DNA of 64,000 nucleotides, taken from sequence record NC_041878.1; one strand, written 5' to 3'. Position 1 is the stretch's first letter, and the number at the start of each line of letters is the position of its first letter. This document shows, piece after piece, positions 1 through 64,000 of the stretch. Made by a program: the position numbers and the translations under genes. The notes below the pieces were generated by a model that worked only from the letters and a program-made list of their open reading frames with translations, did no database searches and was not told where the DNA came from.

Positions 1-293
1 TATCCGTTCCTGAAGTCGAATGCGAATAGCACAAAAAGTACAGCAACCTTTTTTCAAAAATGATAACATGAGGTTGGGAAAAATCTGGAGTGATCGTGAA
101 ATCAAATACGAATCAAGGAAATTTTGGAGTACCCTTCAGACTTTTTCTGAGATCTCGAAAGTACACCAAAGTAAAGACGCATCGTAGAAATTACGTTCAA
201 TACTATAATACAAATACAAAGTACTGAAAATTTATACAGTACTGTTATTATGCACAGTGCAATATAAATTTTAAAATCAGATGAAAAAAGTAC

Positions 294-322
294 TTGACGA
301 GGGATGATGGAATTGATACTAT
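294..322 (+). promoter_or_regulatory. sigma70-type promoter, no ORF downstream
   Basis: TTGACG(294-299)-17 bp-TACTAT(317-322), preceded by AAAAAGTAC. Confidence 0.75.
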
Positions 323-328
323 AGCTAC

Positions 329-440
329 AAGTTAAGGAGACAGGCAACGGTCAAGCCTCTCAGCCACGTAGCCTGGAACCTTAACAGTACTGCAATGATG
401 GTTGCCCCCTGATTTGCAGTCCTCTTACCAGAGGTGTTCT
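329..440 (+). ncRNA. candidate structured small RNA A
   Basis: Follows promoter. Stems GTTAAGG/CCTTAAC (331/379), CAGGC/GCCTG, ACTGCAA/TTGCAGT (389/414), CCTCT/AGAGG; no ORF. Confidence 0.5.
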
Positions 441-660
441 CTTCATTGCTTAGGAAACATTAAGTACTAAGCGTGTTAAAAATTTGAAGTACTTTATAGT
501 ACTATGCAGTGTACATTCTACTAAGTCATCCTGCCAATAACTTTTGAATGTATAGTGCTAGTACTATATCTTTTTAAGTGAGAATATTAGTACTGTATAA
601 GTACTGATGAATTACCAAAGTACAGATACAATGAGGGTATATGTTGTCTGAATTTTGGGT

Positions 661-810
661 GTACTATCCCTATCTGCTATCTTCAGATGGATAGACTTCT
701 GGCGGTGTAGATGGCTGGATGTTTAAACGTCTAGACTGCTATCCTTCTGGATGGCTAAAAGGCTAGATGGCTATCCGTATAGATGGATAGACGTTTAGAC
801 GGCTAAATGA
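661..810. repeat. degenerate GATGG(A/C)T / CTATC repeat array
   Basis: AGATGGATAGAC at 685 and 781; GATGGCT at 710, 750, 766; several CTATC copies. Confidence 0.6.
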
Positions 811-899
811 TTTTTTCTGTCAAAATTCCATTAGCTCCCCTTCCGCGACTGGATAGAACCAGGCAGAATCGAAAGTCGTCTTTTCGTGTTGACAGGGAT

Positions 900-927
900 A
901 TAATACCACACTGAAAAACAATTGCAA
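900..927 (-). promoter_or_regulatory. leftward sigma70-type promoter
   Basis: Minus strand TTGCAA-16 bp-TATTAT with TG extension. Confidence 0.5.
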
Positions 928-989
928 GGGATTTTTTGCAGAAAAATAAATTTGACAAGTGAACCAGGATTATAGTACTATATAAGCAA

Positions 990-1023
990 GCCAGAGAAAT
1001 GGCCTAGCCCACAGGGTGCGGAG
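990..1023 (+). ncRNA. two-hairpin element copy 1
   Basis: GCC-AGAGAAAT-GGC-CTA-GCCC-ACA-GGGT-GCGGAG after TTGACA(952)/TACTAT(976). Confidence 0.7.
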
Positions 1024-1060
1024 ATCCGTCTATTGCTTTTTATTTGAATTTTGGACACAA

Positions 1061-1094
1061 TTCCGCACCCTGTGGGTCAAGGAGTTTCGCCTCC
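1061..1094 (-). ncRNA. two-hairpin element copy 2 (convergent with copy 1)
   Basis: GGAG-GCGAAA-CTCC-TTG-ACCC-ACA-GGGT-GCGGAA after minus-strand TTGCAT-17-CATAAT (1132-1104). Confidence 0.7.
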
Positions 1095-1160
1095 ATGTAA
1101 AGTATTATGCCAGTACTGCGAACATAATGCAAGGACTTTTTACGATTTTCTTTAAAAAAG

Positions 1161-1302
1161 TTTCCCCTTCTATATACGTATAAAGGAAGCGTTTAGAGCG
1201 TGTCAGATCCTGGGGCTTACAGTTTTGTACTTTATACTTTATAAAGCCGTGTAAAGCGTCCTATGCGTTCCTTGTACGTGTATACGTATATAGAGAAGGA
1301 AA
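1161..1302. repeat. large imperfect palindrome
   Basis: Perfect 13 bp IR CTATATACGTATA (1170-1182)/TATACGTATATAG (1281-1293) with imperfect flanks. Confidence 0.65.
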
Positions 1303-1476
1303 AGCCTGTTAGAAAGAATCTTATAAAAACTTATATAAAGTACTTGCAAAGGTTTTTTGGTGTGATAGTATTAATCCCGTCGAACAGGACAACGCTCTTT
1401 AAAAACTTGCTGGTGAATACTTAAACATGCCTCCAGGTACTTTGAAAAAAGAATCTGAGAGAATGAAAAAGTACTT

Positions 1477-1505
1477 GACAGCAAGAATAGAAAGTGTAGA
1501 ATGTT
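1477..1505 (+). promoter_or_regulatory. sigma70-type promoter
   Basis: AAAAAGTAC-TTGACA-17 bp-TAGAAT. Confidence 0.75.
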
Positions 1506-1511
1506 CAATAT

Positions 1512-1648
1512 CGAAAGGCGGTAAGGTTCGCCGGATGGTAGGAAGCGGTAGCAGGGCGATAAAGTACTGCTACAGTGATAAGCCGGAAGTGCTATCACAG
1601 CGTTATAAAGGTTAACATAACTGTTAACGTCCTATCTACTGCCTTTTG
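1512..1648 (+). ncRNA. candidate multibranched small RNA B
   Basis: Closing stem AAAGGCGGTA/CTACTGCCTTT; hairpins GTAGCAG/CTGCTAC, GTGATA/TATCAC, GTTAAC/GTTAAC; follows promoter. Confidence 0.55.
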
Positions 1649-1799
1649 ATTCTTTCAGTACGGTAAAAGGTACGAAAGAATAAAGATTCAGAAAGTTATC
1701 AAAAAGTACTTGACGGACTGAATCGCACGATGTAAGATGTTAAGTAAGCCGAGTGGCTAACCCAAAATTCAAAATTTAACTTTTAAGAAGGTATATATC

Positions 1800-2477
1800 A
1801 TGACTACTACTAACAACGCTAAAGCTACCAAAGTTACCCTGAACTCTATCGTTTTCGCTCCGGCTCCGGTACTGCGTGAACTGAAAGAAGGTGAAAACTA
1901 CACCAAAACCGAACTGAAAGCCCACGAAAAAGAAATGGGCGAATATCTCCGCACCACGTCGCACGATTTGGCGATGTACCTGGTAAACAAAACCGACAAT
2001 ACTGATACCATTGTCAAACTGTTTGCCGCTACCGCCGAAGCGATCCCTACAGTACTGGCCGAAGTACTGAAACAGCGTGAAGAAGAAGAAGCCGCTAAAC
2101 AGGCTGAACGCGAAAAAGCGGAAGAAGAAAAACGTCGCCTCGCTGAACAGGAAGAAAAAGAACTGCAAGCGAAGAAAGATGAAATGCTTAAACACATGAC
2201 CGATGTTCTGGGGCTGGATCTGGATGTTGCGAAAGCTGCGGTTGAAACGGTGGCGAAAAAGCTGAACGTTGGCAACCATACTAAAAACTCTTATGAGCGT
2301 GTAACCTGCACCATTGAAGGCAATCAGTACGATGTTCCGGTGCGTGGTAATATGTCTCAGGCACTGAAAGATCTGGCGGCGAAATATGGTTTCGCTGATG
2401 ACCGCGATGGATTCATCGAAAAATTCCGCGATGAACCTGCAACTGCTGATGCTGACAAAGATACCGCCGAAGCGTAA
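1800..2477 (+). CDS. coiled-coil protein with H-NS-like C-terminal half (putative nucleoid-associated protein)
   Basis: Promoter TTGACG..TAAGAT, SD AAGAAGG, host-like highly expressed codons (CTG/GAA/AAA/CGT); by-eye similarity to H-NS. Confidence 0.55.
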   Translation: MTTTNNAKATKVTLNSIVFAPAPVLRELKEGENYTKTELKAHEKEMGEYLRTTSHDLAMYLVNKTDNTDTIVKLFAATAEAIPTVLAEVLKQREEEEAAKQAEREKAEEEKRRLAEQEEKELQAKKDEMLKHMTDVLGLDLDVAKAAVETVAKKLNVGNHTKNSYERVTCTIEGNQYDVPVRGNMSQALKDLAAKYGFADDRDGFIEKFRDEPATADADKDTAEA

Positions 2478-2497
2478 TATCAAAAGTAATGCGGCAA

Positions 2498-2515
2498 GGG
2501 GGCTAGAAAGCCCCC
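2498..2515 (+). terminator. GC hairpin after first gene
   Basis: GGGGGCT-AGAA-AGCCCCC; weak U-tract. Confidence 0.5.
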
Positions 2516-2626
2516 TGAGCCTTTCTAACAGTACTGTAATACCTTTCCTCAAAGTACTATTAGAAACGCTTAGAATCAATCCTACAGCGTTTTAAGATGT
2601 ATACTTATTAAGTGAGAATAAACGCT

Positions 2627-2896
2627 ATGGAACTAAAACCACTTTCTGAACTCCGCGATAAAAAAACCATTGTCGCCAGGACAATGATCCACACTTCCCC
2701 ACGTCAAAAGGTTTTATCTGGCTATCTGGTTTTTGTGCTGGATGGTAAACTAATACAACGTCGGATCTATGATATGGCCTATAATAGTACTTTTATGAGT
2801 GCTATGTATATAGTTTACAAAGGCGTTAACTATGCCGTAGATCTTGCATGTAAGACGATTAGCGGGGCTTTCAGCGTCGAAACGTTGAAAGTATAA
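2627..2896 (+). CDS. hypothetical protein
   Basis: ORF; ATG at 2627 after GTGAGA. Confidence 0.7.
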   Translation: MELKPLSELRDKKTIVARTMIHTSPRQKVLSGYLVFVLDGKLIQRRIYDMAYNSTFMSAMYIVYKGVNYAVDLACKTISGAFSVETLKV

Positions 2897-2907
2897 GCCT
2901 ACAATCA

Positions 2908-2937
2908 AAAGCCCTTAGAAACGTTTCTAGGGGCTTT
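2908..2937. terminator. intrinsic terminator
   Basis: AAAGCCCTTAGAAAC/GTTTCTAGGGGCTTT hairpin. Confidence 0.7.
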
Positions 2938-3031
2938 ATATTTGATTTTAAAAAGTACTAAGAAAGTACTTGCAATTTATTTTTGAATCTGTAGAATACT
3001 CGTTATTGAAACACGTAACGAGATTTAAGAA

Positions 3032-3316
3032 ATGCAAGTAACACTGAACGGATTTACTTTTACAAAGAATGTTGATGGTACTGATAACATTCAGTCAGTA
3101 CTTAAAAACAAAGATAATAAAGCATTAGGCGGGATTGTCAAAGATGCTAAGAAGATGGCAAACTTACAACGCCTGAAACGTTCGCCTGATGTTCTGGTAT
3201 TCCTGGCTAAAGTACAGGAAGAAACTGAAAAAGTTTACTTTGAACAAAAGAAACCAAAACCTTACAATAAGTACAAAAGGAAATTTAATCCTTGCATTCA
3301 TTCTATAAATGTGTAG
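3032..3316 (+). CDS. hypothetical basic protein
   Basis: ORF behind TTGCAA..TAGAAT promoter. Confidence 0.75.
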   Translation: MQVTLNGFTFTKNVDGTDNIQSVLKNKDNKALGGIVKDAKKMANLQRLKRSPDVLVFLAKVQEETEKVYFEQKKPKPYNKYKRKFNPCIHSINV

Positions 3317-3351
3317 AATGTCTTATATCGAAACGCGACGGAGTAAACAAG

Positions 3352-3741
3352 ATGGAAAGTAAAGCGAAGTTAGAACAATACAGATTAGTACTTGATGTAC
3401 TGATTCAAATGAAAGATTGTATTGACAAAGATGATACTTATACTACAGTACTGAATAAGTCATTCAATCTTTCTCGCTCCCTGGGTATCTGCTGGCATGT
3501 ATATGTTCACACTCCACCAGCGGAGATCACTGGTATCGGATCGGACTATCTTGAACCTGCATTCATTGCGTTAGGGCTTGATCGTGAATATCCGGTTGAA
3601 TGCCAGGTTGATACTGATTCGCCGCGAATCCTGCACTTTACACAACGTAACCTTTACGATCCTGATAACGAGTGCGGAAAGTTGCGGATCAAGTTGGTTA
3701 ATGATTTGATTCAGTACTTTGAACAAAAGTTATCGCAGTAA
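3352..3741 (+). CDS. hypothetical protein
   Basis: ORF; SD GGAG before ATG 3352. Confidence 0.8.
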   Translation: MESKAKLEQYRLVLDVLIQMKDCIDKDDTYTTVLNKSFNLSRSLGICWHVYVHTPPAEITGIGSDYLEPAFIALGLDREYPVECQVDTDSPRILHFTQRNLYDPDNECGKLRIKLVNDLIQYFEQKLSQ

Positions 3742-3799
3742 AAATCTTTACAAAAAAGAGGTTGACTTCGGTTGGCCTCTTATAGTACTATATTAATAA

Positions 3800-3833
3800 G
3801 CCAGAACAAAGGCGTGACCCACAGGGTGCGGAG
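3800..3833 (+). ncRNA. two-hairpin element copy 3
   Basis: GCC-AGAACAAA-GGC-GTG-ACCC-ACA-GGGT-GCGGAG after TTGACT promoter embedded in a terminator hairpin. Confidence 0.7.
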
Positions 3834-3870
3834 ATCCGTTCAGTGAAAAGATAATGAATTTTAGATATAA

Positions 3871-3904
3871 CTCCGCACCCTGTGGGTTAAGGAATTTCGC
3901 TTCC
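3871..3904 (-). ncRNA. two-hairpin element copy 4 (convergent with copy 3)
   Basis: GGAA-GCGAAA-TTCC-TTA-ACCC-ACA-GGGT-GCGGAG after minus TTGACA-17-TATATT. Confidence 0.7.
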
Positions 3905-4164
3905 ATGAATAATAATATACCACTGCTGGAAAGTACTGTCAAGGAAAAAAACAGGGGAACTTTCATGTTCCCCCTAAATGCGACAAAGGCATATATCGGA
4001 CTTTGTGCGAGCTTCGTTGATCGCATGAGTACTATATCACAACGGCCAGGCGAGTGCAACTATTTGATCTGTGATAAAAATATACTTTCAAACGTGAAAA
4101 GTACTTGCAAAGAATGATTAAAGGAGTATACTTAACTTATCGAAACGAACAAGAGGATTTAAAA

Positions 4165-4437
4165 ATGGCTAGTTACAGTGCGTCAATGATTGTTAAGGAT
4201 TTAGCAGGAAAGCCGTGTTTAGCTTGCGGTTCCTTTGGTAACATTGCGATAGATGGTAGATTATCTATTTCCAGGGCGATAGAGATAGCGGAGGAAAGTT
4301 TTAAGAAAGAATCCAAATTTCAAAACAGCGAATACTTGGGATTTGTAATTGAGAAAACTTCTCGATTCGTTGAATATCGTAATCCGAGTATTATCGGTAA
4401 TAAAGAAGTAAAAACTTTTAAAGAACTTGAACGATAA
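4165..4437 (+). CDS. hypothetical protein
   Basis: ORF; SD GAGGA; own promoter. Confidence 0.8.
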   Translation: MASYSASMIVKDLAGKPCLACGSFGNIAIDGRLSISRAIEIAEESFKKESKFQNSEYLGFVIEKTSRFVEYRNPSIIGNKEVKTFKELER

Positions 4438-4500
4438 TACTTGCAAAGTGGGTAATGGTTTAGTACTATTACCCTATCGAAACGAACTGAGGATTTAAAG

Positions 4501-4947
4501 ATGGGAACTCCAGCATGTATCGCAGTAATGAACGACAATAAAGAAGTTACTTGGACTTATGTTAACTATGACGGTTATTTAAACGGCGTAGGTAGAATGT
4601 TGATCGAGCATTACAACGATCTGTCAATAGCTAAAAAATTAATTTCAATGGGTGATATTTCAACATTGAAGCGAACGATGGATTGCCCCGTTGGTCACTC
4701 ATTCGCTACACCTGCACCAAATTGCACAGTATTCTATGAGCGGGATCGTGGTGAAGATAATGTAAAACCACGTCACGGCGATTATGCTATGTTCCTGCGT
4801 TGTAATAAAGGTACAATTAGTTATATCTACACGGATGGACAATGGCACATAGTACGGGAAACAAGTAAACGCGGTGCAATTTTAGACCGTCATAAATTGT
4901 TAGTACTTGGCGAAGTGTTATCCGGTTTATATGATTTTTCGCGTTAA
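4501..4947 (+). CDS. conserved phage hypothetical protein
   Basis: MGT...YVNYDGYLNGVGRMLIEHY resembles the widespread phage YxHWDGYPxxVG family; SD GAGGA. Confidence 0.8.
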   Translation: MGTPACIAVMNDNKEVTWTYVNYDGYLNGVGRMLIEHYNDLSIAKKLISMGDISTLKRTMDCPVGHSFATPAPNCTVFYERDRGEDNVKPRHGDYAMFLRCNKGTISYIYTDGQWHIVRETSKRGAILDRHKLLVLGEVLSGLYDFSR

Positions 4948-5023
4948 TTAAATTGTATATAGTACTTGCAAAATTCTGCGAGTACTATATAATTACTTAT
5001 ATCTTAAACGGGAGAACAAAGAA

Positions 5024-5479
5024 ATGAAAGCTATCGAATTTGAACAGAAAGTAAGAGAATCCTTTTTGAAGTACTTCCCGAACGGGCATATTCGTTTATC
5101 TAAACTTGCTTTAGGTGGCGGCTTACATATTGCTTGCGGCCTGATTGCAAACGTTAAAGAGATCACCGCAACGATCAGACAAAACGACCCGTTAAACGTT
5201 TCTATCTTTATTCATGATAACTATGTATTCAATGATTCAGAAACGGATCTTGATAATGTAGTACTTGAATTTGATAATTCTCATGTATCGGTTATTCCTG
5301 ATAATCCGCACATGTACAGCCAATCGCACAAGATCGCAGCACGTAAAATTAACGCTGCACCAGAAAAAGCACTGGTAAACCTGGATAAGTATTTTAAACG
5401 TGTTAAAGATGTTGTCACAGAGCAAGCGGCATTAAACCGGATTATCAAACAAGATACAATCGATCCTAAGTATCTGTAA
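5024..5479 (+). CDS. hypothetical protein
   Basis: ORF; SD GGGAG; own promoter. Confidence 0.8.
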   Translation: MKAIEFEQKVRESFLKYFPNGHIRLSKLALGGGLHIACGLIANVKEITATIRQNDPLNVSIFIHDNYVFNDSETDLDNVVLEFDNSHVSVIPDNPHMYSQSHKIAARKINAAPEKALVNLDKYFKRVKDVVTEQAALNRIIKQDTIDPKYL

Positions 5480-5559
5480 AATTATTATCAAAAGTACTTG
5501 CAAAATGAATGCGAGTACTTTATAATAAAGTTACATTATTAATCAAGAGGAAGTAACAA

Positions 5560-5685
5560 ATGGTCACTATCGAAAAAGTAAAAGAAATGCTGGAAGAACT
5601 CCGCGATCAGGGTTTTGTTGTTGCTGATACTGATGACGAATTAGAAGCAGCGGCAGAAATAGCATTGACCGTTTTAAATAGCTAA
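5560..5685 (+). CDS. small acidic protein (41 aa, not in ORF track)
   Basis: Promoter + SD GAGG + ATG; MVTIEKVKEMLEELRDQGF... Confidence 0.7.
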   Translation: MVTIEKVKEMLEELRDQGFVVADTDDELEAAAEIALTVLNS

Positions 5686-5757
5686 TTAAAAATAGTACTT
5701 GCATTAATTTGTGAGTACTATATAATTACTTATATCGAAACAGCGGAGTAACTTGCA

Positions 5758-5985
5758 ATGATTGAATTTCGCAGAACTATGGAAATGTCTATCACTATCA
5801 CTGACCCACGTTATACTGAGAAAGAGATCGCGGAAGGGTTATCTGACGGCTCAATGAATATGGGCGAAGAAGATGGCGAAGATGCAGGAAAGATTTTTAA
5901 TAGTGCATGGGATGAAATCGCTACTATTGATGATCTTCATGTATCGGATGTTATGACGCCGGATGTTCAATTTTCAGTGATTTAA
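5758..5985 (+). CDS. acidic hypothetical protein
   Basis: ORF; SD GGAG; own promoter. Confidence 0.75.
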   Translation: MIEFRRTMEMSITITDPRYTEKEIAEGLSDGSMNMGEEDGEDAGKIFNSAWDEIATIDDLHVSDVMTPDVQFSVI

Positions 5986-6058
5986 TTATCAAAAGTACTT
6001 TGACAATTTTGTTAGAGTACTTTATAATTAACTTACATTAAGCGAGAGGATTTTAAAA

Positions 6059-6481
6059 ATGTTACAAGTCAGAGGTTATGCGGAAGGTGGTTTCTGTTTC
6101 ATGTTGGATGATAAAGCGGTATCAGTACATGAAGCATTATTAGCGAATGGGGGTAAGTTTCATAAGAGAACCATTAACGCTCTTAATCGTAATAACCTGG
6201 CGAACGAACAAGATCTGGCAGAGTTTGAAAAGCTGGTAAAGGTTTTACATACTGGCTTAGATGCCTTTAATGCTCGTAAAGTACTGCGTGATCATTTCAA
6301 TATTGATGTATTGAAGATTGAGAACTATTATATTTTAACTAGTTCTGAAATTTATGATCTCATGAAAGTATATGAGATCTGTAAGTACAAAGTAAGTGTA
6401 AAAAGTCCTGCACACTCAACGATGTACTATTTCTTTGAGTACTTAAACCGGAAAGATGTTCGCCGCCTGGAAAGAACATAA
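6059..6481 (+). CDS. hypothetical protein
   Basis: ORF; SD GAGGA; own promoter. Confidence 0.8.
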   Translation: MLQVRGYAEGGFCFMLDDKAVSVHEALLANGGKFHKRTINALNRNNLANEQDLAEFEKLVKVLHTGLDAFNARKVLRDHFNIDVLKIENYYILTSSEIYDLMKVYEICKYKVSVKSPAHSTMYYFFEYLNRKDVRRLERT

Positions 6482-6532
6482 TTCAAGAAAGGGGTTGACT
6501 TCGGTTAGCCCCTTCTGTATACTGTATTCATT

Positions 6533-6566
6533 GGCAGATAAAGCCGCAAGCCCATAGGGTGCGGAG
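6533..6566 (+). ncRNA. two-hairpin element copy 5
   Basis: GGC-AGATAAA-GCC-GCAA-GCCC-ATA-GGGT-GCGGAG after TTGACT..TATACT. Confidence 0.7.
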
Positions 6567-6662
6567 GTATGTCTGTAAGAATATAAATTTGAATAAAGTA
6601 CTTGCAATCTATTTTAAAAGGCGTATACTTATCTATATCGAAACAACACAGAGGAAAACGAA

Positions 6663-6998
6663 ATGGAACAGACTACCCTGGTAAATGAAGATGCAATCAT
6701 TGATTGTCTCCTGAATGTAATCCTTAACGCTGGCTATTGTGTAAGCGTGAATGATGGGGAATGTACTGTTATTAATCGCAGTACTGACAAAGAAGAGATT
6801 ATGTCTGAGCTTCGCGGTACAGACAGCGATTGGATCAGAATTTATAAACCTGGTGAAGCCTACCATGTTGGATCTGTTGAACTGATTTACAACAATGGAT
6901 CGGACGGATTAGATCTTATCAGTAATACAGCGGCAAGTGATTTAGAAGCCCTGGATGAATTACTTATTCCAGTATATGAATTGATTGATACGCTGTAA
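6663..6998 (+). CDS. acidic hypothetical protein
   Basis: ORF; SD GAGGA; own promoter. Confidence 0.8.
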   Translation: MEQTTLVNEDAIIDCLLNVILNAGYCVSVNDGECTVINRSTDKEEIMSELRGTDSDWIRIYKPGEAYHVGSVELIYNNGSDGLDLISNTAASDLEALDELLIPVYELIDTL

Positions 6999-7067
6999 AC
7001 ATTATCAAAAGTACTTGCAATTAGAAAGCGAGTACTTTATAATGATTATATTAAATCAGGAGGATAT

Positions 7068-7235
7068 ATGGACGAACTTTTAAAACTCTGGCAACAATTC
7101 AGTACTGTATCAGTTAACGATGATGATGAAATTGAAGAATCATTTTTGCACTTTGAAAAGGGAACAGACAGATTAGAAGTGTGGAAATGGTTTGAGAATC
7201 AGAATCCTGATTTTAAAGTATCTGATTTAGTTTAA
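7068..7235 (+). CDS. small acidic phage protein (55 aa, not in track)
   Basis: SD AGGAGG; LW..F..V.V.DDDEIEE.FLHF..GT.R.EVW.WFE resembles a common phage family. Confidence 0.75.
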   Translation: MDELLKLWQQFSTVSVNDDDEIEESFLHFEKGTDRLEVWKWFENQNPDFKVSDLV

Positions 7236-7318
7236 TGTAAACATTATCAAAAGTACTTTACTTATTTTGTAGAGTACTTTATAATGATTATAGTTAATTA
7301 AGAGAGAGGGTTTAAGAA

Positions 7319-7498
7319 ATGAAATTATATGCTTATGCGTCTAATAGTGGTGAAGCTATTGCAGTTGGTAGATCTGAGCGTGGTGCTAAATCTACTGCTA
7401 CTAAAAACAAAAGTACTGAAATAGGTTATATCAGTACTATTAACAATATGTACATTCCTACTCATAAAAAAATTAATAATAAGTGGGTATCAATTTAA
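7319..7498 (+). CDS. small basic protein (59 aa, not in track)
   Basis: Promoter + SD GAGG + ATG. Confidence 0.7.
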   Translation: MKLYAYASNSGEAIAVGRSERGAKSTATKNKSTEIGYISTINNMYIPTHKKINNKWVSI

Positions 7499-7570
7499 TG
7501 TATATAAGTACTTGCAAGTTATTTGTGAGTACTATATAATGATTGTACTTTAAGTGAGAGGAAAGAAAAC

Positions 7571-7942
7571 ATGAATCCAGTATATGAAATCCAGGCAGAT
7601 ATTTTCAACACGTTCTCTGAGATCGTTACACGTGGTCATGATGAGGAATCATACAAAAGAGAACAGGCCAGAATCCAGAATGATATTAACCGCCTTAAAT
7701 TAGTGCGGGATCGTTATGCCTGTAATACTCTTATGACTAGCATGTTTTGCAATGTCATGTTGCGTAAAATGTGCCTGGCTTATCGTTATGAGGGTATTCT
7801 TTATTGTACGGCTAATAATGTCCCTGGCCGTCCAAATACTGACTACTTACATACATTAAACTTAACATCGGATCAATGGGATAGTTTAAAACAATTCCAT
7901 GTATGGATCAGTACTGGCGATGTATACGCTCCAGTGCCTTAA
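7571..7942 (+). CDS. hypothetical protein
   Basis: ORF; SD GAGG; terminator GGGGAAC/GTTCCCC-TTTT follows. Confidence 0.8.
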   Translation: MNPVYEIQADIFNTFSEIVTRGHDEESYKREQARIQNDINRLKLVRDRYACNTLMTSMFCNVMLRKMCLAYRYEGILYCTANNVPGRPNTDYLHTLNLTSDQWDSLKQFHVWISTGDVYAPVP

Positions 7943-7988
7943 TTAACTATAGGGGAACATTGTTCCCCTTTTTAAGTGAGATCCGCCT

Positions 7989-8243
7989 ATGAATATTTTT
8001 TATCAAACTAACAGGTTATGCGTTGCATTTGATTGTGATTCTGATAAAATACAATGCGTAATCTACCGGAAAGGAACGGCGGTATATGATAACTGGAAAG
8101 TACTACAATCATATACAATGCGGCGTAAAGGTTTTAAACGCCTGGATAATCGAACACAGAAAGCGGCCTTGCGACAAATGATCAAAGCAATGCGGAACCG
8201 TCAAACAATGGCTTTAAACATTGCACTTAACAGTAAGGAATGA
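7989..8243 (+). CDS. hypothetical basic protein
   Basis: ORF. Confidence 0.7.
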   Translation: MNIFYQTNRLCVAFDCDSDKIQCVIYRKGTAVYDNWKVLQSYTMRRKGFKRLDNRTQKAALRQMIKAMRNRQTMALNIALNSKE

Positions 8244-8247
8244 TACA

Positions 8248-8406
8248 ATGATTCATGATGTGGTTATTACTCTGACAGTACAATCTGATAATGAAGTACT
8301 GACTAACGACGAAATTATAAAGGCGATGGAAGAAAAACTATCCCTGATGAAAGCCGAACCGCAAATGGTTAAAGAGCTTGCGGAATCCGCAGAAGTGTTT
8401 GATTAA
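8248..8406 (+). CDS. small hypothetical protein
   Basis: ORF; SD AAGGA before ATG 8248. Confidence 0.65.
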   Translation: MIHDVVITLTVQSDNEVLTNDEIIKAMEEKLSLMKAEPQMVKELAESAEVFD

Positions 8407-8467
8407 TTAAAAAAGGGGTTGACATATGTTAGCCCCTTCTGTATACTGTATTCATTGAAATAAATTA

Positions 8468-8484
8468 GCCCACAGGGTGCGGAG
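8468..8484 (+). ncRNA. two-hairpin element copy 6 (first hairpin degenerate)
   Basis: GCCC-ACA-GGGT-GCGGAG after TTGACA..TATACT. Confidence 0.6.
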
Positions 8485-8695
8485 ATGTATCTATTAAAAA
8501 AGTACTGTATACTTAACCAGTACCTATCAAATATAAATTCAAACGAAAAAAGTACTTGCAATGGATGATAAAAGGAGTATAATTGTTTACATGGAAGGGC
8601 AAGAGGTGAAAGGTAATGAGTCGCAGTACTGAAATAGTTCTGTTTATCTTTGTACTAGTAGCACTATCTATTAATTTTAATTGAGAGGATTCAAA

Positions 8696-8929
8696 ATGTC
8701 TTTATATGATGTAACTGTAAACAGTACTGGTATTGGTCGTTCTGGTACTACTAAGATGCTGGCTGTTGCTTTCTTTCCTCATATGAATGAAGCAAGACAA
8801 GGTATCAATGAGTGGGTATCAGAGAACTTTGTTGCTCCGGTAACTGTGAGTGTTGAATTAAAATCTCACTCAAATATTATCTATCCATCAGAAGTCCAGG
8901 GATATGAGCGTATTGTAATTATTGAATAA
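8696..8929 (+). CDS. hypothetical protein
   Basis: ORF; SD GAGGA. Confidence 0.75.
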   Translation: MSLYDVTVNSTGIGRSGTTKMLAVAFFPHMNEARQGINEWVSENFVAPVTVSVELKSHSNIIYPSEVQGYERIVIIE

Positions 8930-9000
8930 TTCATTAAAAGTACTTTGACAAAATGGTTAGAGTACTTTATAATGTAGTTATTGAGTGGGGAGGAAACAAA

Positions 9001-9111
9001 ATGCAATTTGTTTTCGGTGCAATTAGTGGTGTACTGATTTATCTGAATTGGGATGTTATCAGTCCCTGGATTGAATCAGTACTGAAATTTACATTAACCT
9101 TTTTTAATTGA
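9001..9111 (+). CDS. small membrane peptide (36 aa, not in track)
   Basis: Promoter + SD GGGAGG; hydrophobic MQFVFGAISGVLIYLNW. Confidence 0.65.
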   Translation: MQFVFGAISGVLIYLNWDVISPWIESVLKFTLTFFN

Positions 9112-9122
9112 GAGAAACAAAA

Positions 9123-9326
9123 ATGGCACAGAAAGATCGTCGTTATGCTATCGCTGCTGAGTTCACTGGTCACGCTTCTGGTAAGAAACGTTTTGTACTG
9201 CGTTTTGAAGGTACTCGCGTATCCGATCATGGTTCCCGTTATGAAGCGGAACAGGAGATCGCGAAGTACAAGAAAGCGGGTACTATCCCTAACGTGAATG
9301 GTTCACGTTTGCTGGTGGAGGCGTAA
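9123..9326 (+). CDS. hypothetical protein
   Basis: ORF with host-like codons. Confidence 0.75.
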   Translation: MAQKDRRYAIAAEFTGHASGKKRFVLRFEGTRVSDHGSRYEAEQEIAKYKKAGTIPNVNGSRLLVEA

Positions 9327-9502
9327 TGCGGGAGTTTGCATTGTATGACAAGGTACACATGGAAAGGGAATATCCGTTAAGTACTAAGAAAGTACTTGAT
9401 ACTGTACCCGATATTTCTGATCATGAAGTTGAACGTATTATCAACATGAATGTATCAGAAAGTATTGAGATTGATAATACTATTATCATTCGTACACTGT
9501 AA
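9326..9502 (+). CDS. small hypothetical protein (58 aa, not in track)
   Basis: TAATG coupling with upstream gene; SD GGAGG. Confidence 0.7.
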   Translation: MREFALYDKVHMEREYPLSTKKVLDTVPDISDHEVERIINMNVSESIEIDNTIIIRTL

Positions 9503-9580
9503 AAAAACATTATCAAAAGTACTTGCTAATAGAATGCGAGTACTTTATAATGTACTTATATTAAGCGAGAGAATAAAGAA

Positions 9581-9784
9581 ATGAAAAGACTTCAAATTGA
9601 CGTATCGGAACAAGCATTCAATCAATTGAAAGAATTGAAGGGTAAATGTGAAAGTGCTAGTTACGCAGATGTTACCCAAAAAGCATATAAAGTACTCGAC
9701 TTCTTTATGAATGCAAAAGCTGATGGCAAATCTATAATTGTCGTAGATAAAGATGGTAAAGAAACGATAGTAGAAATGCTTTAA
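9581..9784 (+). CDS. ribbon-helix-helix (CopG-like) DNA-binding protein
   Basis: RLQIDVS strand, AFNQLKELK helix, SYADVTQKAY helix, then KSIIVVDKDG hairpin. Confidence 0.65.
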   Translation: MKRLQIDVSEQAFNQLKELKGKCESASYADVTQKAYKVLDFFMNAKADGKSIIVVDKDGKETIVEML

Positions 9785-9861
9785 CTATATTATCAAAAGT
9801 ACTTGCTAATAGAATGCGAGTACTTTATAATGTAGTTATTGAATCAAACAGAGATAAAGAA

Positions 9862-10164
9862 ATGAAAACTCCACATCATAAAGCGTATGAATATCATTAT
9901 TACTTTGTTGGTAAAGATGGTATTCCTTATGTAGCAAAAAACTATCTCGCTGTAGTTCCTGGCGTTAATGTTGAAATGCTGATTAAACGCTGGAACCTTG
10001 CTGCTGGTCATGGTCGGAAGTATGTTCTTAAAGGTGAGGTGGATCTTAAAACAGCTTTATATACTCGCGGCAGTACTGGAACTATGATTGCGAATGATTG
10101 GAAGTTACTCGATCATATGCAATTCCACGGTATTGAATTTGAAGTAAAACAAATCGCAGCATAA
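9862..10164 (+). CDS. hypothetical protein
   Basis: ORF; own promoter. Confidence 0.75.
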   Translation: MKTPHHKAYEYHYYFVGKDGIPYVAKNYLAVVPGVNVEMLIKRWNLAAGHGRKYVLKGEVDLKTALYTRGSTGTMIANDWKLLDHMQFHGIEFEVKQIAA

Positions 10165-10229
10165 TTACAAAGTACTGGTGAAATATCCAGTACTGTTTTT
10201 ATGTACAGTACTATATCCATTGAATACAT

Positions 10230-10265
10230 CTCCGCACCCTGTGGGCTGTAGCATTGTTCTTGCTA
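10230..10265 (-). ncRNA. two-hairpin element copy 7
   Basis: TAGCA-AGAACAA-TGCTA-CA-GCCC-ACA-GGGT-GCGGAG after minus TTGACA-17-TATTAT. Confidence 0.7.
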
Positions 10266-10390
10266 TGTGATAATAATATACTAGTACTTATATAATGTCA
10301 AGGAAATAATTATACTTTCAAACGTGAATTTGTCCTTGCATTTATTAATTAGTACTGTATAATACTTGTATTGAATCGGGAGAACGAACA

Positions 10391-10642
10391 ATGAACAAAG
10401 ATTTAGTACTGTATTCGATTGCAATGATACTGTCAAGCATAGTAGTATACGTTGGTATCGATGAAGCAAGATCCGGTATCTTCTGGCAAGCTACGGTCAT
10501 TGCAGAAAACATCAACGATACATGGTTTAACTTTATAACTCATGGTATCAATTCGTTGTTCTTTATGGTGGTATGGATCGGCGTTGGTTCAATGATTGCA
10601 TTTGTTTTTCATTTAGTGTTTGACAACGAGCAAGAGTCCTGA
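10391..10642 (+). CDS. membrane protein (2 TM)
   Basis: Two hydrophobic segments; SD GGGAG. Confidence 0.8.
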   Translation: MNKDLVLYSIAMILSSIVVYVGIDEARSGIFWQATVIAENINDTWFNFITHGINSLFFMVVWIGVGSMIAFVFHLVFDNEQES

Positions 10643-10673
10643 TATAGTACACGAATTGAAACGGAGAGATACT

Positions 10674-10832
10674 ATGAGAGTTCAACCGATTGCACCAATT
10701 TTTAAGTTAGCCAGCAGTACTGTTAAAGATGAATATCCGAAACATATTGTTGACAATCCTTGTAGTACTGTAGTATCTTTGGGTCAGAAAACTTTTGCAC
10801 AGTTATATGACAAACAATGTAAAATCAAATGA
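10674..10832 (+). CDS. small hypothetical protein
   Basis: SD GGAG before ATG 10674. Confidence 0.6.
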   Translation: MRVQPIAPIFKLASSTVKDEYPKHIVDNPCSTVVSLGQKTFAQLYDKQCKIK

Positions 10833-10840
10833 GGTTTTAA

Positions 10841-11716
10841 ATGGGTAAGTATATTTCGTGGGGTATCTTTGGGGTTATCGCCCTTGCAGTAATGGCAGCG
10901 GTATTTGGTGCATCATTCACAGTAAAAGAAACTGAGCGTACTGTACTGTTGCGTAATGGTAAGTTCGTGGAAGTAGCACAGCCGGGTTTTCACCTTAAAA
11001 TGCCTTTCATTACTGACACAAAAGCAATTCAGGTAACAGGCGAATCCCGCCGTTGGGAAAAGCTACAAGCATATTCACGCGATCAACAACCTGCGGATAT
11101 GGCTGTATCTGTATCTTTCAACGTACAGCCTGGACAAGTCGAACAGTTATATAAAAAGTATAACAGCATTGACGCGATGATTTCACGTGTAATTGATCGC
11201 CAGGTGCCGCAAGCACTGGAAAACGTTTTCGGCAAGTACACAGCAATTTCAGCAGTACAAGATCGTACTAAGCTGGTGGCTGATGTTAATAAAGCCGTTA
11301 AAGAAGCAATGGCTGATGAACCGGTAACAGTATCGAGCGTACAGATCGAAGGTCTATCCTTCTCTGATGCATACGATAAAGCAGTTGAAGATCGTATGAC
11401 TGCACAGGTTGCGGTTGAACAATCCCAGCAAGATCTGGAAAAAGCTAAGATCACTTCACAGATTGCACTGACTAACGCTAAAGCCGAAGCTGATGCAAAC
11501 TTTGCGAAGTTAGACGCCGAAGCGAAAGGTATCAAAGCAAAAGGTGACGCCGAAGCATCTGCGATTAAAGCGAAAGGTGAAGCCCTTAAACAAGCTGGTG
11601 ATACTTTAGTAGCATATATTTACGCTACTACGTGGAAAGGTAATTCACCTACTACCGTAGTGCCTAATACCTCCATCACTGGCTTGAGTCTGCCAGGGCA
11701 GCAAAAGCCGCAATAA
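10841..11716 (+). CDS. SPFH/band 7 (prohibitin-like) membrane protein
   Basis: N-terminal TM, ERTVLLRNGK, PGFHLKMPF, SRDQQ, C-terminal Ala/Lys coiled coil. Confidence 0.92.
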   Translation: MGKYISWGIFGVIALAVMAAVFGASFTVKETERTVLLRNGKFVEVAQPGFHLKMPFITDTKAIQVTGESRRWEKLQAYSRDQQPADMAVSVSFNVQPGQVEQLYKKYNSIDAMISRVIDRQVPQALENVFGKYTAISAVQDRTKLVADVNKAVKEAMADEPVTVSSVQIEGLSFSDAYDKAVEDRMTAQVAVEQSQQDLEKAKITSQIALTNAKAEADANFAKLDAEAKGIKAKGDAEASAIKAKGEALKQAGDTLVAYIYATTWKGNSPTTVVPNTSITGLSLPGQQKPQ

Positions 11717-11730
11717 GTACTGAATACTAC

Positions 11731-11758
11731 AAAAGCCTAGCAATGTCTAGGCTTTTTT
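11731..11758. terminator. intrinsic terminator
   Basis: AAAAGCCTAG-CAATGT-CTAGGCTTTTTT. Confidence 0.8.
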
Positions 11759-11855
11759 ATATTTCGAAAAATATACTTTCAAACGTGAAAAGTACTTGCA
11801 CAAAATGATCTGATGTAGTATTATCTTTATATCGACAACGAACAAGGAGAAACAA

Positions 11856-12053
11856 ATGGAACAACATTATGTACATATCCCTAGCCCTCTGTTGTTTTCG
11901 AGAGAAGCTAGATTGTCTCGCATTAAGTACTTGAGCAAGGCAAAGGCAAGTACTGAGAAAGAAGATCGTGAATGGAACTTGATTATGGCGAAGATGATGA
12001 AGCGTCATGAAAAGCAATGGATGGAAGTTTACAAAGAAGACTTTCTGAAGTAA
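11856..12053 (+). CDS. hypothetical protein
   Basis: ORF; SD AAGGAG. Confidence 0.75.
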   Translation: MEQHYVHIPSPLLFSREARLSRIKYLSKAKASTEKEDREWNLIMAKMMKRHEKQWMEVYKEDFLK

Positions 12054-12131
12054 ACATTATCAAAAGTACTTTGACAAAATGGTTAGAGTACTTTATAATG
12101 ATTACATCAACCACTAAGAAGGAATGTACAA

Positions 12132-12326
12132 ATGACTACTGAAGAATGGCGTAAACTTTCTCTGCAAACATCAATAACTGAGAAAGAAAAACAGCAGAAG
12201 ACTATGTTTAATAGACGTTTGAAGTATCCCCCAAGAAGTGAATTACGTCGCTTGTGCGTTCAATATTCATGGTGGTTTCGTCACGAATTAAATGATTTTC
12301 GTGTACGTTTGGCAAAAATTCAGTAA
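12132..12326 (+). CDS. hypothetical basic protein
   Basis: ORF; SD AAGGA; own promoter. Confidence 0.7.
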   Translation: MTTEEWRKLSLQTSITEKEKQQKTMFNRRLKYPPRSELRRLCVQYSWWFRHELNDFRVRLAKIQ

Positions 12327-12399
12327 ACATTATCAAAAGTACTTTACTTAATTGATAGAGTACTTTATAATGATTACATCAAATAATGAGGAAATTGAA

Positions 12400-12723
12400 A
12401 TGAGAAATTTATTATTAGTACTGGCGGCATTTGGTACAGGTTTAATGTGTGGGAAGTTTATCTACAAAGAGAATATCTCGTTTGACTTGTTTAGTGAAAC
12501 AAAGTATACTTGTTCATACAAAGCTTACAGTGAAGAATTACTTCCAATATCAGACAGTAATACTTATACTGAAAAAGAGTTGAAGAAGTATCAAGAAGGT
12601 GATAGTATTATGGGAATGAAGATTGTTAGATTGTTTCCATTCCCTGATGCGTACAGTATGTTTGTACAATCAAATACGAATCCTGAACACAGTATTTTAA
12701 TTAAGTGCGAGAAGAAAAAATGA
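12400..12723 (+). CDS. membrane-anchored or exported protein
   Basis: N-terminal hydrophobic stretch; SD GAGGA. Confidence 0.75.
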   Translation: MRNLLLVLAAFGTGLMCGKFIYKENISFDLFSETKYTCSYKAYSEELLPISDSNTYTEKELKKYQEGDSIMGMKIVRLFPFPDAYSMFVQSNTNPEHSILIKCEKKK

Positions 12724-13109
12724 AAACTTACGAACAACTGAAAGGTGTAGCTGGTAAGATTGTTGACAACATTCAAAAGAACAGAATCAATGAAGCAGTA
12801 TTCACTACTGTAACAGGCCGCAAAACTAAAGCTATAGAGTTGGGTACTTTGGTCGGTATGGTATCTGCGGCATGTTGTGAACGCAAGATTGATACTGCGA
12901 TCTTGGAATTGTACTTGCGTAATGTTCATGGGTTTGAATATCGCGGTGTCCGTAACATGAGCAATGCAATGTTGGACGCATACGCAATTAAAGTACTTTC
13001 ACATTGTGGTGATAAAGTTTTACGGTCTGGACACTTCAAAAAGATTGAAGAACTCGCCGCACAAAATACACCAGTAGATGAAGCAGCAAAAATCATCTTA
13101 GCAATGTAA
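12720..13109 (+). CDS. hypothetical protein
   Basis: ATGA overlap with upstream gene. Confidence 0.8.
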   Translation: MKTYEQLKGVAGKIVDNIQKNRINEAVFTTVTGRKTKAIELGTLVGMVSAACCERKIDTAILELYLRNVHGFEYRGVRNMSNAMLDAYAIKVLSHCGDKVLRSGHFKKIEELAAQNTPVDEAAKIILAM

Positions 13110-13180
13110 TTATTATCAAAAGTACTTTGACAAATAAGTTAGAGTACTTTATAATGATTATATTCAACGAGGGGAATATA

Positions 13181-13372
13181 ATGAGCAAACAATTTACTCA
13201 TGCACCAAAAGCTGGTGGTGGTTATGAAATCATGTTCGGTAATAATGTGATCGATAGTGCTGATACTTTAAAAGAAGCACGTAATAAAATTGCAAAGTTC
13301 AAACGTGAAATGAAATTTTCTAATCTGGTGAATAAGTACTTTAATTATTCAGACAACTTAAAGAAAAAATAG
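13181..13372 (+). CDS. hypothetical protein
   Basis: SD GAGGGG; own promoter. Confidence 0.75.
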   Translation: MSKQFTHAPKAGGGYEIMFGNNVIDSADTLKEARNKIAKFKREMKFSNLVNKYFNYSDNLKKK

Positions 13373-13434
13373 CTTGCATCACTCGTAATTATGAAGTATA
13401 ATCTTTACATCAACCACTAAGAAGGAACAACAAA

Positions 13435-13821
13435 ATGTTTACTACTCATTACTTTGAAACAAGAACCCTGGCTCGTAACAACGTTGCTGTACTGAACGGT
13501 AAATTCAAAGACTTCGGTACTGATGCACCGAAAGGCCAGCGTTGGGCTGTATTGGTTGAAGCACAAGAAGCACAACCAGTGCCGGAAGTCAAAGAAGAAA
13601 TTAAAATCGAACAAGCAACAACTGATAATTCTTCTGTCAGTACTTCCATCAAAGATCTGCATGTTGCCGCCATTGCAAATGCTATGCCAAACGTATCCTT
13701 TACGCCAGGTATGAAACGCCGCGACGATCTGAAAACGCCTAATGGTAAGCCTGTACGCCTCATGGTACGTCGTTCGATGGTGGCTGTACGGTTGGCTCAA
13801 CATATGGCTAACTACGCTTAA
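13435..13821 (+). CDS. hypothetical protein
   Basis: SD AAGGA; host-like codons; own promoter. Confidence 0.8.
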   Translation: MFTTHYFETRTLARNNVAVLNGKFKDFGTDAPKGQRWAVLVEAQEAQPVPEVKEEIKIEQATTDNSSVSTSIKDLHVAAIANAMPNVSFTPGMKRRDDLKTPNGKPVRLMVRRSMVAVRLAQHMANYA

Positions 13822-13872
13822 AATTCGATTGGGGGCTTATATGCCCCCATAATTAAGTAAGGATAATACCAT

Positions 13873-13944
13873 ATGCCAATTACTCCAGTTGTTTTGTTAA
13901 TTGTGGTGTGTATAATAATTTTTATATTGTTGAGGCCGCGATGA
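13873..13944 (+). CDS. 23-aa single-TM peptide (not in track)
   Basis: SD AAGGA; MPITPVVLLIVVCIIIFILLRPR; ATGA-coupled to next gene. Confidence 0.55.
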   Translation: MPITPVVLLIVVCIIIFILLRPR

Positions 13945-14183
13945 AAAAGATGGTAATTGATAATACACAATTACGCATACACTTTAAAGCAAGTACTAAA
14001 GTACTGGACAAAGCATTAAGGGTTGTGCGAGAATATACAAAAGGTGAAGTTAGACCGAGGCGATTAGGTTGTGGATTGTTTGAAGTACTGGACGTTTCGC
14101 ATAATGAGCGAATCGTAATTCAAAACAGTAAACTTAACTTAATGACTCATGAACAATATAATAAGTTCGTTGAACGCCGTTGA
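13941..14183 (+). CDS. ParE-like/RelE-fold toxin family protein
   Basis: KA.RV...Y..GEVRPRRL...L.V....RIV.....LMTHEQYNK resembles the enterobacterial ParE-like family (PRR...MSHERYN). Confidence 0.55.
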   Translation: MKKMVIDNTQLRIHFKASTKVLDKALRVVREYTKGEVRPRRLGCGLFEVLDVSHNERIVIQNSKLNLMTHEQYNKFVERR

Positions 14184-14239
14184 CATAATCCCCTAAATAT
14201 GATTATAATAAATTTATAGTCATTAGGGGATTTTTTATT

Positions 14240-14758
14240 ATGCCAGGAACATTCCGCAGTAAAAATAGTGCTACCCTAGCAGGTCACTCTGATAAATGGA
14301 GTAACTCTAATCGTAGTGCGTCAAGTCATGATGCTGGTCAAGGTAGTAGAGGAAGCCGAAACCAGGGAACAGGTATTCAAGGGAAACTAAACACTATGCC
14401 ATCACAAGGCGTAGACACTTCCAAAATGAAACCAGAAGAAAAGTTAAAGTACTTTAAATCGTTGGGGTTAATGCCTGGTGCAGAACCTACACCAGAACCA
14501 GAAGTACAACCTGAACCAAAACCAGAACGTAACAAAGTACAAGCATTAACGCAAGACCTACAGAAAGTATTTGCTAACACTCCAAACTATCTGCATAGTA
14601 TTGTACAGCAGCTTAAAGAAGTGCCACCAGCACAATTTAAAAAAGCTGTATTCGCGGCGTATCGTGCAATGCAAGAAGCTACAGCACAAGCAAACGTAGA
14701 TCCTAAAGCAGTACTTAAACATATAGAAGATGCAATTAACCAAAGTATCTACGATTAA
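14240..14758 (+). CDS. hypothetical protein, disordered N-terminus, PE repeats
   Basis: ORF; SD AGGGGA inside a long hairpin. Confidence 0.8.
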   Translation: MPGTFRSKNSATLAGHSDKWSNSNRSASSHDAGQGSRGSRNQGTGIQGKLNTMPSQGVDTSKMKPEEKLKYFKSLGLMPGAEPTPEPEVQPEPKPERNKVQALTQDLQKVFANTPNYLHSIVQQLKEVPPAQFKKAVFAAYRAMQEATAQANVDPKAVLKHIEDAINQSIYD

Positions 14759-14821
14759 TATTTGACAGTACTCAATTCATCTGATAGTATTAAGTTATTC
14801 CAAACAACAAGGTACTATCAA

Positions 14822-15160
14822 ATGAAAAGAATTTTATTAGTCGGACTTCTGTTTGCAAGTACTGTTAACGCTCAAATGTTAACTTGCTCTAACAGTACTC
14901 TTTCTTTTCGTAATAACGATGGAAGTTATAGCGAAAAGGTAGCAACAAAACTTTCAAACATCAACGTAGAAGTACTGGAACAAGCTATAACGTTCTATGC
15001 TGGTGGAATTGATAAACTGGAATTTTGGAAAGATTACAATGAGTATCGTAATGATACTGGTAAGGTAGTTCGCTCAGGTGATACTTTTTCATTGTATACC
15101 ACTATTCCAACTGATACAAATAAAATGCAGCCTGTTAAAGTTGATTATGTCTGCAAATAA
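14822..15160 (+). CDS. secreted protein
   Basis: Signal peptide MKRILLVGLLFASTVNA. Confidence 0.75.
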   Translation: MKRILLVGLLFASTVNAQMLTCSNSTLSFRNNDGSYSEKVATKLSNINVEVLEQAITFYAGGIDKLEFWKDYNEYRNDTGKVVRSGDTFSLYTTIPTDTNKMQPVKVDYVCK

Positions 15161-15213
15161 ATTCAAATAAAAGGTTGACTTCGGTCGGCCTTTTTTGTTA
15201 TACTTACTTTATT

Positions 15214-15246
15214 GGCAGATAAGCCGTTAGCCCATTGGGTGCGGAG
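15214..15246 (+). ncRNA. two-hairpin element copy 8
   Basis: GGC-AGATAA-GCC-GTTA-GCCC-ATT-GGGT-GCGGAG after TTGACT..TATACT. Confidence 0.7.
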
Positions 15247-15402
15247 TTATGTCATTTTTAAGTACTTTCTATTTTGAAAATATTATACAAAAACTTATAA
15301 AAAGTCCTTGCAGATAATTCTGATTCTGCTATTATAACCACATCAAGACGGGGCAACGTCTTAGAAAACAAAATTCAAATATTAAGTGAGAGGCAGTACA
15401 AA

Positions 15403-15750
15403 ATGACTAAATCAATCAAAGTTAAAGCTACTAAATCAGTTCAGGCAAACAACGTAGAAAACATTAAAAGACTGCCTATTGGTACTGTAGTAGTTCATAA
15501 CTATGGTGAGTTTACCCACGGTGTAATTGTAGGTCATGCAGAACATGCTTACCAGGTTTATTTTAGTGCTGATATGTCACCGATGCTTCCAAAGTATCAG
15601 GCTAATACCGATGAAGCAATTAAAGCACGTATGCGTACTATTACCCTGGGCAAAGGATTCTTTGTAAGTCGCTTCAAAACAATTGAAGCAGTTCGTGAAG
15701 CACAACGCAAATATAAAAATCGTGGTCTGGATCTCGAATCAGCAGCGTAA
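15403..15750 (+). CDS. hypothetical protein
   Basis: SD GAGG; own promoter. Confidence 0.8.
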   Translation: MTKSIKVKATKSVQANNVENIKRLPIGTVVVHNYGEFTHGVIVGHAEHAYQVYFSADMSPMLPKYQANTDEAIKARMRTITLGKGFFVSRFKTIEAVREAQRKYKNRGLDLESAA

Positions 15751-15840
15751 TTGAATTTAAAAAGGAGTTGACAACAGTTGGCTCCTTTGCTATACTACCC
15801 ATAAGAACTTAATTGAAGTACTTTTTAAAGGCATATCATC

Positions 15841-16059
15841 ATGAGAAACATTTTAGAAGAACTCCTTAAAGAACCAACCGAAGAAGAAATGCAAGCCAGT
15901 GCAGTACTGCGTGATCTCTGTATTCAAAATGAGCTTGAGTTTCCTGAACAATTGTTCATGTTGCAGTATTTTGCAGGTATTGAACCAGGTCTGATCGTTT
16001 CAAAGGTGAACGCATTAAACACGCCTTTGATTGAAAATGCAATACACGTAATGCACTAA
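15841..16059 (+). CDS. hypothetical protein
   Basis: ORF. Confidence 0.7.
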   Translation: MRNILEELLKEPTEEEMQASAVLRDLCIQNELEFPEQLFMLQYFAGIEPGLIVSKVNALNTPLIENAIHVMH

Positions 16060-16114
16060 TTAATTCTACAAAGTACTTGACTCCGGTTGAGTACTTTAGT
16101 ATTATATATTCATT

Positions 16115-16145
16115 GGCAGATAAGCCGTTACCTACAAGGTGCATA
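16115..16145 (+). ncRNA. two-hairpin element copy 9 (compensatory variant)
   Basis: GGC-AGATAA-GCC-GTT-ACCT-ACA-AGGT-GCATA; one C-G pair swapped to T-A. Confidence 0.65.
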
Positions 16146-16267
16146 ATTGTATCTGTATAAAAGAAAATATAAATTCAAATAAAAAACTTGCATTTATCCG
16201 TCAGTACTGTATAATGATTTACATGGATTAGGGAATGGCCTTAATCATTTTAAGTGAGAATACTATC

Positions 16268-16837
16268 ATGAAATTTGAAGAACTGAACGAGCAACAAAAA
16301 GCTAGAGCACTTGACAAACATCGTTATATTAACGTTGATTATGACGAATGGCATGATTTTGTCAAAGACGATCATCATTCGAAACTGGAAGCCGTTGGTT
16401 TTGAAGGCGTAGAGTCGCGTTACAGTGGTTTTTGTTCCCAGGGCGACGGGGCAAGTTTTCTTGCAAGTAACGTTGACATTGAGAAGTTTCTGCGTTCACA
16501 AAAACGTTGGACGCATTATCGTGCCTTGCATGAGTTTATTCGTATCAATGAGATCACGGCGAAAGTAGTTGCGTTACCTTCTCATTACGTACACTACAAT
16601 ACAACTCAAGCGGAGTTATCAGGCGATTGGTATATTGATTTTACTCCTAAGCAGGAAGCACTATATAAAGAACTCGAAGAAGAGATCGACGCATATATCA
16701 CACAAGCGGGTAAAGATTATTACGCTGATCTTGAAACTGCGTACTACGATCTTACCAGTGACGAACAAGTAGAACAAACAATCATCGCGAATGATTTAGA
16801 TTTTGAAGAAACAGATCATTCAGTAACTTATCTTTGA
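16268..16837 (+). CDS. ICE/plasmid-type protein often annotated 'antitoxin of toxin-antitoxin stability system'
   Basis: F.EL.E..K..A, SGFCSQGDGASF and YYDLTSDEQVEQTIIANDLDF motifs; function not established. Confidence 0.7.
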   Translation: MKFEELNEQQKARALDKHRYINVDYDEWHDFVKDDHHSKLEAVGFEGVESRYSGFCSQGDGASFLASNVDIEKFLRSQKRWTHYRALHEFIRINEITAKVVALPSHYVHYNTTQAELSGDWYIDFTPKQEALYKELEEEIDAYITQAGKDYYADLETAYYDLTSDEQVEQTIIANDLDFEETDHSVTYL

Positions 16838-16895
16838 CAAGTACTAAAACTTTATGATATAGTACTCGCATAGAAAAAAACACGAGCAAACAACT

Positions 16896-17045
16896 ATGCG
16901 AGTACTTAAATCACATAACGATATAATTTTCGCTACTTATGGCGATTGTTATATGGTTAAAAAAGGGAGGATGAAAATAGTTTGTAATAATCCCGTAATT
17001 GCTTTATACTATTACTGTAAACTTTTAAGTGAGAATATAAAATGA
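16896..17045 (+). CDS. small hypothetical protein (49 aa, not in track)
   Basis: Follows promoter; ATGA overlap with next gene. Confidence 0.5.
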   Translation: MRVLKSHNDIIFATYGDCYMVKKGRMKIVCNNPVIALYYYCKLLSENIK

Positions 17046-17374
17046 GAAAACCTAACGTAGAAATTCTTTGTGATTCGCATCATGGTGTACATATCCCGTC
17101 CATCATGATTCAACGTCTGGTAGATGCAGGTTGGCGAAACATTCCCGCCGATGCCGTAGAAGTACTTTCTTCCGTAGACAATGAAGGTTATTGGGATTGT
17201 TGGGAAGAAGTACTTAACAATGCAGAATGGCATGATGCAAGTACTGGTCAAGTATTCAAGTTGCACCAGGACGGCGATCTGTTTGCTTATTGCAAGGATA
17301 GTATGACTCCGCAAGAGTATCATCATATGTTTGGTGAATATCCAGACTGGTACAATCAGGAAGAAGAAGCATAA
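17042..17374 (+). CDS. acidic hypothetical protein
   Basis: ORF; YWDCWEEVLNNA...LHQDGDLFA. Confidence 0.8.
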   Translation: MRKPNVEILCDSHHGVHIPSIMIQRLVDAGWRNIPADAVEVLSSVDNEGYWDCWEEVLNNAEWHDASTGQVFKLHQDGDLFAYCKDSMTPQEYHHMFGEYPDWYNQEEEA

Positions 17375-17428
17375 TTAAATTTAAAAAGTACTTGACTCCG
17401 GTCAGGTACTTTGCTATTATGTATACAT

Positions 17429-17463
17429 AGCAAGAACAATGCTTTAGCCCATAGGGTGCAGGA
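17429..17463 (+). ncRNA. two-hairpin element copy 10
   Basis: AGCA-AGAACAA-TGCT-TTA-GCCC-ATA-GGGT-GCAGGA after TTGACT..TATTAT. Confidence 0.65.
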
Positions 17464-17583
17464 GTGTAGTTATAGTATAAGGATGTAGTACTGAAAGAAA
17501 TATAAAGTTAAATGAAAAATTCCCTTGCTTTCTTTCTTTCGTGTGGTATACTTTAGTTATTGAAACAGAGCGGAGTTTGAAAA

Positions 17584-17826
17584 ATGTCTAAATCAGGAAT
17601 CGAATTTAAAGTGCGGAAATGGTCTGAGCATGGTGCAAGACGCCCATTCGATGTAGTAGCACTGGATCACGACAACAACAAACAGCACTACCAGCCAGGC
17701 TGCACTTTCAGTACTGAGGATGGGGCAGAGCGTCACGCTCAAGTACTGGCACAGCGTATTAAAGACAATGCAAACACTATTAAGTTTATTCGTGATTGCT
17801 GGCCTGTAGACGGCGGGATCGAATAA
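17584..17826 (+). CDS. hypothetical protein
   Basis: SD GGAG; own promoter. Confidence 0.75.
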   Translation: MSKSGIEFKVRKWSEHGARRPFDVVALDHDNNKQHYQPGCTFSTEDGAERHAQVLAQRIKDNANTIKFIRDCWPVDGGIE

Positions 17827-17905
17827 AAATTCAAATGAAAAAGTACTGGACAATCTAAGTTTAGTACTTTATAATTTAAATACAAAACGAATTGAGGAAC
17901 TGATT

Positions 17906-18793
17906 ATGTTGAAAATGTATAAAGGTATCAATGGCTTGGCACTGAAAGCTAACCGTCCACTGAACAGAACTGAACTGTTAGAAGTTGTACCTTCAATTTT
18001 CGCTATCGAAGGGCATTCTTCACGTAGTTCACGTTTTGCACCAGTTGCTACTATCGACGTGGTAGACCGCCTGGCACAAGAAAACTACTTCCCGATGTAC
18101 GCGATTCAATCGCAGACTCGCGATGTATCTAAACGTGATTATACTAAACATATGATCCGTTTTCGTAAGCCTGGCGATCGTGAAGGTGAAGCAAATGAAA
18201 TCATCCTGGTTAACGCCAACGATGGTACAAGTGCGTATCAGTTAATGGCAGGTCAATTCCGTTTTGTTTGTTCGAACGGTTTAGTTATGGGTGAAATGTC
18301 TCATAACACTAAGATCTACCATAAAGGTACTGACATTATGGATGATGTTATTGAAGGCGTTTATACAGTAGTTAAAGACTTTGACGAAATCGAACGTTAT
18401 AAAAAGGAAATGAAACAGATCCAGTTAAGTACTGCACAACGTGATTCATTCGCAATGACGGCGTACATCATGAAAGAAGGTTTACCAGAAAACGGTGATT
18501 GGGCGAATGCTGTATATCAACCACGTTTGTTACTTTCTGGTAAAGATCTTAACACGGATGATCGTTATGATAACAGTCTGTATAGTACTTTTAACACTGT
18601 ACAGCAACACATGATGGCTGGTGGTCAGCGTGGATATAACCCGCAAACTGGTCGCCGTCGCTCAAGCCGTGAAGTAACTAACATCGATAAAAACATCGAA
18701 CTGAATAGTAACTTATGGAAAGCTGCAATGAACATGGTTGACCAGTACGATTTACTGAAAAACGCAGATCCAGAAGAGATTCTGCAATTTTAA
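17906..18793 (+). CDS. DUF932/DUF945 family protein
   Basis: SRSSRFAPVATIDVV, TKHMIRFR, EIILVNANDGTSAYQLMAGQFRFVCSNGLV. Confidence 0.9.
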   Translation: MLKMYKGINGLALKANRPLNRTELLEVVPSIFAIEGHSSRSSRFAPVATIDVVDRLAQENYFPMYAIQSQTRDVSKRDYTKHMIRFRKPGDREGEANEIILVNANDGTSAYQLMAGQFRFVCSNGLVMGEMSHNTKIYHKGTDIMDDVIEGVYTVVKDFDEIERYKKEMKQIQLSTAQRDSFAMTAYIMKEGLPENGDWANAVYQPRLLLSGKDLNTDDRYDNSLYSTFNTVQQHMMAGGQRGYNPQTGRRRSSREVTNIDKNIELNSNLWKAAMNMVDQYDLLKNADPEEILQF

Positions 18794-18868
18794 AAGCTAA
18801 AAGGGGTTGACAATTGGTTAGCCCCTAAGCTATACTCATATCTGACAAGTAAACGGAGTAACGGAACC

Positions 18869-19207
18869 ATGAGCATGAATTTTTTCATCATGACCAATAC
18901 AACGAAAGACGGTCACACAGAGTACGGCAATACTGAGTATGTAATTGTAGGGCAGGATCGTTTAGGTCGCCGTTACCGTCTGGATTCATCAGCATTGACG
19001 AACGCAGATAAAACTGATCGTGAATGCCGTGATATACAGAACCGTCGCATTATGCGTATGCTTCAAAGTATCGCGTATGGTCAGAAGGTCGATCTTAATA
19101 ACTGGACTGAGATCGAACCAGCATACGAATCTGAGGCTTTCTATAAGTTAGATACTAAGAAGCGTATCACGCTGGAACAAAAACACGTTGAGATGTACGG
19201 TGTTTAA
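18869..19207 (+). CDS. hypothetical protein
   Basis: SD GGAG/GGA; own promoter. Confidence 0.8.
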   Translation: MSMNFFIMTNTTKDGHTEYGNTEYVIVGQDRLGRRYRLDSSALTNADKTDRECRDIQNRRIMRMLQSIAYGQKVDLNNWTEIEPAYESEAFYKLDTKKRITLEQKHVEMYGV

Positions 19208-19410
19208 CTTATAGTACTGCAAGATCCATGCCAGGGCAACCAAATAACGGTTGCCCTTTTTTGTATTCAGCGTATAATAAATTTCGGTTAAATGTTGATT
19301 TATATCAAGTTTCTTATTGCAGGTTTTGTAAATCATGCTACGGTGCTATTGACAGATTAGGAGTAGTCTGAGATAATAGCCCTACGTTGAGCGAAGCGAG
19401 TAATAATAAT

Positions 19411-19641
19411 ATGATCAGTGTTGGCAGCAGTGAATTAGAAGCATTAAAGATCCGTTGGTATCAATTAGCCATTGACGGCAAGCCAGTTATCGGAGAAGAT
19501 AAGAAGTTGTTCGACTCTTTAAACTGTTACGTACAGGACGAATTAAAAAAGGCATATCTCTTAGGCGTTGGCGACGAACAAGAAACCTGGATGATACCAC
19601 AAAATCAATCCAGTACTAATAAAGTTAGTCAAAAACAATAA
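19411..19641 (+). CDS. hypothetical protein, paralog of 20533..20709
   Basis: Shared SEL...WY.L...G....G.D..LF.SL.....EL..AY..G. Confidence 0.7.
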   Translation: MISVGSSELEALKIRWYQLAIDGKPVIGEDKKLFDSLNCYVQDELKKAYLLGVGDEQETWMIPQNQSSTNKVSQKQ

Positions 19642-19718
19642 TCCAAATTCTTCTAAAAAGGGTTGACTTAGGTTAGCCCTTTTTGCTATACTCTTTTTAC
19701 ACCAACAAATAAGAGTAC

Positions 19719-20072
19719 TTGACAATGTTAGACATTTATATCAGAAGTGACTTAGTGCCAGATGGTTGTGATGAATGCGGTACTCCAAAAGAAAAAACAG
19801 AGTACTACATTATTGCTGAATCAGAAACCGGCCAGCGTCTTAGATTAGAAAGTGTTTCCATTGTGAACCGCGATTATACGGATGAACAATGTGAAGCGTA
19901 TCTTCAACCAACTGTAGATAAAATTAAAAATCATTTAGCTGGTGGCGGTAAACTTAATCCTGATTATTGGTGCGAGATCGATCCACGTTACGGATCTAAA
20001 CGTTACCAGGATTTAGATAGTACTGGCTTCTTCTATCAACGCGAGAAACGCGAAGATACTTATCGCGATTAA
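19719..20072 (+). CDS. hypothetical protein
   Basis: ORF; start TTG 19719 or ATG 19725. Confidence 0.75.
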   Translation: MTMLDIYIRSDLVPDGCDECGTPKEKTEYYIIAESETGQRLRLESVSIVNRDYTDEQCEAYLQPTVDKIKNHLAGGGKLNPDYWCEIDPRYGSKRYQDLDSTGFFYQREKREDTYRD

Positions 20073-20271
20073 GTAAACACCAATTCAAGATAATTTCGAG
20101 TACTTGACAAATCAAATACCAGTACTCGAAATTTTCATTTAGTGATCAGCAGTTGTCTAAATTTTCGTGAGTGCGTGAACGTGTATACGAATGCGTATGA
20201 TATGTGCGTTATATACTTGCATATGTATCTGTATACGTGTATACTATCTATAATGAATAAGGAGATACAAC

Positions 20272-20463
20272 ATGACCAAAGCACAGTTTGAAAGTAAAGT
20301 CGATGATGTTATCAACTTAGTAACTCATTCCAGTATCACAATACCAGCAGCAGTTGAAAAGGTATGCGGCGAACCCATCAATAAAGAGAATAGCGAACTG
20401 CAATTCTCATTACAAGATGCAGTTGAAAAAGAATTGCATCCTGAATGGTGGATTAAACAATAA
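20272..20463 (+). CDS. small hypothetical protein
   Basis: SD AAGGAG. Confidence 0.75.
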   Translation: MTKAQFESKVDDVINLVTHSSITIPAAVEKVCGEPINKENSELQFSLQDAVEKELHPEWWIKQ

Positions 20464-20532
20464 ACTTTGTACTTGACAACTATATATCAGTACTGATATA
20501 CTAACCACACATTAAGCGAGAAAGGAAACATC

Positions 20533-20709
20533 ATGGTACAGGTAGATTTGTCAGAACTCAGAACGAAATGGTACAACCTGGGGAAAGCGGGTACTGCAAT
20601 TGCTGGTACTGATGCAGAACTGTTTAACTCACTCGATCCGTGGCAAAAACGGGAACTCCGCAACGCCTACGTTGAAGGAACTACGGAAGCCCTTTCAACC
20701 GTAGCATAA
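20533..20709 (+). CDS. small protein (58 aa, not in track), paralog of 19411..19641
   Basis: SD AAGGA; MVQVDLSELRTKWYNLGKAG... Confidence 0.75.
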   Translation: MVQVDLSELRTKWYNLGKAGTAIAGTDAELFNSLDPWQKRELRNAYVEGTTEALSTVA

Positions 20710-20821
20710 CTCTAACAGGCTATCTTATCATAAAAGTGTTGGCAAAGTCCAGCACTTTTTTTCGTTTTGAAGCAAAAAAATTCCTTGACCTTCCCTGCGA
20801 TATTTGAGAGAATACCTACAA

Positions 20822-20854
20822 GCCAGAACAAAGGCGTAGCCCACCGGGTGCATA
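20822..20854 (+). ncRNA. two-hairpin element copy 11
   Basis: GCC-AGAACAAA-GGC-GTA-GCCC-ACC-GGGT-GCATA after TTGACC..AGAAT. Confidence 0.65.
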
Positions 20855-20892
20855 GGCACGTCCAAAATTCAGTACTCAAATTTTAGATAGAT

Positions 20893-20926
20893 CTCCGCAC
20901 CCTGTGGGTCAGACCGTTACACCGGT
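20893..20926 (-). ncRNA. two-hairpin element copy 12 (convergent with copy 11)
   Basis: ACCG-GTGTAA-CGGT-CTG-ACCC-ACA-GGGT-GCGGAG after minus TTGCAT..TATAAT. Confidence 0.7.
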
Positions 20927-21112
20927 TTATGTACTTATTATACATCAACCACGAATCAATGCAATACCCTAGAGAAAATAAAATTATAAATTCAAACGAA
21001 AAAATACTTGTATTTGTTTGCTGGTGGAGTTAATATCTATTCATCGAAACAAACAACGGCAAGACGAAACAGCCGATAACGTCAAGCCCAACTACGCCTA
21101 GAGGAATTCATC

Positions 21113-21382
21113 ATGAGAGTAACAACACTGATTAAAAAACTGTTTGGTGAAGATTCAATTGCTGATTACATGGAAACGCTTGATTCAGAGGACAAAGAAT
21201 CAGTACTGGAGTTTTATACTATCCAGCGTGAAGAAGATGCAAGTGAACCAGATTACTTTGTAAAACTTTTCACCGATGGTCTGTACCAGGTTAAAGATCT
21301 TAAAGGTAATACTATCGTTCACACTTATGATGTGAAAGAATTAAAAAAACAATTAAAAGTACTTGCACAATCTTCTAACTAA
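21113..21382 (+). CDS. acidic hypothetical protein
   Basis: SD GAGGA. Confidence 0.75.
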   Translation: MRVTTLIKKLFGEDSIADYMETLDSEDKESVLEFYTIQREEDASEPDYFVKLFTDGLYQVKDLKGNTIVHTYDVKELKKQLKVLAQSSN

Positions 21383-21451
21383 TAGTATCTTATCTGTGTC
21401 GGACGGGAACAGGGTTACATAGTGTAACCCGCTCGCTCCAGGAGATTCATC

Positions 21452-22009
21452 ATGACCATCATCGCCCTTCTTTCTTCTGTTGCTGCTGTTGCTAACCTAG
21501 CTGATGTTGATTCCGTTATTATCATGGACGGTGAAAACAACTACTATGATGATTCCGATTTTTACTATGTTGGTGTTAACATCAAAACAGGTGAATACTT
21601 CAAACACTATCATAGTACTACACGTGCTTACGGTTTCAGAGATCTCCCAAAAAGTGTTTGCATTAATGCCCTGGCTGACAATGTACAGGAAGACGTTAGA
21701 GCTATGTATAAACAGGCTTGCATCAATGAAGCACGTCGCCTGATGGATACTGATTACGATTATATTATCAGTACTGGTGATACTGTTAAAGTAACAAACA
21801 CTCGTGCCAGAAAGCACAAAGGAGAAACTTTTGTGGTTACTCATACCAGTACGTATGAAGATAACTATGGTCGTACACAGACTGTTTACCTTCACGGCGG
21901 TGATGATGTTAAGACTAGCCGCACTAACTGCACTCGTATTGCAGTAGGCGATGCAGTCATTAACAAAGTAGCAGAACGCTTAGCGGTAGGGCTGGCGATT
22001 AAATTCTAA
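21452..22009 (+). CDS. hypothetical protein
   Basis: SD AGGAG; leader hairpin GGGTTAC/GTAACCC. Confidence 0.8.
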   Translation: MTIIALLSSVAAVANLADVDSVIIMDGENNYYDDSDFYYVGVNIKTGEYFKHYHSTTRAYGFRDLPKSVCINALADNVQEDVRAMYKQACINEARRLMDTDYDYIISTGDTVKVTNTRARKHKGETFVVTHTSTYEDNYGRTQTVYLHGGDDVKTSRTNCTRIAVGDAVINKVAERLAVGLAIKF

Positions 22010-22090
22010 AAGTACTAAGTACAATAGTACTTGACAAATACGAAAGGCCGCTGTCATAATGACGGCGGCTTACTTTATGGGATTAACTTT

Positions 22091-22291
22091 ATGTTTAATG
22101 TGATTGGATGTTTAGGCGTCAGTGTTGGACAGGCTGACAGTATTGATATGGCTACGCTGTTAGTACTGCGACAGATAGCAATAGGAGCTAAGAAGGTACG
22201 CACCATGCGTAACGCTCTCTCACGCCTTACCACAGGGCAGGAATACCACGTGGAATACGGTGGCTCAGGCTGTACCATACGCCGCTTATAA
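22091..22291 (+). CDS. small hypothetical protein
   Basis: GC-richer ORF; start uncertain. Confidence 0.5.
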   Translation: MFNVIGCLGVSVGQADSIDMATLLVLRQIAIGAKKVRTMRNALSRLTTGQEYHVEYGGSGCTIRRL

Positions 22292-22519
22292 GTGCTTACA
22301 GAAAGGATTTAAGTACTTTTATCTAAGGTCAAAAAATATTTGATTCAAAATAAAAGTACTTGACTTTTAAAATGCATAGGTAATCCCTTCATATTTCTAT
22401 ATGTAACATTGTTGCACTATGAAATAAATTTTTGCTTACTAAAGGCCAGTAACGCTTAGCGAGGCATAATTCCGGTATTACCTTATACATATAGAACATT
22501 CGGGGAAATTTGGAGAACT

Positions 22520-23107
22520 ATGGATATACAAAAATACGAAGTACTGAAAAACATATACTTGAATACTTGGGAGCATATTGTTCCCATGATGCAATTCAGG
22601 GTATCTAAAGCTATGAAGAAACTCGATGAGCGGTACTCTGCGAGTTACGGTACTTGGCAAGAGGGAGAAGGATTCAATCACTTTTTCAGACTATTCGATG
22701 CCGAGCACAATGAATATATGGATGGTGGTTTAGTATTTGAGATGAGTTACAATACTAGTACTAAGTACTTCAGTACTTTCAGTACCGATAACAATAACAG
22801 TATTCGCATTGCTCACTGGAAACCTGATCATCCACGATTCTACGCACTGTACGATCCAGACAATGCTAAACAGGGTACAAGTCATACTTTCATTCAATTT
22901 CCTTGCGATACTGATTACTTCTTTCAGCGTATGCTTGTGCAGGAAACATTGGATTACGATGATTACGAACTGTGGGATACAGAGGTACAGGTAATGCGTG
23001 AAGTACTGAAAGATAGTCCTGCGGTAAGTGTTGGTATGATGTGTAAAGACCTTGAATTACATCCTGACGTAATAGTGTACTTCGCAAAAGAGTTTTTTAA
23101 GGAATAA
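22520..23107 (+). CDS. paralog-array protein 1
   Basis: SD GGAG; FPCDTDYFFQRM motif. Confidence 0.8.
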   Translation: MDIQKYEVLKNIYLNTWEHIVPMMQFRVSKAMKKLDERYSASYGTWQEGEGFNHFFRLFDAEHNEYMDGGLVFEMSYNTSTKYFSTFSTDNNNSIRIAHWKPDHPRFYALYDPDNAKQGTSHTFIQFPCDTDYFFQRMLVQETLDYDDYELWDTEVQVMREVLKDSPAVSVGMMCKDLELHPDVIVYFAKEFFKE

Positions 23108-23109
23108 GA

Positions 23110-23721
23110 ATGAAACTAATGTTATTTCTTAAACTGGTAGATAAGCTAGTACTGATAAGTAATGAATTACAGGATGCAAGAGATACTTCTTATGGTTCAT
23201 ACGTACCACAAGAGTTGAGTACAGGGTTGAAGTTCACTCTATCTAGTAATAGTACACGTACACAATTGGAAGTACTGGTAGATACAGGATACCATATGCT
23301 AGTGAATTTATATTACTGGCAGGAGATTCACAGTACTTTACGTAATGATGAGTATCTTAAAATTTGTACGTACTTACCAGCGTTCTACAATAATAATGTT
23401 CATCGTGAAATGGACAGAGTGTTGTTTAAGGCTCCTAATACTTTTCCTGTACTTCCTTACGATCAGTGCTTTGATGAAGATGTACTTGAGCCTTTAATGT
23501 TTCAGCTTCTTACAAAGTACACGGAGAATGAAGTACAGTCTATGGTAGCAGTTCGTTACTTATGTCCACTCTTAACAGATGTTGAACGATTTGCTATAGA
23601 GTACTTTCCGGTTATAGGCTTAGATTTTAGGGCTTTATCTTTCTTGAGTGAACAAGATATATTAGAACTGATTGATTACATTGATGAGATAAAAAATGTT
23701 ACAAGTACTACAAACATATGA
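23110..23721 (+). CDS. paralog-array protein 2
   Basis: LEPLMFQLLTKY motif. Confidence 0.8.
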   Translation: MKLMLFLKLVDKLVLISNELQDARDTSYGSYVPQELSTGLKFTLSSNSTRTQLEVLVDTGYHMLVNLYYWQEIHSTLRNDEYLKICTYLPAFYNNNVHREMDRVLFKAPNTFPVLPYDQCFDEDVLEPLMFQLLTKYTENEVQSMVAVRYLCPLLTDVERFAIEYFPVIGLDFRALSFLSEQDILELIDYIDEIKNVTSTTNI

Positions 23722-24328
23722 ATGGTTCAAGGAAGTACTGAAGCGTACAAATACTTTTGAGGATATTCTTTTACAGGAAATTCTTCTGTACGAGTATAAT
23801 GGTGTACGATTAGAATTAATACGATTAGAATTAAACCGTATGAGCAACGCAAGAACCATATTAACGGCAACTGCAATAGGTAACGATGTTGATTATGAAA
23901 TATTCAAGTACGTAATATATAAGGATATAAGTACTGTTCATCCTAACATTTATTGGTTTAATGAAAATGATTGTAATCTTTCTTATTCCGTATTACACAA
24001 TGATACTATTAGGTTTAAACAATATAAACGGGATGGTTCTGAAGATACTAGCAGTATTGCAGTACTGGACTATCCTTTACAGGAAGAACAAGTATTTCAG
24101 CAATTAACTCGTTTTGATATTCCAGAAGAAGAGTATATAAATCGTTTTGTACGGGCTTCAGAAGAAATCATGTCTGGATTACCTGAGTTGTGTAATATTA
24201 CTTTCAGGGCTGGATACATTTGTAATCAAATAAATGAAACGAATCATAAAATTATGGTACAATCAGTTATGGATTGCATGAGGCATCTGGAGCTTGAAGA
24301 ACAGATGCGGATTGAAAAAACGCGATAA
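23696..24328 (+). CDS. paralog-array protein 3
   Basis: YPLQEEQVFQQLTRFDIP motif. Confidence 0.8.
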   Translation: MLQVLQTYEWFKEVLKRTNTFEDILLQEILLYEYNGVRLELIRLELNRMSNARTILTATAIGNDVDYEIFKYVIYKDISTVHPNIYWFNENDCNLSYSVLHNDTIRFKQYKRDGSEDTSSIAVLDYPLQEEQVFQQLTRFDIPEEEYINRFVRASEEIMSGLPELCNITFRAGYICNQINETNHKIMVQSVMDCMRHLELEEQMRIEKTR

Positions 24329-24458
24329 TTATGAAGCATAAATAAGTGTTATCCAAAATTTATTTGTTCAAAAAATAGTCAAAAAAATTTCCGCTTCTCA
24401 TTATAGTATCAAGATAAAATGGCGGCGGCACGTGGCGACGGGGGAAGGTTCAGGCAGG

Positions 24459-25058
24459 ATGAAGAATTGTGAGTTATTAAAAGAGTTTCATGAAAAGTAC
24501 TACGATTTTATTTCTGTCGCAGAAACTTTTCGTACAGCATTAGTTAATCGTAAATCTGAATCACCACATAAGACTTGTGATATGGGTGGAACATGTGGAG
24601 ATTACAGTGCACGGTTTAAAGTATATGACGATTCAGTTGCCATTAAAATTAATGGAAATGATTTCAGTTTTACATACTATGCTATGTTTGATAGTTTGAC
24701 TGGAAAAAATGTCTTTTTTGGTATTGACAGTACTAGTGAAATTGAATTCGGTAAACCAGAAATAAACAATGCCTTTCATATCTGTGGTGAGAACATTGAT
24801 CGTGAAATGCAGTATCCTATTCAGGAAGATCAGTACTTTCAATTTTTAACTATTGCACCGTTGAGCAATGAAGAAGTGTATAAGTACTTCATGGATATTG
24901 ATATTGACCATACGTGTGATATTCAACTTATTACGCAAGATAATGGTGTACAAGATTTCCGAGATTTAATGCAGAATGGTTCAGTTATGAAAGAGCTAAA
25001 ACGGCATCTGGATTTAGTTAGTGCTGCATATAGAATGACAAATGGATTAGTATTATGA
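24459..25058 (+). CDS. paralog-array protein 4
   Basis: YPIQEDQYFQFLT motif. Confidence 0.8.
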   Translation: MKNCELLKEFHEKYYDFISVAETFRTALVNRKSESPHKTCDMGGTCGDYSARFKVYDDSVAIKINGNDFSFTYYAMFDSLTGKNVFFGIDSTSEIEFGKPEINNAFHICGENIDREMQYPIQEDQYFQFLTIAPLSNEEVYKYFMDIDIDHTCDIQLITQDNGVQDFRDLMQNGSVMKELKRHLDLVSAAYRMTNGLVL

Positions 25059-25576
25059 GTGAGAACATTTACAACAAAGCAAAGTTTTACGTTGACAAAG
25101 TACTTTACATATTTGCTGGTTTAGATAAGTGCAAGCAACAATTAGAACAACGTTCATGCCAATATTATGTGAAGTATAAATTTAATAAAAACAGCTTCTG
25201 TTACCGTTACGACAGATTTCAGAGTTTTAGAATACTGGCTCAAAGAAATGATAGTAGAGGGTTTTTTAAAAGTTCAAATAATTACTGGATAGATCATAGT
25301 GGTACAAACTCTATGCCTGGTTTTGATCGTGCCTTTATGGAGATCCATGAGTTCACTGAAGATGTGGATTTCATGTTAAGTACATTATTTGATGATAAAG
25401 ATTTGTATCATTATTATGTAGGTTCTCTATTATACACATCAGGTTTTCGTGGATTTGTACAAAAAGATATTAGTCATAATACTCTAAACGCATTAATAAG
25501 ACATGTTGATGATATGTATGTAAGTCGAGATAAATTATGGTACACACCAAAAACTTCCCCTACTTTCAACTTTTAG
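25055..25576 (+). CDS. probable paralog-array protein 5
   Basis: FTEDVDFMLSTLFD motif. Confidence 0.75.
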   Translation: MSENIYNKAKFYVDKVLYIFAGLDKCKQQLEQRSCQYYVKYKFNKNSFCYRYDRFQSFRILAQRNDSRGFFKSSNNYWIDHSGTNSMPGFDRAFMEIHEFTEDVDFMLSTLFDDKDLYHYYVGSLLYTSGFRGFVQKDISHNTLNALIRHVDDMYVSRDKLWYTPKTSPTFNF

Positions 25577-26139
25577 AAATAGTAAAAGTACTGGCGAGAA
25601 TTCGTGGAAAATCTGTTTCTCATCACTGGAACGATGGTGAAGCACGAAATTATTTTCATGGTGGATCAAATACGACATATCGTTCTCTAACTTTCAGTAT
25701 TAATGAGACAAGTACTTATACTGCTAAACATACTCGTTTTAAGTTATCGTGCTGTACTATACATGATACTGGTGTTGCCTTTAGTGAAAACTGTACTCTT
25801 GATGTATGCTTTGATGTTGCGTGGTTCATGAGTGGTATTAATCATCATAAAAATAAAATAGTACTGAACAACATAGAAAGTGATGTTATGCAGATTGGAA
25901 TAGATTGTGATGACAATTGCATCAATTTAAAGGATGAGAATTTTACTGAAGAATGGTTATTTCAGTTAATGACTCGTTATGACATTCCACATTATGAGGA
26001 TATGTTAGTACTTAAAGAGATGCGTCAACATATGATGCAGTACGATTATCCATTTAGTTTTTCTCTTACATATAACAATGAAGAAGATTTGGAATTGTTT
26101 TTAGACAAAACTTATAACTTTTTACTTGAACAGGAATAA
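25537..26139 (+). CDS. paralog-array protein 6
   Basis: FTEEWLFQLMTRYDIP motif. Confidence 0.8.
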   Translation: MVHTKNFPYFQLLEIVKVLARIRGKSVSHHWNDGEARNYFHGGSNTTYRSLTFSINETSTYTAKHTRFKLSCCTIHDTGVAFSENCTLDVCFDVAWFMSGINHHKNKIVLNNIESDVMQIGIDCDDNCINLKDENFTEEWLFQLMTRYDIPHYEDMLVLKEMRQHMMQYDYPFSFSLTYNNEEDLELFLDKTYNFLLEQE

Positions 26140-26145
26140 CTTCAG

Positions 26146-26559
26146 ATGATTGTTTTCCATGCTGGTACTGTAAAGATTGAGAAATTTTATATTCCTTATG
26201 GTGGAATACATAGTGCAATAGAATGTGCACTACGTCACATACATTATGGTCGTCTTAAAGGACATGATATAGATACTATTCACATTCATCGGTGCGAACT
26301 TCTCAGTACTTCATTCTATGAGAGTGAGGATATGGGCGGTGATAGTGCATGGAAGAAATTGAATGATGAACTATTTGACCTAGACGTTGATTTTGATTTC
26401 ATTAAATATATCAACAAACATGAACCTGATGTGGTTCCATCGTATTGTACTTTCAGGACTGGTTTAGTCAAAATTATCGATCACAGTACTATGCATATGG
26501 ATGTAGCTGAAGATATTTTAAATGGTACATACAGCGATGAGTACCGGTATTCTTATTGA
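26146..26559 (+). CDS. hypothetical protein
   Basis: ORF. Confidence 0.75.
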   Translation: MIVFHAGTVKIEKFYIPYGGIHSAIECALRHIHYGRLKGHDIDTIHIHRCELLSTSFYESEDMGGDSAWKKLNDELFDLDVDFDFIKYINKHEPDVVPSYCTFRTGLVKIIDHSTMHMDVAEDILNGTYSDEYRYSY

Positions 26560-26572
26560 AATGGATTTATAA

Positions 26573-27016
26573 ATGCTCAATATACTAGAAAATATCGACC
26601 CAATAAATTATATTATTCAGGATGTTCTAAGTAACATCAATGGTCTTGAACTAGCACCACGAAATAATTTTTACATCGGTGATGGTTATTCACTGGATGT
26701 ACAGGAAGTACGTAAGAACATGTACAAATTAAAAGTACGAACACAGAACTTGCAGGATCTTTGTAACATTGCAATTGACAAGAAGAATCTTATTATTCGT
26801 TACAGTCCTGAATTTTTCTTTATACAAAATGGTCCATTCTTGAACACTAACTTGTTCGATGAACGTTTTGCATTAGAAGAATTACCTGATGTGTTTGAAC
26901 AGAACAATACTATATTCGGATTACCCGTTCAGTTCGAGTACAGTACTATGCAAGAAACTATACAAATGTGCCGTAGAGTTCATGATGAATTCTTGCGGAA
27001 AATTGCTTCGTTGTAA
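26573..27016 (+). CDS. hypothetical protein
   Basis: ORF. Confidence 0.75.
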   Translation: MLNILENIDPINYIIQDVLSNINGLELAPRNNFYIGDGYSLDVQEVRKNMYKLKVRTQNLQDLCNIAIDKKNLIIRYSPEFFFIQNGPFLNTNLFDERFALEELPDVFEQNNTIFGLPVQFEYSTMQETIQMCRRVHDEFLRKIASL

Positions 27017-27095
27017 TAAAAATGATACTCAAGGATGAGTATAAATACTTTTAGAGCACTGATGAGTGCATAAAAGGGTTCAAGGGAGTGAACGC

Positions 27096-27572
27096 ATGAA
27101 TATTATTCAAAAAGAGAATGGGCCGATTGATGATGTGATCACTCAAGACGGTTTTGAGGTACATGGGCTAATGTTTTCCATGAAAGATATTGTACAATGT
27201 CTTTTTCTATGTAGCTCAACTATGTACGAATTTTTTAATAATCCGATGTGTAATTGTTTTGCAGTAACAATTAACAGTACTGATAAGTGGATTATGGCAA
27301 CACCGATGACAATGAATACAGAATTTAATGAATGTGTCATGCGGAACAATAAAGGAAAGACCCCACAATCTGAAGTGGAAAAGTTACGTAATACTTATAC
27401 TAAGCCTGATGAGAAACATGTTTTAATGTTCATCTCTAAGGGTTACGTAATGGATAATTTCACGGTACGTGAAAGTTATCACGATTTTCTCTTTACAGAG
27501 GGTGAGCCTCATGTTATGATAACTGCTGAAGACATTGAGAGCTTAACACAGAAGAACCCATACTTGGAGTAA
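27096..27572 (+). CDS. hypothetical protein
   Basis: SD AGGGAG before ATG 27096. Confidence 0.75.
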   Translation: MNIIQKENGPIDDVITQDGFEVHGLMFSMKDIVQCLFLCSSTMYEFFNNPMCNCFAVTINSTDKWIMATPMTMNTEFNECVMRNNKGKTPQSEVEKLRNTYTKPDEKHVLMFISKGYVMDNFTVRESYHDFLFTEGEPHVMITAEDIESLTQKNPYLE

Positions 27573-27575
27573 TAA

Positions 27576-27746
27576 ATGGCTAAGTCGAAGAAGACTGAAA
27601 AAGTTGTTGTAAACAATCCAGTTGCAAAACACATGGAAACGTTCAATAAACCAAAAACTTTTACGGATCGTAAGAAAGATAATAAAAACGGTAAGATTAA
27701 ACACAAAGGACGCTATGATGCGTCCTTTGACGTTTCAAAGGAATGA
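27576..27746 (+). CDS. small very basic peptide (56 aa, not in track)
   Basis: SD GGAG; NPVAKHMETFNKPKTFTDRKK...KHK, a motif recalled from many myoviruses. Confidence 0.75.
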   Translation: MAKSKKTEKVVVNNPVAKHMETFNKPKTFTDRKKDNKNGKIKHKGRYDASFDVSKE

Positions 27747-27750
27747 AATT

Positions 27751-28359
27751 ATGGTGTCTGGTGTTGGCATATATGATGGCCCGTCTGGTATCAACAGAAA
27801 TAAATTAATTTATAATATTTGGGCGGCGATGATCAAACGATGTTATTCTGAAGATTATCTATCAAGAAACCCTTCTTATATAGGAACAGAAGTATGTGAT
27901 GAATGGAAATATTATTCTAACTTTGAAGAATGGTTTAAACAAAATTATAATGATGGTTATCAATTAGACAAAGATATAATTGCGGGTGATATGAAATTAT
28001 ATTCACCTGCAACATGTGCGTTCGTACCATCTTTTATTAATACAGCAATTTTAACTAATAGAATATCATCAGAATATCCTTTAGGTGTTTCATACAAGAA
28101 ACATAAAAAATTTGTATTCGCAAAACCATATGTTTCACAAATTAAAAAATTTGGTAAAGTAAAAAGTTTAGGTATGTATTCTACACCTGAAGAAGCACAC
28201 AGAGCTTGGCAGTTAGAAAAAATAAAATATTTTCAAGAATTAATAGAACGCTTTTCATATCTTGATGATAAAATATTAAATGGAATTCAACGTAGAATTT
28301 TTCTGTTAGAAGATGATATTAAAAATAATAGAATAACTAAAATATTAAACAAGGTTTAA
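27751..28359 (+). CDS. free-standing HNH-type homing endonuclease
   Basis: YNIWAAMIKRCY..VCDEW..F..W...YQLDKDII..YSPATCAFVP..IN; C-terminal AP2-like LG.Y.TPEEAHRAW. Confidence 0.8.
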   Translation: MVSGVGIYDGPSGINRNKLIYNIWAAMIKRCYSEDYLSRNPSYIGTEVCDEWKYYSNFEEWFKQNYNDGYQLDKDIIAGDMKLYSPATCAFVPSFINTAILTNRISSEYPLGVSYKKHKKFVFAKPYVSQIKKFGKVKSLGMYSTPEEAHRAWQLEKIKYFQELIERFSYLDDKILNGIQRRIFLLEDDIKNNRITKILNKV

Positions 28360-29247
28360 ATGTTAGATTTCAAACAGTACTCAATAAAAGAATGCATAGA
28401 ACAAGCATGTTTTGGAAAGTGGCACTCTCCTTTAATAATTGGAACTACTGAAAACAAATTCGATTCATATATTGGTCAAACAAGTTTTACACAGTACTAT
28501 ACATATAATGATAAAAAATTTATGGCTTGGAGTACATGGTATGATGGCAGAGAATATGAACCGAATCAAGAATTTGAATTCTCTGTTAAAACACAAGAGC
28601 CAGATTTTCGTGAACGTTCTTATCATTTGCATTATATACTTAGAAGATTCGAAGAAATTTTAGAACTAAAGAATAGTGGTTTCTCATATAAAATTAAGAA
28701 AGATGGTACAAAGTACTTAACTAAGAAGCGTTATGAATTCAAAGATAGAACTCTTAGAATGGATTTATTACGCAATGAATATACTTGGTATTATAAATCT
28801 CATCGTCATATGACAAAAATAAACAAGAATAAAACGTCAGAGCATTTCATACACTTTAAAGAATTTGATGTTGATATTCGTGAGAATTATAATTCGAAGG
28901 GTATTTGTACTAGAAGTCTACTGCATGTTAGTGATGGGCGTTCTATACAAATGCATTTAAAGAAAGGTGTAGTTAGTGTTTACTGCCAATGTGAATTTGG
29001 GACTTTAAAGAACTTCACAATTAAATTACCAAATTTAAAAGATGCATCAGTACTTCATCTTTATGATGCTTCTAATTGTTTTATTCTAGATTTAATGTTA
29101 CCTGATAATGAGTTATTCGTTGCGTACACTAGTACACTTCGATTATTAAAACAATGTGTACAGAACTGTTTAATGAATGATACAATTATCAATCCAGTAC
29201 TAAGGACTATGTTGGAAAGTATAGAAGAATATGAAAAGAAAAATTAA
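28360..29247 (+). CDS. hypothetical protein
   Basis: ORF 295 aa. Confidence 0.8.
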   Translation: MLDFKQYSIKECIEQACFGKWHSPLIIGTTENKFDSYIGQTSFTQYYTYNDKKFMAWSTWYDGREYEPNQEFEFSVKTQEPDFRERSYHLHYILRRFEEILELKNSGFSYKIKKDGTKYLTKKRYEFKDRTLRMDLLRNEYTWYYKSHRHMTKINKNKTSEHFIHFKEFDVDIRENYNSKGICTRSLLHVSDGRSIQMHLKKGVVSVYCQCEFGTLKNFTIKLPNLKDASVLHLYDASNCFILDLMLPDNELFVAYTSTLRLLKQCVQNCLMNDTIINPVLRTMLESIEEYEKKN

Positions 29248-29551
29248 ATTCAGAGATGGTATTCCTAAATTTATCTGGCTTGGTGCACGTGGATTTCCGA
29301 GAGATAGTGATGTAGTTGAGTATCGTGATGATACATTAATTCGAGTTAGTACTGCACCAAATTATCGTGCAGCATTAGAACGAATTTACACTTCTTCGCA
29401 ACGCATGGAAGAACAAGATCGGGAGAAGTATTTGTTTGCATTGCTTCAGTACTTGGATGATGAAGACGAAGATACTTTCTATCTTATGCTTATGGATTTC
29501 AAAGACTGGCACAAAGTGATGGATATGGATCACAAAAGTGAAACAGAATAA
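29231..29551 (+). CDS. hypothetical protein
   Basis: ORF. Confidence 0.75.
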   Translation: MKRKIKFRDGIPKFIWLGARGFPRDSDVVEYRDDTLIRVSTAPNYRAALERIYTSSQRMEEQDREKYLFALLQYLDDEDEDTFYLMLMDFKDWHKVMDMDHKSETE

Positions 29552-29594
29552 TTTTTTATGGTATAATGTACGCACCTAACGAGAGGGTTATATA

Positions 29595-29993
29595 ATGAAC
29601 AAGACACATTCAGGATTTCTGAAAACCATTACTGGAGTAGTTCTGATCACCAAAGACGGTGAAGATATGCTTTGCTGTTTAGAAGATATGCAAAGTACTA
29701 AACATTTTACTATTGGACAAATTTTTACTGCGGTACGAGTACTGAATGGTAAAAGTGTTAATGACTATGGTAATCTCTGGCCTAAATTCCGTGTGAGTTC
29801 GAATGGTCCAATATCAAACGATTGGATTGCATTACAACAGATTCATTCGAATTGTGAATCAGACTATGAATTTTTAGTTGCGGTTTGCGAACAACTTAAA
29901 GAAGAAGTACCAGATGTTGTTCCTCGTGCTAAAGTTCAAGAACAATTAAATCTGTTCAAAGAAATCATGGCAGATTTAGCTGCTGCTAATTAA
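29595..29993 (+). CDS. hypothetical protein
   Basis: TGgTATAAT promoter; SD GAGGG. Confidence 0.8.
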   Translation: MNKTHSGFLKTITGVVLITKDGEDMLCCLEDMQSTKHFTIGQIFTAVRVLNGKSVNDYGNLWPKFRVSSNGPISNDWIALQQIHSNCESDYEFLVAVCEQLKEEVPDVVPRAKVQEQLNLFKEIMADLAAAN

Positions 29994-30017
29994 TAATATA
30001 ATATAAAGGATGATATT

Positions 30018-30368
30018 ATGTCAAACGGAACTGACAAATTCAACATGTTCGAAGGTTTTGAAGAACCAAAAGTACGCAAAGTACTTCATGATGATTCACA
30101 AGATGAAAACGATGTTGACAATGAATACAATGATGACGTTGAAATAGTTAGCGTCACAATGAAAACTGAAAGTCGTAAGAAATTTGCTGCATCAGTAGTG
30201 TCTCGTTCACAAGAAGAATATGAAACATTTATTGAATCAGTACATTACGAAACTCTAACTCATCCAGTTAGTGGTGTAGAATATCAGGTGAAAGTAACTG
30301 TACTAAAACCAGAAATTAACCCACAAGAGCTACTTCGTCCTGCTTACGCTTACAGTACTAACCATTAA
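30018..30368 (+). CDS. acidic hypothetical protein
   Basis: SD AAGGA; terminator GGGGC/GCCCC-TTTT follows. Confidence 0.8.
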   Translation: MSNGTDKFNMFEGFEEPKVRKVLHDDSQDENDVDNEYNDDVEIVSVTMKTESRKKFAASVVSRSQEEYETFIESVHYETLTHPVSGVEYQVKVTVLKPEINPQELLRPAYAYSTNH

Positions 30369-30408
30369 TATTAGGGGCTTAATTGCCCCTTTTCTATAGG
30401 ATTTAATA

Positions 30409-30729
30409 ATGAACTTAGCTGTGTTCTATGTAATAATTGGTTTCCTGGTTTTAGTTTATGTAGTACTTGCACATCTATACGCAACATGGAAATACATCAA
30501 GCAGCTTTATACTGCTAAGTATGTTGAACCAAAGAAAATCAAAACATACTTCGGTTTCAAATATTGGTCATGGTCAAACAATGATTCGTGGATTGAAATT
30601 GTTGGTTTAAGTACATTAGTAATGTTGCTATGGGCTTTAGTTAGCTTTATTGCATGGCCTCTCACTGTAATATTCTTCTTGAATAATAGTATTGAGAAAG
30701 CTCGTGAACGTATTGAAAATGGAGATTAA
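30409..30729 (+). CDS. membrane protein
   Basis: Two hydrophobic segments. Confidence 0.8.
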   Translation: MNLAVFYVIIGFLVLVYVVLAHLYATWKYIKQLYTAKYVEPKKIKTYFGFKYWSWSNNDSWIEIVGLSTLVMLLWALVSFIAWPLTVIFFLNNSIEKARERIENGD

Positions 30730-30732
30730 TTT

Positions 30733-31506
30733 TTGAACTTGCGAGAAATACAAGCATTGCAAAATCAACGTGACGACGAAATTCGTTACGTTGCTAATAG
30801 CATTGATCCTAAACTTATGGGTTACTTAAACTATCAGGATTTATTCGATGATAAGTACATGGATAATGCTCTTATGAGTGAATATACTGAAAAGTTATCT
30901 ACACTTGTACATCAGGCTAATGTTAAAATACAAGTAGAAACAGAGCAGTACTTAGTTAATTTCATTAACGATATGAGTACTGTCCTCGATAATACTGGTT
31001 ATCTTACAAGTACTGGAGAAGAAACTCATTCGTTTTTGAACTTTGATAGTATTCCTGAATCATATGTTCCTAGCGTAGAAATTGAATCTGTATGGACTGC
31101 TGTACATGAACTTCGCCACAAATATAAGTATTCACCATTCTGGAAAAAGCATGGATATACTTTATATGGAAATGGCGAAACGGTATGTGTAGTACCTGCC
31201 AGTACTCCGCAAGAATTCATACAATTAAATCGTGCTCAATTTACTAAGAGTTTTGGTGATACCAACTTAGGTAAAATGGAACGTGCAGCTAGGATAAAAG
31301 AAACTAAATTCGATTATCCAATTTATGTACCTGCCCTTTCTCCATATGAAGAACGGAATATTCCTAGTTCATACGAAGAAGCTATTCGTCGGCATCTTAT
31401 TTTGAAAGAAGCGATGGAAGGTACTTTATCAGATGAGTATATTGAATATCGTTCTATTATTGATGCTGAAGGTAATGTCACGCTTGAACCACTAGGATAT
31501 TTCTAA
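30733..31506 (+). CDS. hypothetical protein
   Basis: TTG start after GGAG. Confidence 0.75.
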   Translation: MNLREIQALQNQRDDEIRYVANSIDPKLMGYLNYQDLFDDKYMDNALMSEYTEKLSTLVHQANVKIQVETEQYLVNFINDMSTVLDNTGYLTSTGEETHSFLNFDSIPESYVPSVEIESVWTAVHELRHKYKYSPFWKKHGYTLYGNGETVCVVPASTPQEFIQLNRAQFTKSFGDTNLGKMERAARIKETKFDYPIYVPALSPYEERNIPSSYEEAIRRHLILKEAMEGTLSDEYIEYRSIIDAEGNVTLEPLGYF

Positions 31507-32300
31507 TGTTTTTAAGATTCTTTTTATCCTTTACTGATTCACAACGAAGTGGATTTTCTGTTGGGAGAAGTCGTGCTGCAAATCAGGCATCAGATGCACC
31601 TGATTTCAAAATCCCATTACGTCAAAGAACAACATTCGGTGCAGTACTTGCAACAATTGCTGCGAAGATGGACAGACGTACACAGTACTTAAACAACTAT
31701 TATCATTCCAGAGAAATATTGGTCAATCTTTCCGAGGAATCAATGTTTCAACTGGAGACATTATGTGTGTCTGAGTATTGTTATTGTACTTACAACTTAG
31801 AAACTAAGATGATTGGTTTTGGAAATACTATACGAGAAGCATATGATGCATCCACTGAAATAGGATTTCCTGGTGTGTCTATTGGTGGTGTATCCAATAG
31901 TACTAAGCCTAATTATATGATTAGGTTTTATAAAGAAAAACCAGAAAAAGAAAAGATGGAATTCACATGTCCAGATGGTTTTTATGAGCAAGTACTTAAT
32001 GAATTAAAACCATATATTGTATTCGAAAAGAACTTTTTCTTTAAGAATTGCACTGATATTCTTGAAAGAGAAGGACAATTCCTAGATGAAGTTATTGATA
32101 ACTATTATGATACGACGATTGCTAATCAAATAAGCTATCATGGTAGTACTTTACATAGTACTGAATTCAAGTACACTGTAAAAATGTTTATGGAAGATGA
32201 TCCTGATATTTTACAGAACAAAGATTATCACGAATCTGGTTTTCGTCTATTAGGTGCTATGTGTCTTAAAATCATGCTGATGACAGATGAAACATTTTAA
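31506..32300 (+). CDS. hypothetical protein
   Basis: TAATG coupling. Confidence 0.8.
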   Translation: MFLRFFLSFTDSQRSGFSVGRSRAANQASDAPDFKIPLRQRTTFGAVLATIAAKMDRRTQYLNNYYHSREILVNLSEESMFQLETLCVSEYCYCTYNLETKMIGFGNTIREAYDASTEIGFPGVSIGGVSNSTKPNYMIRFYKEKPEKEKMEFTCPDGFYEQVLNELKPYIVFEKNFFFKNCTDILEREGQFLDEVIDNYYDTTIANQISYHGSTLHSTEFKYTVKMFMEDDPDILQNKDYHESGFRLLGAMCLKIMLMTDETF

Positions 32301-32321
32301 TTTTTTATGCTATAATGTATA

Positions 32322-32975
32322 GGACGGTACAGTGTATCGTCCTTTTTTAATTGAGAAAAACTCTGAATGGCCTTGAAGAACAAGGATAGTTTTTACCTGA
32401 TTCCGATGACAATGTAATTGGACAGATGAGTAGTTCATTCAGTACGAACAGCAAAAGAAACCCGTTAGATGTTGGCATAGTTTGTACCACTCACGGCAAT
32501 GCGGCTGTATAAAGAAACATTACAATAGTGACATGTTTCCTAGATAGACATATAAGGATACTACCTTACCATACTCTATAAGGGAGTAGTATCAGATTTT
32601 GTACAATAAAGTTGCGTCCAAAATTTGAGATCTACAAGTACTATGTTTGATTGTATAGACATGTACTAAGCGAGCTAAGACCTCGACCGTTGTTAGAACT
32701 GAGATAAGAAGAAACCGAACAACCCGCTTCTGTACTGCAAAGTAATTCTCAATACAATATTGTTATGACTATCATCGTCAGATTTCATCTCCCCTGCGGG
32801 GGATGAAATTGTATCAACAAATCTCGTCAGTAATAGAAGTGTTGAACGTACAGTAATTATTAAGTAAGAGAGGTAAATCACTACAGAACTGAAACGTCAG
32901 TGGAAGTTCAAAAGTGATTTACTGGAACATCGTGAGATGTTCCTTGTATAATGAATCAGCTACGTACTGATTCCT
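32322..32975 (+). ncRNA. candidate large structured ncRNA (~650 nt)
   Basis: No credible ORF; TGcTATAAT upstream; 7-10 bp stems at 32557/32586, 32782/32802, 32873/32913, 32924/32936 (GUGA loop), 32953/32967; strand inferred. Confidence 0.55.
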
Positions 32976-32989
32976 AAAGTGAGATGTAA

Positions 32990-33514
32990 ATGAAGATCGT
33001 GTACAAATGTAAGCAAACAGGTGAAGTTAGAAGTACTGTAAATTTGAATGAATTTAGTGGTTATAAGATACAGATTGAGCATAATAAAATAAGCAAGATA
33101 ACGGAATTGTTAAACAACGAAGTACTTGCTTTAATTAATTATCGCCCGACTAAAACCACACTCATACATAAAATTGAATACAATGGACACGTAGAATACA
33201 GGTACAATAATAATAAAGTTGACTCAATGTACTTTGAATTTAATAACAAACGATACGGTGAATATAAGAAATTTAATCCATCTGGTGAACTAGTAGACAG
33301 GAAGTACTACTATGAGAATCGAGATATTACCGAAGAAGTTATGCGATTCATTGGGTACAAAGATGATCCGAATGATTTCAAATATTACACATTTCAGGAA
33401 GATGAAGTGTTTAATTTGATGATGAAATACGGATTATATTTTAGGTTTTGTTTTGAATCTGAAAGGGAAAGTTCAGAGTTTGACTTGATTACTGAGTACT
33501 GTCAAATTAACTAA
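32990..33514 (+). CDS. hypothetical protein with MORN-variant-like segment and array-like C-terminus
   Basis: YGEYKKFNPSGELVDRKYYYEN; FQEDEVFNLMMKY. Confidence 0.75.
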   Translation: MKIVYKCKQTGEVRSTVNLNEFSGYKIQIEHNKISKITELLNNEVLALINYRPTKTTLIHKIEYNGHVEYRYNNNKVDSMYFEFNNKRYGEYKKFNPSGELVDRKYYYENRDITEEVMRFIGYKDDPNDFKYYTFQEDEVFNLMMKYGLYFRFCFESERESSEFDLITEYCQIN

Positions 33515-33526
33515 AAAGGAATTATC

Positions 33527-34069
33527 ATGGAAGATAAAAACATGTCAGTGCATTACAGTTCAGCATCGAATACTTGGGATACTCCCGATGACTTCTATCA
33601 GAAACTACATGCAGCATGGAATTTCACATTAGATCCAGCAGCAATGGATGATACTGCTAAATGTGAAAAGTACTACACTCCTGAAACTGATGGCCTAGCA
33701 CATTCATGGGCTGGGGAAACTGTTTGGTGTAATCCACCGTATGGTCGTGAAATCAGTAAATGGTTTAAGAAATTCGATGAAGAATTTAAAGAGAATGGTA
33801 CTACTATCATTGCTCTACCACCAGCACGTACTGATACGCAGTACTTTCACAAGTACGTTCGTAATTCTGCTACTGCTATTTGTTTTGTTAAAGGACGTTT
33901 GAAATTTGATAACCGTAGTCTTCCATCATGGACAGAAGATGGTTCTCATAAGAAAACTGGTGCTCCATTCCCAAGCATGGTTGTTGTGTATGATAACAAC
34001 ATTACTGCTGAAAAGTATGAAGTACTGAATAGTCTTGGTTTCGTCGTTCAACCTTTTATACTTGGATAA
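33527..34069 (+). CDS. phage N6-adenine DNA methyltransferase (T1/HP1 Dam-like family)
   Basis: WDTP..F, FTLDPAA, DGLAHSW, WCNPPY, LPPARTDT, GRLKF, APFPS. Confidence 0.92.
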   Translation: MEDKNMSVHYSSASNTWDTPDDFYQKLHAAWNFTLDPAAMDDTAKCEKYYTPETDGLAHSWAGETVWCNPPYGREISKWFKKFDEEFKENGTTIIALPPARTDTQYFHKYVRNSATAICFVKGRLKFDNRSLPSWTEDGSHKKTGAPFPSMVVVYDNNITAEKYEVLNSLGFVVQPFILG

Positions 34070-34072
34070 AAA

Positions 34073-34630
34073 ATGAAAAAGACTTGTATCATGGTGTACG
34101 GACGTTTTAATCCAGTACATTTAGGCCATGCGGGAATCTTTGGTTATGGATTAACTATGAAGAATTCTATTCCGAATTCTGATTTGAAAATCTTTGTAAG
34201 TACTACAACTGATAAAGAAGATAACCCATTGCCTTACTCATTGAAGATAGAAATGATAAAAGATTATTTTCCAGCGTTTAGTGATTATATTCAAATTGAA
34301 CAGGGAAGTACTTTGTTCGGTACATTAGAAATGTTAGATCCCAAATATGATGATTTAATCTTACTTTGTGGATCAGACCGAGTTGTTCATTTCGATTCAG
34401 TACTGAAAAAATACAATGGTACACTTTATAATTTCGATAAAATTGAAGTTATGAATATGGGTTATCGTGCTACAAGTCCTTATAGTAGTACTGTTATGCG
34501 GGATGCAGTACGAGCAAATGATTTTGATACATTTTGCTCTTGTCTTCCCCCTGGGGAACATGATATGAATAAGAAATATTTCGATTATATTGCAGCATGT
34601 ATGGGAATTTATCATGATATTCAAAACTAA
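34073..34630 (+). CDS. cytidyltransferase-like (HxGH) nucleotidyltransferase
   Basis: YGRFNPVHLGH, DNPL, CGSDR, SSTVMR. Confidence 0.85.
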   Translation: MKKTCIMVYGRFNPVHLGHAGIFGYGLTMKNSIPNSDLKIFVSTTTDKEDNPLPYSLKIEMIKDYFPAFSDYIQIEQGSTLFGTLEMLDPKYDDLILLCGSDRVVHFDSVLKKYNGTLYNFDKIEVMNMGYRATSPYSSTVMRDAVRANDFDTFCSCLPPGEHDMNKKYFDYIAACMGIYHDIQN

Positions 34631-34895
34631 TCATATGTTTTGGGATGAGAATGAAAGTACTGGATACCGTCATGTTTCGGTTGAATATAATGACCGTGTT
34701 CTGATGGCTGTAACGTCCTACAAGGTGATGGGAGTATGGGGTGCACAGGTCATCCCTATGGGCTTTTCGTTCAAGCAGGATGAGGTACAGGCGTTCTCAG
34801 ACATGTTTTCAGTACTGCCTAAGCTTATGGAATTCATGTGTAGTGAGAGCTTAACTGTTGAAGAAATGCAAGAATTTCTCTTGACAATCCAGTAA
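34614..34895 (+). CDS. hypothetical protein
   Basis: ORF. Confidence 0.7.
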   Translation: MIFKTNHMFWDENESTGYRHVSVEYNDRVLMAVTSYKVMGVWGAQVIPMGFSFKQDEVQAFSDMFSVLPKLMEFMCSESLTVEEMQEFLLTIQ

Positions 34896-34941
34896 GCGAA
34901 GCGGTACTATGAGATTTTCAACTCTATAAGGGAAAATATTA

Positions 34942-35490
34942 ATGGCGAGTTATATGACAAAAACATTCGCAAAGTACTTGCGTTTAGGGATTACACCTCG
35001 TCCTGTCCGTGGTAATTGGAAGGATGGGGATTACATGTACAGCATTTATCATGATGATGTACAGTACACTATTGATGACATGGGTGATTATGAAATTGAT
35101 TCTGATGTTTCATACATTCTTGAATGTCTTCAGGCACGTGATCTAATTATCGAACGTAACCACGATGTAGTTCGTTGTGTTTATGAACATCTTGTCAAGT
35201 ACTTTGATACAGATATTTGGGTACGTGTAAACAGTGGTATTCAGTTAACCTGTTCATTTGGTGATCGTGATGGTGTGTTTGCACATCTTTCAATGGACTT
35301 TGTTAATGCGGCAGATTATGAAGCGGCTGTTAACAAGTTTAAGAAAATGATCAAAAATGTTCCTGGATTTGAAGATGCAGAAGTACCTGATGGTTTTGTC
35401 ATGATGGTCATTAGTCCTAATAAGTCACAAGCATTTGATGAGTTTGAGCATCCCAAAATCAAAGTACTAAACATTGGTGATAGCAAATAA
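34942..35490 (+). CDS. hypothetical protein
   Basis: Promoter TTGACA..TACTAT; SD AAGGG. Confidence 0.8.
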   Translation: MASYMTKTFAKYLRLGITPRPVRGNWKDGDYMYSIYHDDVQYTIDDMGDYEIDSDVSYILECLQARDLIIERNHDVVRCVYEHLVKYFDTDIWVRVNSGIQLTCSFGDRDGVFAHLSMDFVNAADYEAAVNKFKKMIKNVPGFEDAEVPDGFVMMVISPNKSQAFDEFEHPKIKVLNIGDSK

Positions 35491-35527
35491 AAATAAGCGG
35501 AATACCATTCCGCTTTAACGGATTTAT

Positions 35528-35686
35528 ATGAGAAAAGACAGAAAGAGTGAAGACCGAGATTACTTAAAACAATTTGAGAATAAGTCTGTAGAAGAACTTC
35601 TTGATATTTTAAGTAAAGAGGCAGAAGAATTAAAACAATTAATCAAGAGTATCTTGAATCGGGGTGATAAAAATGGAAAAGACTGA
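35528..35686 (+). CDS. small helical protein (52 aa, not in track)
   Basis: ATG after GGA; overlaps next start. Confidence 0.55.
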   Translation: MRKDRKSEDRDYLKQFENKSVEELLDILSKEAEELKQLIKSILNRGDKNGKD

Positions 35687-36374
35687 GTATACAAAATTAC
35701 GAACTAAAGTACTTGGTATTATTGAAGGTTTAACTTTATGTGAACCAAAGTACTTTGATGTTCGTCGTGCAATCATTTATGCAGAACAGATACATAGCAA
35801 TCAACGCCGTGATGGTAATCCAGAATTCTCCCATCAGCTTGAGATGCTTAGTCTTGCATTAAGTCTTCATAACTCGCTCCTTAATCCCTATGAAGTTTAT
35901 ATGGCAATCATTATTCATGATACCATTGAGGACTATCCAGAGTACCAACAAGAACTGTCTCGTATGTTCCCTGACACAGTTAAGTATGGTCGCACACTAT
36001 CTAAATTTGTTGATTCAGATTCGGATAATGGTAAGACTTATTATGAGTATTTTGCACAAATAGCTGAGTGTGCAGTTTGTTCAGTAGTTAAAATGATTGA
36101 CCGTATTCATAATCTCAGTACTGCTGTGGGTGTATTCAGCCTAGAAAAACTTGCTGAATATTGCGATGAAGTAGAGAAGTACTTTGTTGAAATGGTTCAC
36201 TCTGCTAAGAATAAATTTAATCAGCGTGAAGTGTACGAAGTACTGAAATTTATGCTTATGACTGCTGTACGCACGATTCGTTCATTTTTAACGATTATGC
36301 ATAATAATGAATTGGAAGCCAACAAACAAGTAGTGTATGATGAGTTGATGGAACGAATAAAAGGTAAACTATGA
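35673..36374 (+). CDS. RelA/SpoT-type HD hydrolase (SAH/Mesh1-like)
   Basis: HSNQRRDGNPEFSH, IHDTIED, VKMIDRIHNL. Confidence 0.8.
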   Translation: MEKTEYTKLRTKVLGIIEGLTLCEPKYFDVRRAIIYAEQIHSNQRRDGNPEFSHQLEMLSLALSLHNSLLNPYEVYMAIIIHDTIEDYPEYQQELSRMFPDTVKYGRTLSKFVDSDSDNGKTYYEYFAQIAECAVCSVVKMIDRIHNLSTAVGVFSLEKLAEYCDEVEKYFVEMVHSAKNKFNQREVYEVLKFMLMTAVRTIRSFLTIMHNNELEANKQVVYDELMERIKGKL

Positions 36375-36574
36375 CCAAAAAAATCATTGTATTCATTGAA
36401 GTACTAACACTCATATTATTATGGGTGTGTACTTTGTTCCTGAATGCAACAACTGGCCTTCTATGGGTCAACATTGTAAGTAGCCTTGCAATGAGTATTA
36501 GCTCGTTAGGAACGGGTTTTATATTATACGAAATATGGAAAGAGTGGAAAGAAATTGAATCTAACAAATCATAA
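36371..36574 (+). CDS. membrane protein
   Basis: Two hydrophobic segments. Confidence 0.7.
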   Translation: MTKKIIVFIEVLTLILLWVCTLFLNATTGLLWVNIVSSLAMSISSLGTGFILYEIWKEWKEIESNKS

Positions 36575-37667
36575 AAACATTCTCCTACGTGGTCTAGGTG
36601 AAGATGCAGTAAAACTTTTAAAAACTACTAATGCAATTATTGCTGGTGGTGCAATTACCTCTATCTTTAGCGGTACTGAAATTAATGATTACGACATTTA
36701 TTTCCGTTCGCATGAAGATATTATTACCTTTATTCGCAATACTTATAATGAAGAAGGTGATGCCGAAAAAGATGACGCATTTCCGTTGACTGAAGAAACA
36801 TTTCTAGATCTAGGTGGCTTTGAATTCATCTGTCACAATCATACTTCTCGTAGTATTTCATATACTCACAATGGATTAAACCTTCAACTAATTCATTTTG
36901 AATATTTTCAAACGGCACATGATGTATTCCAGAGTTATGATTTTCATATGAACATGGGTGCATTCGATTTTAAACTCGACCAATTTGTACTGCATGAGAA
37001 TTTCATCACTACTGTTGCTTCACGTAGACTTACTTTTAATGCTGGAACCCGTTATCCTATCATGAGTTCTTTGCGTGTATCAAAGTACTTAGAACGTGGT
37101 TATACCATTTCTCGAAAAGAAATGTTCAAAATTGGCTTAGCTATTGCGAATCTAAATATCGATTCATGGGATGCACTTGAAGATCAACTAAGCGGATTTT
37201 ATGGAATTGATGTAAGTGATATGTTTGACCGTACAGTACCATTTAGTATGGAAGTTGCGATGGATATGATTAACTGTGTCCAGGATCTTGCACAAACTCC
37301 ACATAATACGCAACCAACTATTCAACAACTATTCTTCACAGTACTTGGAAATCCACACCGTGAACAACGTGTATTCTTCAAACGACTAGTAGAAGATGCT
37401 GATGGAACATATTCTTATGTTTATGATCGTGATGAAAAGTATAAAATTGAAGAAACAGTAAAAATCAAGAAAGTGCGATTCGATACTGATTATGAAGAAT
37501 TGAAAAACAATTCACATTCATACTGGCATTTTGGTTCAAATAATCAAACACGCATTGGTGTATTTGTACTTGAAACTGATGGTCATAAAATGAATATGGG
37601 TCATTCTGGTTTAGAATTATCTGGCAACATTAAGTTGATTGCAGTGAAAGACCCAACACAAAATTAA
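36555..37667 (+). CDS. Pol-beta-superfamily nucleotidyltransferase (CCA/poly(A) polymerase head-like)
   Basis: IIAGGAITS..NDYDIYF, QLI..DVFQSYDF..GAFD, RVSKYLERGY. Confidence 0.7.
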   Translation: MNLTNHKNILLRGLGEDAVKLLKTTNAIIAGGAITSIFSGTEINDYDIYFRSHEDIITFIRNTYNEEGDAEKDDAFPLTEETFLDLGGFEFICHNHTSRSISYTHNGLNLQLIHFEYFQTAHDVFQSYDFHMNMGAFDFKLDQFVLHENFITTVASRRLTFNAGTRYPIMSSLRVSKYLERGYTISRKEMFKIGLAIANLNIDSWDALEDQLSGFYGIDVSDMFDRTVPFSMEVAMDMINCVQDLAQTPHNTQPTIQQLFFTVLGNPHREQRVFFKRLVEDADGTYSYVYDRDEKYKIEETVKIKKVRFDTDYEELKNNSHSYWHFGSNNQTRIGVFVLETDGHKMNMGHSGLELSGNIKLIAVKDPTQN

Positions 37668-37708
37668 GGGAGTAGTAAAGCAGATTTATTCACAAGGAGT
37701 GTGGAGCG

Positions 37709-38440
37709 ATGGTAGATCGTATTAAATTTGCAACTGAAATGGCTAACGAACTCAATATGTCAAACTTTCAAACATTAACATCCGTTATGGCAGAATACGC
37801 GACTGCTGGATCTGTTGATGGTGTACAGTGTGGACAAGCTAATATGTTGGCTGATGTTTACAGTACTTTAAACAGTACTCAATATTCAGTCAAAACATAT
37901 AAGGATGATTTCGTTGCTTTATATATGAACGGTGCTGTTCAGGAAGAAAGACGGTACACCGATCCTATTATTGAACGTAGGATTAGTGGTGTAACAGATC
38001 CAAATGGTGATCCTGTTGATGTATTGCGGGAAGTACTAGAGGATATAAAAGATAATGAAGCCAAAAGTCTAGAACACTATGGAGTTAGCAGTACTGAAAC
38101 TATCTTAGTGGGATATTCTGAGGATGAGACTCATTATTACTTCAGACTAACTGAAATGCCTTATGTTTATGAAGAACCTGTGATGGTAGAGGTGAAGTAC
38201 TTTACTGAACGCAGTAAGAACTTTAATAGACACGAAGGTAACCGTACATCAATTGTTGGGTACAATGCGGAGGGAATTCAGATTTATGAATGGGTTCATC
38301 CTAATAACTCAACTTACACGAGATGTTTGAAGAAGCGTTATTGTTTAGAGAATGCAGATTCATTCTATTTCAAAATTGAAAAACAATCATATTCACGTCC
38401 TGATGATTCAGTACTAATGGGTATGGTACAGTTGTACTAA
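37709..38440 (+). CDS. hypothetical protein
   Basis: SD GGAG; terminator follows. Confidence 0.8.
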   Translation: MVDRIKFATEMANELNMSNFQTLTSVMAEYATAGSVDGVQCGQANMLADVYSTLNSTQYSVKTYKDDFVALYMNGAVQEERRYTDPIIERRISGVTDPNGDPVDVLREVLEDIKDNEAKSLEHYGVSSTETILVGYSEDETHYYFRLTEMPYVYEEPVMVEVKYFTERSKNFNRHEGNRTSIVGYNAEGIQIYEWVHPNNSTYTRCLKKRYCLENADSFYFKIEKQSYSRPDDSVLMGMVQLY

Positions 38441-38484
38441 TTATTCGCCCCGAAATTCGGGGCTTTCTTTTTAAAGGAATATAC

Positions 38485-38784
38485 ATGGCTATAAATGCTC
38501 GTGGTATAAACGCAATGAAAGTAATTGTTCGTGCAGAATTTATTGAAGATGGAACTACTGTAACTAAGGTTAAAGGACAAAAAACTTATACTCTAAGAAG
38601 AAGTATTAAGATTTATGGTGAAAATCGCAGAGAAATTAAATGCGATCCTGGTTGTGTATTTCTAATGGACAATGACGGAAATATTGATATGGTTCCTGGA
38701 GATAGAGAACTTGTTGTTCATGTTCATCCAGAAGATCTAATGTACGATATTCAAGAAGCTATGGAAGAAGATGAAACAAAATGA
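38485..38784 (+). CDS. hypothetical protein
   Basis: SD AAGGA. Confidence 0.75.
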   Translation: MAINARGINAMKVIVRAEFIEDGTTVTKVKGQKTYTLRRSIKIYGENRREIKCDPGCVFLMDNDGNIDMVPGDRELVVHVHPEDLMYDIQEAMEEDETK

Positions 38785-39077
38785 TAGACTTGAATAATGA
38801 TTCGTACATAACAGTACTAATAGAGGCTGGAAAGATATTAGACGGTACTACAGTCTATAAACCATCTGGTGATGTGGATTATATTCTTTGTTCAGAAGAA
38901 CCCACTTTTAAATCTATCATTTACACTGATACCAGAAGATATGGTAAAGGTAAGGGAATGGTTTATTTAAAGCACAGTAATGACAAGTACTATGCTTATC
39001 CAAAGAATAAATTATTGCGTGTTCGTATTGATAAGTACGATTTACAAAGAATAATTGACGAAACAAGCGAATACTGA
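38781..39077 (+). CDS. hypothetical protein
   Basis: ATGA overlap. Confidence 0.7.
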   Translation: MIDLNNDSYITVLIEAGKILDGTTVYKPSGDVDYILCSEEPTFKSIIYTDTRRYGKGKGMVYLKHSNDKYYAYPKNKLLRVRIDKYDLQRIIDETSEY

Positions 39078-39141
39078 CTTGACACGAGGCAGCAAGAGTG
39101 TTACAATACTTGCCTTATTAACTTAAAGAGATAAAAATTAA

Positions 39142-40290
39142 ATGCGTACTAAACAAATTTTTGATGATTTAATGAATCTTACTGCAAAGAATGATGCATT
39201 TATGTGGAAAGATTTTGTTTCTCCTGCTGGTGGTTTATTCCGTATTTTTTCTTACCGCCTCGCAAGTTACTCTGACTTCTTGGAGCCTAATGCTTTAGAA
39301 TGTCGTGGTTCAATGTTTAAAGTTGATGATGAAGGTAATTTTGTTGGTATTGCTTCTCGTACCCCAATGAAGTTCTTCAACGCATATGAAAACCCATTCA
39401 CTATGTATGATAAAGATACTTTAAGTTCTGAAATTGCAGTTGTAATGGATAAACTTGATGGTTCTATTATCAGTACTTTTATGGATGTGGATTTTGTTGT
39501 ACGTACTAAATCTCATGCATCACTGCATTCTGACCATGCGTATAACAGTACTGCAATGTTGATTGCAGATAAAGAATTATACAATGAAGTTCATTACGCA
39601 GAATCAATGGGCTATACGGTGAATATGGAATATACTTCACCTGAGTATCGTATTGTACTTCCGTATCAGGAAGATAATTTAACGGTACTGAATCTGCGTC
39701 ATCGTGAAACAGGTGAACTTCTTATTGGAGAACGTCTTAAAGAGTTTTCTAAAATTCTGTATGAACGTTCTGTATTTGCTAAACATGGCGAAATCGATGC
39801 AACTTTCCCTATGAAGGAAACTTTAAAAGAAAGTATTGATGCGGTTCGTGGTATGGCTGATATTGAGGGTTATGTATTGATTCTCAAAGATGGTCGTATG
39901 TGTAAGATTAAGACTGACTGGTATTGTGCACTGCACTTTACTAAGGACAGCATTAATGTTGATTCACGTCTATATGATGCGATCATTACTGGTGCGTCTG
40001 ATGATCTGAAACAAATGTTTAGTACTGATCTGTACGCGATGAAAAAGATTGAAAAAATGGAACAGCTAATTTTTTCATGCTATAATAAGCTCGTACATGA
40101 CGTAGAAAGTTTCTACGAAGAAAACAAACATCTTGAGCGTAAAGAATATGCATTAAAAGTTCAATCAACATTACCGAATGAACTTGGTATGCCAGGTTTA
40201 GCGTTCTCCCTTTATGCATCGAAGCCCGTCGATTATAAAGGTCAGATGTTGAAATACATGAAGGATGTACTAGTTAATTTCGAAGTATAA
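39142..40290 (+). CDS. rnlA: RNA ligase 1 (T4 RnlA-like)
   Basis: FSYRLASY, ECRG, PMKFFN, KLDGSII, EYTSP..RIV, EGYV, KIKTDWY. Confidence 0.95.
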   Translation: MRTKQIFDDLMNLTAKNDAFMWKDFVSPAGGLFRIFSYRLASYSDFLEPNALECRGSMFKVDDEGNFVGIASRTPMKFFNAYENPFTMYDKDTLSSEIAVVMDKLDGSIISTFMDVDFVVRTKSHASLHSDHAYNSTAMLIADKELYNEVHYAESMGYTVNMEYTSPEYRIVLPYQEDNLTVLNLRHRETGELLIGERLKEFSKILYERSVFAKHGEIDATFPMKETLKESIDAVRGMADIEGYVLILKDGRMCKIKTDWYCALHFTKDSINVDSRLYDAIITGASDDLKQMFSTDLYAMKKIEKMEQLIFSCYNKLVHDVESFYEENKHLERKEYALKVQSTLPNELGMPGLAFSLYASKPVDYKGQMLKYMKDVLVNFEV

Positions 40291-40324
40291 TTAGTACTTA
40301 AATAGCTTAACACAAGGATACGTG

Positions 40325-40561
40325 ATGGCTAAACCGAAGTATAAAGTAAAGAAGGGCGAAGTACGAACTCCTGAAGAACATAGAAGAATACTACAAGAGA
40401 TTGACGCTAAGCAGTCTGAACGCTCAAGGAAAGGGGTTCAGAAATCCGCTAAGCGTCTTAAAAATACTTTTGGAGTTAGCAGTACTATGTACAAGAAGGA
40501 ACGTAAGCCCAAAAACAAAAAACCAAAAATTTATGATTTAGGACGATACGCACGTGAGTAA
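40325..40561 (+). CDS. basic hypothetical protein
   Basis: SD AAGGA. Confidence 0.7.
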   Translation: MAKPKYKVKKGEVRTPEEHRRILQEIDAKQSERSRKGVQKSAKRLKNTFGVSSTMYKKERKPKNKKPKIYDLGRYARE

Positions 40562-40778
40562 TCAACAAACTATTCACACAGTGAAAGTACTATATAAAGA
40601 TCATGAATTTTCAGTAATCCCTAAAAACGTATTAACTAACCGAGTTATGACTCAGATGGTTCAATACGTAACACAAATTGGTGACAAAGCTTTTATCGTG
40701 GACGGTGAGATGTACTTCGATGAAGGTGCATTCTTCAATCTAACGATGAAGTACTGTGACGAGTACCTAATTATCTAA
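40554..40778 (+). CDS. hypothetical protein
   Basis: GTG start overlapping upstream gene. Confidence 0.65.
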   Translation: MSNQQTIHTVKVLYKDHEFSVIPKNVLTNRVMTQMVQYVTQIGDKAFIVDGEMYFDEGAFFNLTMKYCDEYLII

Positions 40779-40790
40779 CTGGAGAAACCT

Positions 40791-41015
40791 ATGAAAGTAG
40801 AAATGCAACACAGCATTGTGCAAGATATGACCGTAATTAAATTTAATTCATTAAAAGATTACTTTCGAGCACTTGACTTTTTGGGTTCAACGGGGTTAGA
40901 ATGGACTCCACTAAAATATAGTTCAAAAAACGATACTGCGAGTATTCGAGTGAATGAACACGTTTTGAACATTTTTTCTAATAAATTTGGGATAGGAAAA
41001 TCATGCCAGTATTAA
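40791..41015 (+). CDS. hypothetical protein
   Basis: SD GGAG. Confidence 0.7.
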   Translation: MKVEMQHSIVQDMTVIKFNSLKDYFRALDFLGSTGLEWTPLKYSSKNDTASIRVNEHVLNIFSNKFGIGKSCQY

Positions 41016-41935
41016 CATTAACAGTAGGTTTACCAGGATGTGGAAAAACTACCTGGGCGAAAGAACAAGTAAAGAATGCACGGTCTAAGACTGTTATTGT
41101 TAACTTAGATGATATTCGCGAAACTATGGCAGGTTCACATAGCAATTATAAATTCCGTAAAGATAACGAACAGTACGTGCAAAACGCTCAGTACAGTGCA
41201 GCATCTCATCCGGCAGCGAATAACTGGAACATCATTGTTGGTGATACCAACTTGAATCCATCAGTTCGTAATAAGTGGAAAGAATTTGCCAAAGAACATG
41301 GTTATACTTACAAAGAACAAAACTTCTTTGAAGAATTCAAGAAAGGTAAAACTTTCGTACATGATTTCTTTGCAGTAAAAGAATACGTTAAACTTTGTAA
41401 AGAACGTAACCTTCTCCGTGAGAAGTCTGTGCCAGAAGAAGTTATTGATGGTATGGCTGAAAAGTACTTCTATGATAATCTTCATTTGAATGTACATGTC
41501 GATAACGTTGCTGCGTTGTCTGAAGCAATCATTGTTGACATTGATGGTACTTTGGCTCACATGAACGGTAAACGTGGACCGTATGAAGAAAATAAAGTTC
41601 TTGTAGATGATCCAGATCCTGAAGTTATTCTTTCTGTACTGGCTGAAAAGAACTATTTAAATCGTACTGTGATCATCATGAGTGGTCGTCACGAAACGTG
41701 CAAAGAAGATACAGAAGCATGGTTACAGAAGTACGGTGTACCATACGATCATATCTTCATGCGTAAACATGACGATAACCGTTCCGATGACATTGTAAAG
41801 TACGAACTTTATATGGATAACGTGTTTGGGAAATATAAAGTAGTTAAAGTATTCGACGACCGTCAGAAAGTTGTAGAAATGTGGCGTAAACTTTTAAAAC
41901 TTAAAGTTTATGCAGTTGCGGAAGGTAACTTCTAA
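41003..41935 (+). CDS. pseT: polynucleotide 5'-kinase/3'-phosphatase
   Basis: GLPGCGKTT P-loop; VDIDGTL phosphatase motif; FDDR. Confidence 0.95.
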   Translation: MPVLTLTVGLPGCGKTTWAKEQVKNARSKTVIVNLDDIRETMAGSHSNYKFRKDNEQYVQNAQYSAASHPAANNWNIIVGDTNLNPSVRNKWKEFAKEHGYTYKEQNFFEEFKKGKTFVHDFFAVKEYVKLCKERNLLREKSVPEEVIDGMAEKYFYDNLHLNVHVDNVAALSEAIIVDIDGTLAHMNGKRGPYEENKVLVDDPDPEVILSVLAEKNYLNRTVIIMSGRHETCKEDTEAWLQKYGVPYDHIFMRKHDDNRSDDIVKYELYMDNVFGKYKVVKVFDDRQKVVEMWRKLLKLKVYAVAEGNF

Positions 41936-41940
41936 ACAAT

Positions 41941-41970
41941 AAGGGATACTTCGGTATCCCTTCTTTTTTA
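41941..41970 (+). terminator. intrinsic terminator
   Basis: AAGGGATAC-TTCG-GTATCCCTT-CTTTTTT. Confidence 0.85.
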
Positions 41971-41990
41971 ATTAAGAAAAGGAGTCAATC

Positions 41991-42200
41991 ATGGCTATTA
42001 GTGTTGTTTATATCATTAAGAAAAAAGGTATGTCAGCAGTTCATGACATTATCACACATACTGATCAGTACTGGCTAAATTCTGGTTCATATTATGTAAC
42101 TGGTGGAGTTCGTGCAGAAGTTGAAAAAACATATCCTGGTTCAGAATATGATATTGAAGTAGAGTTTATTACTCATCCGGGAAATCAGTCTGATGCATAA
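41991..42200 (+). CDS. hypothetical protein
   Basis: SD AGGAG. Confidence 0.7.
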   Translation: MAISVVYIIKKKGMSAVHDIITHTDQYWLNSGSYYVTGGVRAEVEKTYPGSEYDIEVEFITHPGNQSDA

Positions 42201-42212
42201 TGAGGAATAATT

Positions 42213-42380
42213 ATGGAAATTATCTTTACTTTAATTTGGGTATTAATGTTTATTTGGACATTAACTACTGCACGGAATAACAACCGTTCAATGATTGTAT
42301 GGGGTGTAGTTGCACTAATCTTCTCTCCACTACTATCTCTAGTATGTCTTTGGATTTTGGGTAAGCATTATGACCTCTAA
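42213..42380 (+). CDS. small 2-TM membrane protein (55 aa, not in track)
   Basis: SD GAGGA; hydrophobic-RNNNRS-hydrophobic. Confidence 0.7.
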   Translation: MEIIFTLIWVLMFIWTLTTARNNNRSMIVWGVVALIFSPLLSLVCLWILGKHYDL

Positions 42381-42642
42381 AGAAGCATACGTATTTCCTG
42401 AAGGTTCAGAAGAAGTACAATTCGATTACGTTGCAAACATGATGGATGAAATCGAAGAAAGTACTATGAATGAACTAGTATTCAAAATCGACACTAACTA
42501 TAAGCAAGAGTGGATGGTAGAAATCTACGAACATGCTGAAGAAGATGACGAAGACTCTTTCGATAGTTTAGAAATGGTTGACTGGTATACAGGTAAAAAT
42601 TTAAAAGAAGTATTTGATTTTCTGATGGAGCGTTATGTATGA
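42370..42642 (+). CDS. acidic hypothetical protein
   Basis: ORF. Confidence 0.75.
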   Translation: MTSKEAYVFPEGSEEVQFDYVANMMDEIEESTMNELVFKIDTNYKQEWMVEIYEHAEEDDEDSFDSLEMVDWYTGKNLKEVFDFLMERYV

Positions 42643-42977
42643 GTGAACGTGAATTTGGTAAACATCAACGTGAACTAGAATTAACTGGTATCTGTACTGA
42701 TCCAGATTTTCTCTTTGAGCTTCGCACGATGTATAATTTAGCTGTAGAGTTTGACAGAGAGTACTGGAGCGATGATCCAGATGCAGATCCAGATGACCTA
42801 TTTGAAAACTTTACACCACTTACTCTTGAAGTACTACAAAATATTGAGAATGGTATTAAAGTTGATGGTGAAATGGTTTCAAGCGAAATTGATTTCATTA
42901 TTGATATTCTTGAAGGTGGTGATCAGAATGATGCATTCGGTTCTTCTGGCTGGCGTCACCAAGTAGGTTGGGATTAA
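42639..42977 (+). CDS. acidic hypothetical protein
   Basis: ATGA overlap. Confidence 0.75.
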   Translation: MSEREFGKHQRELELTGICTDPDFLFELRTMYNLAVEFDREYWSDDPDADPDDLFENFTPLTLEVLQNIENGIKVDGEMVSSEIDFIIDILEGGDQNDAFGSSGWRHQVGWD

Positions 42978-42978
42978 T

Positions 42979-43206
42979 ATGTTAGAAGTACTTGCATATA
43001 TTGCACTGATATATTGTATCGGTGCAATCATTACATTCGGTGTACTAACATTTGTACATGATGGTGTGTCCGATACTTTTGGTATAGGAATGATGATTAC
43101 TGCGGCAATGGCTTTTTTCTGGCCTTTCACTGTACCAGTAATGATACATGTAGAATGGGAAGAACGACAAAGTAAAAGGAAAAAAGATGGAAAGGGAAGG
43201 AATTGA
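42979..43206 (+). CDS. membrane protein
   Basis: Two TM; FFWP motif. Confidence 0.75.
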   Translation: MLEVLAYIALIYCIGAIITFGVLTFVHDGVSDTFGIGMMITAAMAFFWPFTVPVMIHVEWEERQSKRKKDGKGRN

Positions 43207-43435
43207 ATTTACTCTCCTAAATTCATGGGAAGGTTGGGATGAACATGGCGTAGCAGATTTGTATTTCTACGATGTTCAATTGAAGCCTGAAGTATTTGGT
43301 GAGGACTTTATTAAACAATACGAAGGTAAGAAAATGGATTTAGGTATGTACCTATCTATTTCTGTTATTGAAGTATATGTTGAAGGTGAAGAAGAACCAG
43401 TACTAATCAAAGACGTTAAATTGAGTTTAGTATGA
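43187..43435 (+). CDS. acidic hypothetical protein
   Basis: ORF. Confidence 0.75.
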   Translation: MEREGIEFTLLNSWEGWDEHGVADLYFYDVQLKPEVFGEDFIKQYEGKKMDLGMYLSISVIEVYVEGEEEPVLIKDVKLSLV

Positions 43436-43788
43436 CAAAGAAAATTTATGTAGCATTTGATGGTGCTGAATTTGGCACTAAAGAAGCGTTGATGGAATAT
43501 CATAACCTACTTAAAATTGGTGATGAAAAATTAGCCGAACAACGCAAACAGTACTTAGTACTGAAAGAAGCACAAGCAAAAGCATGTCTTGCTGTTTTTA
43601 ATTTCCGTGAAGAATGCCAGCACGAATATGTAAAAATTAAAGCATGTTCTGATACTGGTAATTATGACCGTTCACAAGACTCATACTGGTACGAGATTGA
43701 ATGCAAGTGCTGTGAAAAACGATGGAATGAAGATCAGAGTACGAGTAAGTACAAAACATCTGATCGTAACACAGAGTGGATTAGATAA
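43432..43788 (+). CDS. hypothetical protein, possible Zn ligands
   Basis: C.H...CKCC. Confidence 0.75.
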   Translation: MTKKIYVAFDGAEFGTKEALMEYHNLLKIGDEKLAEQRKQYLVLKEAQAKACLAVFNFREECQHEYVKIKACSDTGNYDRSQDSYWYEIECKCCEKRWNEDQSTSKYKTSDRNTEWIR

Positions 43789-44033
43789 TGATTGTAGCAA
43801 TTTATATTCAAAGTGAATCATGTGACAAATACCTTGAGCTTTTTGTCAATGAAACAGTACACGAAATCAAAGAAAAATTATATGACAACATGGAAATGTA
43901 TAAACCGGTTTGTGAATATGATGTAGTATTTGATGCGAGCACCACTGAAAAAGAAAAACTTGATGTTGGTGAAATGTTATCAGAGTGGTATGACGATTCT
44001 TGGAATCGTGATGATGATGAAGAAGATTACTAA
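43788..44033 (+). CDS. acidic hypothetical protein
   Basis: TAATG coupling. Confidence 0.75.
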   Translation: MIVAIYIQSESCDKYLELFVNETVHEIKEKLYDNMEMYKPVCEYDVVFDASTTEKEKLDVGEMLSEWYDDSWNRDDDEEDY

Positions 44034-44076
44034 TATCGTGGGGAACTAAGTTCCCTATTTTAATTGAGGGAAACAC

Positions 44077-44715
44077 ATGACGACTATTGAAGCAATCGAA
44101 GCACGTATTGAAGAATTATCTAACAAGCGTGAAGCGAACAAAACAAAAATGCAACCCATGTTCAAAGAAAACAGTGCACTTACTGACGAAATTCAAGAAC
44201 TGCAAGCACAAGTACTAAAACTAAAAAGTGAAGCTATTGAAACCGAAGAAGATATGATTAAGTTCTATATCGTGAATGATGGTCATTCTGAAGGGATGGA
44301 TCATTATCATGCACGGAACCGTTTCTTTGAATCTCTTGGCATTCGAACTTATGGTTATTATCCAGCAACTAACCAATCTGGTTTCCAGATTATGTTGTAT
44401 AAAGATGGCTCAAATCTTGAAGAAACTTTAAGTGGTATTCAGAAAGTACTGCCATATATTATTCCTATTGATGGAAAAGAATATGACCGTACTAATGTAA
44501 TTACAATGTCAATTTTTGAACGTACATGTTCTGAATACGGTTCATACTCTTTAGTATATGACGTTGACAGTACTGAATGGGCTTTATCTATTATTTCATG
44601 GCATCGTCGCCGTGAACTTAAAGTATTCAAAACATTACGTGAAGCACTTGAGTACATTAGTGTTGAGCACTATTACGGTTATGATGACGAAGAAGAAAGC
44701 GAAGAAGATTATTAA
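44077..44715 (+). CDS. hypothetical protein with N-terminal coiled coil
   Basis: SD GAGGG. Confidence 0.8.
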   Translation: MTTIEAIEARIEELSNKREANKTKMQPMFKENSALTDEIQELQAQVLKLKSEAIETEEDMIKFYIVNDGHSEGMDHYHARNRFFESLGIRTYGYYPATNQSGFQIMLYKDGSNLEETLSGIQKVLPYIIPIDGKEYDRTNVITMSIFERTCSEYGSYSLVYDVDSTEWALSIISWHRRRELKVFKTLREALEYISVEHYYGYDDEEESEEDY

Positions 44716-45494
44716 TGGCACATGTAAAAATAATTGATGTACCTGATGATAAAGATTTATATATCATCGGGGATGTTCATGGAAATTATGATTTCTATGA
44801 AGCAACTCTACGTGAACTAGGAATTACTGATGATGATGTTATTATTAGTGTTGGTGATTTAGTTGACCGTGGAAAAGATAATGCGAAGATGTTGTACGAG
44901 TTCTTAACTAAAGAAAATCGTCATATGGTTCTAGGTAATCATGAAGATATGATGATTCGTGCACAAACAAGTCGTGAATGGAATTTAAACTGGTTACACA
45001 ATGGCGGTACTACTACACTTGAAGAAATTGGTCAAGCTGGTATTACACATTTTTGTGAAATGCTTTCGGATATTCCACATCTTATAGAAGTGAATCATCG
45101 TGGATATAAACTAGGTATTGCTCATGCAGGAATACCACATTATCCAAGTGTAAGTGATTGGGATACTATCAAAGAATGGGCTGAAACAAATGCAGAATAT
45201 CGTCACCAATTAATTTGGGATCGTGATGCTATTCAGTACGCTCGTTTTGATTATGATGTTCCAGAAGCAGAAAAACTAGAACGTATTATTAGCGGTGTTG
45301 ATTATGTCATTCATGGTCATACTGGTGTTCCTAATAAGTTCCAGTTCGGGAACCGAGTTTGGATTGATACTCAATTCCGTGCGAACAAGTTTACTTTAGC
45401 ATACATGGACACTGAAACACATTTCATGAAATTTAAATCAGTACTGCCAGATCCGTGGGGTGCAGATCAGGGATATACAATAGAGGAACAATAA
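44715..45494 (+). CDS. Ser/Thr protein phosphatase (lambda NinI/PrpA-like)
   Basis: GDVHG, GDLVDRG, GNHE, HAG, GHT. Confidence 0.92.
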   Translation: MAHVKIIDVPDDKDLYIIGDVHGNYDFYEATLRELGITDDDVIISVGDLVDRGKDNAKMLYEFLTKENRHMVLGNHEDMMIRAQTSREWNLNWLHNGGTTTLEEIGQAGITHFCEMLSDIPHLIEVNHRGYKLGIAHAGIPHYPSVSDWDTIKEWAETNAEYRHQLIWDRDAIQYARFDYDVPEAEKLERIISGVDYVIHGHTGVPNKFQFGNRVWIDTQFRANKFTLAYMDTETHFMKFKSVLPDPWGADQGYTIEEQ

Positions 45495-45952
45495 TGCGTT
45501 TATATGGTATTACTAATATGTACATGGCTGGCGTACACGCTGGCATTCAAACACAACACAGTACTGGTGAGATGTTTCTAAAATATCCACACACTACACC
45601 ACAACATAGTACTATTATGACATATCTTCAGTTTCATAAAACTACGATTGTTGTAAATGGTGGAATGCATGATAATCTTGTGAATATTTTAGAATTGATG
45701 GAGAAATGGGAAGCTGAAGAAGAATATGAAGTACTTCCATTTGCTCCATTTTATGAACCTGGTGTAAATAACGCACTAACCAGTATTAGTATTATTATGC
45801 CACAAGATGCTGTTGACTATATGGATGCAATTCGTAAAACTGCTTCAGATTCCGAGGAATATAGTAACTTGAAACTTGCTATGTATAACTCATATGGTCG
45901 TTATGGAATTCCAGTTTTAGAAGCAATCGCATTTTTACCACTAGCAAAATAA
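45494..45952 (+). CDS. peptidyl-tRNA hydrolase 2-like protein
   Basis: GIQTQHS...HKTTIVVNGG...FYEPGVNNALTSI pattern. Confidence 0.5.
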   Translation: MRLYGITNMYMAGVHAGIQTQHSTGEMFLKYPHTTPQHSTIMTYLQFHKTTIVVNGGMHDNLVNILELMEKWEAEEEYEVLPFAPFYEPGVNNALTSISIIMPQDAVDYMDAIRKTASDSEEYSNLKLAMYNSYGRYGIPVLEAIAFLPLAK

Positions 45953-45962
45953 GAGAAAAACA

Positions 45963-47201
45963 ATGGTAGCTATTCCAGAGAAATTTTATGTAACACGTGT
46001 ATATCGTTCAGCAGAAGAAGTACTTGGTTGGATGGTAGTAGCTGATAAAGAACATACTAAAGCATTCCAGGAAGCAAAAAGGAAAGCTGATGCATGGGCT
46101 ACACCATATCACCGCCACGGACAAACTAATCCTGATCCTGGTATGGAAGCAATTTACGTAGACAACACTCCACGTAAAGGTTTTCGGATGGTTACCAATG
46201 TTAGTCGTTACAGTACTTCTAATGTGGTTTGGCGTATTATGCATCCAGAAGGTTTTGAATTTGAAATTACTTCTGATAATTTGTGCGACCTGCTTGAAAC
46301 AAACACTATTATTGAAGGTGAGTTTCAGGATGAAATGTTCTTTACTCACAACAAAAAATTGGTAAATGAGAAAACTAAACTCTTTGCTGATTTAATTGAA
46401 CGTGAAGAAAAGAAAAAAGAATTAAAAGAAAAAGCAAAAGATATGCCTCTTGGTACACGTTTAATTTATAAACACTATAAAGGTAATCGTACATTTATGT
46501 ACTGTGGTAAAGCACATGCAATTACTGTTAACGCTAATAAACCATTCCAGTTGAGTGCGAAAAGTTCGTTGCGTATTGTAGTGAAAGAAATCAGTACTGG
46601 TCAATATCATATGCTTAGTTCAGTTTCGAGTGATTATGAAATCATTGAACAATTCGGTGACGATGCTATAGATATTAATGAAGTAGTTCAGCAAATGAAT
46701 GAACAAATTAAAAATTCGACTAAGCAACACATGAAGTACTACCACAATGGGTACGTTCCAAATGAAGTGATACCAATTACAACTTCTGTGAAGCCATTTA
46801 AGCGTGAACAGCTTAAACTTGAATATACACCAGTAGACCCTAAAACCATTCAATACATTAACGGTGATAAAGTCTTCCTATATGATAATGCAATGATTTT
46901 TGGTTTTGCATGGTGTAATACGCAACATTATGGTCGTTCATGGCAAGAAACTGCTGATGCATCATATTATAGCTCTCATCACACAATGACACACTTACGT
47001 ACTTATCCAATTGCGGGTGTTAATGAAAATGGCTATCCAGTACTAGATATTGATATTTCTGGTCATAAGACTATTGGTTATGGTCGTGGTGATAGTGTAT
47101 TCCGATCAATTAATGGTGGTAGCTATGATCGTGGTATTGAATTGAAAACTGTTCCAATGCCTAATGAAGTACTAATGGGTCAATATGTAATCGGGGAATA
47201 A
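45963..47201 (+). CDS. hypothetical protein (412 aa)
   Basis: Long ORF. Confidence 0.85.
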   Translation: MVAIPEKFYVTRVYRSAEEVLGWMVVADKEHTKAFQEAKRKADAWATPYHRHGQTNPDPGMEAIYVDNTPRKGFRMVTNVSRYSTSNVVWRIMHPEGFEFEITSDNLCDLLETNTIIEGEFQDEMFFTHNKKLVNEKTKLFADLIEREEKKKELKEKAKDMPLGTRLIYKHYKGNRTFMYCGKAHAITVNANKPFQLSAKSSLRIVVKEISTGQYHMLSSVSSDYEIIEQFGDDAIDINEVVQQMNEQIKNSTKQHMKYYHNGYVPNEVIPITTSVKPFKREQLKLEYTPVDPKTIQYINGDKVFLYDNAMIFGFAWCNTQHYGRSWQETADASYYSSHHTMTHLRTYPIAGVNENGYPVLDIDISGHKTIGYGRGDSVFRSINGGSYDRGIELKTVPMPNEVLMGQYVIGE

Positions 47202-47227
47202 TATTCCCCTTGTTATAAGGATATAAC

Positions 47228-48643
47228 ATGTCTATTTTAGATATTATTTTAAAAATTAAAGAAACAGCTAGTACTAATGCTAAGAAAGATATTCTTAAAG
47301 AGAATAGCGATAACGTAGATTTGCAGCGTGTAGTTAAACTAGCACTTGAACCCTCTATTGTTAGTGGGATTAAAAAGATTCCTGAACCAATCAGTACTGA
47401 TAAAAGCCTAAGCCTATCTGAAGCTTTAGATTCTCTTGATGTTCTTTATAAGCGACAACTTACAGGTAATGCTGCACGTCAATATCTAGGTGAACTTCTA
47501 GGTTCTGTAACCGAAGCCGATGCTGATATTGTTCGTCGTGTAGTACTGAAGAACCTTGATTGTGGTATTCAAGAGAAAAACGCGAATGATGTATTTGGTA
47601 AGAACTTCATTAAAGATGAACCTTACATGCGTTGCTCATTAGTAACTGAAAAGACTATTCCAAATATTACATCATTCAAAACTCATGGTTATGCTGTTGC
47701 AGAAATCAAGATGGATGGACAGTACTTGAATAGTGCTGTTGTTAATAATAGTCTTCTTTGTACTTCACGTAATGGTAAAATTTATGACTTCTTAGGTCAC
47801 AAAGATGATGACATGATTCGCCTTGCTACGAATGTTCAGAACTTGGATAAACGTTTTGAAAGTGGCGTAGTATTCAACGGGGAGTGTTTAGTACTTGATA
47901 CTAATGGCAATATCCTTCCTCGTGAAACAGGTAATGGCATTGTTCAGAAAGCTGGTAAAGACACTATTACTAATTCTGAAGCAATGCGTGTAGTATTTGT
48001 TCTTTGGGATGTTCTACCATATGATGCATATATGGATGGTATTTGGGAAGTTGAACGTAAAGAACGTCGCGAACTTCTTGAAGAAGCCATCAGTACTTTA
48101 GATTCTGAATTTGTTCGTCTAGTTGAGTACCGTAAAGTTAAAGATATTGGTGAAGCATTTGATTATAATACTGAAGCTATTGAACGTGGTGAAGAAGGTG
48201 TTATTCTTAAATGTGAAAGTGGTATTTGGAAATCTCATACATCTCCAAAACAACTCAAACTAAAACTTAAAATGCAATTCGACTTGCGTGTAGTTGGTTA
48301 TCGTGAAGGTGAAGGTAAACGTGCAGGTATGGTCGGTGCATTAGAACTACAATCAGAAGATGGAATTATTGAAGTAGGTTGTGGTACTGGTATCAAAGAA
48401 AAAGACCATGAGTGGACATTTAAAACCATGATGGAACGTTGGGATGAAATTAGCAATGCAATCGTAACGGTCGAAAGTACTTCATTAACTCGCGATAAAC
48501 GTACTGGAAAAATGAGTATCTTCTTACCAGTATTTGTTGAATTCCGTTTTGATAAAGACAGTGCTGATACATATGAGCGTATTCTAGAAATTAAAGAATC
48601 TGCTGTTCGTGTACTTCGTGAGAAATTGGCTCGTTTAGAATGA
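47228..48643 (+). CDS. lig: ATP-dependent DNA ligase (T4 gp30-like)
   Basis: EIKMDG, SRNGK, FNGE, EGVILK, FLPVFVEFRFDK. Confidence 0.95.
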   Translation: MSILDIILKIKETASTNAKKDILKENSDNVDLQRVVKLALEPSIVSGIKKIPEPISTDKSLSLSEALDSLDVLYKRQLTGNAARQYLGELLGSVTEADADIVRRVVLKNLDCGIQEKNANDVFGKNFIKDEPYMRCSLVTEKTIPNITSFKTHGYAVAEIKMDGQYLNSAVVNNSLLCTSRNGKIYDFLGHKDDDMIRLATNVQNLDKRFESGVVFNGECLVLDTNGNILPRETGNGIVQKAGKDTITNSEAMRVVFVLWDVLPYDAYMDGIWEVERKERRELLEEAISTLDSEFVRLVEYRKVKDIGEAFDYNTEAIERGEEGVILKCESGIWKSHTSPKQLKLKLKMQFDLRVVGYREGEGKRAGMVGALELQSEDGIIEVGCGTGIKEKDHEWTFKTMMERWDEISNAIVTVESTSLTRDKRTGKMSIFLPVFVEFRFDKDSADTYERILEIKESAVRVLREKLARLE

Positions 48644-49065
48644 TTATCTATACTAACTTCGGAAATGGTCAAGAAGTAGTGTTCATTGTTCCTCCTATTT
48701 CGGAGGAACACAATGATAGTACTTCTTTGATGCAACGTTTTAATGAGCGTATGACAACTGGAATGTATCGATATTTTTCACGTTCATTCGTATTACACTG
48801 TGACGAAATAACTGTGTACAATCCTTGTACAGAACAGTACATGGGATTGAAAAACCGCAGATTTCCGGTTGACAAAACGTGGAAATCTGGTACAATAGCT
48901 GCACGTTTGAAAAAGAACTTTGAACTTGGAACTTTCCATAATGGAAAAGAATTCTCACCATTTGGTGACAGAACAGATTTTCGTACAATAACAGTCAGTC
49001 CAGAAAGTACAGAAAATCTGGAAGAATATTTGAGGACTTTAGATGAAATTTATCACTTTTTCTGA
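48640..49065 (+). CDS. hypothetical protein
   Basis: ATGA overlap. Confidence 0.75.
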   Translation: MIIYTNFGNGQEVVFIVPPISEEHNDSTSLMQRFNERMTTGMYRYFSRSFVLHCDEITVYNPCTEQYMGLKNRRFPVDKTWKSGTIAARLKKNFELGTFHNGKEFSPFGDRTDFRTITVSPESTENLEEYLRTLDEIYHFF

Positions 49066-49834
49066 TACACACGATTCGGTTGATTTCGTAAACAATGTTG
49101 CTGGGGATAAAGAAACTATTCTTTTACTTCCTGGTGATATTGGTGAAGTTCGCCGTTTTAATAAGTACAGGAATATGGTTGAAGTACTTTCATCTAAATT
49201 TAAAGAAGTACTTCTGGTTCCTGGTAATCATGAGTACTATCGCTCTAACATTACAAAAGTTCATCGTGTTCTGAAAGAACTTGATGATTCAATTTCTAAT
49301 TTTCACTTTCTGCAAAACGATTTCAGGATATTTGATGATGTTCTGATTTTGGGTGGCACGTTGTGGACGGATTATGATAACGGCAATCCTGTAACTAAGC
49401 TTCAGGCACAGTTAGGAATGAATGATTACCGTTGTATTCGGCATGGAACACCTACCGAGTACTGGAAACGTCCATTCACACCGGACGATGCAGAATTTTT
49501 TCATCACGAAACTAAAAGTTTTTTGAAAGAAACCCTTGACAAACAACGTGAAGTATGTCATAATTTAAAGACGGTGGTGATGACGCACCACGCACCTAGC
49601 TTTGCTAGTGTTGACCCAATTTACGTAGGTGATCATTTGAACGGTTGTTATTGTTCAAACATGGATTACTTCGTTGACAGTTTAAATGTTGACGTATGGA
49701 TTCATGGTCACATACATTCATCTCATGATTACATGCTAGGTGATACTCGTGTGATTTGTAACCCTCGTGGTTATGAGTTTGGAACACAACACGAGAATGG
49801 TCAGTTTGACAGTACTTTCACTTTTGAGGTGTAA
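49043..49834 (+). CDS. calcineurin-like metallophosphoesterase
   Basis: SDTH, PGDI, GNHEYY, GTLWTD, THHAP, HGHIH, NPRGY. Confidence 0.92.
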   Translation: MKFITFSDTHDSVDFVNNVAGDKETILLLPGDIGEVRRFNKYRNMVEVLSSKFKEVLLVPGNHEYYRSNITKVHRVLKELDDSISNFHFLQNDFRIFDDVLILGGTLWTDYDNGNPVTKLQAQLGMNDYRCIRHGTPTEYWKRPFTPDDAEFFHHETKSFLKETLDKQREVCHNLKTVVMTHHAPSFASVDPIYVGDHLNGCYCSNMDYFVDSLNVDVWIHGHIHSSHDYMLGDTRVICNPRGYEFGTQHENGQFDSTFTFEV

Positions 49835-49835
49835 T

Positions 49836-50264
49836 ATGCCTGGTAATGATGCATTATCAAAATTAATGTCGATGGTTGCGAAGAATACTAGCGTGACCAT
49901 TAACAATCAAACCATGTCATTTAGTGAGATGGTAATAAAGAAAACATCTGATGGTGGTACTGTTGTCATGATTGACGGTGTACCAGCAATAGGTGACGAC
50001 ACTGAAATCAATATTGAAGTGAACGGTGATGTTGAATCTATTACATTAGGTTCAGGCAACATTCGTTGTATGAATGTGACCAACGGTGTAAAAACCGTAT
50101 CAGGTGACGTATATACAGAAAATGTTTATGGTAATATTACAACCACATCTGGTGATGTAAAATGTAATGATGTTGCTGGGAATATTTCTACTGTTTCGGG
50201 CGATGTACAATTAAAAAATGTTGGTGGCAACGTAAGCACCATTTCTGGCGATATTTCAAAATAA
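49836..50264 (+). CDS. beta-strand repeat protein (DUF4097-like)
   Basis: Repeated T(V/T/I)SGDV. Confidence 0.65.
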   Translation: MPGNDALSKLMSMVAKNTSVTINNQTMSFSEMVIKKTSDGGTVVMIDGVPAIGDDTEINIEVNGDVESITLGSGNIRCMNVTNGVKTVSGDVYTENVYGNITTTSGDVKCNDVAGNISTVSGDVQLKNVGGNVSTISGDISK

Positions 50265-50277
50265 AGGAAAAGTTTTT

Positions 50278-50970
50278 ATGTTCATGAACACAATTCAAGA
50301 TACTACTGATATGACCCCAAGCAACTACAGTATTCCTTTTGTACTGGAAAAAACTGCTGATGGTGAACGTTCGTTCGATCTAGCATCACGTATGATGCAA
50401 GAACGTATCATTATGATAGATTCTGATTTCAATTCACAAATGGCTCATATTATTAAAATGCAGCTTATGTATCTTGATTCACGTAGTTCTGCACCAATTA
50501 CTCTTTTTGTGAGTTCTCCTGGTGGTTCAGTACACGATGGTTTAGGTATTAAAGATGTAGCTAAAAACTGCCGTTCCCCAATTAAAACTATTGTAATGGG
50601 ATATGCAGCAAGTATGGGTTGCTACACACAATCAGTAATGGGTACTCCAGGTTTCCGTTTGATGGGTGCTGATTCTTTCATCATGGCACACCAGGTATCT
50701 TCCGGTACTAAGGGTCTGATTACTGATCAGAAAATTGCACTACATCATTCTGAGCGTTTGAATGAACTTTTAACTTCTCAAATTGCAGCAGCATGTGGTG
50801 TTTCTCACGAACAGTTCTTAAAAGATGTTGATCGTGATCTGTGGCTAAATGCTGAAGAAGCACTTGCATATGGCACTAAAGGTTTCGTAGATGGTATTCT
50901 CGTAGGCGAACGTAACGAGAAAGGTCAGTACAAAGTAAAACGTCGCGATGGTTCTTTTGATTGGGTTTAA
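50278..50970 (+). CDS. clpP: ClpP-family protease
   Basis: ERII, SSPGGSV, GYAASMG (Ser), HQ (His), DRDLW (Asp). Confidence 0.92.
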   Translation: MFMNTIQDTTDMTPSNYSIPFVLEKTADGERSFDLASRMMQERIIMIDSDFNSQMAHIIKMQLMYLDSRSSAPITLFVSSPGGSVHDGLGIKDVAKNCRSPIKTIVMGYAASMGCYTQSVMGTPGFRLMGADSFIMAHQVSSGTKGLITDQKIALHHSERLNELLTSQIAAACGVSHEQFLKDVDRDLWLNAEEALAYGTKGFVDGILVGERNEKGQYKVKRRDGSFDWV

Positions 50971-50986
50971 TTTAAAAATATAACTT

Positions 50987-51274
50987 ATGAATAAGATTCT
51001 AATTCGGGGGAACGATGTTCCCCAAAACTCTGAAGAAATTAGTACTTCAGAATTTATGAATGTAGCTCTGGAGCAAATCTCTAGTACTGCATTGTCTGTA
51101 CAAGGTTCAGATGAAGCTGAACCAGTACTAACAGCAATGTCCGATATTTTGGAATTAATGTGCGAGTATTTGAAAGCTAAAAACATCGCACCTGATTCAT
51201 TATTTGAACATGCAGAAGAATTACGAAATACACAAGGAGCTTTCAATAAGAAAGTTGCAGTACCAAAGGACTGA
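50987..51274 (+). CDS. degenerate MazG/PRA-PH-like protein
   Basis: NKILIR...SDILELM....A......R...GAF.K echoes the PRA-PH family; acidic metal ligands largely absent. Confidence 0.45.
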   Translation: MNKILIRGNDVPQNSEEISTSEFMNVALEQISSTALSVQGSDEAEPVLTAMSDILELMCEYLKAKNIAPDSLFEHAEELRNTQGAFNKKVAVPKD

Positions 51275-51279
51275 TTTAA

Positions 51280-51735
51280 ATGGCTGATAACAACAATCAA
51301 TACAATCTAGGATATTCTTTTTTCCAGGATAAAAACAACGAACTTCTTTCTCAAGAACAATTGAAGCATATGCATCCACTATTTCGTCGTGGATACCGTA
51401 CTGCTCAAGATGATTACATGAAAAAGACCAGTCGTAATTTCCCAACAGTACTTTCGGACATTCCAAAACGTCCAGAAGTATTTGTACCGGATTGGAATGA
51501 TATTCTGGCTGCGACTCGTCGCCCACGTTTTGCTAAACTTCATAACACCCCAGCACTGGCTCCAGTACTGAATGAAATGATCAAAGCGGTTGAGAACAAG
51601 AAACATCTAATTAAACGTTACTCTGATGTAGTACGTTTAGTGAATGAAGCGTTTGATATTGTTCTACAATACGGGTACGATAGTGGTATTCTGGATGAAC
51701 ATGATCTCAGCAAATACAACTACGCACCAAAGTAA
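51280..51735 (+). CDS. hypothetical protein
   Basis: ORF; terminator follows. Confidence 0.8.
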   Translation: MADNNNQYNLGYSFFQDKNNELLSQEQLKHMHPLFRRGYRTAQDDYMKKTSRNFPTVLSDIPKRPEVFVPDWNDILAATRRPRFAKLHNTPALAPVLNEMIKAVENKKHLIKRYSDVVRLVNEAFDIVLQYGYDSGILDEHDLSKYNYAPK

Positions 51736-51780
51736 TAAAAAAGGCCACTTAGTTGTGGCCTTTTTCTTTTAAGGATTAAC

Positions 51781-52335
51781 ATGAAATTAAGAGCATTTAC
51801 GCCAGAAGAAACTGATGATTTGATCAACCGTTTTACGGTTATTGCAGAATATGCGTATTCAATCAATGAAGCTGCTTACGATATTCTAGTACAAAAACAT
51901 CTTAACTATCTGAAAGATTTTAAACCATCATTGTTTCACTGGAAAGCACGTGATTTTAAGTACTTCGTGAGTAAATTAAATCGTGATGATAGTGCGAGAT
52001 TTGTAGAATGGGAACTTAAAGAATACGAAGACTTTTTCCGTAAAAATTTATTCAAGAAAAAAGGAGTATTTCTTCGTGGCGTTCATTTTTATGATTGCTA
52101 TACTCATTATATGAATAAGTTTAGTAACCAAGTACTATCCGATGAAGAAAAAAACATTTTGTGGGATGCTGTATCTGTTTCTGAATTTTCTGTATTCGGA
52201 TATAAAATTCATGAAAAATATCGTGCTCTTATGAAATATGCACATAAACCATTTGAATTTGATGAAAGTGATATTGGATGGTTAGAAAATGTTGAATATT
52301 ACTACAAAAAGGCGGTTGAATGGAATTCAAACTAA
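51781..52335 (+). CDS. paralog trio member 1
   Basis: INEAAYDIL...KPFEFDESDI. Confidence 0.8.
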   Translation: MKLRAFTPEETDDLINRFTVIAEYAYSINEAAYDILVQKHLNYLKDFKPSLFHWKARDFKYFVSKLNRDDSARFVEWELKEYEDFFRKNLFKKKGVFLRGVHFYDCYTHYMNKFSNQVLSDEEKNILWDAVSVSEFSVFGYKIHEKYRALMKYAHKPFEFDESDIGWLENVEYYYKKAVEWNSN

Positions 52336-52847
52336 CAGAACGTCAGTCATATGAAATTCTGAAACATTTGGGAAATCATCGAGCTATAATTGAGAAAGTT
52401 AATGCTGAAGCATATGACATTCTAGAACGCTATTATGAACGTTATTCATCAGTACCGAAGAATTATTGGTTTAAACCAATGAGTAAATCAAAATTCTTGG
52501 AAAAAATGTGTAAAGGTTCTGGTAGTATTCATACAAGAAATGAATTTGGATGGAGAAAAGAAATTTATACATTCAATGACGCCGAAATAAACATTGAATA
52601 TTTGCGTAAGTTTGGGATTCCCGTAGAACCAGTTGCACATATCATTATTGATGCGGCGTTAGATGCACCATATCTAGGTTCAAGTGAAGTAACAACAGTA
52701 GATAACATGTATAATTTACTAATGACATATAATACTCCACCATTTGTTGCAGATGTTGAACTTTTAAATATGTTCCATAAAGTAAAAGAATCAAATGAAA
52801 AACGAATTGAAGTACTTAATAACATTGGAATAAAATATGAACTATGA
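52320..52847 (+). CDS. paralog trio member 2
   Basis: VNAEAYDIL...PPFVADVEL. Confidence 0.8.
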   Translation: MEFKLTERQSYEILKHLGNHRAIIEKVNAEAYDILERYYERYSSVPKNYWFKPMSKSKFLEKMCKGSGSIHTRNEFGWRKEIYTFNDAEINIEYLRKFGIPVEPVAHIIIDAALDAPYLGSSEVTTVDNMYNLLMTYNTPPFVADVELLNMFHKVKESNEKRIEVLNNIGIKYEL

Positions 52848-53319
52848 AACATTGACAGTTGAACAAACTGGTATCTGGATTGGTAATATTGAAAAGACTA
52901 TTTCATTGCTTGAATCTTTGACAAAAATTTTTGTTGATCGTTCTAAATTGATGGATGAGCAATATACTGCACGATACCGGACAGGATGGCGTAAATTCTT
53001 TTACGAAGCTGACTATTGGATTAGTGCAGGTGGTAATGCATATCCATTGGGTTCATTATGCAAAGCAAGTAAAGTAGAACCATTCAGTGAAGAAGAAAAT
53101 ACCCTTCGTTATTTTGTAAATGATTATACATATAATCACCGTACTGAGTATAAAGATGTGTCTGAGCGTTGGGCTAAATATGCTAAACGCCCGTTTGAAG
53201 TACATGAAAGTGATATAATCTTTTATCAAAAAATGAAACGCTATCATGCTAAAGCGGTCAAAATGGCAAAACTTATAGGAATGGAATATGAAGCATTCAA
53301 CTTGGATGAAGATAGCTAA
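52837..53319 (+). CDS. paralog trio member 3
   Basis: RPFEVHESDI. Confidence 0.8.
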   Translation: MNYETLTVEQTGIWIGNIEKTISLLESLTKIFVDRSKLMDEQYTARYRTGWRKFFYEADYWISAGGNAYPLGSLCKASKVEPFSEEENTLRYFVNDYTYNHRTEYKDVSERWAKYAKRPFEVHESDIIFYQKMKRYHAKAVKMAKLIGMEYEAFNLDEDS

Positions 53320-53761
53320 AATTGTAGCTGATGAAAGTAAATGTGTATCACAGCATGTAGGTGCGGTCATTGTAAAGAATGATCGCATTGTTAGTACTGG
53401 ATACAATGGTACACCATCTAAACAAGAAAACTGTTGTGATGCAAATTCACATTTAGTACATAATGGTGAATTTCAAAATTGGGTTTCTGATGAAGCCAAA
53501 CATGAGCATCACACATGGAGCCAGTTGCATGAATTACATGCAGAGCATAATGCACTTTTATTTGCAAATCCCCTTGACAGGGAAGGAGCAACGTTGTATT
53601 GTACTCTACAGCCGTGCTTCGTTTGCTCGTTGCTTATTGCTGGGTCGGGAATAAAACGTGTAATTTATGAAACCGAATATCATCGAACACCAACAGAAGC
53701 ACTTGACGTTCTCAAAAATGCTGGTATAATTGTAGAAAGATTATCGGACGTAGAGGAATAA
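53288..53761 (+). CDS. cd: dCMP deaminase
   Basis: SKC..VGAVIV..GYNG..HAEHNA..PCFVC. Confidence 0.93.
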   Translation: MKHSTWMKIAKIVADESKCVSQHVGAVIVKNDRIVSTGYNGTPSKQENCCDANSHLVHNGEFQNWVSDEAKHEHHTWSQLHELHAEHNALLFANPLDREGATLYCTLQPCFVCSLLIAGSGIKRVIYETEYHRTPTEALDVLKNAGIIVERLSDVEE

Positions 53762-53762
53762 A

Positions 53763-54032
53763 ATGAAAATTTTAGTTTTAATTATCTTTTTGGCGTTTGC
53801 AGTAACTATACTTGCACTGATTCTTGCACATGTGTTCAATGATAGTAAGCCAGTTTCCCGCCGCAAGAATGTACGTAATTTTAAAGTACGTTTCGATGCT
53901 GCAAAAGAAAAGTACTATATTGTAAACCAGCTTGAAACTCATGATGAACCTGTAACTAATAGTTTTGGTTTTCGTGTAATGTATAAAGACAAGCCAAAAG
54001 CTGAGTTTGTTGCAGAAAAATATAACTCATAA
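53763..54032 (+). CDS. membrane-anchored hypothetical protein
   Basis: N-terminal TM. Confidence 0.75.
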   Translation: MKILVLIIFLAFAVTILALILAHVFNDSKPVSRRKNVRNFKVRFDAAKEKYYIVNQLETHDEPVTNSFGFRVMYKDKPKAEFVAEKYNS

Positions 54033-54034
54033 AA

Positions 54035-54066
54035 GAAAAGGAGCCATATGGCTCCTTTTTTATTTT
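54035..54066. terminator. bidirectional terminator
   Basis: AAAAGGAGCC-ATAT-GGCTCCTTTT between convergent genes. Confidence 0.8.
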
Positions 54067-54083
54067 ATACTTTTTAATTAAGA

Positions 54084-54740
54084 TTATGGTGCTGGTGAAA
54101 CAGTAACTGCACAAGTAGCTGTGAAAGAACCATCAGCAGTGGTAACTGTGATAGTTGCAGAACCAGCAGCAACAGCAGTGATTAGGCCAGTACTAGAAAC
54201 TGTAGCGATACCAGTTGCAGAAGAACTATAAGATACAGCTTTATTAGTTGCATCAGCAGGTGCAACGGTTGGTGTTAGTTGTTGAGTACCACCAATATCT
54301 AAAGTTGCAGTAGTTGGAGCAACGGTAACACCAGTTACATCAACAATAATATCACCTTGACCTGAGTAATCTTTTAAGAATACAACAGAACCATCTTGTA
54401 GAACAACTTTGTTTAGAAGTAGACGTACCGCGAAACCAGCAACATCACCATCTGCATCTACAATACTAATGCAGAAAGTACCGTTTGGTAGTGCATCTGC
54501 AAGAGCAGCAGCATCATCAGCAGGATCAAGATTAACACCAGCTTTATCTACACCAGTAATTTTAACGAAAGGATAAAGAGTTGCACCATCAGCACTGATC
54601 AAATCAAATACATTGATTGAACGTTGCTTACTGATACGAACGTTAGTTAGTTTAGTACCATCAGATAGTACAGCCGCATCAACATTGATGCCATCAACAC
54701 CAAATGGTGACTTATTACGACCAGCAATAGGTTTTCCCAT
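54084..54740 (-). CDS. Ig-like (Big_2) domain virion protein
   Basis: VTGVTVAP....G.T.QL..TVAP.DATNK.VSYSSS..IATV...G.ITAV..G.ATITVTT.DG; SD AGGAG. Confidence 0.88.
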   Translation of the reverse strand: MGKPIAGRNKSPFGVDGINVDAAVLSDGTKLTNVRISKQRSINVFDLISADGATLYPFVKITGVDKAGVNLDPADDAAALADALPNGTFCISIVDADGDVAGFAVRLLLNKVVLQDGSVVFLKDYSGQGDIIVDVTGVTVAPTTATLDIGGTQQLTPTVAPADATNKAVSYSSSATGIATVSSTGLITAVAAGSATITVTTADGSFTATCAVTVSPAP

Positions 54741-54933
54741 AATTATAATCTCCTAGAGAATCATTTATATATTAATATTTATCCAGTACTTGCACGATTT
54801 AGTATTAATATCCCTTGACAGGAGATAGAATCTTTGCTACACTTAAAAAAGATGAGTGCTTTTTAAGTACTTCGAAAATATTTAGCTGAAAAATCTTGAA
54901 ACGTAAGGAATTTTTCTGCTATAATGTACACAA

Positions 54934-54981
54934 CAAGGTGAAGTAGCCTTGAAATCAAAATGACTAAGGGAGTCTTAGATT
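54934..54981 (+). promoter_or_regulatory. structured 5' leader of natV
   Basis: CAAGG-TGAAGTAG-CCTTG, A-rich linker, ACTAAGGGAGTCTTAGAT; promoter TTGAAA..TGcTATAAT upstream. Confidence 0.6.
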
Positions 54982-56079
54982 ATGAAAAATGAAAAAGTTT
55001 ATGTATATATCGGTCGTTTCCAGATGGCACATTCTGGTCACGAAGCGACAATCAAACATGCACTTGAAAATGCAGACCGTTTGGTAATTCTTGTTGGTAG
55101 TTCTGAATTAGCACGTGATCCTAAAAATCCGTTCACCTTCGCAGAACGTCATCAAGTACTGGATGCTATGAGTACTCGTTTAGCACAGGAAGAATGGGCT
55201 AAAGGGCGTTCGGTTAAGATTAATATCTTACCAATCCACGATTACGTTTATAACAACAGCAAATGGTTGAAAGAAGTACACGAACAAGTTAAATCTGTAA
55301 CAAGCAGTTCTAATATCTTTATTACTGGTTGTCAGAAAGAAGCAGATGACAGTACTTTCTATCTGAACTTCTTCCCACAATGGCAGCAGGATTTTATTTC
55401 TGAACAAAAAGTAACATCATTAGATACTCGCGGAGTTCCTAATACAGCGAGTACTATTAACAGTACAGAAATGCGTAATCAATTCTTCAGTACTAAACAA
55501 ATTCCTGAAGAACTGCCAGAAGAAACTAAAGAGTTTCTTGAGAAGTTTATGCACACTAAACCAATTGTGTTCGATAATTTGATCGGTGAATTCAATTTTG
55601 TTCAACGCTATCGTGCACAGATGAAAGAACAACTGCCATATGACAACATTCCATTCTTAACGGGTGATTCAATGGTTGTTTGTGCAGGACATGTTCTTCT
55701 GGTTAAACGCCGCACTTTCCCAGGTAAAGGTTTGTATGCACTTCCTGGTGGGTTCTTTGATGCGTGGCAGGATAAAGATCAAATTCAAACTGCATTACGC
55801 GAACTGAAAGAAGAAACGAAAATTGATGTTCCATTGAAAGTACTTGAAGGTTCAATCCGTGAAAGTATGGAATTCGGTGACTTCAATCGTTCATTACGCT
55901 GGCGTATTATCACCAAATGTGCGTACATCCAACTTCAGGACAGCACTTTGCCTAAAGTAAAAGGTGCTGACGATGCTGAGAAAGCATTCTGGATGCCACT
56001 TGGTGAAGTTGTACAGAACCGTGACAAGTTCTTTGAAGACCATTTAAGTATTATCGATACTTTCTTAGGTATTCTTTAA
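54982..56079 (+). CDS. natV: bifunctional NMN adenylyltransferase/Nudix hydrolase (NadM-Nudix, KVP40 NatV-like)
   Basis: GRFQMAHSGH, KNPFTFAER, INSTEMR; PGKGLYALPGGF..RELKEET; KGADDAEKAFW. Confidence 0.93.
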   Translation: MKNEKVYVYIGRFQMAHSGHEATIKHALENADRLVILVGSSELARDPKNPFTFAERHQVLDAMSTRLAQEEWAKGRSVKINILPIHDYVYNNSKWLKEVHEQVKSVTSSSNIFITGCQKEADDSTFYLNFFPQWQQDFISEQKVTSLDTRGVPNTASTINSTEMRNQFFSTKQIPEELPEETKEFLEKFMHTKPIVFDNLIGEFNFVQRYRAQMKEQLPYDNIPFLTGDSMVVCAGHVLLVKRRTFPGKGLYALPGGFFDAWQDKDQIQTALRELKEETKIDVPLKVLEGSIRESMEFGDFNRSLRWRIITKCAYIQLQDSTLPKVKGADDAEKAFWMPLGEVVQNRDKFFEDHLSIIDTFLGIL

Positions 56080-56122
56080 TGTTTAGGAGTACTTCGGTAC
56101 TCCATTTTAAGTAAGAGGAAAT

Positions 56123-56641
56123 ATGTTGTATTGTCAACCAAATGATTTTTATTCTGATATGCGTTATGTGTCAGATAATAATAGTACTTTTATAAAGAAG
56201 TTAGATGTATCTGAATACAAAGTACCAGATGATATTGACAACATAGACCCAATACCGTATTTGATAAAGATGGTTTTTAATGAACCACGAACTTCAGAAA
56301 CGAATCGAATTTTTGCATTAAGAACATTCGGTACATATAACTCTCTTAAAGTCAAAGAGACTGACCGAATAATGCAAGTATACTTTGCCACTGTAAGTAA
56401 TGGTTGTTTGCATATATCCAATCCAAGTGTTTCGAATATAATATTTGAAGATGGGGTGATGTATTATACAACCACTGATGAATATGCAGATGAGTACTGG
56501 TTTACTTTAAAAGATATTGCGGAAGATGCATATAAAAATCCATATTCTATGTATGCTTACGTAACATTGAATGAGAATATATTTAAACCAGATAATTTAA
56601 TGGCAAAGATACCTTTTAATTTATTACAGCATTTGGTATAA
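56123..56641 (+). CDS. hypothetical protein
   Basis: SD GAGGA. Confidence 0.75.
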   Translation: MLYCQPNDFYSDMRYVSDNNSTFIKKLDVSEYKVPDDIDNIDPIPYLIKMVFNEPRTSETNRIFALRTFGTYNSLKVKETDRIMQVYFATVSNGCLHISNPSVSNIIFEDGVMYYTTTDEYADEYWFTLKDIAEDAYKNPYSMYAYVTLNENIFKPDNLMAKIPFNLLQHLV

Positions 56642-56653
56642 ACCAAAATAACC

Positions 56654-56701
56654 GAAAGCGTTGTAGCTTTCATAAAACTTAATACTAAGGGAGTCTTAGA
56701 T
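56654..56701 (+). promoter_or_regulatory. structured 5' leader of nadV
   Basis: GAAAG-CGTTGTAG-CTTTC, A-rich linker, same 18-mer ACTAAGGGAGTCTTAGAT. Confidence 0.6.
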
Positions 56702-58189
56702 ATGAACACTAAATTTAATGATAATGTAAACTTTATTCTCAACGTTGATTCGTACAAAACTGGTCACGGCTTTATGATGAAAGAGGGTGTTGTAGCTCTT
56801 GAATCGAATATCATTGCCCGTAAACCTTCCAAGTACGCAACTCATGTCGTAATGGCTGGTCTTCAGTACTACATTCAGAAGTACTTGGATATTGTCATTA
56901 CCGTTGATGATATTGATGAAGCAGAACTTGAAACAGAACAACGTGGCGATGATTTTGATCGCGGCTTTTGGGAACACATTGTTGAAGTACATGGCGGTAA
57001 AATTCCAGTACATATTCGTGCAGTTCCAGAAGGTACAGTAGTTCCTGTTGGTTGTCCACTAGTACGTTCTTTCAGTACTGATCCTCGTGTTTGCGTAATT
57101 GCAAGTTATATCGAGACTCAGCTACAACGTGCAGTATGGTTCCCAACAACTGTTGCAAGTAATGCTCGTAGCATTAAAGAATTTTTAGCAGATACAATGG
57201 AACGTCATGCAGGACACCGTTTCGTTGATTATCAGCTTCATAACTTCGGGGATCGTGGTGCGTCAAGTTTCGAATCAGCAATTCTGGCTGGTATGTCTCA
57301 CGCAATGGTCTTTAGCGGTTCTGACTGTTTATCTGCGAACCGTTACATTAAACAGTACTTCCACACTACTAAAGCATATTTGAGCAGTGTGACAGCAAGT
57401 GAACATAGTGCAACTTGTTCTAATTCTGATGCGGATCGCCGTGATGATTTCAACATGGCAGTTAAAATGGTTCGTTTGTGGGAGAAGAAAGTTGATAAGT
57501 TCATTGCAAACGGATCAAAAGGTGTTCCACCAATTGTTTCTGTTGTAATTGATACTTATGATGCGTATCGTTTCGTTCGTGAATTTATCGGTACTCGTCT
57601 TAAAGCAACAATTGAAGAAATCGGTAAACGTTGTCCTGGTGCTAAATTAGTTATGCGTCCTGACAGTGGTGATCCAACTACTATGCCAATTGAAATCATT
57701 GAGATTTTAATGGAAAAATTTGGTCACACAGTTAACGAACACGGATATAAAGTACTTCCATCTTATATCGGTGTTATTCAGGGTGATGGTATTAACGAAG
57801 ATAGCATTCGTCAAATCGTAGCTAATCTTGATACTAAAAAGTTCTCTATTGAAAACTTAGCATTTGGTATGGGTGGTAAGCTTGTACATCCAGAGAAAGG
57901 TCGCGATACTTATAGCTTCGCTATGAAAGGTTCTGCACAACAACTGGAAGACGGTACTTGGGAAGATCTGTTCAAAGATCCAATTACTGATGTGGGTAAA
58001 CGTTCTCTCCGTGGACGTGTAACTACTTATGAGTGCACTAATACTCATAAAATTATTGCAGAACGTATTGAACTACAAGAAGTCAATCCATTCTTACGTG
58101 ATATGATGGTTGACGTGTACGTGAATGGTGAGATTATGAATCTCAGCAACTTCGATGAAGTACGTGAACGTGCAAACAAAGGTTTATAA
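56702..58189 (+). CDS. nadV: nicotinamide phosphoribosyltransferase
   Basis: DSYK, HNFGDRG, SEHS, DTYD, RPDSGDP, QGDGI, FGMGG, FAMK. Confidence 0.95.
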   Translation: MNTKFNDNVNFILNVDSYKTGHGFMMKEGVVALESNIIARKPSKYATHVVMAGLQYYIQKYLDIVITVDDIDEAELETEQRGDDFDRGFWEHIVEVHGGKIPVHIRAVPEGTVVPVGCPLVRSFSTDPRVCVIASYIETQLQRAVWFPTTVASNARSIKEFLADTMERHAGHRFVDYQLHNFGDRGASSFESAILAGMSHAMVFSGSDCLSANRYIKQYFHTTKAYLSSVTASEHSATCSNSDADRRDDFNMAVKMVRLWEKKVDKFIANGSKGVPPIVSVVIDTYDAYRFVREFIGTRLKATIEEIGKRCPGAKLVMRPDSGDPTTMPIEIIEILMEKFGHTVNEHGYKVLPSYIGVIQGDGINEDSIRQIVANLDTKKFSIENLAFGMGGKLVHPEKGRDTYSFAMKGSAQQLEDGTWEDLFKDPITDVGKRSLRGRVTTYECTNTHKIIAERIELQEVNPFLRDMMVDVYVNGEIMNLSNFDEVRERANKGL

Positions 58190-58231
58190 TTTTTAGGGGG
58201 CTACATGCCCCCTTCTTTTTAAGGTAGCGAA

Positions 58232-58453
58232 ATGTTAGAAGTAATGAAAGATGTTGCATTGAGCATTGCTGTAATAGGCTTTGGATTAGCAGTACTCTTA
58301 CCTGGTGTAATTAATGTATTTCAAATAGCTGGAGTTAATTCATATTATGAACGAAACATCTTCATTAATATTGGTTGGCTATTAATCGTTTCTATAACAA
58401 CAATTTTATATGCATTTTATTATGTAATTTCATTTTATTTTATTTGGTGGTAA
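58232..58453 (+). CDS. membrane protein
   Basis: Two TM. Confidence 0.7.
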   Translation: MLEVMKDVALSIAVIGFGLAVLLPGVINVFQIAGVNSYYERNIFINIGWLLIVSITTILYAFYYVISFYFIWW

Positions 58454-58454
58454 T

Positions 58455-59402
58455 ATGGGTTCATTTAACACATCTTGTGCAATTTCGCAACTTCCTATTG
58501 GAATGGGTGATGAAGTAAAACTATTCTTTATTGTTGCACATCCAGCAGTAGATCGAAATCATTTATTTCCAAATCATTATTACGACATGGTAGGTCTACC
58601 GTTGGATGTTGTTTATGATGATTATGGAAAATACGAATTAGTTGATAATGAGCGTAATAAATCAATTTGGGAAACTCATTCACGTTATTTCAAAGAAGCA
58701 CTGGTTTCTGTTCCAGCAGGAAAACGAAGCCGTGAAGAAGAAGTTGACCCAAATAATATCACATTTGAATCTATTCAGGAACATATTTGGGAAGGTCGTG
58801 CACGTGTAAAATATAAGTTCTTTGATATGCCTGAACAAGAACTTGCACTAGCAGTTTATCCAATTCATGCAGAATTGTATAATGAGTTCAGTAAAAGTTA
58901 CAAGTACTGGAATGGTGAAATCAATCTGGAAGAAAAACTTCAAGCATTAGAAAGCCACCCACATTATCCTTATTATGTTGACCATGTTAATTTCATGGCA
59001 AATTACGATGAAGATAAATTGGAAACTGTTGGTGAAGGTGAAGAAGAAGACTTGTCTGAAGAAGCAAAAATTCATTTGTGGGTTCATTCTGATATTACTC
59101 TTTACAATGCATTAACAGAATTTCGTCAAATTCCGATCATTTATCAAGATATTGGACTTCATTTTAATGCAAATAGTGTTATGAAAACTGTTAATTACGA
59201 ACTTGATGAGTATATGACATTTGCTCGTGAGTTTATCAGTTCTCATATCTTTAACTGCTATTTGCACAAATTGAATATTCAGATCACCCCTAGTCTTACT
59301 AGTGGACAAAGTTATTTTTATCGTGACCACATTGCATTTCATGAGAAAATTGCATCAATTGCAAAAAATAAGCTCACCGAATGCGAATACCGAGATGATT
59401 AA
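58455..59402 (+). CDS. hypothetical protein
   Basis: MGSFNTSCAISQLPI..GDEV N-terminus typical of jumbo-phage ORFans. Confidence 0.8.
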   Translation: MGSFNTSCAISQLPIGMGDEVKLFFIVAHPAVDRNHLFPNHYYDMVGLPLDVVYDDYGKYELVDNERNKSIWETHSRYFKEALVSVPAGKRSREEEVDPNNITFESIQEHIWEGRARVKYKFFDMPEQELALAVYPIHAELYNEFSKSYKYWNGEINLEEKLQALESHPHYPYYVDHVNFMANYDEDKLETVGEGEEEDLSEEAKIHLWVHSDITLYNALTEFRQIPIIYQDIGLHFNANSVMKTVNYELDEYMTFAREFISSHIFNCYLHKLNIQITPSLTSGQSYFYRDHIAFHEKIASIAKNKLTECEYRDD

Positions 59403-59404
59403 AT

Positions 59405-59605
59405 ATGATGAAACTAATACTGGTTCTAACCATCATTGCGTATATTGTTATAGGATTTCTTACCTTCTGTGAATACAAAAAGAAGTTCATGCTTGAAAAG
59501 AAATTCTCTACTAAGAAAACTATCTATATAGTTGTTCACGGTTTTTTGTATATAGTAATTGGGTTATTCATTACAGTACTAGGATACTTAATTTTAACCA
59601 TGTGA
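59405..59605 (+). CDS. membrane protein
   Basis: Two TM. Confidence 0.7.
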   Translation: MMKLILVLTIIAYIVIGFLTFCEYKKKFMLEKKFSTKKTIYIVVHGFLYIVIGLFITVLGYLILTM

Positions 59606-59614
59606 GGATAACAA

Positions 59615-60061
59615 ATGGCTGGCAAAGGATTCGTCGGCCTTTCTCTGGATAAGGATCAGGGAAAGGAAATACAAAAGATTTTTAAATTAGCGGGTATAGA
59701 CTGCTTGACACCATCGAAATTTCATGTTACAGTTATGTACGATGAAAGTGAGCCTGAAATAGAACTACTTTCTAATGATAAGACGTATAAAGCGAAAATC
59801 ACTGGAGTAGAGCGTTTAGGTAAACCAGGTGGAGAGTGGGAAGCAATTGCTCTATTACTTGATTCACCAGAAATTGAAAAACGACATAAAGAATTACAAA
59901 ACGCAGGATTCAAACATAAGCATCCTAGTTTTAAATGTCATATGAGCATCGTGTATAAACCTAAAGATACAGATGAAGATTTGATTAACTTAATTTACAA
60001 TTTGGGAGTTCTACCCGAAGAATTAATCTTCGGTGATGAACATTTGGGAAAAACAGTTTAA
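59615..60061 (+). CDS. acb1: anti-CBASS 2H phosphoesterase (T4 gp57B/Acb1-like)
   Basis: Two HxT/S motifs, KFHVTVMY and HMSIVY; LLLDSPEIEKRH..L..AG..H. Confidence 0.85.
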   Translation: MAGKGFVGLSLDKDQGKEIQKIFKLAGIDCLTPSKFHVTVMYDESEPEIELLSNDKTYKAKITGVERLGKPGGEWEAIALLLDSPEIEKRHKELQNAGFKHKHPSFKCHMSIVYKPKDTDEDLINLIYNLGVLPEELIFGDEHLGKTV

Positions 60062-60072
60062 AGAGTAATATC

Positions 60073-60315
60073 ATGAAACGTGATGATGAAACTGAAGAAG
60101 AATATGAAGAACGCAAACGATTAGCAAGGGAACACGCACGTAAACTTAAAACTGGTGAATGGATAGATGAACATCCAGCATCAGATAAAATAGTACTGTG
60201 TGTTCGCTGTTTATCAACATATCATATTCGTAAAGCTCCACGAGTAATGAACGATAAAGTTGATATTAAAGAACCTGTATGTCCTAATTGTAAATGTAAA
60301 ATATACTATTCTTAA
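60073..60315 (+). CDS. small Zn-finger protein
   Basis: CVRC..CPNC. Confidence 0.7.
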   Translation: MKRDDETEEEYEERKRLAREHARKLKTGEWIDEHPASDKIVLCVRCLSTYHIRKAPRVMNDKVDIKEPVCPNCKCKIYYS

Positions 60316-60327
60316 CGGGAAATTTGA

Positions 60328-61119
60328 ATGAACCTCAATGGATTTTTAGCTAATAATGGAGTACCACGTCTAATTTTTTGTACTGGTGCTGGACTATCAA
60401 AAGAATCAGGTATTCAGACTTTCCGCGATGCCGAAGGTGAAGGGTTATGGGATAACGTAAGTGTTGATGAAGTTTGTAATATTGCAACCTTCCATATCAA
60501 TTACGATAAAGTACATAACTTCTATAACGCAATGCGTAAAGGTTTACTGAATTATCAACCGAACGCTGCACATCATTTTATTGCAGAAATGCAACGAAAG
60601 TTTGGTCATGACCGTGTTATGCATATTACTGCTAACGTTGATGATCTAAGTGAACGTGCTGGCGGTACTGCGATGCATGTACACGGTTTCCTGAAAGAAG
60701 TAGTTGAACCGTACAGTACTAACACCAATGACTATAATGTTCTTGATGTTGGGTATACAGAATTTGTTCCAACACCAGGGATAATTTCTAAACCAAATAT
60801 TGTTATGTTTGGTGAAGGTTTCTGGTTCACAAATGGTGTACGTAAAAACATTTACGATGACCTTTATAAAGTACTAGATAATGTGAATTCACGAGATACG
60901 ATTATTGTAATCGGTTCTTCTGATACTGTTATTCCGTGGTCTATCTATGCTGGGGTTGCTACTCCTGCTGAAGTACTTAATGTGAATCCAGAAGCACATA
61001 AAAATGATGATTTCTTCACGTATAATTTATACGAACCAATTACTGAAGCTTTAGATGTTATCGAAGAATATGTAACTAAACGTATGGATTATGAAGATTT
61101 CACTGGTCAAGAATATTAA
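60328..61119 (+). CDS. Sir2/CobB-family sirtuin
   Basis: TGAGLSKESGIQTFRD, PNAAH, TANVDDL.ERAG, HVHG, KPNIVMFGE, IGSS. Confidence 0.9.
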   Translation: MNLNGFLANNGVPRLIFCTGAGLSKESGIQTFRDAEGEGLWDNVSVDEVCNIATFHINYDKVHNFYNAMRKGLLNYQPNAAHHFIAEMQRKFGHDRVMHITANVDDLSERAGGTAMHVHGFLKEVVEPYSTNTNDYNVLDVGYTEFVPTPGIISKPNIVMFGEGFWFTNGVRKNIYDDLYKVLDNVNSRDTIIVIGSSDTVIPWSIYAGVATPAEVLNVNPEAHKNDDFFTYNLYEPITEALDVIEEYVTKRMDYEDFTGQEY

Positions 61120-61128
61120 GGATTTGTT

Positions 61129-62034
61129 GTGAATATGTATCAAGAAATTCCATTCGGTACACGGTCTGAACGTTATGATTGTGTATTCGTATGGATTTAT
61201 GCAAAGAACTGTACTCCGTACTCAAATTATCCGTACAATGATATTCCTAATGTAAGTTTAGTACTGTCAGAATTACGTTTTGATGGGTTACTAGGTGCAG
61301 TAGGTGGGATGGTAGAACATGATGATCCAAATCTTGAAGTTGCTGTTTACCGTGAAGCCAAAGAAGAAATCGATTATGATTTACCAATCGACCGTCTGGA
61401 ACCACTGGTAAGTTATAAGAATACAGTTGTTGGTTCACACAACCATGCATTTTCACTTGAAGTATCTTACGAAGAACTGTTAGAGATTCGTAATAACGCA
61501 CATAATGGTGCACATTTCAGTGCTGAGAATGCTGGTGTTAACCTTTTACATACTTGTCGTTATTTGAAAGGTAACAAAGTAGAGTGTGGATGGAACACAC
61601 TATTAGAACAACGCTTTGTCGGCACTGCAAAAATGGAACTGATGAAACTTGTTCATGCTAAAAATCTGTTGATTGATTATGTTGACGATGGAAAAACTGA
61701 AGCATCATACAAAATGTTCTTAGATGATTTGCGTGATGTTAATCAGTACTATCCAAATGAAGAATTCATTGTTTGCCGTACTTATCAAGAAGCAGTTGAT
61801 TATGTCAAAGAACATGGGATTCCTTCATTCGTATCATTCGACCACGATTTAGGCGATACTGAAAACGAAAATGAAGAAACTGGATATACATTTGCTAAGT
61901 TCTTAGTGGACTATATGATGGATAATCAAATTGCTAAGCCATTTGAATATCACGTTCATAGTGCAAATCCGGTGGGTGCAATGAACATCATTGCTTATTT
62001 GGACAACGCATTTAAATTTATTCGGAGTTTGTAA
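61129..62034 (+). CDS. NUDT16-like Nudix hydrolase fused to cyclic-phosphate-processing receiver domain
   Basis: RFDGLLGAVGG..REAKEE; C-terminal FLDDLR..SFDHDLG..TGY..HSANPVG. Confidence 0.75.
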   Translation: MNMYQEIPFGTRSERYDCVFVWIYAKNCTPYSNYPYNDIPNVSLVLSELRFDGLLGAVGGMVEHDDPNLEVAVYREAKEEIDYDLPIDRLEPLVSYKNTVVGSHNHAFSLEVSYEELLEIRNNAHNGAHFSAENAGVNLLHTCRYLKGNKVECGWNTLLEQRFVGTAKMELMKLVHAKNLLIDYVDDGKTEASYKMFLDDLRDVNQYYPNEEFIVCRTYQEAVDYVKEHGIPSFVSFDHDLGDTENENEETGYTFAKFLVDYMMDNQIAKPFEYHVHSANPVGAMNIIAYLDNAFKFIRSL

Positions 62035-62336
62035 TGAAAGGTTTTGTTGTTTCGGTTATTCTTGCTGCTGCTTTTACTTGGGGAATTACTGCAATTATTG
62101 GTTCAGTAAAGAGTACTGAGCATCAGAACGTTTATTATAATGTCGGACGAGTTGTATCGTTAGGTCAATGCAAAGATGGTACTTGTTCATATGGATATAC
62201 AGATATGAACAATGAATTAAAATATGCAACTCTTAGTAGGCCAGTTAGCTTAGGCCAATTGGTCTATCAAGAGTGCTGGTACGAAGAAGCACAAGGGAAC
62301 CAGTGCTACGTAGATTATACTCCCAGCAAAAACTAG
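62034..62336 (+). CDS. exported or membrane-anchored protein
   Basis: N-terminal hydrophobic helix; Cys pairs. Confidence 0.7.
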   Translation: MKGFVVSVILAAAFTWGITAIIGSVKSTEHQNVYYNVGRVVSLGQCKDGTCSYGYTDMNNELKYATLSRPVSLGQLVYQECWYEEAQGNQCYVDYTPSKN

Positions 62337-62400
62337 CAGTATTGCGGAGCATTAAATACTGTTAGGAAAACAAACGTGTTATACACACAAACAAAAAAGG

Positions 62401-63846
62401 ATGTTTATGAAAAAATATGTTCTTGACACAAACGTGATTCTTGGTGATCCTAATGCAGTCCTAGCATTTGAAGGAGCACATGTAATTCTTCCGTTTAAAG
62501 TACTTGAAGAATTAGATTCCATAAAGAGTCGCAAAGTTGACATTAGTAGAGATGCACGTGTTGCTATTCGCAATATTAGTACAATTCTAGAGAATGCAAC
62601 TCACGAAGAAATTTCTACTACTGGTGTTGAAATTTCAAAAACCCATCCACACATCAAAGGTGATACTCGTCTTTTTGTTCTAACTATTGAAGAACTAACA
62701 GCAATTCATCATTTGGCAAATCCAGATCTTGGTGCACCAATTGTTGATGCTAAACTAGAAACTTTAATGAAAAGTACTGTACCGGATGATGAAATCATTC
62801 TAGTTGCAAAACTATCTCAGTCAGTACTCGTAACTCGTGATATTAATATGCGTATTAAAGCACTAGCATATGGTGTTGAAGTACAAGATTACCGTCATGA
62901 TATTACTATTGAAGATTCAGATTTGATTCATACTGGTCATCATCCAATTGAGGGTGATTTTTGGGAACACGCTGGAGACACTGTATATTCCAACCAGGAA
63001 GGTCAAAAACTAATTCAAATGATTCCTGAAGAAGTAATTAAACCATTCTTACCAGAAAATCTATGCATCGGTGATTATATCTATGATGAAGCAGATGGTC
63101 TGTTTGTGTTTGAAGGTTATATTTCACTTCTTGATGCTGATGATGACCGTGATTATTTGGGCTTCAGTGACGTAGGTCAGTCTAAAGCACTATCACGTAA
63201 AGTATGGGATATTAAAGCCAAGAACATTCAACAAGCGATGGCAATTAATAGTATCATGGACAAAGACGTACACATTACAGTACTTCTAGGTTCAGCAGGT
63301 ACAGGTAAAACTCTAATTACCGTTGCTACAGCACTTGAGCTAGTACTAGAGAAAAGAAAATATGATCGTATTATCTTCTCTAAAACTCAAGACTCACAAT
63401 TCGAAGAAATTGGTTTCTTACCAGGTTCTGAAATGGAAAAAGTAATGCCATTCTGTGGTGCTGCAATTGATGCCCTAGAATATCTACACAAAGATGATGC
63501 TAACCCACAAGGTTCAATTGAAGAAATTATGAAACGTAACATCTTCCAATTTAAAGCATTGAACTTTGTTCGTGGTCGTAGTTTCATTAACACAATTCTA
63601 ATTGTTGATGAATTCCAAAACATTACTCCTGCACAGGCGAAGACAATTCTAACTCGTGCTGGTGAGAACTGTAAAGTTATTATTATGGGTAACTTATCTC
63701 AGATCGATAACAAGTTCATCAGTCCAACCAACTCAGGTTTGACTTATGTTACTGAGAAGTTTAAAGATTGGGAAGGTTGCCGCATTATTGAACTAGAAGG
63801 TGTTGTTCGTTCACCACTAGCTGCATTCGCAGAAGAAAATCTATAA
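62401..63846 (+). CDS. phoH: PIN-PhoH family protein
   Basis: PIN: VLDTNV, DDEII, TRDINMRIKA; PhoH: GSAGTGKT, RGRS, DEFQN, GNLSQID, VRSPLA. Confidence 0.93.
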   Translation: MFMKKYVLDTNVILGDPNAVLAFEGAHVILPFKVLEELDSIKSRKVDISRDARVAIRNISTILENATHEEISTTGVEISKTHPHIKGDTRLFVLTIEELTAIHHLANPDLGAPIVDAKLETLMKSTVPDDEIILVAKLSQSVLVTRDINMRIKALAYGVEVQDYRHDITIEDSDLIHTGHHPIEGDFWEHAGDTVYSNQEGQKLIQMIPEEVIKPFLPENLCIGDYIYDEADGLFVFEGYISLLDADDDRDYLGFSDVGQSKALSRKVWDIKAKNIQQAMAINSIMDKDVHITVLLGSAGTGKTLITVATALELVLEKRKYDRIIFSKTQDSQFEEIGFLPGSEMEKVMPFCGAAIDALEYLHKDDANPQGSIEEIMKRNIFQFKALNFVRGRSFINTILIVDEFQNITPAQAKTILTRAGENCKVIIMGNLSQIDNKFISPTNSGLTYVTEKFKDWEGCRIIELEGVVRSPLAAFAEENL

Positions 63847-63854
63847 CAAACTTT

Positions 63855-63881
63855 TGGGGATACTTAGGTATCCCCTTTTTA
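63855..63881 (+). terminator. intrinsic terminator
   Basis: GGGGATAC-TTAG-GTATCCCC-TTTTT. Confidence 0.85.
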
Positions 63882-63893
63882 ATTGGATAATGT

Positions 63894-64000
63894 ATGAAAA
63901 TTTCATTCCATATTGAAGCTGACCCACAAGTAGGTGATGGTGAAGCAATCTTTTATAAACTGATTAAAGTACGCCAGTACTGGATTTTTAAATTCAAGAC
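63894..64000 (+). CDS. partial CDS running off window
   Basis: ATG after GGA; open to window end. Confidence 0.6.
   Translation, partial: MKISFHIEADPQVGDGEAIFYKLIKVRQYWIFKFK

Follow-up and report, generated by a model that had tools for sequence, protein, structure and literature searches.

The window analyzed here, bases 1 to 64000 of the Pectobacterium jumbo phage vB_PcaM_CBB (NC_041878.1), carries an array of 309 copies of the palindrome AGTACT along its full length (1..64000). The densest part is the terminal redundant repeat with its small early genes (1..22456), which holds 143 sites (6.4/kb), among them a cluster of 10 in the non-coding left terminus (220..605, with 6 at 463-605) and 5 in a non-coding stretch at the inner edge of the repeat (22011..22360), where 2 adjoin a -35-like TTGACA. 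Sites also lie inside genes, with 11 in gp053-gp055 (22540..23739, plus strand) and 14 in gp071-gp075 (33032..34978, plus strand). The counts in a preliminary description of this DNA were about 11 sites for 22.5-23.75 kb, about 13 for 33.0-35.0 kb, and 6 for 463-605; only the second figure changes, to 14. Across the window, 225 sites are wholly in genes, 83 are wholly intergenic, and 1 straddles a boundary; the density is higher in intergenic DNA (9.2/kb) than in coding DNA (4.1/kb). Two site-free genes look recently acquired: the HNH gene gp063 (GC 0.28, no site in 609 bp) and the Band_7 gene gp029 (no site in 876 bp).

Next, we compared the number of sites with expectations from base composition. 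With a GC content of 36.1%, the window should hold about 0.3 sites per kb, close to the preliminary estimates (about 35% GC and 0.3 to 0.4 sites per kb), and dinucleotide-preserving shuffles gave 18.48 ± 4.39 copies, with a maximum of 30, such that none of 100 shuffles attained the observed 309. The word was thus about 15 to 17 times (16.7 times) more frequent than expected, a stronger excess than first stated, and it ranked first among all window hexamers by count. Markov models of order 0, 1, and 2 predicted 21.3, 18.5, and 46.2 copies, respectively. Lytic phages usually avoid palindromic hexamers, and 29 of the 64 palindromic hexamers were absent from the window; AGTACT, which is over-represented for its composition rather than under-represented as restriction-site avoidance entails, is the sole exception to this otherwise strong avoidance. 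Other NGTACN hexamers did not share the excess, with counts of 51 for AGTACA, 44 for TGTACT, 36 for TGTACA, 35 for GGTACT, and zero for GGTACC and CGTACG. We found no description of the AGTACT excess in the literature searched.

We then evaluated whether the excess acts on DNA or on protein. Synonymous-codon shuffling within annotated genes left 55.9 ± 6.5 copies (highest of 200 shuffles, 72) against 226 observed, and the observed counts exceeded the shuffled ones in each of the three reading frames (85 versus 25, 49 versus 10, and 92 versus 21). The excess therefore survives correction for both dinucleotide and codon usage. It acts at the level of DNA and not of protein, as the preliminary description had proposed from its occurrence in all frames, nor of codon usage. 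Furthermore, AGT-ACT encodes 73% of Ser-Thr dipeptides (expectation, 17%), and the opportunities for the word were realized in 73% of Ser-Thr, 72% of X-Val-Leu, and 60% of [KQE]-Tyr-[FLSYCW] contexts. Where five of the six bases were present, the synonymous sixth base completed AGTACT in 86 to 100% of cases (odds ratios, 6 to 159). The word is thus near saturation in coding sequence. Moreover, the dipeptides that can carry it are over-used (ST 1.82-fold, VL 1.61-fold), while the same residues in reversed order are not (TS 1.01-fold, LV 0.89-fold). These results indicate that amino acid replacements have been accepted so as to create AGTACT sites and that the proteome is skewed as a consequence. 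An excess in all frames combined with altered encoded peptides is a signature like that of DNA uptake sequences.

The flanks of the 309 window sites were mirror-symmetric, with counts at position -1 (A132/C94/G32/T51) resembling the complement of those at +1 (A129/C101/G12/T67), and they defined a weak extended consensus, MAGTACTK. A palindromic core with mirror-symmetric flanks fits a symmetric dimer on duplex DNA. The excess is positive and genome-wide, with 413 sites in 100 kb and 910 over 300 kb of the CBB genome. Gaps between sites were Poisson-like (coefficient of variation, 0.82 to 0.99), and no pair-distance bin or period rose above the nulls; an apparent regularity of ~175 bp at 33-35 kb was within chance and not significant. 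Such aperiodic spacing does not fit regularly phased structural sites of a nucleosome-like or packaging kind.

A subset of sites occupies fixed places relative to the -35 and -10 elements of sigma-70 promoters with a 16- to 18-bp spacer. The arrangement AGTACT-N14-16-AGTACT-n-TATAAT occurs 14 times in the window, always on the plus strand and within the terminal repeat. The copy at 4961..4993 reads AGTACT-TGCAA...AGTACT-A-TATAAT. In that at 5493..5526, the -35 element TTGCAA shares its initial T with the first site, and the second site ends 1 nt before the -10 element TATAAT. The copy at 5994..6028 is a perfect TTGACA-17-TATAAT promoter (12/12), and those at 8939..8973, 12065..12099, and 13121..13155 also score 12/12. 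The remaining copies lie at 5694..5726, 7010..7043, 7252..7285, 7507..7540, 9518..9551, 9798..9831, 12338..12371, and 17842..17875. An independent sigma-70 scan agreed, its best matches coinciding with these early promoters (12/12 or 10/12). The second early region (250-300 kb) yielded no such promoter. The same architecture is present in several copies in RaK2 (8), GAP32 (9), BF (7), fHe-Yen9-04 (4), and 121Q (2), in all of which the -35 element comes immediately after the first AGTACT. The double-site promoters use 28 of the 309 window sites (<10%); most sites (225/309) are intragenic and do not serve as promoter elements.

The excess is common to CBB, GAP32, Kaldavass, Munch, 121Q, and RaK2; in Kaldavass, a Mimasvirus, 25 copies lie in 11 kb. 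It was absent from the sister Vibrio phage, PA5oct, Atu_ph07, T4 (4 copies in 35 kb), and an Escherichia coli K-12 sample (3 copies in one 50-kb stretch, ~0.06/kb). Phages with the excess are monophyletic (support, 99/95 for the major capsid protein and 99/100 for the portal protein), and their sister is the AGTACT-poor Vibrio phage. All but one of them have recorded hosts in the Enterobacterales, while relatives without the excess were recorded on Vibrio, Pseudomonas, Agrobacterium, and Stenotrophomonas; the one, XbC2, has Xanthomonas as its recorded host and retains the excess. Between CBB and GAP32, 59% of AGTACT sites but only 36% of adjacent hexamers were conserved (Fisher's test, P value = 3.6 × 10−8), and about 40% of sites differ while the totals are alike, indicating turnover. 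The preliminary description included neither the sharp limits of the clade nor the promoter architecture, the near-saturation, or the skewed proteome.

We propose that AGTACT forms a dense array of candidate sites for a symmetric DNA-binding protein, serving both to mark phage DNA and to control early promoters, a reading that we hold tentatively, as plausible rather than probable. AGTACT, or roughly MAGTACTK, would be the core of the site of a symmetric, probably dimeric, sequence-specific protein that reads double-stranded DNA and that the common ancestor of the enterobacterial RaK2/121Q/GAP32/CBB phages most likely evolved or acquired. The excess in XbC2 on Xanthomonas speaks more for such a reader carried by the phage than for a factor of enterobacterial hosts. 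A Pfam scan of 50 window proteins, with ~500 other genes outside it, showed no DNA-binding domain that would make a candidate reader. Selection may have pushed the number of sites up to the limit that the proteins tolerate and so have raised phage DNA to ~3 to 6 sites per kb against ~0.06/kb in the host, a contrast based on one 50-kb E. coli sample. An otherwise unmodified genome would in this way gain a dense "self" label by which the reader could distinguish phage from host DNA; at one site per ~300 bp, such a label needs an added mechanism, for example, spreading, bridging, or counting. The same protein could act as a switch on the strong early sigma-70 promoter family, whose two sites lie two helical turns apart, one bordering the -35 element on its upstream side and the other immediately before the -10 element. 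Judged from this geometry, occupation of both sites would occlude RNA polymerase and turn the early genes off. The preliminary description was right that the excess is positive, genome-wide, and at the DNA level, and of its three suggested functions, binding by a phage protein fits best, given the palindrome, the symmetric flanks, and the stereotyped promoter positions. A packaging or ejection signal has no specific support and would not be expected to look like ~1,000 aperiodic, Poisson-spaced sites, although the terminal repeat is the densest part. The remaining suggestion, a methylation mark, is disfavored, as set out below.

Several known systems resemble the array in part. The DNA uptake sequences of Haemophilus (USS) and Neisseria (DUS) are likewise short words found in all frames of genes, with peptide bias and clade-wide occurrence; a specific protein reads them, and at about one per kb they exceed expectation 10- to 100-fold. 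However, they are non-palindromic words of 9 to 12 nt in bacterial chromosomes, kept by biased uptake and recombination, whereas AGTACT is a 6-bp palindrome at ~3 to 6 per kb in a lytic phage with no uptake step, so that the analogy concerns the genomic signature only. In cluster A mycobacteriophages, the stoperators, to which the immunity repressor binds (gp71 in L5), are also single words scattered in and between genes and at promoters, but they are 13-bp asymmetric sites, number ~25 to 35 per genome, follow the direction of transcription, and belong to temperate phages, whereas AGTACT has ~1,000 symmetric copies in a jumbo phage that is lytic. Sites for a repressor of this type were rejected, as AGTACT with its symmetric flanks has no orientation and no repressor was found among the 50 Pfam-scanned proteins. 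In its proposed logic, the array resembles the glucosylated hydroxymethylcytosine of T4 (Alc/EndoII/EndoIV) and the hydroxymethyluracil of SPO1 (TF1), by which phage DNA is distinguishable from host DNA; in SPO1, as proposed for the reader here, early promoters are repressed by an abundant phage protein with a preference for phage DNA. Both marks are chemical changes to every C or T, while the mark proposed here is a word in ordinary DNA with a putative reader. The E. coli words Chi, KOPS, matS, and the SlmA site GTGAGTACTCAC are over-represented and have dedicated reading proteins, but they number tens to ~1,000 copies per 4.6 Mb, and Chi and KOPS are asymmetric and strand-biased. Finally, the ScaI restriction-modification system (AGT^ACT) has the identical recognition sequence, and proteins can therefore read exactly AGTACT; unlike the word here, restriction-modification targets are normally avoided by phages, as are the 29 other palindromes in the window.

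That AGTACT is instead covalently modified, by methylation or by another group on C, A, or T, with the excess raising the density of the mark, seems unlikely to us. A phage with ~1,000 unprotected ScaI targets would seem exposed, and the ScaI methylase yields N4-methylcytosine, but a mark accounts for tolerance of the sites and not for a 17-fold excess with a distorted proteome, unless there is a reader too. A clade-wide writer is conceivable in the Dam-family gp072 (33527-34069), which has homologues of 39 to 45% identity in 121Q-like and RaK2-like genomes; enzymes of PF05869, however, are typically GATC-specific. Close orthologues of the N4/N6 methyltransferase gp157 are confined to ~18 Mimasvirus/Eneladusvirus records, with none in the 121Q and RaK2 groups. 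CBB encodes three DNA methyltransferases (PMC5259590), including a C5 enzyme, and Kaldavass, a close relative that has the excess, also encodes three; yet there, native versus amplified (WGA) DNA in a single R9.4.1 Nanopore study, analyzed with Tombo and with motifs called by manual inspection, showed modification of GATC, CCWGG, and TGCAT only, one motif per methyltransferase, and did not list AGTACT (PMC11780129). On this Kaldavass literature, AGTACT would not be a natively modified word, and for the clade, we found neither AGTACT methylation (in the Kaldavass literature) nor a ScaI-like nuclease (by annotation and among the 50 scanned proteins).

The array might also reflect molecular drive, in which a phage repair, recombination, or nuclease activity converts near-cognates in heteroduplexes to AGTACT or favors AGTACT-bearing DNA in replication or repair, by analogy with very-short-patch repair or uptake-sequence drive. 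T4-type phages recombine intensively, a persistent bias would be expected to produce synonymous saturation and site turnover and could yield similar saturation statistics, and the site-free gp063 and gp029 would fit slow accumulation with residence time. We nevertheless consider it improbable. None of the 18 one-mismatch neighbors was depleted (ratios, 0.62 to 3.2), unlike the CTWGG depletion that accompanies very-short-patch repair; no enzymology is known for drive on all six positions and every mismatch type; accepted amino acid replacements demand a strong bias; and fixed, functionally meaningful promoter positions are kept across genera.

A host reader is conceivable, as early promoters must fire before any phage protein is made and, XbC2 apart, the excess follows the Enterobacterales: replicating phage DNA could be a sponge or decoy that titrates or activates a DNA-binding protein of these hosts, such as SlmA, LexA, or a defense sensor. 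The site of the nucleoid-occlusion factor SlmA, GTGAGTACTCAC, has AGTACT at its core (PMC3020112). The phage flanks disfavor the remainder of this 12-bp palindrome (outer GT..AC, G/C beside the core): G is the rarest base at -1 and C the rarest at +1, 100 kb contain a single GAGTACTC, and 21 of the 413 sites in 100 kb have three or fewer SlmA flank mismatches against ~54 expected. SlmA sites were rejected on these flanks. Site pairs 18 bp apart form boxes of LexA geometry (TACTG-N10-CAGTA), five in the first 10.2 kb (at 222, 6764, 8503, 10173, and 10191), but LexA requires both half-sites (CTG-N10-CAG, ideally TACTGT-N8-ACAGTA), and with 5 of 413 sites (100 kb) in such boxes, they are a side feature that leaves the array unexplained. 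Both SlmA and LexA occur in Vibrio too, yet the Vibrio phage has no excess, and XbC2 retains it on Xanthomonas; a host sponge is in our judgment a distinctly doubtful explanation.

Less likely still is a target cleaved or nicked by a phage enzyme, whose transient breaks would start recombination-dependent replication or load the late-transcription clamp. T4-type phages possess recombination nucleases, endonuclease VII, ligase, and a clamp loader, and a logic in which more sites are better is conceivable, but nicks on both strands of a palindrome amount to a double-strand break, a ScaI-like nuclease is neither annotated nor found among the 50 scanned proteins, and the fixed promoter positions are left unexplained. 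Motif-linked nicks are known in other phages, and the Nanopore study, which described nicks for another phage, reports none for Kaldavass (PMC11780129). An RNA processing or binding signal, AGUACU, would be present in transcripts from either strand, and transcribed DNA holds most sites; this is very improbable, as the flanks are mirror-symmetric rather than oriented with transcription, density is highest between genes and includes sites upstream of -35 elements, palindromes are only 1.6% of hexamers (making a chance palindrome unlikely), and the window has no Rfam match. We dismiss almost entirely a by-product of base composition, codon or amino acid usage, repeated DNA, or palindrome purging: despite homologous promoter copies in the terminal repeat and a maximal-order Markov expectation (252) near the observed count, which is high only because AGTAC and GTACT (405 each, with T following AGTAC in 76% of cases) carry the same excess, dinucleotide shuffles, trinucleotide models, and synonymous shuffles all fall short, each purged palindrome frees at most ~20 sites, the excess persists along 300 kb in coding DNA that is unique and recurs in genomes sequenced independently, and T4 and the Vibrio relative, with similar GC contents, show none.

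The excess points to a protein that reads AGTACT as a genome-wide signal.

The window corresponds, at 100% identity, to positions 1-64000 of Pectobacterium phage vB_PcaM_CBB (CBB; KU574722/NC_041878; genome, 378,379 bp; genus Mimasvirus), which belongs with RaK2, 121Q, and GAP32 among the T4-related jumbo myoviruses. A terminal redundant repeat is annotated at 1-22456, where small early genes are crowded together; nucleotide-metabolism and other middle genes fill the remainder of the window, and almost all window genes lie on the + strand.

We counted 309 copies of AGTACT, the ScaI palindrome, in the window, where it is the most frequent of all hexamers. Dinucleotide-preserving shuffles (n = 100) gave 18.5 ± 4.4 copies (maximum, 30), and zero-, first-, and second-order models predicted 21, 18.5, and 46 copies. 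The word stands at 15 to 17 times expectation. The over-representation claimed in the preliminary description was thus borne out, and its local counts of 11, about 13, and 6 sites were right to within one. A maximal-order Markov model predicted 252 copies, a value that is so high solely because the 5-mers AGTAC and GTACT (405 copies each) inherit the signal of the hexamer itself. The other NGTACN words were present in 0 to 51 copies (GGTACC and CGTACG were absent), and GTAC outside AGTACT reached only 1.6 times expectation.

Next, we looked into how the excess is distributed with respect to coding sequence. AGTACT density was 9.2/kb in intergenic DNA versus 4.1/kb in genes. When synonymous codons were shuffled gene by gene across the 123 annotated genes, which retains the proteins and the per-gene codon usage, 55.9 ± 6.5 sites were obtained versus the 226 observed in genes. 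Every one of the three frames showed the excess (3.4- to 5-fold), in agreement with the earlier proposal that selection acts on DNA rather than on protein. Ser-Thr was spelled AGT-ACT in 85 of 117 dipeptides (73%; 17% predicted from codon usage), and the opportunities offered by X-Val-Leu and [KQE]-Tyr-[FLSYCW] were realized in 92/127 (72%) and 49/82 (60%) of cases, respectively. Where five of the six bases were already present, the remaining synonymous base completed the word in 86 to 100% of cases (odds ratios, 6 to about 160); the Lys codon preceding TAC-T, for example, was AAG in 26 of 26 cases versus 25% elsewhere. Saturation was 59 to 79% in the early genes and 60 to 72% at 22 to 64 kb, compared with 43 to 55% in the GAP32 capsid/polymerase region and 3 to 18% in a Vibrio control phage. 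The dipeptides ST and VL were over-used (1.82 and 1.61 times expectation), while the reversed TS and LV were not (1.01 and 0.89 times). AGTACT is therefore close to saturation at a cost to protein sequence, and it distorts the codon and dipeptide statistics of the clade. The annotated CBB tRNA set (250 to 300 kb) includes, among others, Ser(GCT), Thr(TGT), Val, and Leu(TAG), which decode the codon families inflated by the word (AGT, ACT, GTA, and CTN), and the few tRNAs of RaK2 also include Thr and two Ser; the tRNA set could have adapted secondarily to the altered codon usage.

Across CBB positions 1 to 300 kb, the extent of our genome count, six 50-kb blocks held 266, 147, 112, 118, 106, and 161 sites (total, 910), with counts for 100 to 300 kb and for several relatives obtained by pattern search only. 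Spacing was near Poisson (gap CV, 0.82 to 0.99), with no periodicity above the nulls, and an apparent regularity of ~175 bp at 33 to 35 kb was within chance. Two genes lacked the word and deviated from the genome in GC content, the HNH endonuclease gene gp063 (27751-28359; GC, 0.28) and the Band_7 gene gp029 (10841-11716; GC, 0.45); they look like recent acquisitions that have not adjusted to the genome signature. Just ahead of gp063, the three small ORFans gp060 to gp062 (26573-27746) showed the strongest cross-genus nucleotide conservation in the window, with about 80% identity to relatives hosted by Yersinia, Serratia, Erwinia, and Xanthomonas; gp062 matches DUF7230.

The excess is shared by related phages. 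Capsid-centered 21-kb stretches held 43 sites in GAP32, 41 in 121Q, and 40 in RaK2 versus 4 in Vibrio phage 2.275.O, 0 in PA5oct, and 2 in Atu_ph07, and 11-kb stretches held 25 in Kaldavass, 17 in Munch, 43 in XbC2, and 3 in Stenotrophomonas phage RAS14. GAP32 carried 161 sites versus 11.5 expected at 20 to 66 kb, while 50 kb of the Vibrio phage carried 18 versus 14.8 expected and T4, of similar GC content, 4 versus 6.9 expected. In capsid and portal trees, the AGTACT-rich phages formed one clade (support, 99/95 and 99/100), with the Vibrio phage as sister and PA5oct and Atu_ph07 outside, and the simplest reading is that the excess arose once, on the stem leading to the enterobacterial phages. 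A co-evolving specificity would predict that the AGTACT-poor Vibrio relative favors a different word, and no enriched palindrome was found in its 50 kb. In a 40-kb CBB-GAP32 alignment (81% identity), 97 of 164 aligned sites (59%) were intact in both phages, compared with 35% of same-frame hexamers and 36% of hexamers 6 to 12 bp to either side (Fisher's test, P value = 3.6 × 10−8). The sites are conserved above background, with turnover: about 40% differ while the totals are alike, which suggests that site density is under selection no less than individual positions.

The word is also the single, extreme exception to a strong avoidance of restriction-type palindromes by CBB. In the 64-kb window, 29 of the 64 palindromic hexamers had zero copies, including GATATC and CTTAAG (each ~17 expected), and GCGC was absent from 100 kb (89 expected). 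The number of missing palindromes was 18 to 22 in CBB and GAP32 and 0 of 56 in Vibrio phage 2.275.O (50 kb); no avoidance was seen in T4. Extreme avoidance was seen in the window, in CBB 1 to 100 kb, and in GAP32 20 to 66 kb. The avoidance does not extend to ATGCAT, within which lies TGCAT, a motif that is modified in Kaldavass. The AGTACT flanks showed a weak, mirror-symmetric preference, with C/A favored and G disfavored at −1 and the complement at +1, giving the extended consensus MAGTACTK; GAGTACTC occurred once in 100 kb. Taken together, there is a very strong, clade-specific, DNA-level positive pressure for a symmetric word of 6 to 8 bp.

Distances between sites peaked at 21 to 22 bp, a peak produced by the pattern AGTACT-N14-16-AGTACT-n-TATAAT. 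It occurs 14 times, each time in a short gap upstream of early genes of the terminal repeat. In these double-site promoters, the first AGTACT is preceded by A-rich, UP-like sequence and abuts the −35 hexamer (TTGACA, TTGCAA, or TTTACT) or overlaps it by one base, and the second ends one base ahead of a perfect −10 TATAAT. An independent consensus scan ranked the same places at the top (four with 12/12 and eight with 10/12 matches). The double-site promoters account for 28 of the 309 window sites, and many further intergenic sites fill only one of the two promoter positions; the pattern was not found at CBB 250 to 300 kb. A scan of IMG/VR recovered it in CBB (28 copies, both repeats), GAP32 (9), RaK2 (8), Serratia phage BF (7), Yersinia phage fHe-Yen9-04 (4), and 121Q (2) and in multiple copies in several 355- to 371-kb metagenomic contigs, and in all phages with multiple copies a −35 element, which was outside the query, followed the first AGTACT. 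AGTACT is thus built into a conserved early-promoter architecture, a ready-made regulatory module. The two copies are centered about two helical turns apart at RNA polymerase contact regions, a geometry suggesting that a protein on both would block the polymerase.

The terminal repeat holds other elements. All 8 copies of the GC-rich 15-mer TCCGCACCCTGTGGG (0 expected) lie within it, as inverted pairs 39 nt apart at 1008-1076 and 3818-3886 and as single copies at 6551, 8469, 10231, and 20894; folding of such a pair gives a highly stable hairpin (1000-1085, −42.5 kcal/mol, z = −6.3), for which Rfam had no match. gp007 (3793-3966), a minus-strand ORF that overlaps one of these elements, could be an annotation error. 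Iteron-like direct repeats, GATGG(A/C)T / AGATGGATAGAC, adjoin an AGTACT cluster in the noncoding left terminus (685-810), a possible origin or packaging-related element. The small early protein gp037 (13941-14183), annotated as hypothetical, matches the ParE-like toxin domain of Pfam (PF24732, E value = 2.7 × 10−11).

We then weighed what else could produce the excess. The word could be the target of an undetected modification. The Dam-family protein gp072 has homologues (39 to 45%) in 121Q- and RaK2-like genomes and so spans the clade, but close orthologues of the methyltransferase gp157 are confined to Mimasvirus and Eneladusvirus genomes. No modification at AGTACT has been reported: three DNA methyltransferases are described for CBB in a paper that is silent on AGTACT and ScaI, and in Erwinia phage Kaldavass, a Mimasvirus that shares the excess (98.7% capsid identity to CBB), native versus amplified Nanopore reads showed GATC, CCWGG, and TGCAT to be modified, with three phage methyltransferases, while AGTACT, at roughly a thousand sites, was not among the modified motifs (PMC11780129). 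That comparison was made in a relative, on R9.4.1 chemistry, and its motifs were inspected by hand (PMC11780129). The Kaldavass motif list disfavors a methyl mark, the phyletic ranges of gp157 and gp072 point in opposite directions, and we consider modification improbable. Molecular drive has a similarly low probability. Directional very-short-patch repair would deplete one-mismatch neighbors and none of the 18 was depleted (ratios, 0.62 to 3.2), which led us to reject VSP-like conversion.

That the array is a sponge for a host factor is quite improbable. The Escherichia coli SlmA site GTGAGTACTCAC contains AGTACT (PMC3020112), but the phage flanks are anti-consensus, and only 21 sites had ≤3 mismatches versus about 54 expected. 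LexA half-sites fail as a general explanation, with five boxes only, all ≤10.2 kb from the left end. These boxes (TACTG-N10-CAGTA; 222-241, 6764-6783, 8503-8522, 10173-10192, and 10191-10210) have LexA/SOS-box geometry, three being AGTACT pairs 18 bp apart and two overlapping at 10171-10212, and the following 90 kb has none; the boxes suggest that some early genes are controlled by LexA of the host. A role as a nicking or cleavage site is very improbable, and one as an RNA signal scarcely credible; Rfam gave no family match in the window. Directly past gp113, a perfect hairpin with a UUCG tetraloop (56083-56100, GGAGTAC-TTCG-GTACTCC) includes AGTACT and is terminator- or RNA-stability-like. 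The enrichment survives dinucleotide shuffles, Markov models, and synonymous shuffles, which rule out a composition or codon artifact (negligible in probability), and the lack of comparable enrichment in other NGTACN words rules out a shared GTAC-core effect.

The reading we favor, although we hold it somewhat short of probable, is that the AGTACT copies make up a dense array of predicted sites to which a symmetric, sequence-specific protein, probably phage encoded, would bind. This protein would label phage DNA and switch early promoters. As a label, the word is about 50-fold denser than in the host sample (3 sites in 50 kb of E. coli K-12). Among 50 window proteins, Pfam recognized no DNA-binding domain; its only hits were Dam, DUF7230, and the ParE-like domain. 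More doubtful, and rather unlikely, is the proposal that a sequence word replaces a modified base as the "self" identity of these phages, with a clade-specific protein that senses AGTACT density and steers host shutoff, nuclease protection, RNA polymerase allocation, or early-to-middle switching toward phage DNA alone.

Full-text searches combining AGTACT with phage terms returned no description of the excess, and the word goes unmentioned in the papers on CBB and RaK2, in the jumbo-phage review literature consulted, and in a survey of restriction avoidance ("SCAI" in the RaK2 article denotes a culture medium). The nearest known systems are bacterial uptake sequences, Chi/KOPS-type words, mycobacteriophage stoperators, and chemical self-marking of phage DNA, from each of which the array differs in symmetry, density, host, or mechanism. 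Over-represented words read by proteins (Chi, KOPS, and uptake sequences) have been highly informative on bacterial chromosomes, and the literature searched held no comparable word in a virus. The question lends itself to direct testing, since AGTACT is cut by a commercial restriction enzyme and can serve as a simple bait on oligonucleotides (duplexes AAGTACTT and CAGTACTG). The clade is studied therapeutically and agriculturally (RaK2, 121Q/PBECO4, GAP32, CBB, and Kaldavass), and unprotected sites would make its genomes extremely sensitive to ScaI-type enzymes. Such strong clade-wide selection implies an important, previously undescribed process. If the more doubtful proposal of a "self" word is true, AGTACT would be a genome-wide, protein-read identity code, a new self/host distinction for a virus with chemically ordinary DNA, and would account for both the ~70% saturation and the reshaped proteome.

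Follow-up and report, generated by a model that had tools for sequence, protein, structure and literature searches.

A candidate family of promoter-coupled structured RNAs in the terminal repeat of Pectobacterium phage vB_PcaM_CBB

Twelve copies of a short element, each lying directly behind a sigma70-type promoter, are found in the direct terminal repeat (DTR) of Pectobacterium phage vB_PcaM_CBB (KU574722/NC_041878), a giant phage of plant-rot bacteria. The best reading of the sequence is that they represent an undescribed family of early non-coding RNAs or 5'-leaders that is selected at the RNA level. The window analysed here comprises bases 1-64000 of the genome, matching the record with 100% identity over bases 1-22000, and the DTR is the early region of CBB. 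As the initial annotation had supposed, the element matched no known family in the sources searched. With gathering thresholds, Rfam gave 0 matches in the 64-kb window, and at E<=1 within 900-21100 it returned only sub-threshold miRNA-precursor look-alikes of a long inverted repeat. No match was obtained in cellular genomes or E. coli, and no description was found in the literature searched.

A covariance model (R1) was run over the whole 64-kb window with filters off. It matched exactly 12 copies, between 987 and 20929 (25-65 bits, E 5e-19 to 8e-6), at the places first proposed; the next-best match scored 10 bits (E 0.73), and no copy was found past 20,929. Eleven copies contain the core CCCAYNGGGTGC exactly, and copy 9 carries it with 2 mismatches. 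Confinement to the first 21 kb, as originally claimed, is correct within the window, but the real boundary is that of the DTR, which measures 22,456 bp (PMC5259590). The features are as follows.

1..22456, no strand: DTR of CBB, annotated in the record as 'redundant repeat'; all 12 element copies lie within it
952..1030, plus strand: copy 1, promoter 952-981 (TTGACA-18-TACTAT), element 987-1030; 64.8 bits by covariance model (CM); left member of convergent pair 1
1054..1132, minus strand: copy 2, promoter 1132-1104 (TTGCAT..CATAAT), element 1097-1054; CM 59.7 bits; right member of convergent pair 1
3762..3840, plus strand: copy 3, hairpin-embedded promoter 3762-3791, element 3797-3840; CM 61 bits; pair 2
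3864..3942, minus strand: copy 4, promoter 3942-3914, element 3907-3864; CM 61.6 bits; convergent pair 2
6495..6573, plus strand: copy 5, hairpin-embedded promoter 6495-6523, element 6529-6573; CM 27.4 bits
8419..8491, plus strand: copy 6, hairpin-embedded promoter 8419-8447, element 8453-8491; CM 37.8 bits
10165..10301, minus strand: copy 7, promoter 10301-10275, element 10267-10223; CM 41.1 bits; solitary antisense unit
15169..15253, plus strand: copy 8, terminator/promoter overlap 15169-15204, element 15210-15253; CM 31.6 bits
16070..16153, plus strand: copy 9, terminator/promoter overlap 16070-16105, element 16111-16153; CM 25 bits
17385..17471, plus strand: copy 10, terminator/promoter overlap 17385-17420, element 17426-17471; CM 26.3 bits
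20785..20862, plus strand: copy 11, promoter 20785-20813, element 20819-20862; CM 53.4 bits; convergent pair 3
20886..20964, minus strand: copy 12, promoter 20964-20937, element 20929-20886; CM 60.7 bits; convergent pair 3

Over the whole CBB genome, loci with the exact pattern occur only in 1-24317 and 349325-378379, the regions that hold both DTR copies. Confinement to the terminal repeat also holds in three relatives. The matches in fENko-Kae01 lie at 980-18785 (30 kb searched; DTR 1-19736), and those in fEgEco12 at 1088-19589 (26 kb searched), inside a DTR of 20,993 bp (PMC13070987). Matches were also found at 949-16314 in XbC2, a phage reported on Xanthomonas. In total, 86 copies were gathered from about ten genomes, of which 76 were used for the alignment and 75 distinct copies for covariation. 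No start codon is conserved 3' of the element, which bears out the earlier statement that it contains no ORF. The annotated minus-strand CDS 3793-3966 merely overlies an inverted repeat, and copy 3, located there, belongs to repeat family D11.

The strongest sign of RNA-level selection comes from hairpin 1, which in almost every copy sets in 1-3 nt past the predicted start. Its stem of 3-5 bp carries loops such as GCGAAA, GAGAAA, AGAUAA and AGAACAA, and the variants in CBB are GCCA/UGGC, GGAG/CUCC, GGAA/UUCC, AGCA/UGCU, GGC/GCC and ACCG/CGGU. At least 25 stem variants occur around a conserved GNGAAA-like loop. In the 75 distinct copies, double changes that alter both sides occur in each of the four pairs, and the paired fraction is 93.7% of cells. 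The covariation score is 0.418; shuffles give 0.131 and slid registers no more than 0.088. RNAalifold recovers the same fold. The covariation of stem 1 noted at first is thus upheld across relatives. Copies that lack hairpin 1 and keep only GAAAACA were found in several genomes; copy 6 (8453-8491) is such a variant, with the GAAA motif kept. Hairpin 1 subtypes are identical word for word across genera, also at different loci, which hints at sequence-specific roles beyond a protein-binding model.

The second part of the element behaves differently, and here the two-hairpin architecture first described required revision: hairpin 1 covaries, whereas hairpin 2 (CCC-AYA-GGG) is conserved in sequence, with almost no C-to-U drift, and a competing helix had been missed. 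The compensatory change described for copy 9 (CCU/AGG in hairpin 2) is present; the tail of this copy reads GCAUAA. In the competing helix 3, GGGUG pairs with the tail motif YRUCY, with 96.4% of cells paired vs 34-70% in slid registers; the shuffle control is uninformative for it because the 5' strand is invariant, and the same sequences had served to derive the structure. The invariant 5' strand also explains why the changes in all five pairs, G-C/G.U or U-A/U.G, are one-sided. As helix 3 excludes hairpin 2, the modelled RNA may switch between two folds. The end of hairpin 2 lies 10-11 nt before a conserved Y-R step of the tail. The sequence 3' of helix 3 is mostly A-rich, and a U-rich stretch occurs only in some copies (1, 8). 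The element was also considered as an intrinsic terminator and rejected, as no U-run lies directly 3' of hairpin 2, where the tail reads GCGGAG...

On the basis of the hairpin 1 covariation and the G.U-tolerant variation of the tail, the sequences show that selection acts on RNA, not DNA. The contrary proposal is a role of the DNA itself, either as a repressor operator or roadblock at +21 to +31, or as a transcription-primed R-loop or origin at the convergent pairs. This proposal could draw on the fixed CCC-N3-GGG palindrome, on the convergent promoters spaced ~110 bp apart, on an RNA that is G-rich over GGGUGCGGAG, and on the Fur box that lies between both copies of a pair in some relatives. 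However, the CCC-GGG spacing is 3 or 4 nt within single genomes, so that hairpin 2 is better explained as a hairpin than as a rigid DNA operator, and neither duplex DNA nor an RNA-DNA hybrid offers a way to read out the covariation of hairpin 1 or the G.U-type variation of the tail. It is also implausible that 22 kb should contain twelve origins. In R-loop origins of the T4 oriF/oriG type, the transcript of a promoter remains hybridised to an unwinding element further downstream and primes replication. A promoter and an AU-rich stretch 3' of it are present here, but the element varies in the manner of RNA-RNA (G.U) pairing, which weakens the R-loop primer once suggested. A DNA-level role is given only a slim chance.

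The coupling to a promoter, also claimed at the outset, is without exception. Each CBB copy follows a TTGAC-type -35 box and a TAnnnT -10 box; the -10 box ends ~7 nt before a conserved CA, and the element begins 1-3 nt past this CA. A promoter lies directly before the element in 86/86 copies, and the alignment of their upstream regions has an A-run between -60 and -66, TTGAC near -55 relative to the anchor, and TAnnnT. Many of these promoters are combined with a predicted terminator. A GGGG..CCCC hairpin with a U-rich 3' flank overlaps the -35 box in the hairpin-embedded promoters, and a stem-loop is present in the promoters of copies 3, 5, 6, 8, 9 and 10 and ahead of copy 11, whose promoter lies directly 3' of the terminator at 20732-20759. 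For copy 8, the scan placed a terminator-like site at 15169-15194 and the promoter at 15175-15204. Copies 1, 2, 7 and 12 have no promoter stem-loop. A terminator-like GC hairpin with a T-run lies on the minus strand upstream of the promoter of copy 4 (3974-3953), so that the cassette, hairpin and T-run included, is also present inverted (3974-3864).

This arrangement recalls the promoter-early stem-loop (PeSL) cassettes of RB49/phi1 and other T4-like phages (PMC2839356, PMC4122927), which consist of a promoter and a stem-loop and end at the transcription start (PMC2839356). A plainer reading, raised from the beginning, is therefore a mobile promoter/terminator cassette of the PeSL kind, whose repeats are retained as patches of homology that allow recombination and gene shuffling, and whose transcribed part is itself without function. 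The upstream half does fit, with a consensus sigma70 promoter, A/T-rich (here A-rich) sequence upstream and, at copies 3, 5, 6, 8, 9 and 10, a putative terminator hairpin overlapping the promoter at the -35 box. The multiple intergenic copies in a plastic early region with small ORFan genes nearby, the inverted cassette, and the identical hairpin 1 subtypes at different loci in different genera agree with it too. The transcribed module, however, falls outside the PeSL definition: the conserved, covarying part in CBB is the ~45 nt past the start (+1 to +45), and the compensatory changes of hairpin 1 and the wobble-only changes of the tail reflect selection for RNA pairing that recombination homology does not impose. 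Moreover, the element also occurs behind promoters without a hairpin, and hairpin-promoters of the same type occur without it (15761-15790 and 19656-19685), from which it follows that the element is a separable module. Most copies of CBB occupy syntenic positions in GAP32, at odds with shuffling. The cassette reading is considered very unlikely as a full account.

The copies differ in what they are expected to transcribe. Gene-sense copies head transcription units directly 3' of predicted terminators, and a convincing terminator within 160 nt past the copy was found for 0/36 of them. About two-thirds of the copies are thus, as read from their context, mRNA leaders that open transcription units rather than free small RNAs. 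Downstream of copy 5, a second promoter (~6592-6640) precedes gp015 (6663); copy 6 is likewise followed by a second promoter (8556-8583) and gp021, and copy 9 by a second promoter and gp042. Four of the 12 copies in CBB, and two to four per relative, are antisense to all genes; the solitary ones among them have a terminator 28-52 nt 3' of the element, giving a predicted RNA of ~100 nt, and the positions of the antisense units are kept across genera. Copy 7 is an example, with a bidirectional terminator at 10194-10171, a predicted RNA of ~100 nt, and orthologous units in GAP32, fENko-Kae01 and fEgEco12. Three convergent pairs are conserved, near both repeat ends in CBB and its relatives; copies 1 and 2 together form an inverted repeat of 16-17 bp.

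Two cis-acting roles have to be weighed against these data. The element could be a 5' stabiliser or tag of early polycistronic mRNAs, in which a hairpin near the triphosphate end blocks RppH/RNase E decay and the core marks transcripts for protection or later shut-off. The position of hairpin 1 suits this proposal and resembles that in ompA 5' UTR-type stabilisers, where a hairpin lies a few nt from the 5' triphosphate end. All 36 gene-sense copies read into genes, and as heads of their units they would begin the longest mRNAs. Yet any hairpin would do for such a role, and a fixed sequence is not needed in the ompA type, whereas the element adds the invariant CCC..GGGUG core and the competing helix 3. 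The conserved antisense and convergent copies would be left unexplained, and copies without hairpin 1 persist in several genomes. A stabilising role is rated as quite improbable.

The other cis-acting role is that of an RNA polymerase modifier similar to lambda nut or HK022 put, where the nascent RNA, with or without a small phage protein, stays on the polymerase and makes it resist pausing and termination. HK022 put RNA, of two stems and ~65-70 nt, suppresses termination through a cis effect on RNA polymerase. Like the element, the nut sites of lambda/P22 and put are promoter-proximal RNA signals heading early operons; the gene-sense copies open units right past strong predicted terminators, and the two-hairpin layout resembles that of put. 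In lambda-type nut sites, boxB is a hairpin with a GNRA-like pentaloop that an arginine-rich N protein binds. Hairpin 1 bears a resemblance to it, no more: its short stem varies freely in sequence, its purine loop is GNRA-like, and a fixed motif, linear or hairpin, comes next. The distance between hairpin 2 and the Y-R step equals that of a hairpin-stabilised pause, where the hairpin ends 10-11 nt before a Y-R step. The presence of the element in XbC2 also speaks for this role and points to a possible partner in the core machinery, for example RNA polymerase. On the other hand, about one-third of the copies are oriented away from all genes, and read-through from the solitary copies, 28-52 nt before a bidirectional terminator, would run antisense through the genes upstream. 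There is no obvious need for antitermination either, because no terminator lies within 160 nt of the gene-sense copies and each unit has its own promoters. A boxA (CGCUCUUA-like) sequence is absent from every column of the 76-copy alignment, and no clear arginine-rich N-like protein, nor any Pfam match to one, was found among the DTR proteins. The order and size of the parts differ from put and nut (~45 nt vs ~65-70 nt for put), and there are 12 copies per repeat, not two. An antitermination-like role is unlikely, but deserves more weight than the stabiliser.

The explanation to which most weight is given, at somewhat less than even confidence, is that the element RNA is a recognition module: an abundant early RNA that binds one conserved protein and titrates or recruits it. 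Because about one-third of the copies are directed away from all genes, with a terminator closing the solitary ones at ~100 nt, a stand-alone RNA role is favoured. The element would be the transcribed half of a cassette in which a terminator hairpin and sigma70 promoter are followed by a structured RNA of ~45 nt. Host RNA polymerase would fire these promoters when the terminal repeat enters the cell, and the transcript would start, 1-3 nt from its 5' end, with hairpin 1, its variable stem and its GNRA-like purine-rich loop. In the fixed core that follows, GGGUG would pair back with CCC (hairpin 2) or forward with YRUCY (helix 3), and an AU-rich stretch would close the module. The RNA may then be recognised by one conserved protein, of the phage or of core host machinery. 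No partner candidate was seen among the DTR proteins, which are ORFans except Band_7 and DUF932. With 12 genes per repeat and 24 per packaged genome, the RNA would be abundant early, and in the gene-sense copies the same protected, tagged structure would cap the 5' end of early polycistronic mRNAs. The start sites, ends and abundance of these transcripts are all predicted. Two observations stand against this explanation: about two-thirds of the copies read into genes, which would fit a cis-acting leader equally well, and in the convergent pairs each RNA would run into the complement of its partner, an odd arrangement for a simple decoy.

A bolder version, for which the authors' confidence is lower still, is that a paralogous RNA family of about ten members per genome, with a two-state core and cross-genus hairpin 1 'alleles', might, within minutes of infection, disable or re-programme a conserved RNA-binding machine of the cell. 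A defence nuclease, the degradosome and RNA polymerase are candidate targets here. If this were true, the terminal repeat of Rak2-like jumbo phages would house an RNA-based host-takeover system.

By analogy, early expression of the element is predicted from PA5oct, a related jumbo phage using host RNA polymerase, in which the DTR genes are highly transcribed early and two terminal-repeat ncRNAs (ncRNA001/002, of 236 and 451 nt) are abundant (PMC7318152). These ncRNAs have no sequence or structure match to the element, and the covariance model detected no copy in PA5oct 7500-23500 (best 7.6 bits).

A more general likeness exists to the P4 CI RNA and the P1/P7 c4 RNA, single-copy immunity RNAs of temperate elements that are processed by RNase P and base-pair with defined targets. 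For the element, neither a target nor a processing signal of this kind was seen. Compared by general description, these are also short structured RNAs, cut or terminated from the 5' part of early transcripts, and complementary repeats occur in the same region, as do element and anti-element in the convergent pairs described here.

The element lies within the direct terminal repeat (DTR) of Pectobacterium phage vB_PcaM_CBB (CBB). Bases 1–22000 of the window are 100% identical to KU574722/NC_041878 (CBB) from position 1, and the record labels 1–22456 as a 'redundant repeat'. For CBB, the genome paper (PMC5259590) gives 355,922 bp plus a terminal repeat of 22,456 bp, deduced from a doubling of read depth and from PFGE. 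The initial annotation had confined the element to the first 21 kb; all twelve copies do lie there, and the record annotation together with the genome paper identifies that stretch as the DTR, which is present twice per packaged CBB genome.

The copies were located with a covariance model (R1) built from six in-register CBB copies. Run over the 64 kb with filters off, it returned exactly the twelve sites first noted, at 25–65 bits, with a gap below them to the best non-member match in the window (10 bits, E 0.73). The core CCCAYNGGGTGC gives 11 exact matches, and copy 9 has it with two mismatches, all below 21 kb in the window. As first described, each copy has its own promoter, a -35/-10 pair upstream. 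About 7 nt separate the end of the -10 box from a nearly invariant CA, with which the element opens. The earlier view that it contains no ORF also holds, as no conserved start codon is found 3' of it. A leader peptide was rejected, there being no conserved start codon suitably spaced from GGAG. The annotated CDS FDG95_gp007 (57 aa, window 3793–3966, minus strand) covers convergent pair 2 as well as the pair's promoter on the minus strand and is probably not a real gene.

Hairpin 1 begins 1–3 nt 3' of the CA. Over 75 distinct copies, its pairs change on both sides, which bears out the covariation initially proposed for this stem: all four pairs show two-sided changes (GC, CG, AU, UA), with 93.7% of cells paired. 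The covariation score was 0.418; shuffles gave 0.131 and slid registers no more than 0.088. RNAalifold recovered the same helix. At least 25 stem variants carry a conserved loop (GCGAAA 27, GAGAAA 13, AGAUAA 8, AGAACAA 7). Copy 6 is without hairpin 1, and a stemless subtype retains CAU-GAAAACA. Some hairpin 1 'alleles' are identical word for word between genera, such as UAGCAAGAACAAUGCU, which was found in CBB, GAP32, RaK2, fENko-Kae01 and one IMG/VR genome; structure is therefore not the sole constraint on hairpin 1. A sigma-dependent pause through a -10-like hexamer in hairpin 1 was considered and dropped, as the hexamer is not conserved between subtypes.

Hairpin 2 (R-CCC-AYA-GGG-U) is fixed in sequence and does not covary: there are one wobble, two mismatches and one compensatory case, the CCU/AGG already reported for copy 9. 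Inside single genomes its loop length is 3 or 4 nt, which is easier to reconcile with a hairpin than with a rigid DNA operator. A further helix, new relative to the initial two-hairpin description, can form when a tail, Y-R-Y-Y-Y, situated 9–13 nt 3' of GGGUG, pairs with GGGUG. Pairing in this helix 3 reaches 96.4% of 390–415 cells, against 34–70% in slid registers. The tail changes are all wobble-preserving (U/C facing G, A/G facing U); transversions are absent from two columns and number 3–6 in the others. Three of the four rare GGGUG substitutions are G-to-A, each facing U. An invariant 5' strand leaves no room for double changes and makes the shuffle control uninformative; helix 3 is thus supported but not proven. 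Hairpin 2 and helix 3 are mutually exclusive because both use GGGU, and in the thermodynamic ensemble hairpin 2 is the favoured fold for 53 of the 86 copies, helix 3 for 11. A shorter tail hairpin, GCGG-AGAU-CCGU, could be upheld for the AUCCGUC subtype only, not as a general feature. A pseudoknot or long-range pairing was also rejected, as mutual information among the linker, loop and tail columns reflected lineage correlations only.

Tolerance of G.U is a property of RNA–RNA pairing. Variation of this kind, as read from the aligned copies, argues that selection acts on the RNA and not on duplex DNA or an R-loop. A role at the DNA level, as an operator, a roadblock or an R-loop origin, is contradicted by this variation and by the variable spacing, and is the least probable of the explanations considered.

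Rak2-like jumbo phages were found to carry the motif when IMG/VR was scanned with a 16-nt pattern and phage records were searched by short blastn. The carriers identified in this way are:

GAP32
Serratia phage BF
Erwinia pEa_SNUABM phages
RaK2/K64-1
Salmonella Munch-type phages
Klebsiella phage fENko-Kae01
E. coli 121Q-type phages

The model added 64 copies from GAP32, fENko-Kae01, RaK2, BF and six IMG/VR jumbo contigs, and it found 10 copies in fEgEco12 and nine in XbC2. The recorded hosts are Pectobacterium, Cronobacter, Klebsiella, Serratia and Escherichia, plus Xanthomonas for one phage. The latter is XbC2 (Mimasvirus, recorded on Xanthomonas vesicatoria), with its copies at 949–16314 including two convergent pairs, so the motif is not restricted to phages recorded on Enterobacterales. 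In the Rak2-like jumbo phages (CBB, GAP32, RaK2, BF, fENko-Kae01 and coliphages such as fEgEco12), the terminal repeat is about 20 kb long and encodes almost nothing but unannotated ORFans, and the motif is its most conserved non-coding feature. Wherever the repeat is defined, the motif follows it:

Location of the motif relative to defined terminal repeats
CBB: repeat 1–22456 and 355923–378379; whole-genome pattern loci only within 1–24317 and 349325–378379
fENko-Kae01: repeat 1–19736 (PhageTerm); 10 of 10 matches at 980–18785, 30 kb searched
fEgEco12: repeat 20,993 bp (PhageTerm and restriction mapping, PMC13070987); 10 of 10 matches at 1088–19589, 26 kb searched

In fEgEco12 (1–26000) and the window (1–24000), gene spacing also shifts where the repeat ends. 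Within it the genes have gaps of 60–250 nt between them, each with its own promoter, while just outside they abut or overlap in an operon-like manner.

Many of the element's promoters are wrapped in a hairpin, made either by GGGGTTGACttcgGTTAGCCCC or by two AGTACT palindromes, and the -10 region coincides with the hairpin's U-rich 3' flank. For copies 8, 9 and 10 the scan gave the same bases two calls, terminator and promoter. The hairpin-wrapped design is shared with the PeSL of RB49/phi1 (PMC2839356, PMC4122927), and the initial suggestion of a PeSL-like promoter cassette fits the upstream half. It does not extend to the element, since the conserved part of PeSL is not transcribed, whereas here it is. 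PeSL-type hairpin-promoters also occur without the element, at window 15761–15790 and 19656–19685 (GGGGTTGAC..GCCCC type, belonging to D11, a repeat family of hairpin-embedded promoters), and the element is also found behind plain promoters that have no hairpin. It is thus a separable module outside the PeSL definition. A PeSL-like recombination cassette with no RNA function at all is very improbable in the face of the RNA-type covariation.

The AGTACT palindrome itself occurs 309 times in the window, against about 18 expected from shuffles, both in and beyond the terminal repeat (e.g., 220, 238, 974, 1112, 10171, 10189, 10207). Within the repeat it typically appears twice per promoter (AAAGTACTTGCA..GAGTACTTTATAAT), such that a hairpin around the -35 box is possible.

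The gene-sense copies sit right after strong terminators and right before a second promoter and a gene, a position that opens transcription units. About one third of all copies are oriented against every gene, and these are of two kinds. The first is the solitary antisense copy:

CBB window 10267–10223, minus strand (copy 7)
fENko-Kae01 3311, minus strand
fENko-Kae01 11004, minus strand
fEgEco12 4774, minus strand

These copies have a bidirectional terminator 28–52 nt past the element, and the predicted RNA is about 95–100 nt. The second kind is the convergent pair, with starts about 110 bp apart, at about 1.0, 3.8 and 20.9 kb in CBB and also in GAP32, BF, fENko-Kae01, XbC2 and fEgEco12. Transcripts of such pairs would run into the partner's complement and could form a long hairpin of 16–17 bp.

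The element is a conserved, promoter-coupled and DTR-restricted module that varies like a folded RNA. In PA5oct, high early expression has been reported for the DTR genes and for two ncRNAs of the DTR (PMC7318152); from this analogy and from promoter quality, we infer that the element is transcribed early by the host sigma70 polymerase. Since about one third of the copies lead no gene and have yet been kept in place, a stand-alone RNA function is favoured. Our tentative preference is for a free-acting, abundant early RNA that would bind one conserved protein, as a decoy or platform, while the gene-sense copies would tag early mRNAs with the same protected 5' structure.

Three of the other explanations can be ranked ahead of the DNA-level role. 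First among them is a nut- or put-like leader that modifies the polymerase. Hairpin 1 is boxB-like and the unit-opening position would suit such a leader, but nut sites have a boxA, which the element lacks, the antisense copies do not fit, and there are no nearby terminators to overcome: in five genomes, a convincing terminator is absent from the 160 nt after each of the 36 gene-sense copies. This explanation is unlikely. Next comes a plain 5' stabiliser or tag, which would not need the invariant core and is somewhat less probable again; the PeSL-like cassette ranks third. A mundane leader role is quite possible.

The element falls in the general territory of promoter-proximal regulatory RNAs and phage early sRNAs, and the first impression that it matches no known family was upheld: Rfam returned no relevant family, either at gathering thresholds or at E ≤ 1. 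It is not an intrinsic terminator, as neither hairpin 2 nor helix 3 is followed by a consistent U-run. Several resemblances were weak or inconsistent and were set aside. The matches to the XerC arm of dif (GGTGCGCATAA-TGTATA), ops/RfaH (GGCGGTAG), CRISPR-repeat mimics and ToxI are partial, and a quarter of the copies lack the GGAG/GGA of CsrA (GGA) and RegB (GGAG) sites. In 185,579 cellular genomes a 23-nt pattern had no match and a 19-nt pattern had two, both chance-like (a Cytophagales MAG and Streptomyces). Blastn against complete E. coli genomes gave no match, and thus no sign of a host homologue or mimic at the sensitivity of that search. The model, run over PA5oct 7500–23500, found no element in the terminal repeat, including its RNA-seq-supported ncRNAs. 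The motif is not described in the CBB, fEgEco12, Sharanji, PA5oct, Avs5 or Matilda papers, nor was it met in motif-string or cappable-seq literature searches, and the literature searched contained no transcriptome for any motif-carrying phage. Apart from Band_7 and DUF932, the DTR proteins are ORFans, and neither an arginine-rich N-like protein nor an RNA-binding domain stands out among them. Neither tblastn with the Band_7 protein nor a hairpin at 20175–20244 (z = -0.8) provided a lead.

The element is thus a candidate for a previously undescribed family of RNA motifs, marked by an unusual two-state core, many copies and strict confinement to the DTR. It predicts primary 5' ends of early units, several RNAs of about 100 nt, and an RNA that can adopt either of two mutually exclusive folds. 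Should it bind a protein of the host or of the phage, an RNA component would be added to host takeover by jumbo phages; if it is nut/put-like, it would represent a new class of processive antitermination site. It is also useful for annotating Rak2-like genomes and finding repeat boundaries.

Other signals were observed as well. The fENko-Kae01 terminal repeat has five near-consensus Fur boxes (≤3 mismatches) against 0.04 expected, including 775–799, 2342–2360 and 7309–7327, and one lies exactly between the convergent copies 7257+/7335-. Fur-box matches also occur in spacers of two other sequences (L005 and L055), and CBB has none. A palindromic GCGAATGATTATCATTTCGC is located between the fENko-Kae01 pair 980+/1066-. 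Two LexA-box-like sites (ACTGT-N8-ACAGT) are found in the window, at 10192–10209 and 241–258, against 0.09 expected; the former lies between copy 7 and its terminator, and the equivalent TACTGTACAAATAAACAG is kept in fENko-Kae01 and an IMG/VR relative. An iteron-like array of AGATGG(C/A)TA/GGATAGAC motifs, with four overlapping copies of a 45-nt repeat, occupies window 689–805, less than 1 kb from the left genome end; the first convergent pair follows about 200 bp downstream. The terminal bases, TATCCGT, are found again within this array, which could be a packaging or replication site.

Follow-up and report, generated by a model that had tools for sequence, protein, structure and literature searches.

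Three sites in the terminal repeat of Pectobacterium phage vB_PcaM_CBB (KU574722), a 378-kb Rak2-like jumbo myovirus, each consist of two copies of one promoter-plus-RNA cassette placed face to face. The stretch of DNA that we analyzed (the window, 64,000 nucleotides) is bases 1-64000 of this genome, with 100% identity over the stretch searched, and all three convergent-promoter sites lie inside the annotated terminal repeat (bases 1-22456; 22.4 kb). In our best reading, the cassette combines a strong sigma-70 (host-type) early promoter with a conserved 50-nt RNA module that begins immediately after it, so that transcripts carry the module at their 5′ end. The paper describing the CBB genome reported sigma-70-like promoters and 74 terminators; the 50-nt element is absent from its lists, and we did not find it in the literature that we searched. 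With somewhat less than even confidence, we interpret the pairs as compact convergent small-RNA genes that limit each other's transcripts through head-on collision of polymerases and a 17-19-bp hairpin, insulating operon boundaries.

Anatomy of the paired and single cassettes

Pair 1 begins with the plus-strand promoter of unit 1 (952-981; TTGACA-18-TACTAT, 10 of 12 matches), followed by the unit 1 RNA module (988-1037, plus strand), which we recognized by its fold and by a score of 61.7 bits with R1, the covariance model of the module with which we searched for the family. This module contains a 5′ hairpin (990-1003), a CCC/GGG hairpin and the core (1007-1025), and then a tail. Beyond a 9-bp centre (1038-1046) lies the module of unit 2 (1047-1096; 60.8 bits), which is on the minus strand, antisense to the genes, with its predicted promoter at 1104-1132 (minus strand; TTGCAT-17-CATAAT). 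Pair 2 is built the same way, with the unit 3 promoter (3762-3791, plus strand; 9 of 12 matches) and module (3798-3847, plus strand; 52.9 bits) facing the unit 4 module (3857-3906, minus strand; 64 bits) and promoter (3914-3942, minus strand; TTGACA-17-TATATT with TG, 11 of 12 matches). In pair 3, a plus-strand promoter (20785-20813; TTGACC-17-GAGAAT) and module (20820-20869; 52.6 bits) face a minus-strand module (20879-20928; 59.8 bits) and promoter (20937-20964; TTGCAT-16-TATAAT). The predicted starts face each other at ~988 and ~1097, ~3798 and ~3907, and ~20820 and ~20930.

The remaining units are single. Sense units occur at 6531-6580 (with the promoter of the next gene after it), 8449-8498, 15211-15260, and 17428-17477, and a diverged twelfth unit is at 16112-16160, all on the plus strand. 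One single unit is antisense (10216-10265, minus strand) and ends at a bidirectional terminator (10171-10194), giving a predicted RNA of ~100 nt. Thus, as an earlier note on this DNA had claimed, a sigma-70-like promoter lies outside each arm of the pairs, on its proper strand, and four units (the minus-strand units of the three pairs and the unit at 10216-10265) are antisense to genes. No gene lies downstream of the antisense units.

Several features adjoin the pairs. Two annotated ORFs, CBB_7 (3793-3966, minus strand) and CBB_8 (3965-4117, plus strand), overlie pair 2 together with its promoters and one terminator hairpin, and the start of CBB_7 is upstream of the sole local minus-strand promoter, that of unit 4. 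These ORFs are probably not genes. A terminator-like hairpin is found on the minus strand just upstream of the unit 4 promoter (3953-3974). Just to the right of pair 1 is a 22-nt inverted repeat (arms 1161-1182/1281-1302, 86% complementary, with 98 nt between them) that has a T run after it on the minus strand.

The core, CCCACAGGGTGCGGA, is present at 1008-1022 (plus strand) and 1062-1076 (minus strand), forming an inverted repeat of 15 bp, all of them matched, around a gap of 39 bp. It recurs at 3818 (plus strand) and 3872 (minus strand), where one added base makes a perfect 16-bp inverted repeat (3818-3833/3871-3886) with a 37-bp gap. The pair 3 cores, at 20840 (plus strand) and 20894 (minus strand), form an imperfect inverted repeat, with three mismatches in the plus arm. 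The window holds 11 matches to the 15-nt core with at most three mismatches, compared to 0.25 expected, a number equaled in none of 100 shuffles. These data confirm the three head-to-head sites with inverted-repeat cores that the earlier note had described. Identity between units 1/2 and units 3/4 is 81-85% over 60-74 nt; thus, pairs 1 and 2 are duplicates of one cassette, as had also been proposed.

What the earlier note had missed is that the conserved cores do not belong to the promoters. In every aligned copy the elements come in the same order (-35, -10, 7 nt, 1-2 nt, 5′ hairpin, linker, CCC-loop-GGG, UGC, tail), with the spacing from the -10 to the hairpin inspected in 11 CBB units; thus, the core occupies the central part of a 50-nt module with which the transcript begins. 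In the 5′ hairpin, a stem of 3-5 bp varies between copies yet stays paired (GCCA/TGGC, GGAG/CTCC, AGCA/TGCT, CCG/CGG), and the loop is rich in purines, with AA at its end. After it comes a linker that is UAG, UAA, or UGA in nearly all copies, and then the second hairpin, which consists of CCC, a 3-4-nt loop, and GGG, followed by an invariant UGC and the conserved tail. In an alignment of 67 units, 88% of the cells of the 5′ hairpin were paired, compared to 26-60% in slid controls, and 89 cells carried double changes, compared to 32.5 in shuffles, a count reached by none of 500 shuffles. The second hairpin is near-invariant, with one compensatory change (CCT/AGG, in the diverged unit at 16112), and its closing pair is G-U in 28 units. 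Of 67 units from six genomes, 62 are preceded at the fixed distance by a promoter with 9 or more of 12 matches, compared to 2.8% of random positions. Because the cores belong to a strand-specific RNA module whose hairpin covaries, the inverted repeat reflects nothing more than a pair of RNA genes on opposite strands.

When we scanned the module for a third helix or pseudoknot using mutual information, covariation was detected in the 5′ hairpin alone. Pairings between loop and tail that were found by hand were inconsistent across units, and we dropped them. Outside the units, the phage genome contains no targets of the core; the module presumably has a binding partner.

These features also bear on whether the pairs could act as DNA, for example as a bidirectional origin primed by an R-loop across the AT-rich gap, as a cruciform, or through a core that serves as a protein operator. 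An AT-rich gap does separate two G+C-rich cores, origins in phage T4 combine a promoter with an unwinding element, and an iteron-like array (685-807) lies 150 bp to the left of pair 1. However, pairs 2 and 3 have no iterons, and the core is also present in single units, which lack a partner. As the G-over-C skew of the RNA is weak (0.10), R-loop priming is disfavored, and the replication-priming role suggested earlier is further weakened by the presence of 12 units per repeat and of single units with the same module. The variable length of the second-hairpin loop (3-4 nt) and the 28 G-U closing pairs fit RNA rather than duplex DNA, which disfavors a duplex-DNA operator. Extrusion of a cruciform, another earlier suggestion, would be difficult with a spacer of 37-45 bp (up to 67 bp in relatives), which is far too long for easy extrusion; in addition, many arms are imperfect and the centre tolerates insertions of 11-22 bp. 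We regard a DNA-level element of any of these kinds as most improbable.

The iteron-like array comprises seven motifs (AGATGG, C or A, T, purines) within 125 bp and is unique in the window. The equivalent place in Klebsiella phage RaK2 holds an array of Fur-box-like palindromes.

Distribution of the family and geometry of the pairs

Ten Rak2-like genome records from four genera contain 8-13 units each, always clustered within ~17-20 kb. There are 12 units in CBB, 13 in GAP32, 12 in Serratia phage BF, 9 in RaK2, 11 and 10 in the uncultured jumbo genomes G003 and G004, 8 in Yersinia fHe-Yen9-04, 12 in Erwinia pEa_SNUABM_12, 10 in E. coli phage 121Q, and 10 in Klebsiella phage K64-1. Among other viral contigs, Rak2-like jumbo contigs alone passed the model, and the module is absent from PA5oct, a distant relative for which RNA-seq exists and which has abundant non-coding RNAs in its terminal repeat. 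No Rfam family was matched at gathering score, with just chance matches to microRNAs (E 0.05-0.7). In 185,000 bacterial genomes (596 Gb), a 19-nt pattern of the module had 2 chance matches and no more; thus, the module is not carried by prophages and does not mimic a host RNA at the level of sequence.

The CBB units are confined to the terminal repeat, so that the 12 units per repeat amount to 24 per genome. Judging from its terminal position, this repeat is probably the first DNA into the cell, where functions in host takeover and anti-defence are expected. Such numbers, together with the near-consensus sequences of the unit promoters, would suit a polymerase sink, in which many strong promoters with abortive or very short products on the first-entering DNA sequester the host's sigma-70 polymerase and collided enzymes are retained at the pairs. 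We consider this very unlikely, since a sink needs neither a covarying RNA hairpin nor a conserved 50-nt transcript, and the phage's own early genes need the same polymerase (PMC5259590).

All 19 close pairs in the ten records are convergent, with none divergent and none tandem. In 13 of the 19, the modules are exactly 9 bp apart while the gap sequence differs between phages, and the distance is therefore 45 bp from GGGTGC to GCACCC and 109 bp from start to start. This exact 45-bp spacing spans four genera. The geometry speaks against the idea that the pairs have no function of their own, with an inverted duplication having arisen once, been copied to three boundaries, and then been inherited while the single units alone matter. 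That idea draws on the 81-85% identity of pairs 1 and 2, on the hairpin type shared by unit 3 and the plus unit of pair 3, and on the finding that promoter cassettes are recombination breakpoints in metagenomic relatives, as described for the PeSL cassettes of T4-type phages (PMC2839356). It does not readily explain why 13 pairs from four genera keep exactly 45 bp despite a diverged gap, whereas the distance from a single unit to the next promoter ranges over 9-61 nt; why no close pair is divergent or tandem; or why the sole changes in length are a specific palindrome inserted at the exact centre. Because the spacing is fixed, neutral inheritance is weakened, and we judge it quite unlikely. 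All pairs may nonetheless descend from one ancestral pair, so that part of their conservation is inheritance.

The breakpoints come from metagenomic contigs of relatives, which skip or reorder blocks. The joints that we identified within 2961-6574 (2961>3307, 2984>6015, 5480>5689, and 6533>4078) are all at promoter cassettes, a pattern that would fit cassette-mediated gene shuffling by analogy with PeSLs.

In the other six of the 19 pairs, 11-22 extra bases are present at the exact centre, and each insert is a Fur-box-like palindrome. Compared to the 19-nt E. coli consensus, five inserts have 3-4 mismatches and one has 5, with its central 13 nt identical; the background of such matches is ~1 in 10,000 positions. 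Fur-box-like centres occur in Klebsiella, E. coli-type, and Serratia/Erwinia phages. Fur-box-like palindromes with 3-4 mismatches, including those at the centres of convergent pairs, are found in RaK2 at 90-230, 391, 617, and 1451, in G003 at 13641, 17809, and 19155-19184, in Serratia phage BF at 1034, and in K64-1. We found none in CBB or GAP32. In the Klebsiella phages, about five or six of these palindromes stand in a row to the left of the early region. RaK2 also has a further, degenerate convergent pair at 540-700 that model R1 missed; its GGGTGCGGGG and CCCACCC arms surround AGTACT and a Fur box, and promoters flank it on both sides.

A second palindrome, AGTACT, is the centre of 5 of the 10 short-gap pairs checked in the first six genomes. 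It lies at the centre of pair 3 in CBB, and right behind the tail in many single units. It is also abundant in the window at large: the terminal repeat (1-22456) has 143 copies, compared to 7.3 expected (19.5-fold), and the next 41 kb (22457-64000) has 166, compared to 13.9 expected. At many early promoters it adjoins the -35 and immediately precedes the -10. AGTACT looks like a putative protein-binding site.

The centre of a pair could be a slot for a dimeric DNA-binding protein (host Fur, or a factor that recognizes AGTACT) that gates a bidirectional small-RNA switch, with the phage reading the iron status or another state of its host in the first minutes. If so, the slot protein would set the balance between short module RNAs on the one hand and read-through and duplex RNA on the other. 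We think such a switch unlikely. The Fur-box-like centres suggest that the earliest phage transcription is unexpectedly tied to the iron status of the host.

Transcript boundaries and proposed mutual limitation

How the units end depends on their orientation. Behind the sense single units, an ordinary gene promoter follows after ~9-61 nt, with no terminator between, while antisense single units have an intrinsic terminator 22-46 nt further on in the four records CBB, Serratia phage BF, RaK2, and G003. At 4205, RaK2 has an isolated antisense unit that has a terminator of its own, in the place where pair 2 would be expected, as judged by position alone. The minus RNAs of the CBB pairs, once past their partner, would meet terminators made of a hairpin plus a T run. 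For pair 2, this is a 10-bp hairpin with a UUCG loop (3757-3780) that contains the -35 of unit 3 and, as six T follow it on the minus strand, probably terminates the unit 4 RNA. For pair 3, it is the terminator hairpin after CBB_50 (20736-20762), which has a T run on the plus strand and, with TTTTAT on the minus strand, likely ends the minus RNA. With terminators beyond the antisense units, antisense transcription appears bounded in every arrangement examined. The public RNA runs that contain related sequence proved to be assembled contigs of other phages, in which starts, ends, and strand are not visible, and our literature search located no transcriptome for this clade.

We also considered an antitermination role like that of N/nut, as the purine loop of the 5′ hairpin resembles boxB. 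The repeat encodes no convincing arginine-rich small protein, and we rejected this candidate; that terminators come after the antisense units also argues against it.

The hairpin at 3757-3780 is one of a set. G/C-rich stem-loops overlap the -35 of units 3, 5, 6, 8, and 9; upstream of unit 1 there is just a weak 5-bp A/T-rich hairpin, and none was seen for the minus-strand units. Those at 3757-3780, 6490-6512, 8414-8436, and 15180-15200 enclose the -35 and read as the terminator of the upstream operon. From their sequence, we take the -35-containing hairpins to be composite terminator-promoter elements.

Across a pair, both strands have the same predicted fold, in which a 17-19-bp hairpin, formed by the core and the complement of its partner, is flanked by a small hairpin on each side. 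The predicted energy of this fold is -46 to -51 kcal/mol (z -6 to -7) for pairs 1 and 2 and weaker for pair 3. On neither strand is there a T run or U tract behind the stem of core and anti-core. Thus, the long hairpin is not a canonical intrinsic terminator.

In the reading that we favor, mutual limitation, polymerases setting out from starts 109 bp apart would collide head-on. A polymerase that passed further would copy the complement of its partner, which would then fold with its own core into the G+C-rich hairpin of 17-19 bp, and one that escaped leftward would meet the bidirectional terminator of the upstream operon. The outcome would be two short RNAs, each with the 5′ module of the family, and an insulated operon boundary. 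In some relatives, a Fur box at the exact centre would probably be an added roadblock. In E. coli, single-molecule work found that head-on collision ends convergent units and prevents read-through, with a nascent stem-loop positioning the collision and trailing polymerases from active promoters completing release (bioRxiv 10.1101/2022.10.23.513370). All three ingredients of collision termination appear to be present in miniature at the pairs, an analogy that fits mutual limitation.

The earlier note had also raised collision and insulation, which is the reading that we favor. With facing promoters, the transcripts must overlap and the polymerases must meet. Several observations count against mutual limitation, among them the lack of a U tract behind the long hairpin. 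As sense single units lack a terminator, stopping a sense transcript is no general need, and the exact 45-bp spacing is not demanded by a collision model.

The main rival is a device based on antisense or double-stranded RNA. Provided that both promoters fire, double-stranded RNA, which the earlier note had proposed, is an unavoidable by-product. The two transcripts of a pair are perfectly complementary over ~109 nt. The transcripts or their anti-cores could base-pair and be cleaved by RNase III, or could act in trans to neutralize the other ten module RNAs and thereby time or damp the family. In keeping with this, the complement of the core, CCGCACCC, is on a transcribed strand within pairs only, with one chance copy elsewhere in the 378-kb genome, and the predicted folds of pair RNAs contain the 17-19-bp stems. 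Those same stems, however, would lock the anti-core inside its own hairpin, and in many pairs the arms are imperfect: pair 3 of CBB has three mismatches, and the arms in Serratia phage BF have different loops. We therefore see an antisense device as a fairly unlikely alternative to mutual limitation.

Relation to known systems

Convergent promoters, transcriptional interference, and collision-based termination are already known. Face-to-face pairs of the same small-RNA gene with starts 109 bp apart, base-exact across four genera and in a virulent phage, are undescribed in the literature that we searched, and they point to an undescribed early RNA family with a dozen or so members in each genome. 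For studies of head-on polymerase collision, the pairs offer a compact natural test system, in phages whose hosts (E. coli, Klebsiella, and Pectobacterium) are easy to handle.

The cassettes resemble the PeSLs of T4-type phages (PMC2839356, PMC4122927), which are likewise small cassettes repeated across the early region of a large myovirus genome, where ORFans abound. PeSLs also combine a sigma-70 early promoter and an AT-rich upstream region with an adjacent GGGG...CCCC terminator stem-loop, for which a subset of our units has candidate counterparts, and breakpoints of insertions and deletions between relatives fall at the cassettes, as the metagenomic contigs suggest may also hold here. As described there, however, PeSLs are without a conserved transcribed module, whereas a structured 50-nt RNA lies behind every promoter here, and convergent pairs with fixed spacing do not appear in the passages on PeSLs that we examined.

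As in the pairs, collision termination in E. coli involves units that converge on a symmetric stem-loop, which forms in both nascent RNAs, and trailing polymerases delivered by strong promoters. It differs in that the E. coli units are full genes with a terminator stem-loop flanked by U and A tracts (bioRxiv 10.1101/2022.10.23.513370), while the CBB pairs have starts only 109 bp apart, build the stem from both modules, and lack a U tract.

The pR/pL promoters of phage 186 and Pe/Pc of P2 (PMC5001618, PMC7498355) are also face-to-face phage promoters, ~60-110 bp apart. In 186, Apl or CI binds between the promoters, the position at which six of our pairs have a Fur-box-like site. Unlike the phage studied here, 186 and P2 are temperate, and their promoters, which are of unequal strength, drive opposing lytic and lysogenic operons (PMC5001618, PMC7498355). 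The CBB-type pairs belong to a virulent phage, both promoters would yield short RNAs of one kind, and several pairs occur in a genome. Opposing gene sets of the 186 type were not found in CBB, as its antisense units drive no downstream gene.

Lastly, SdsR and RyeA (PMC6610125) are, like the RNAs of a pair, two small RNAs that are convergent at one locus and fully complementary. SdsR and RyeA are otherwise unrelated in sequence (PMC6610125), whereas here both partners come from one family and share its 5′ module.
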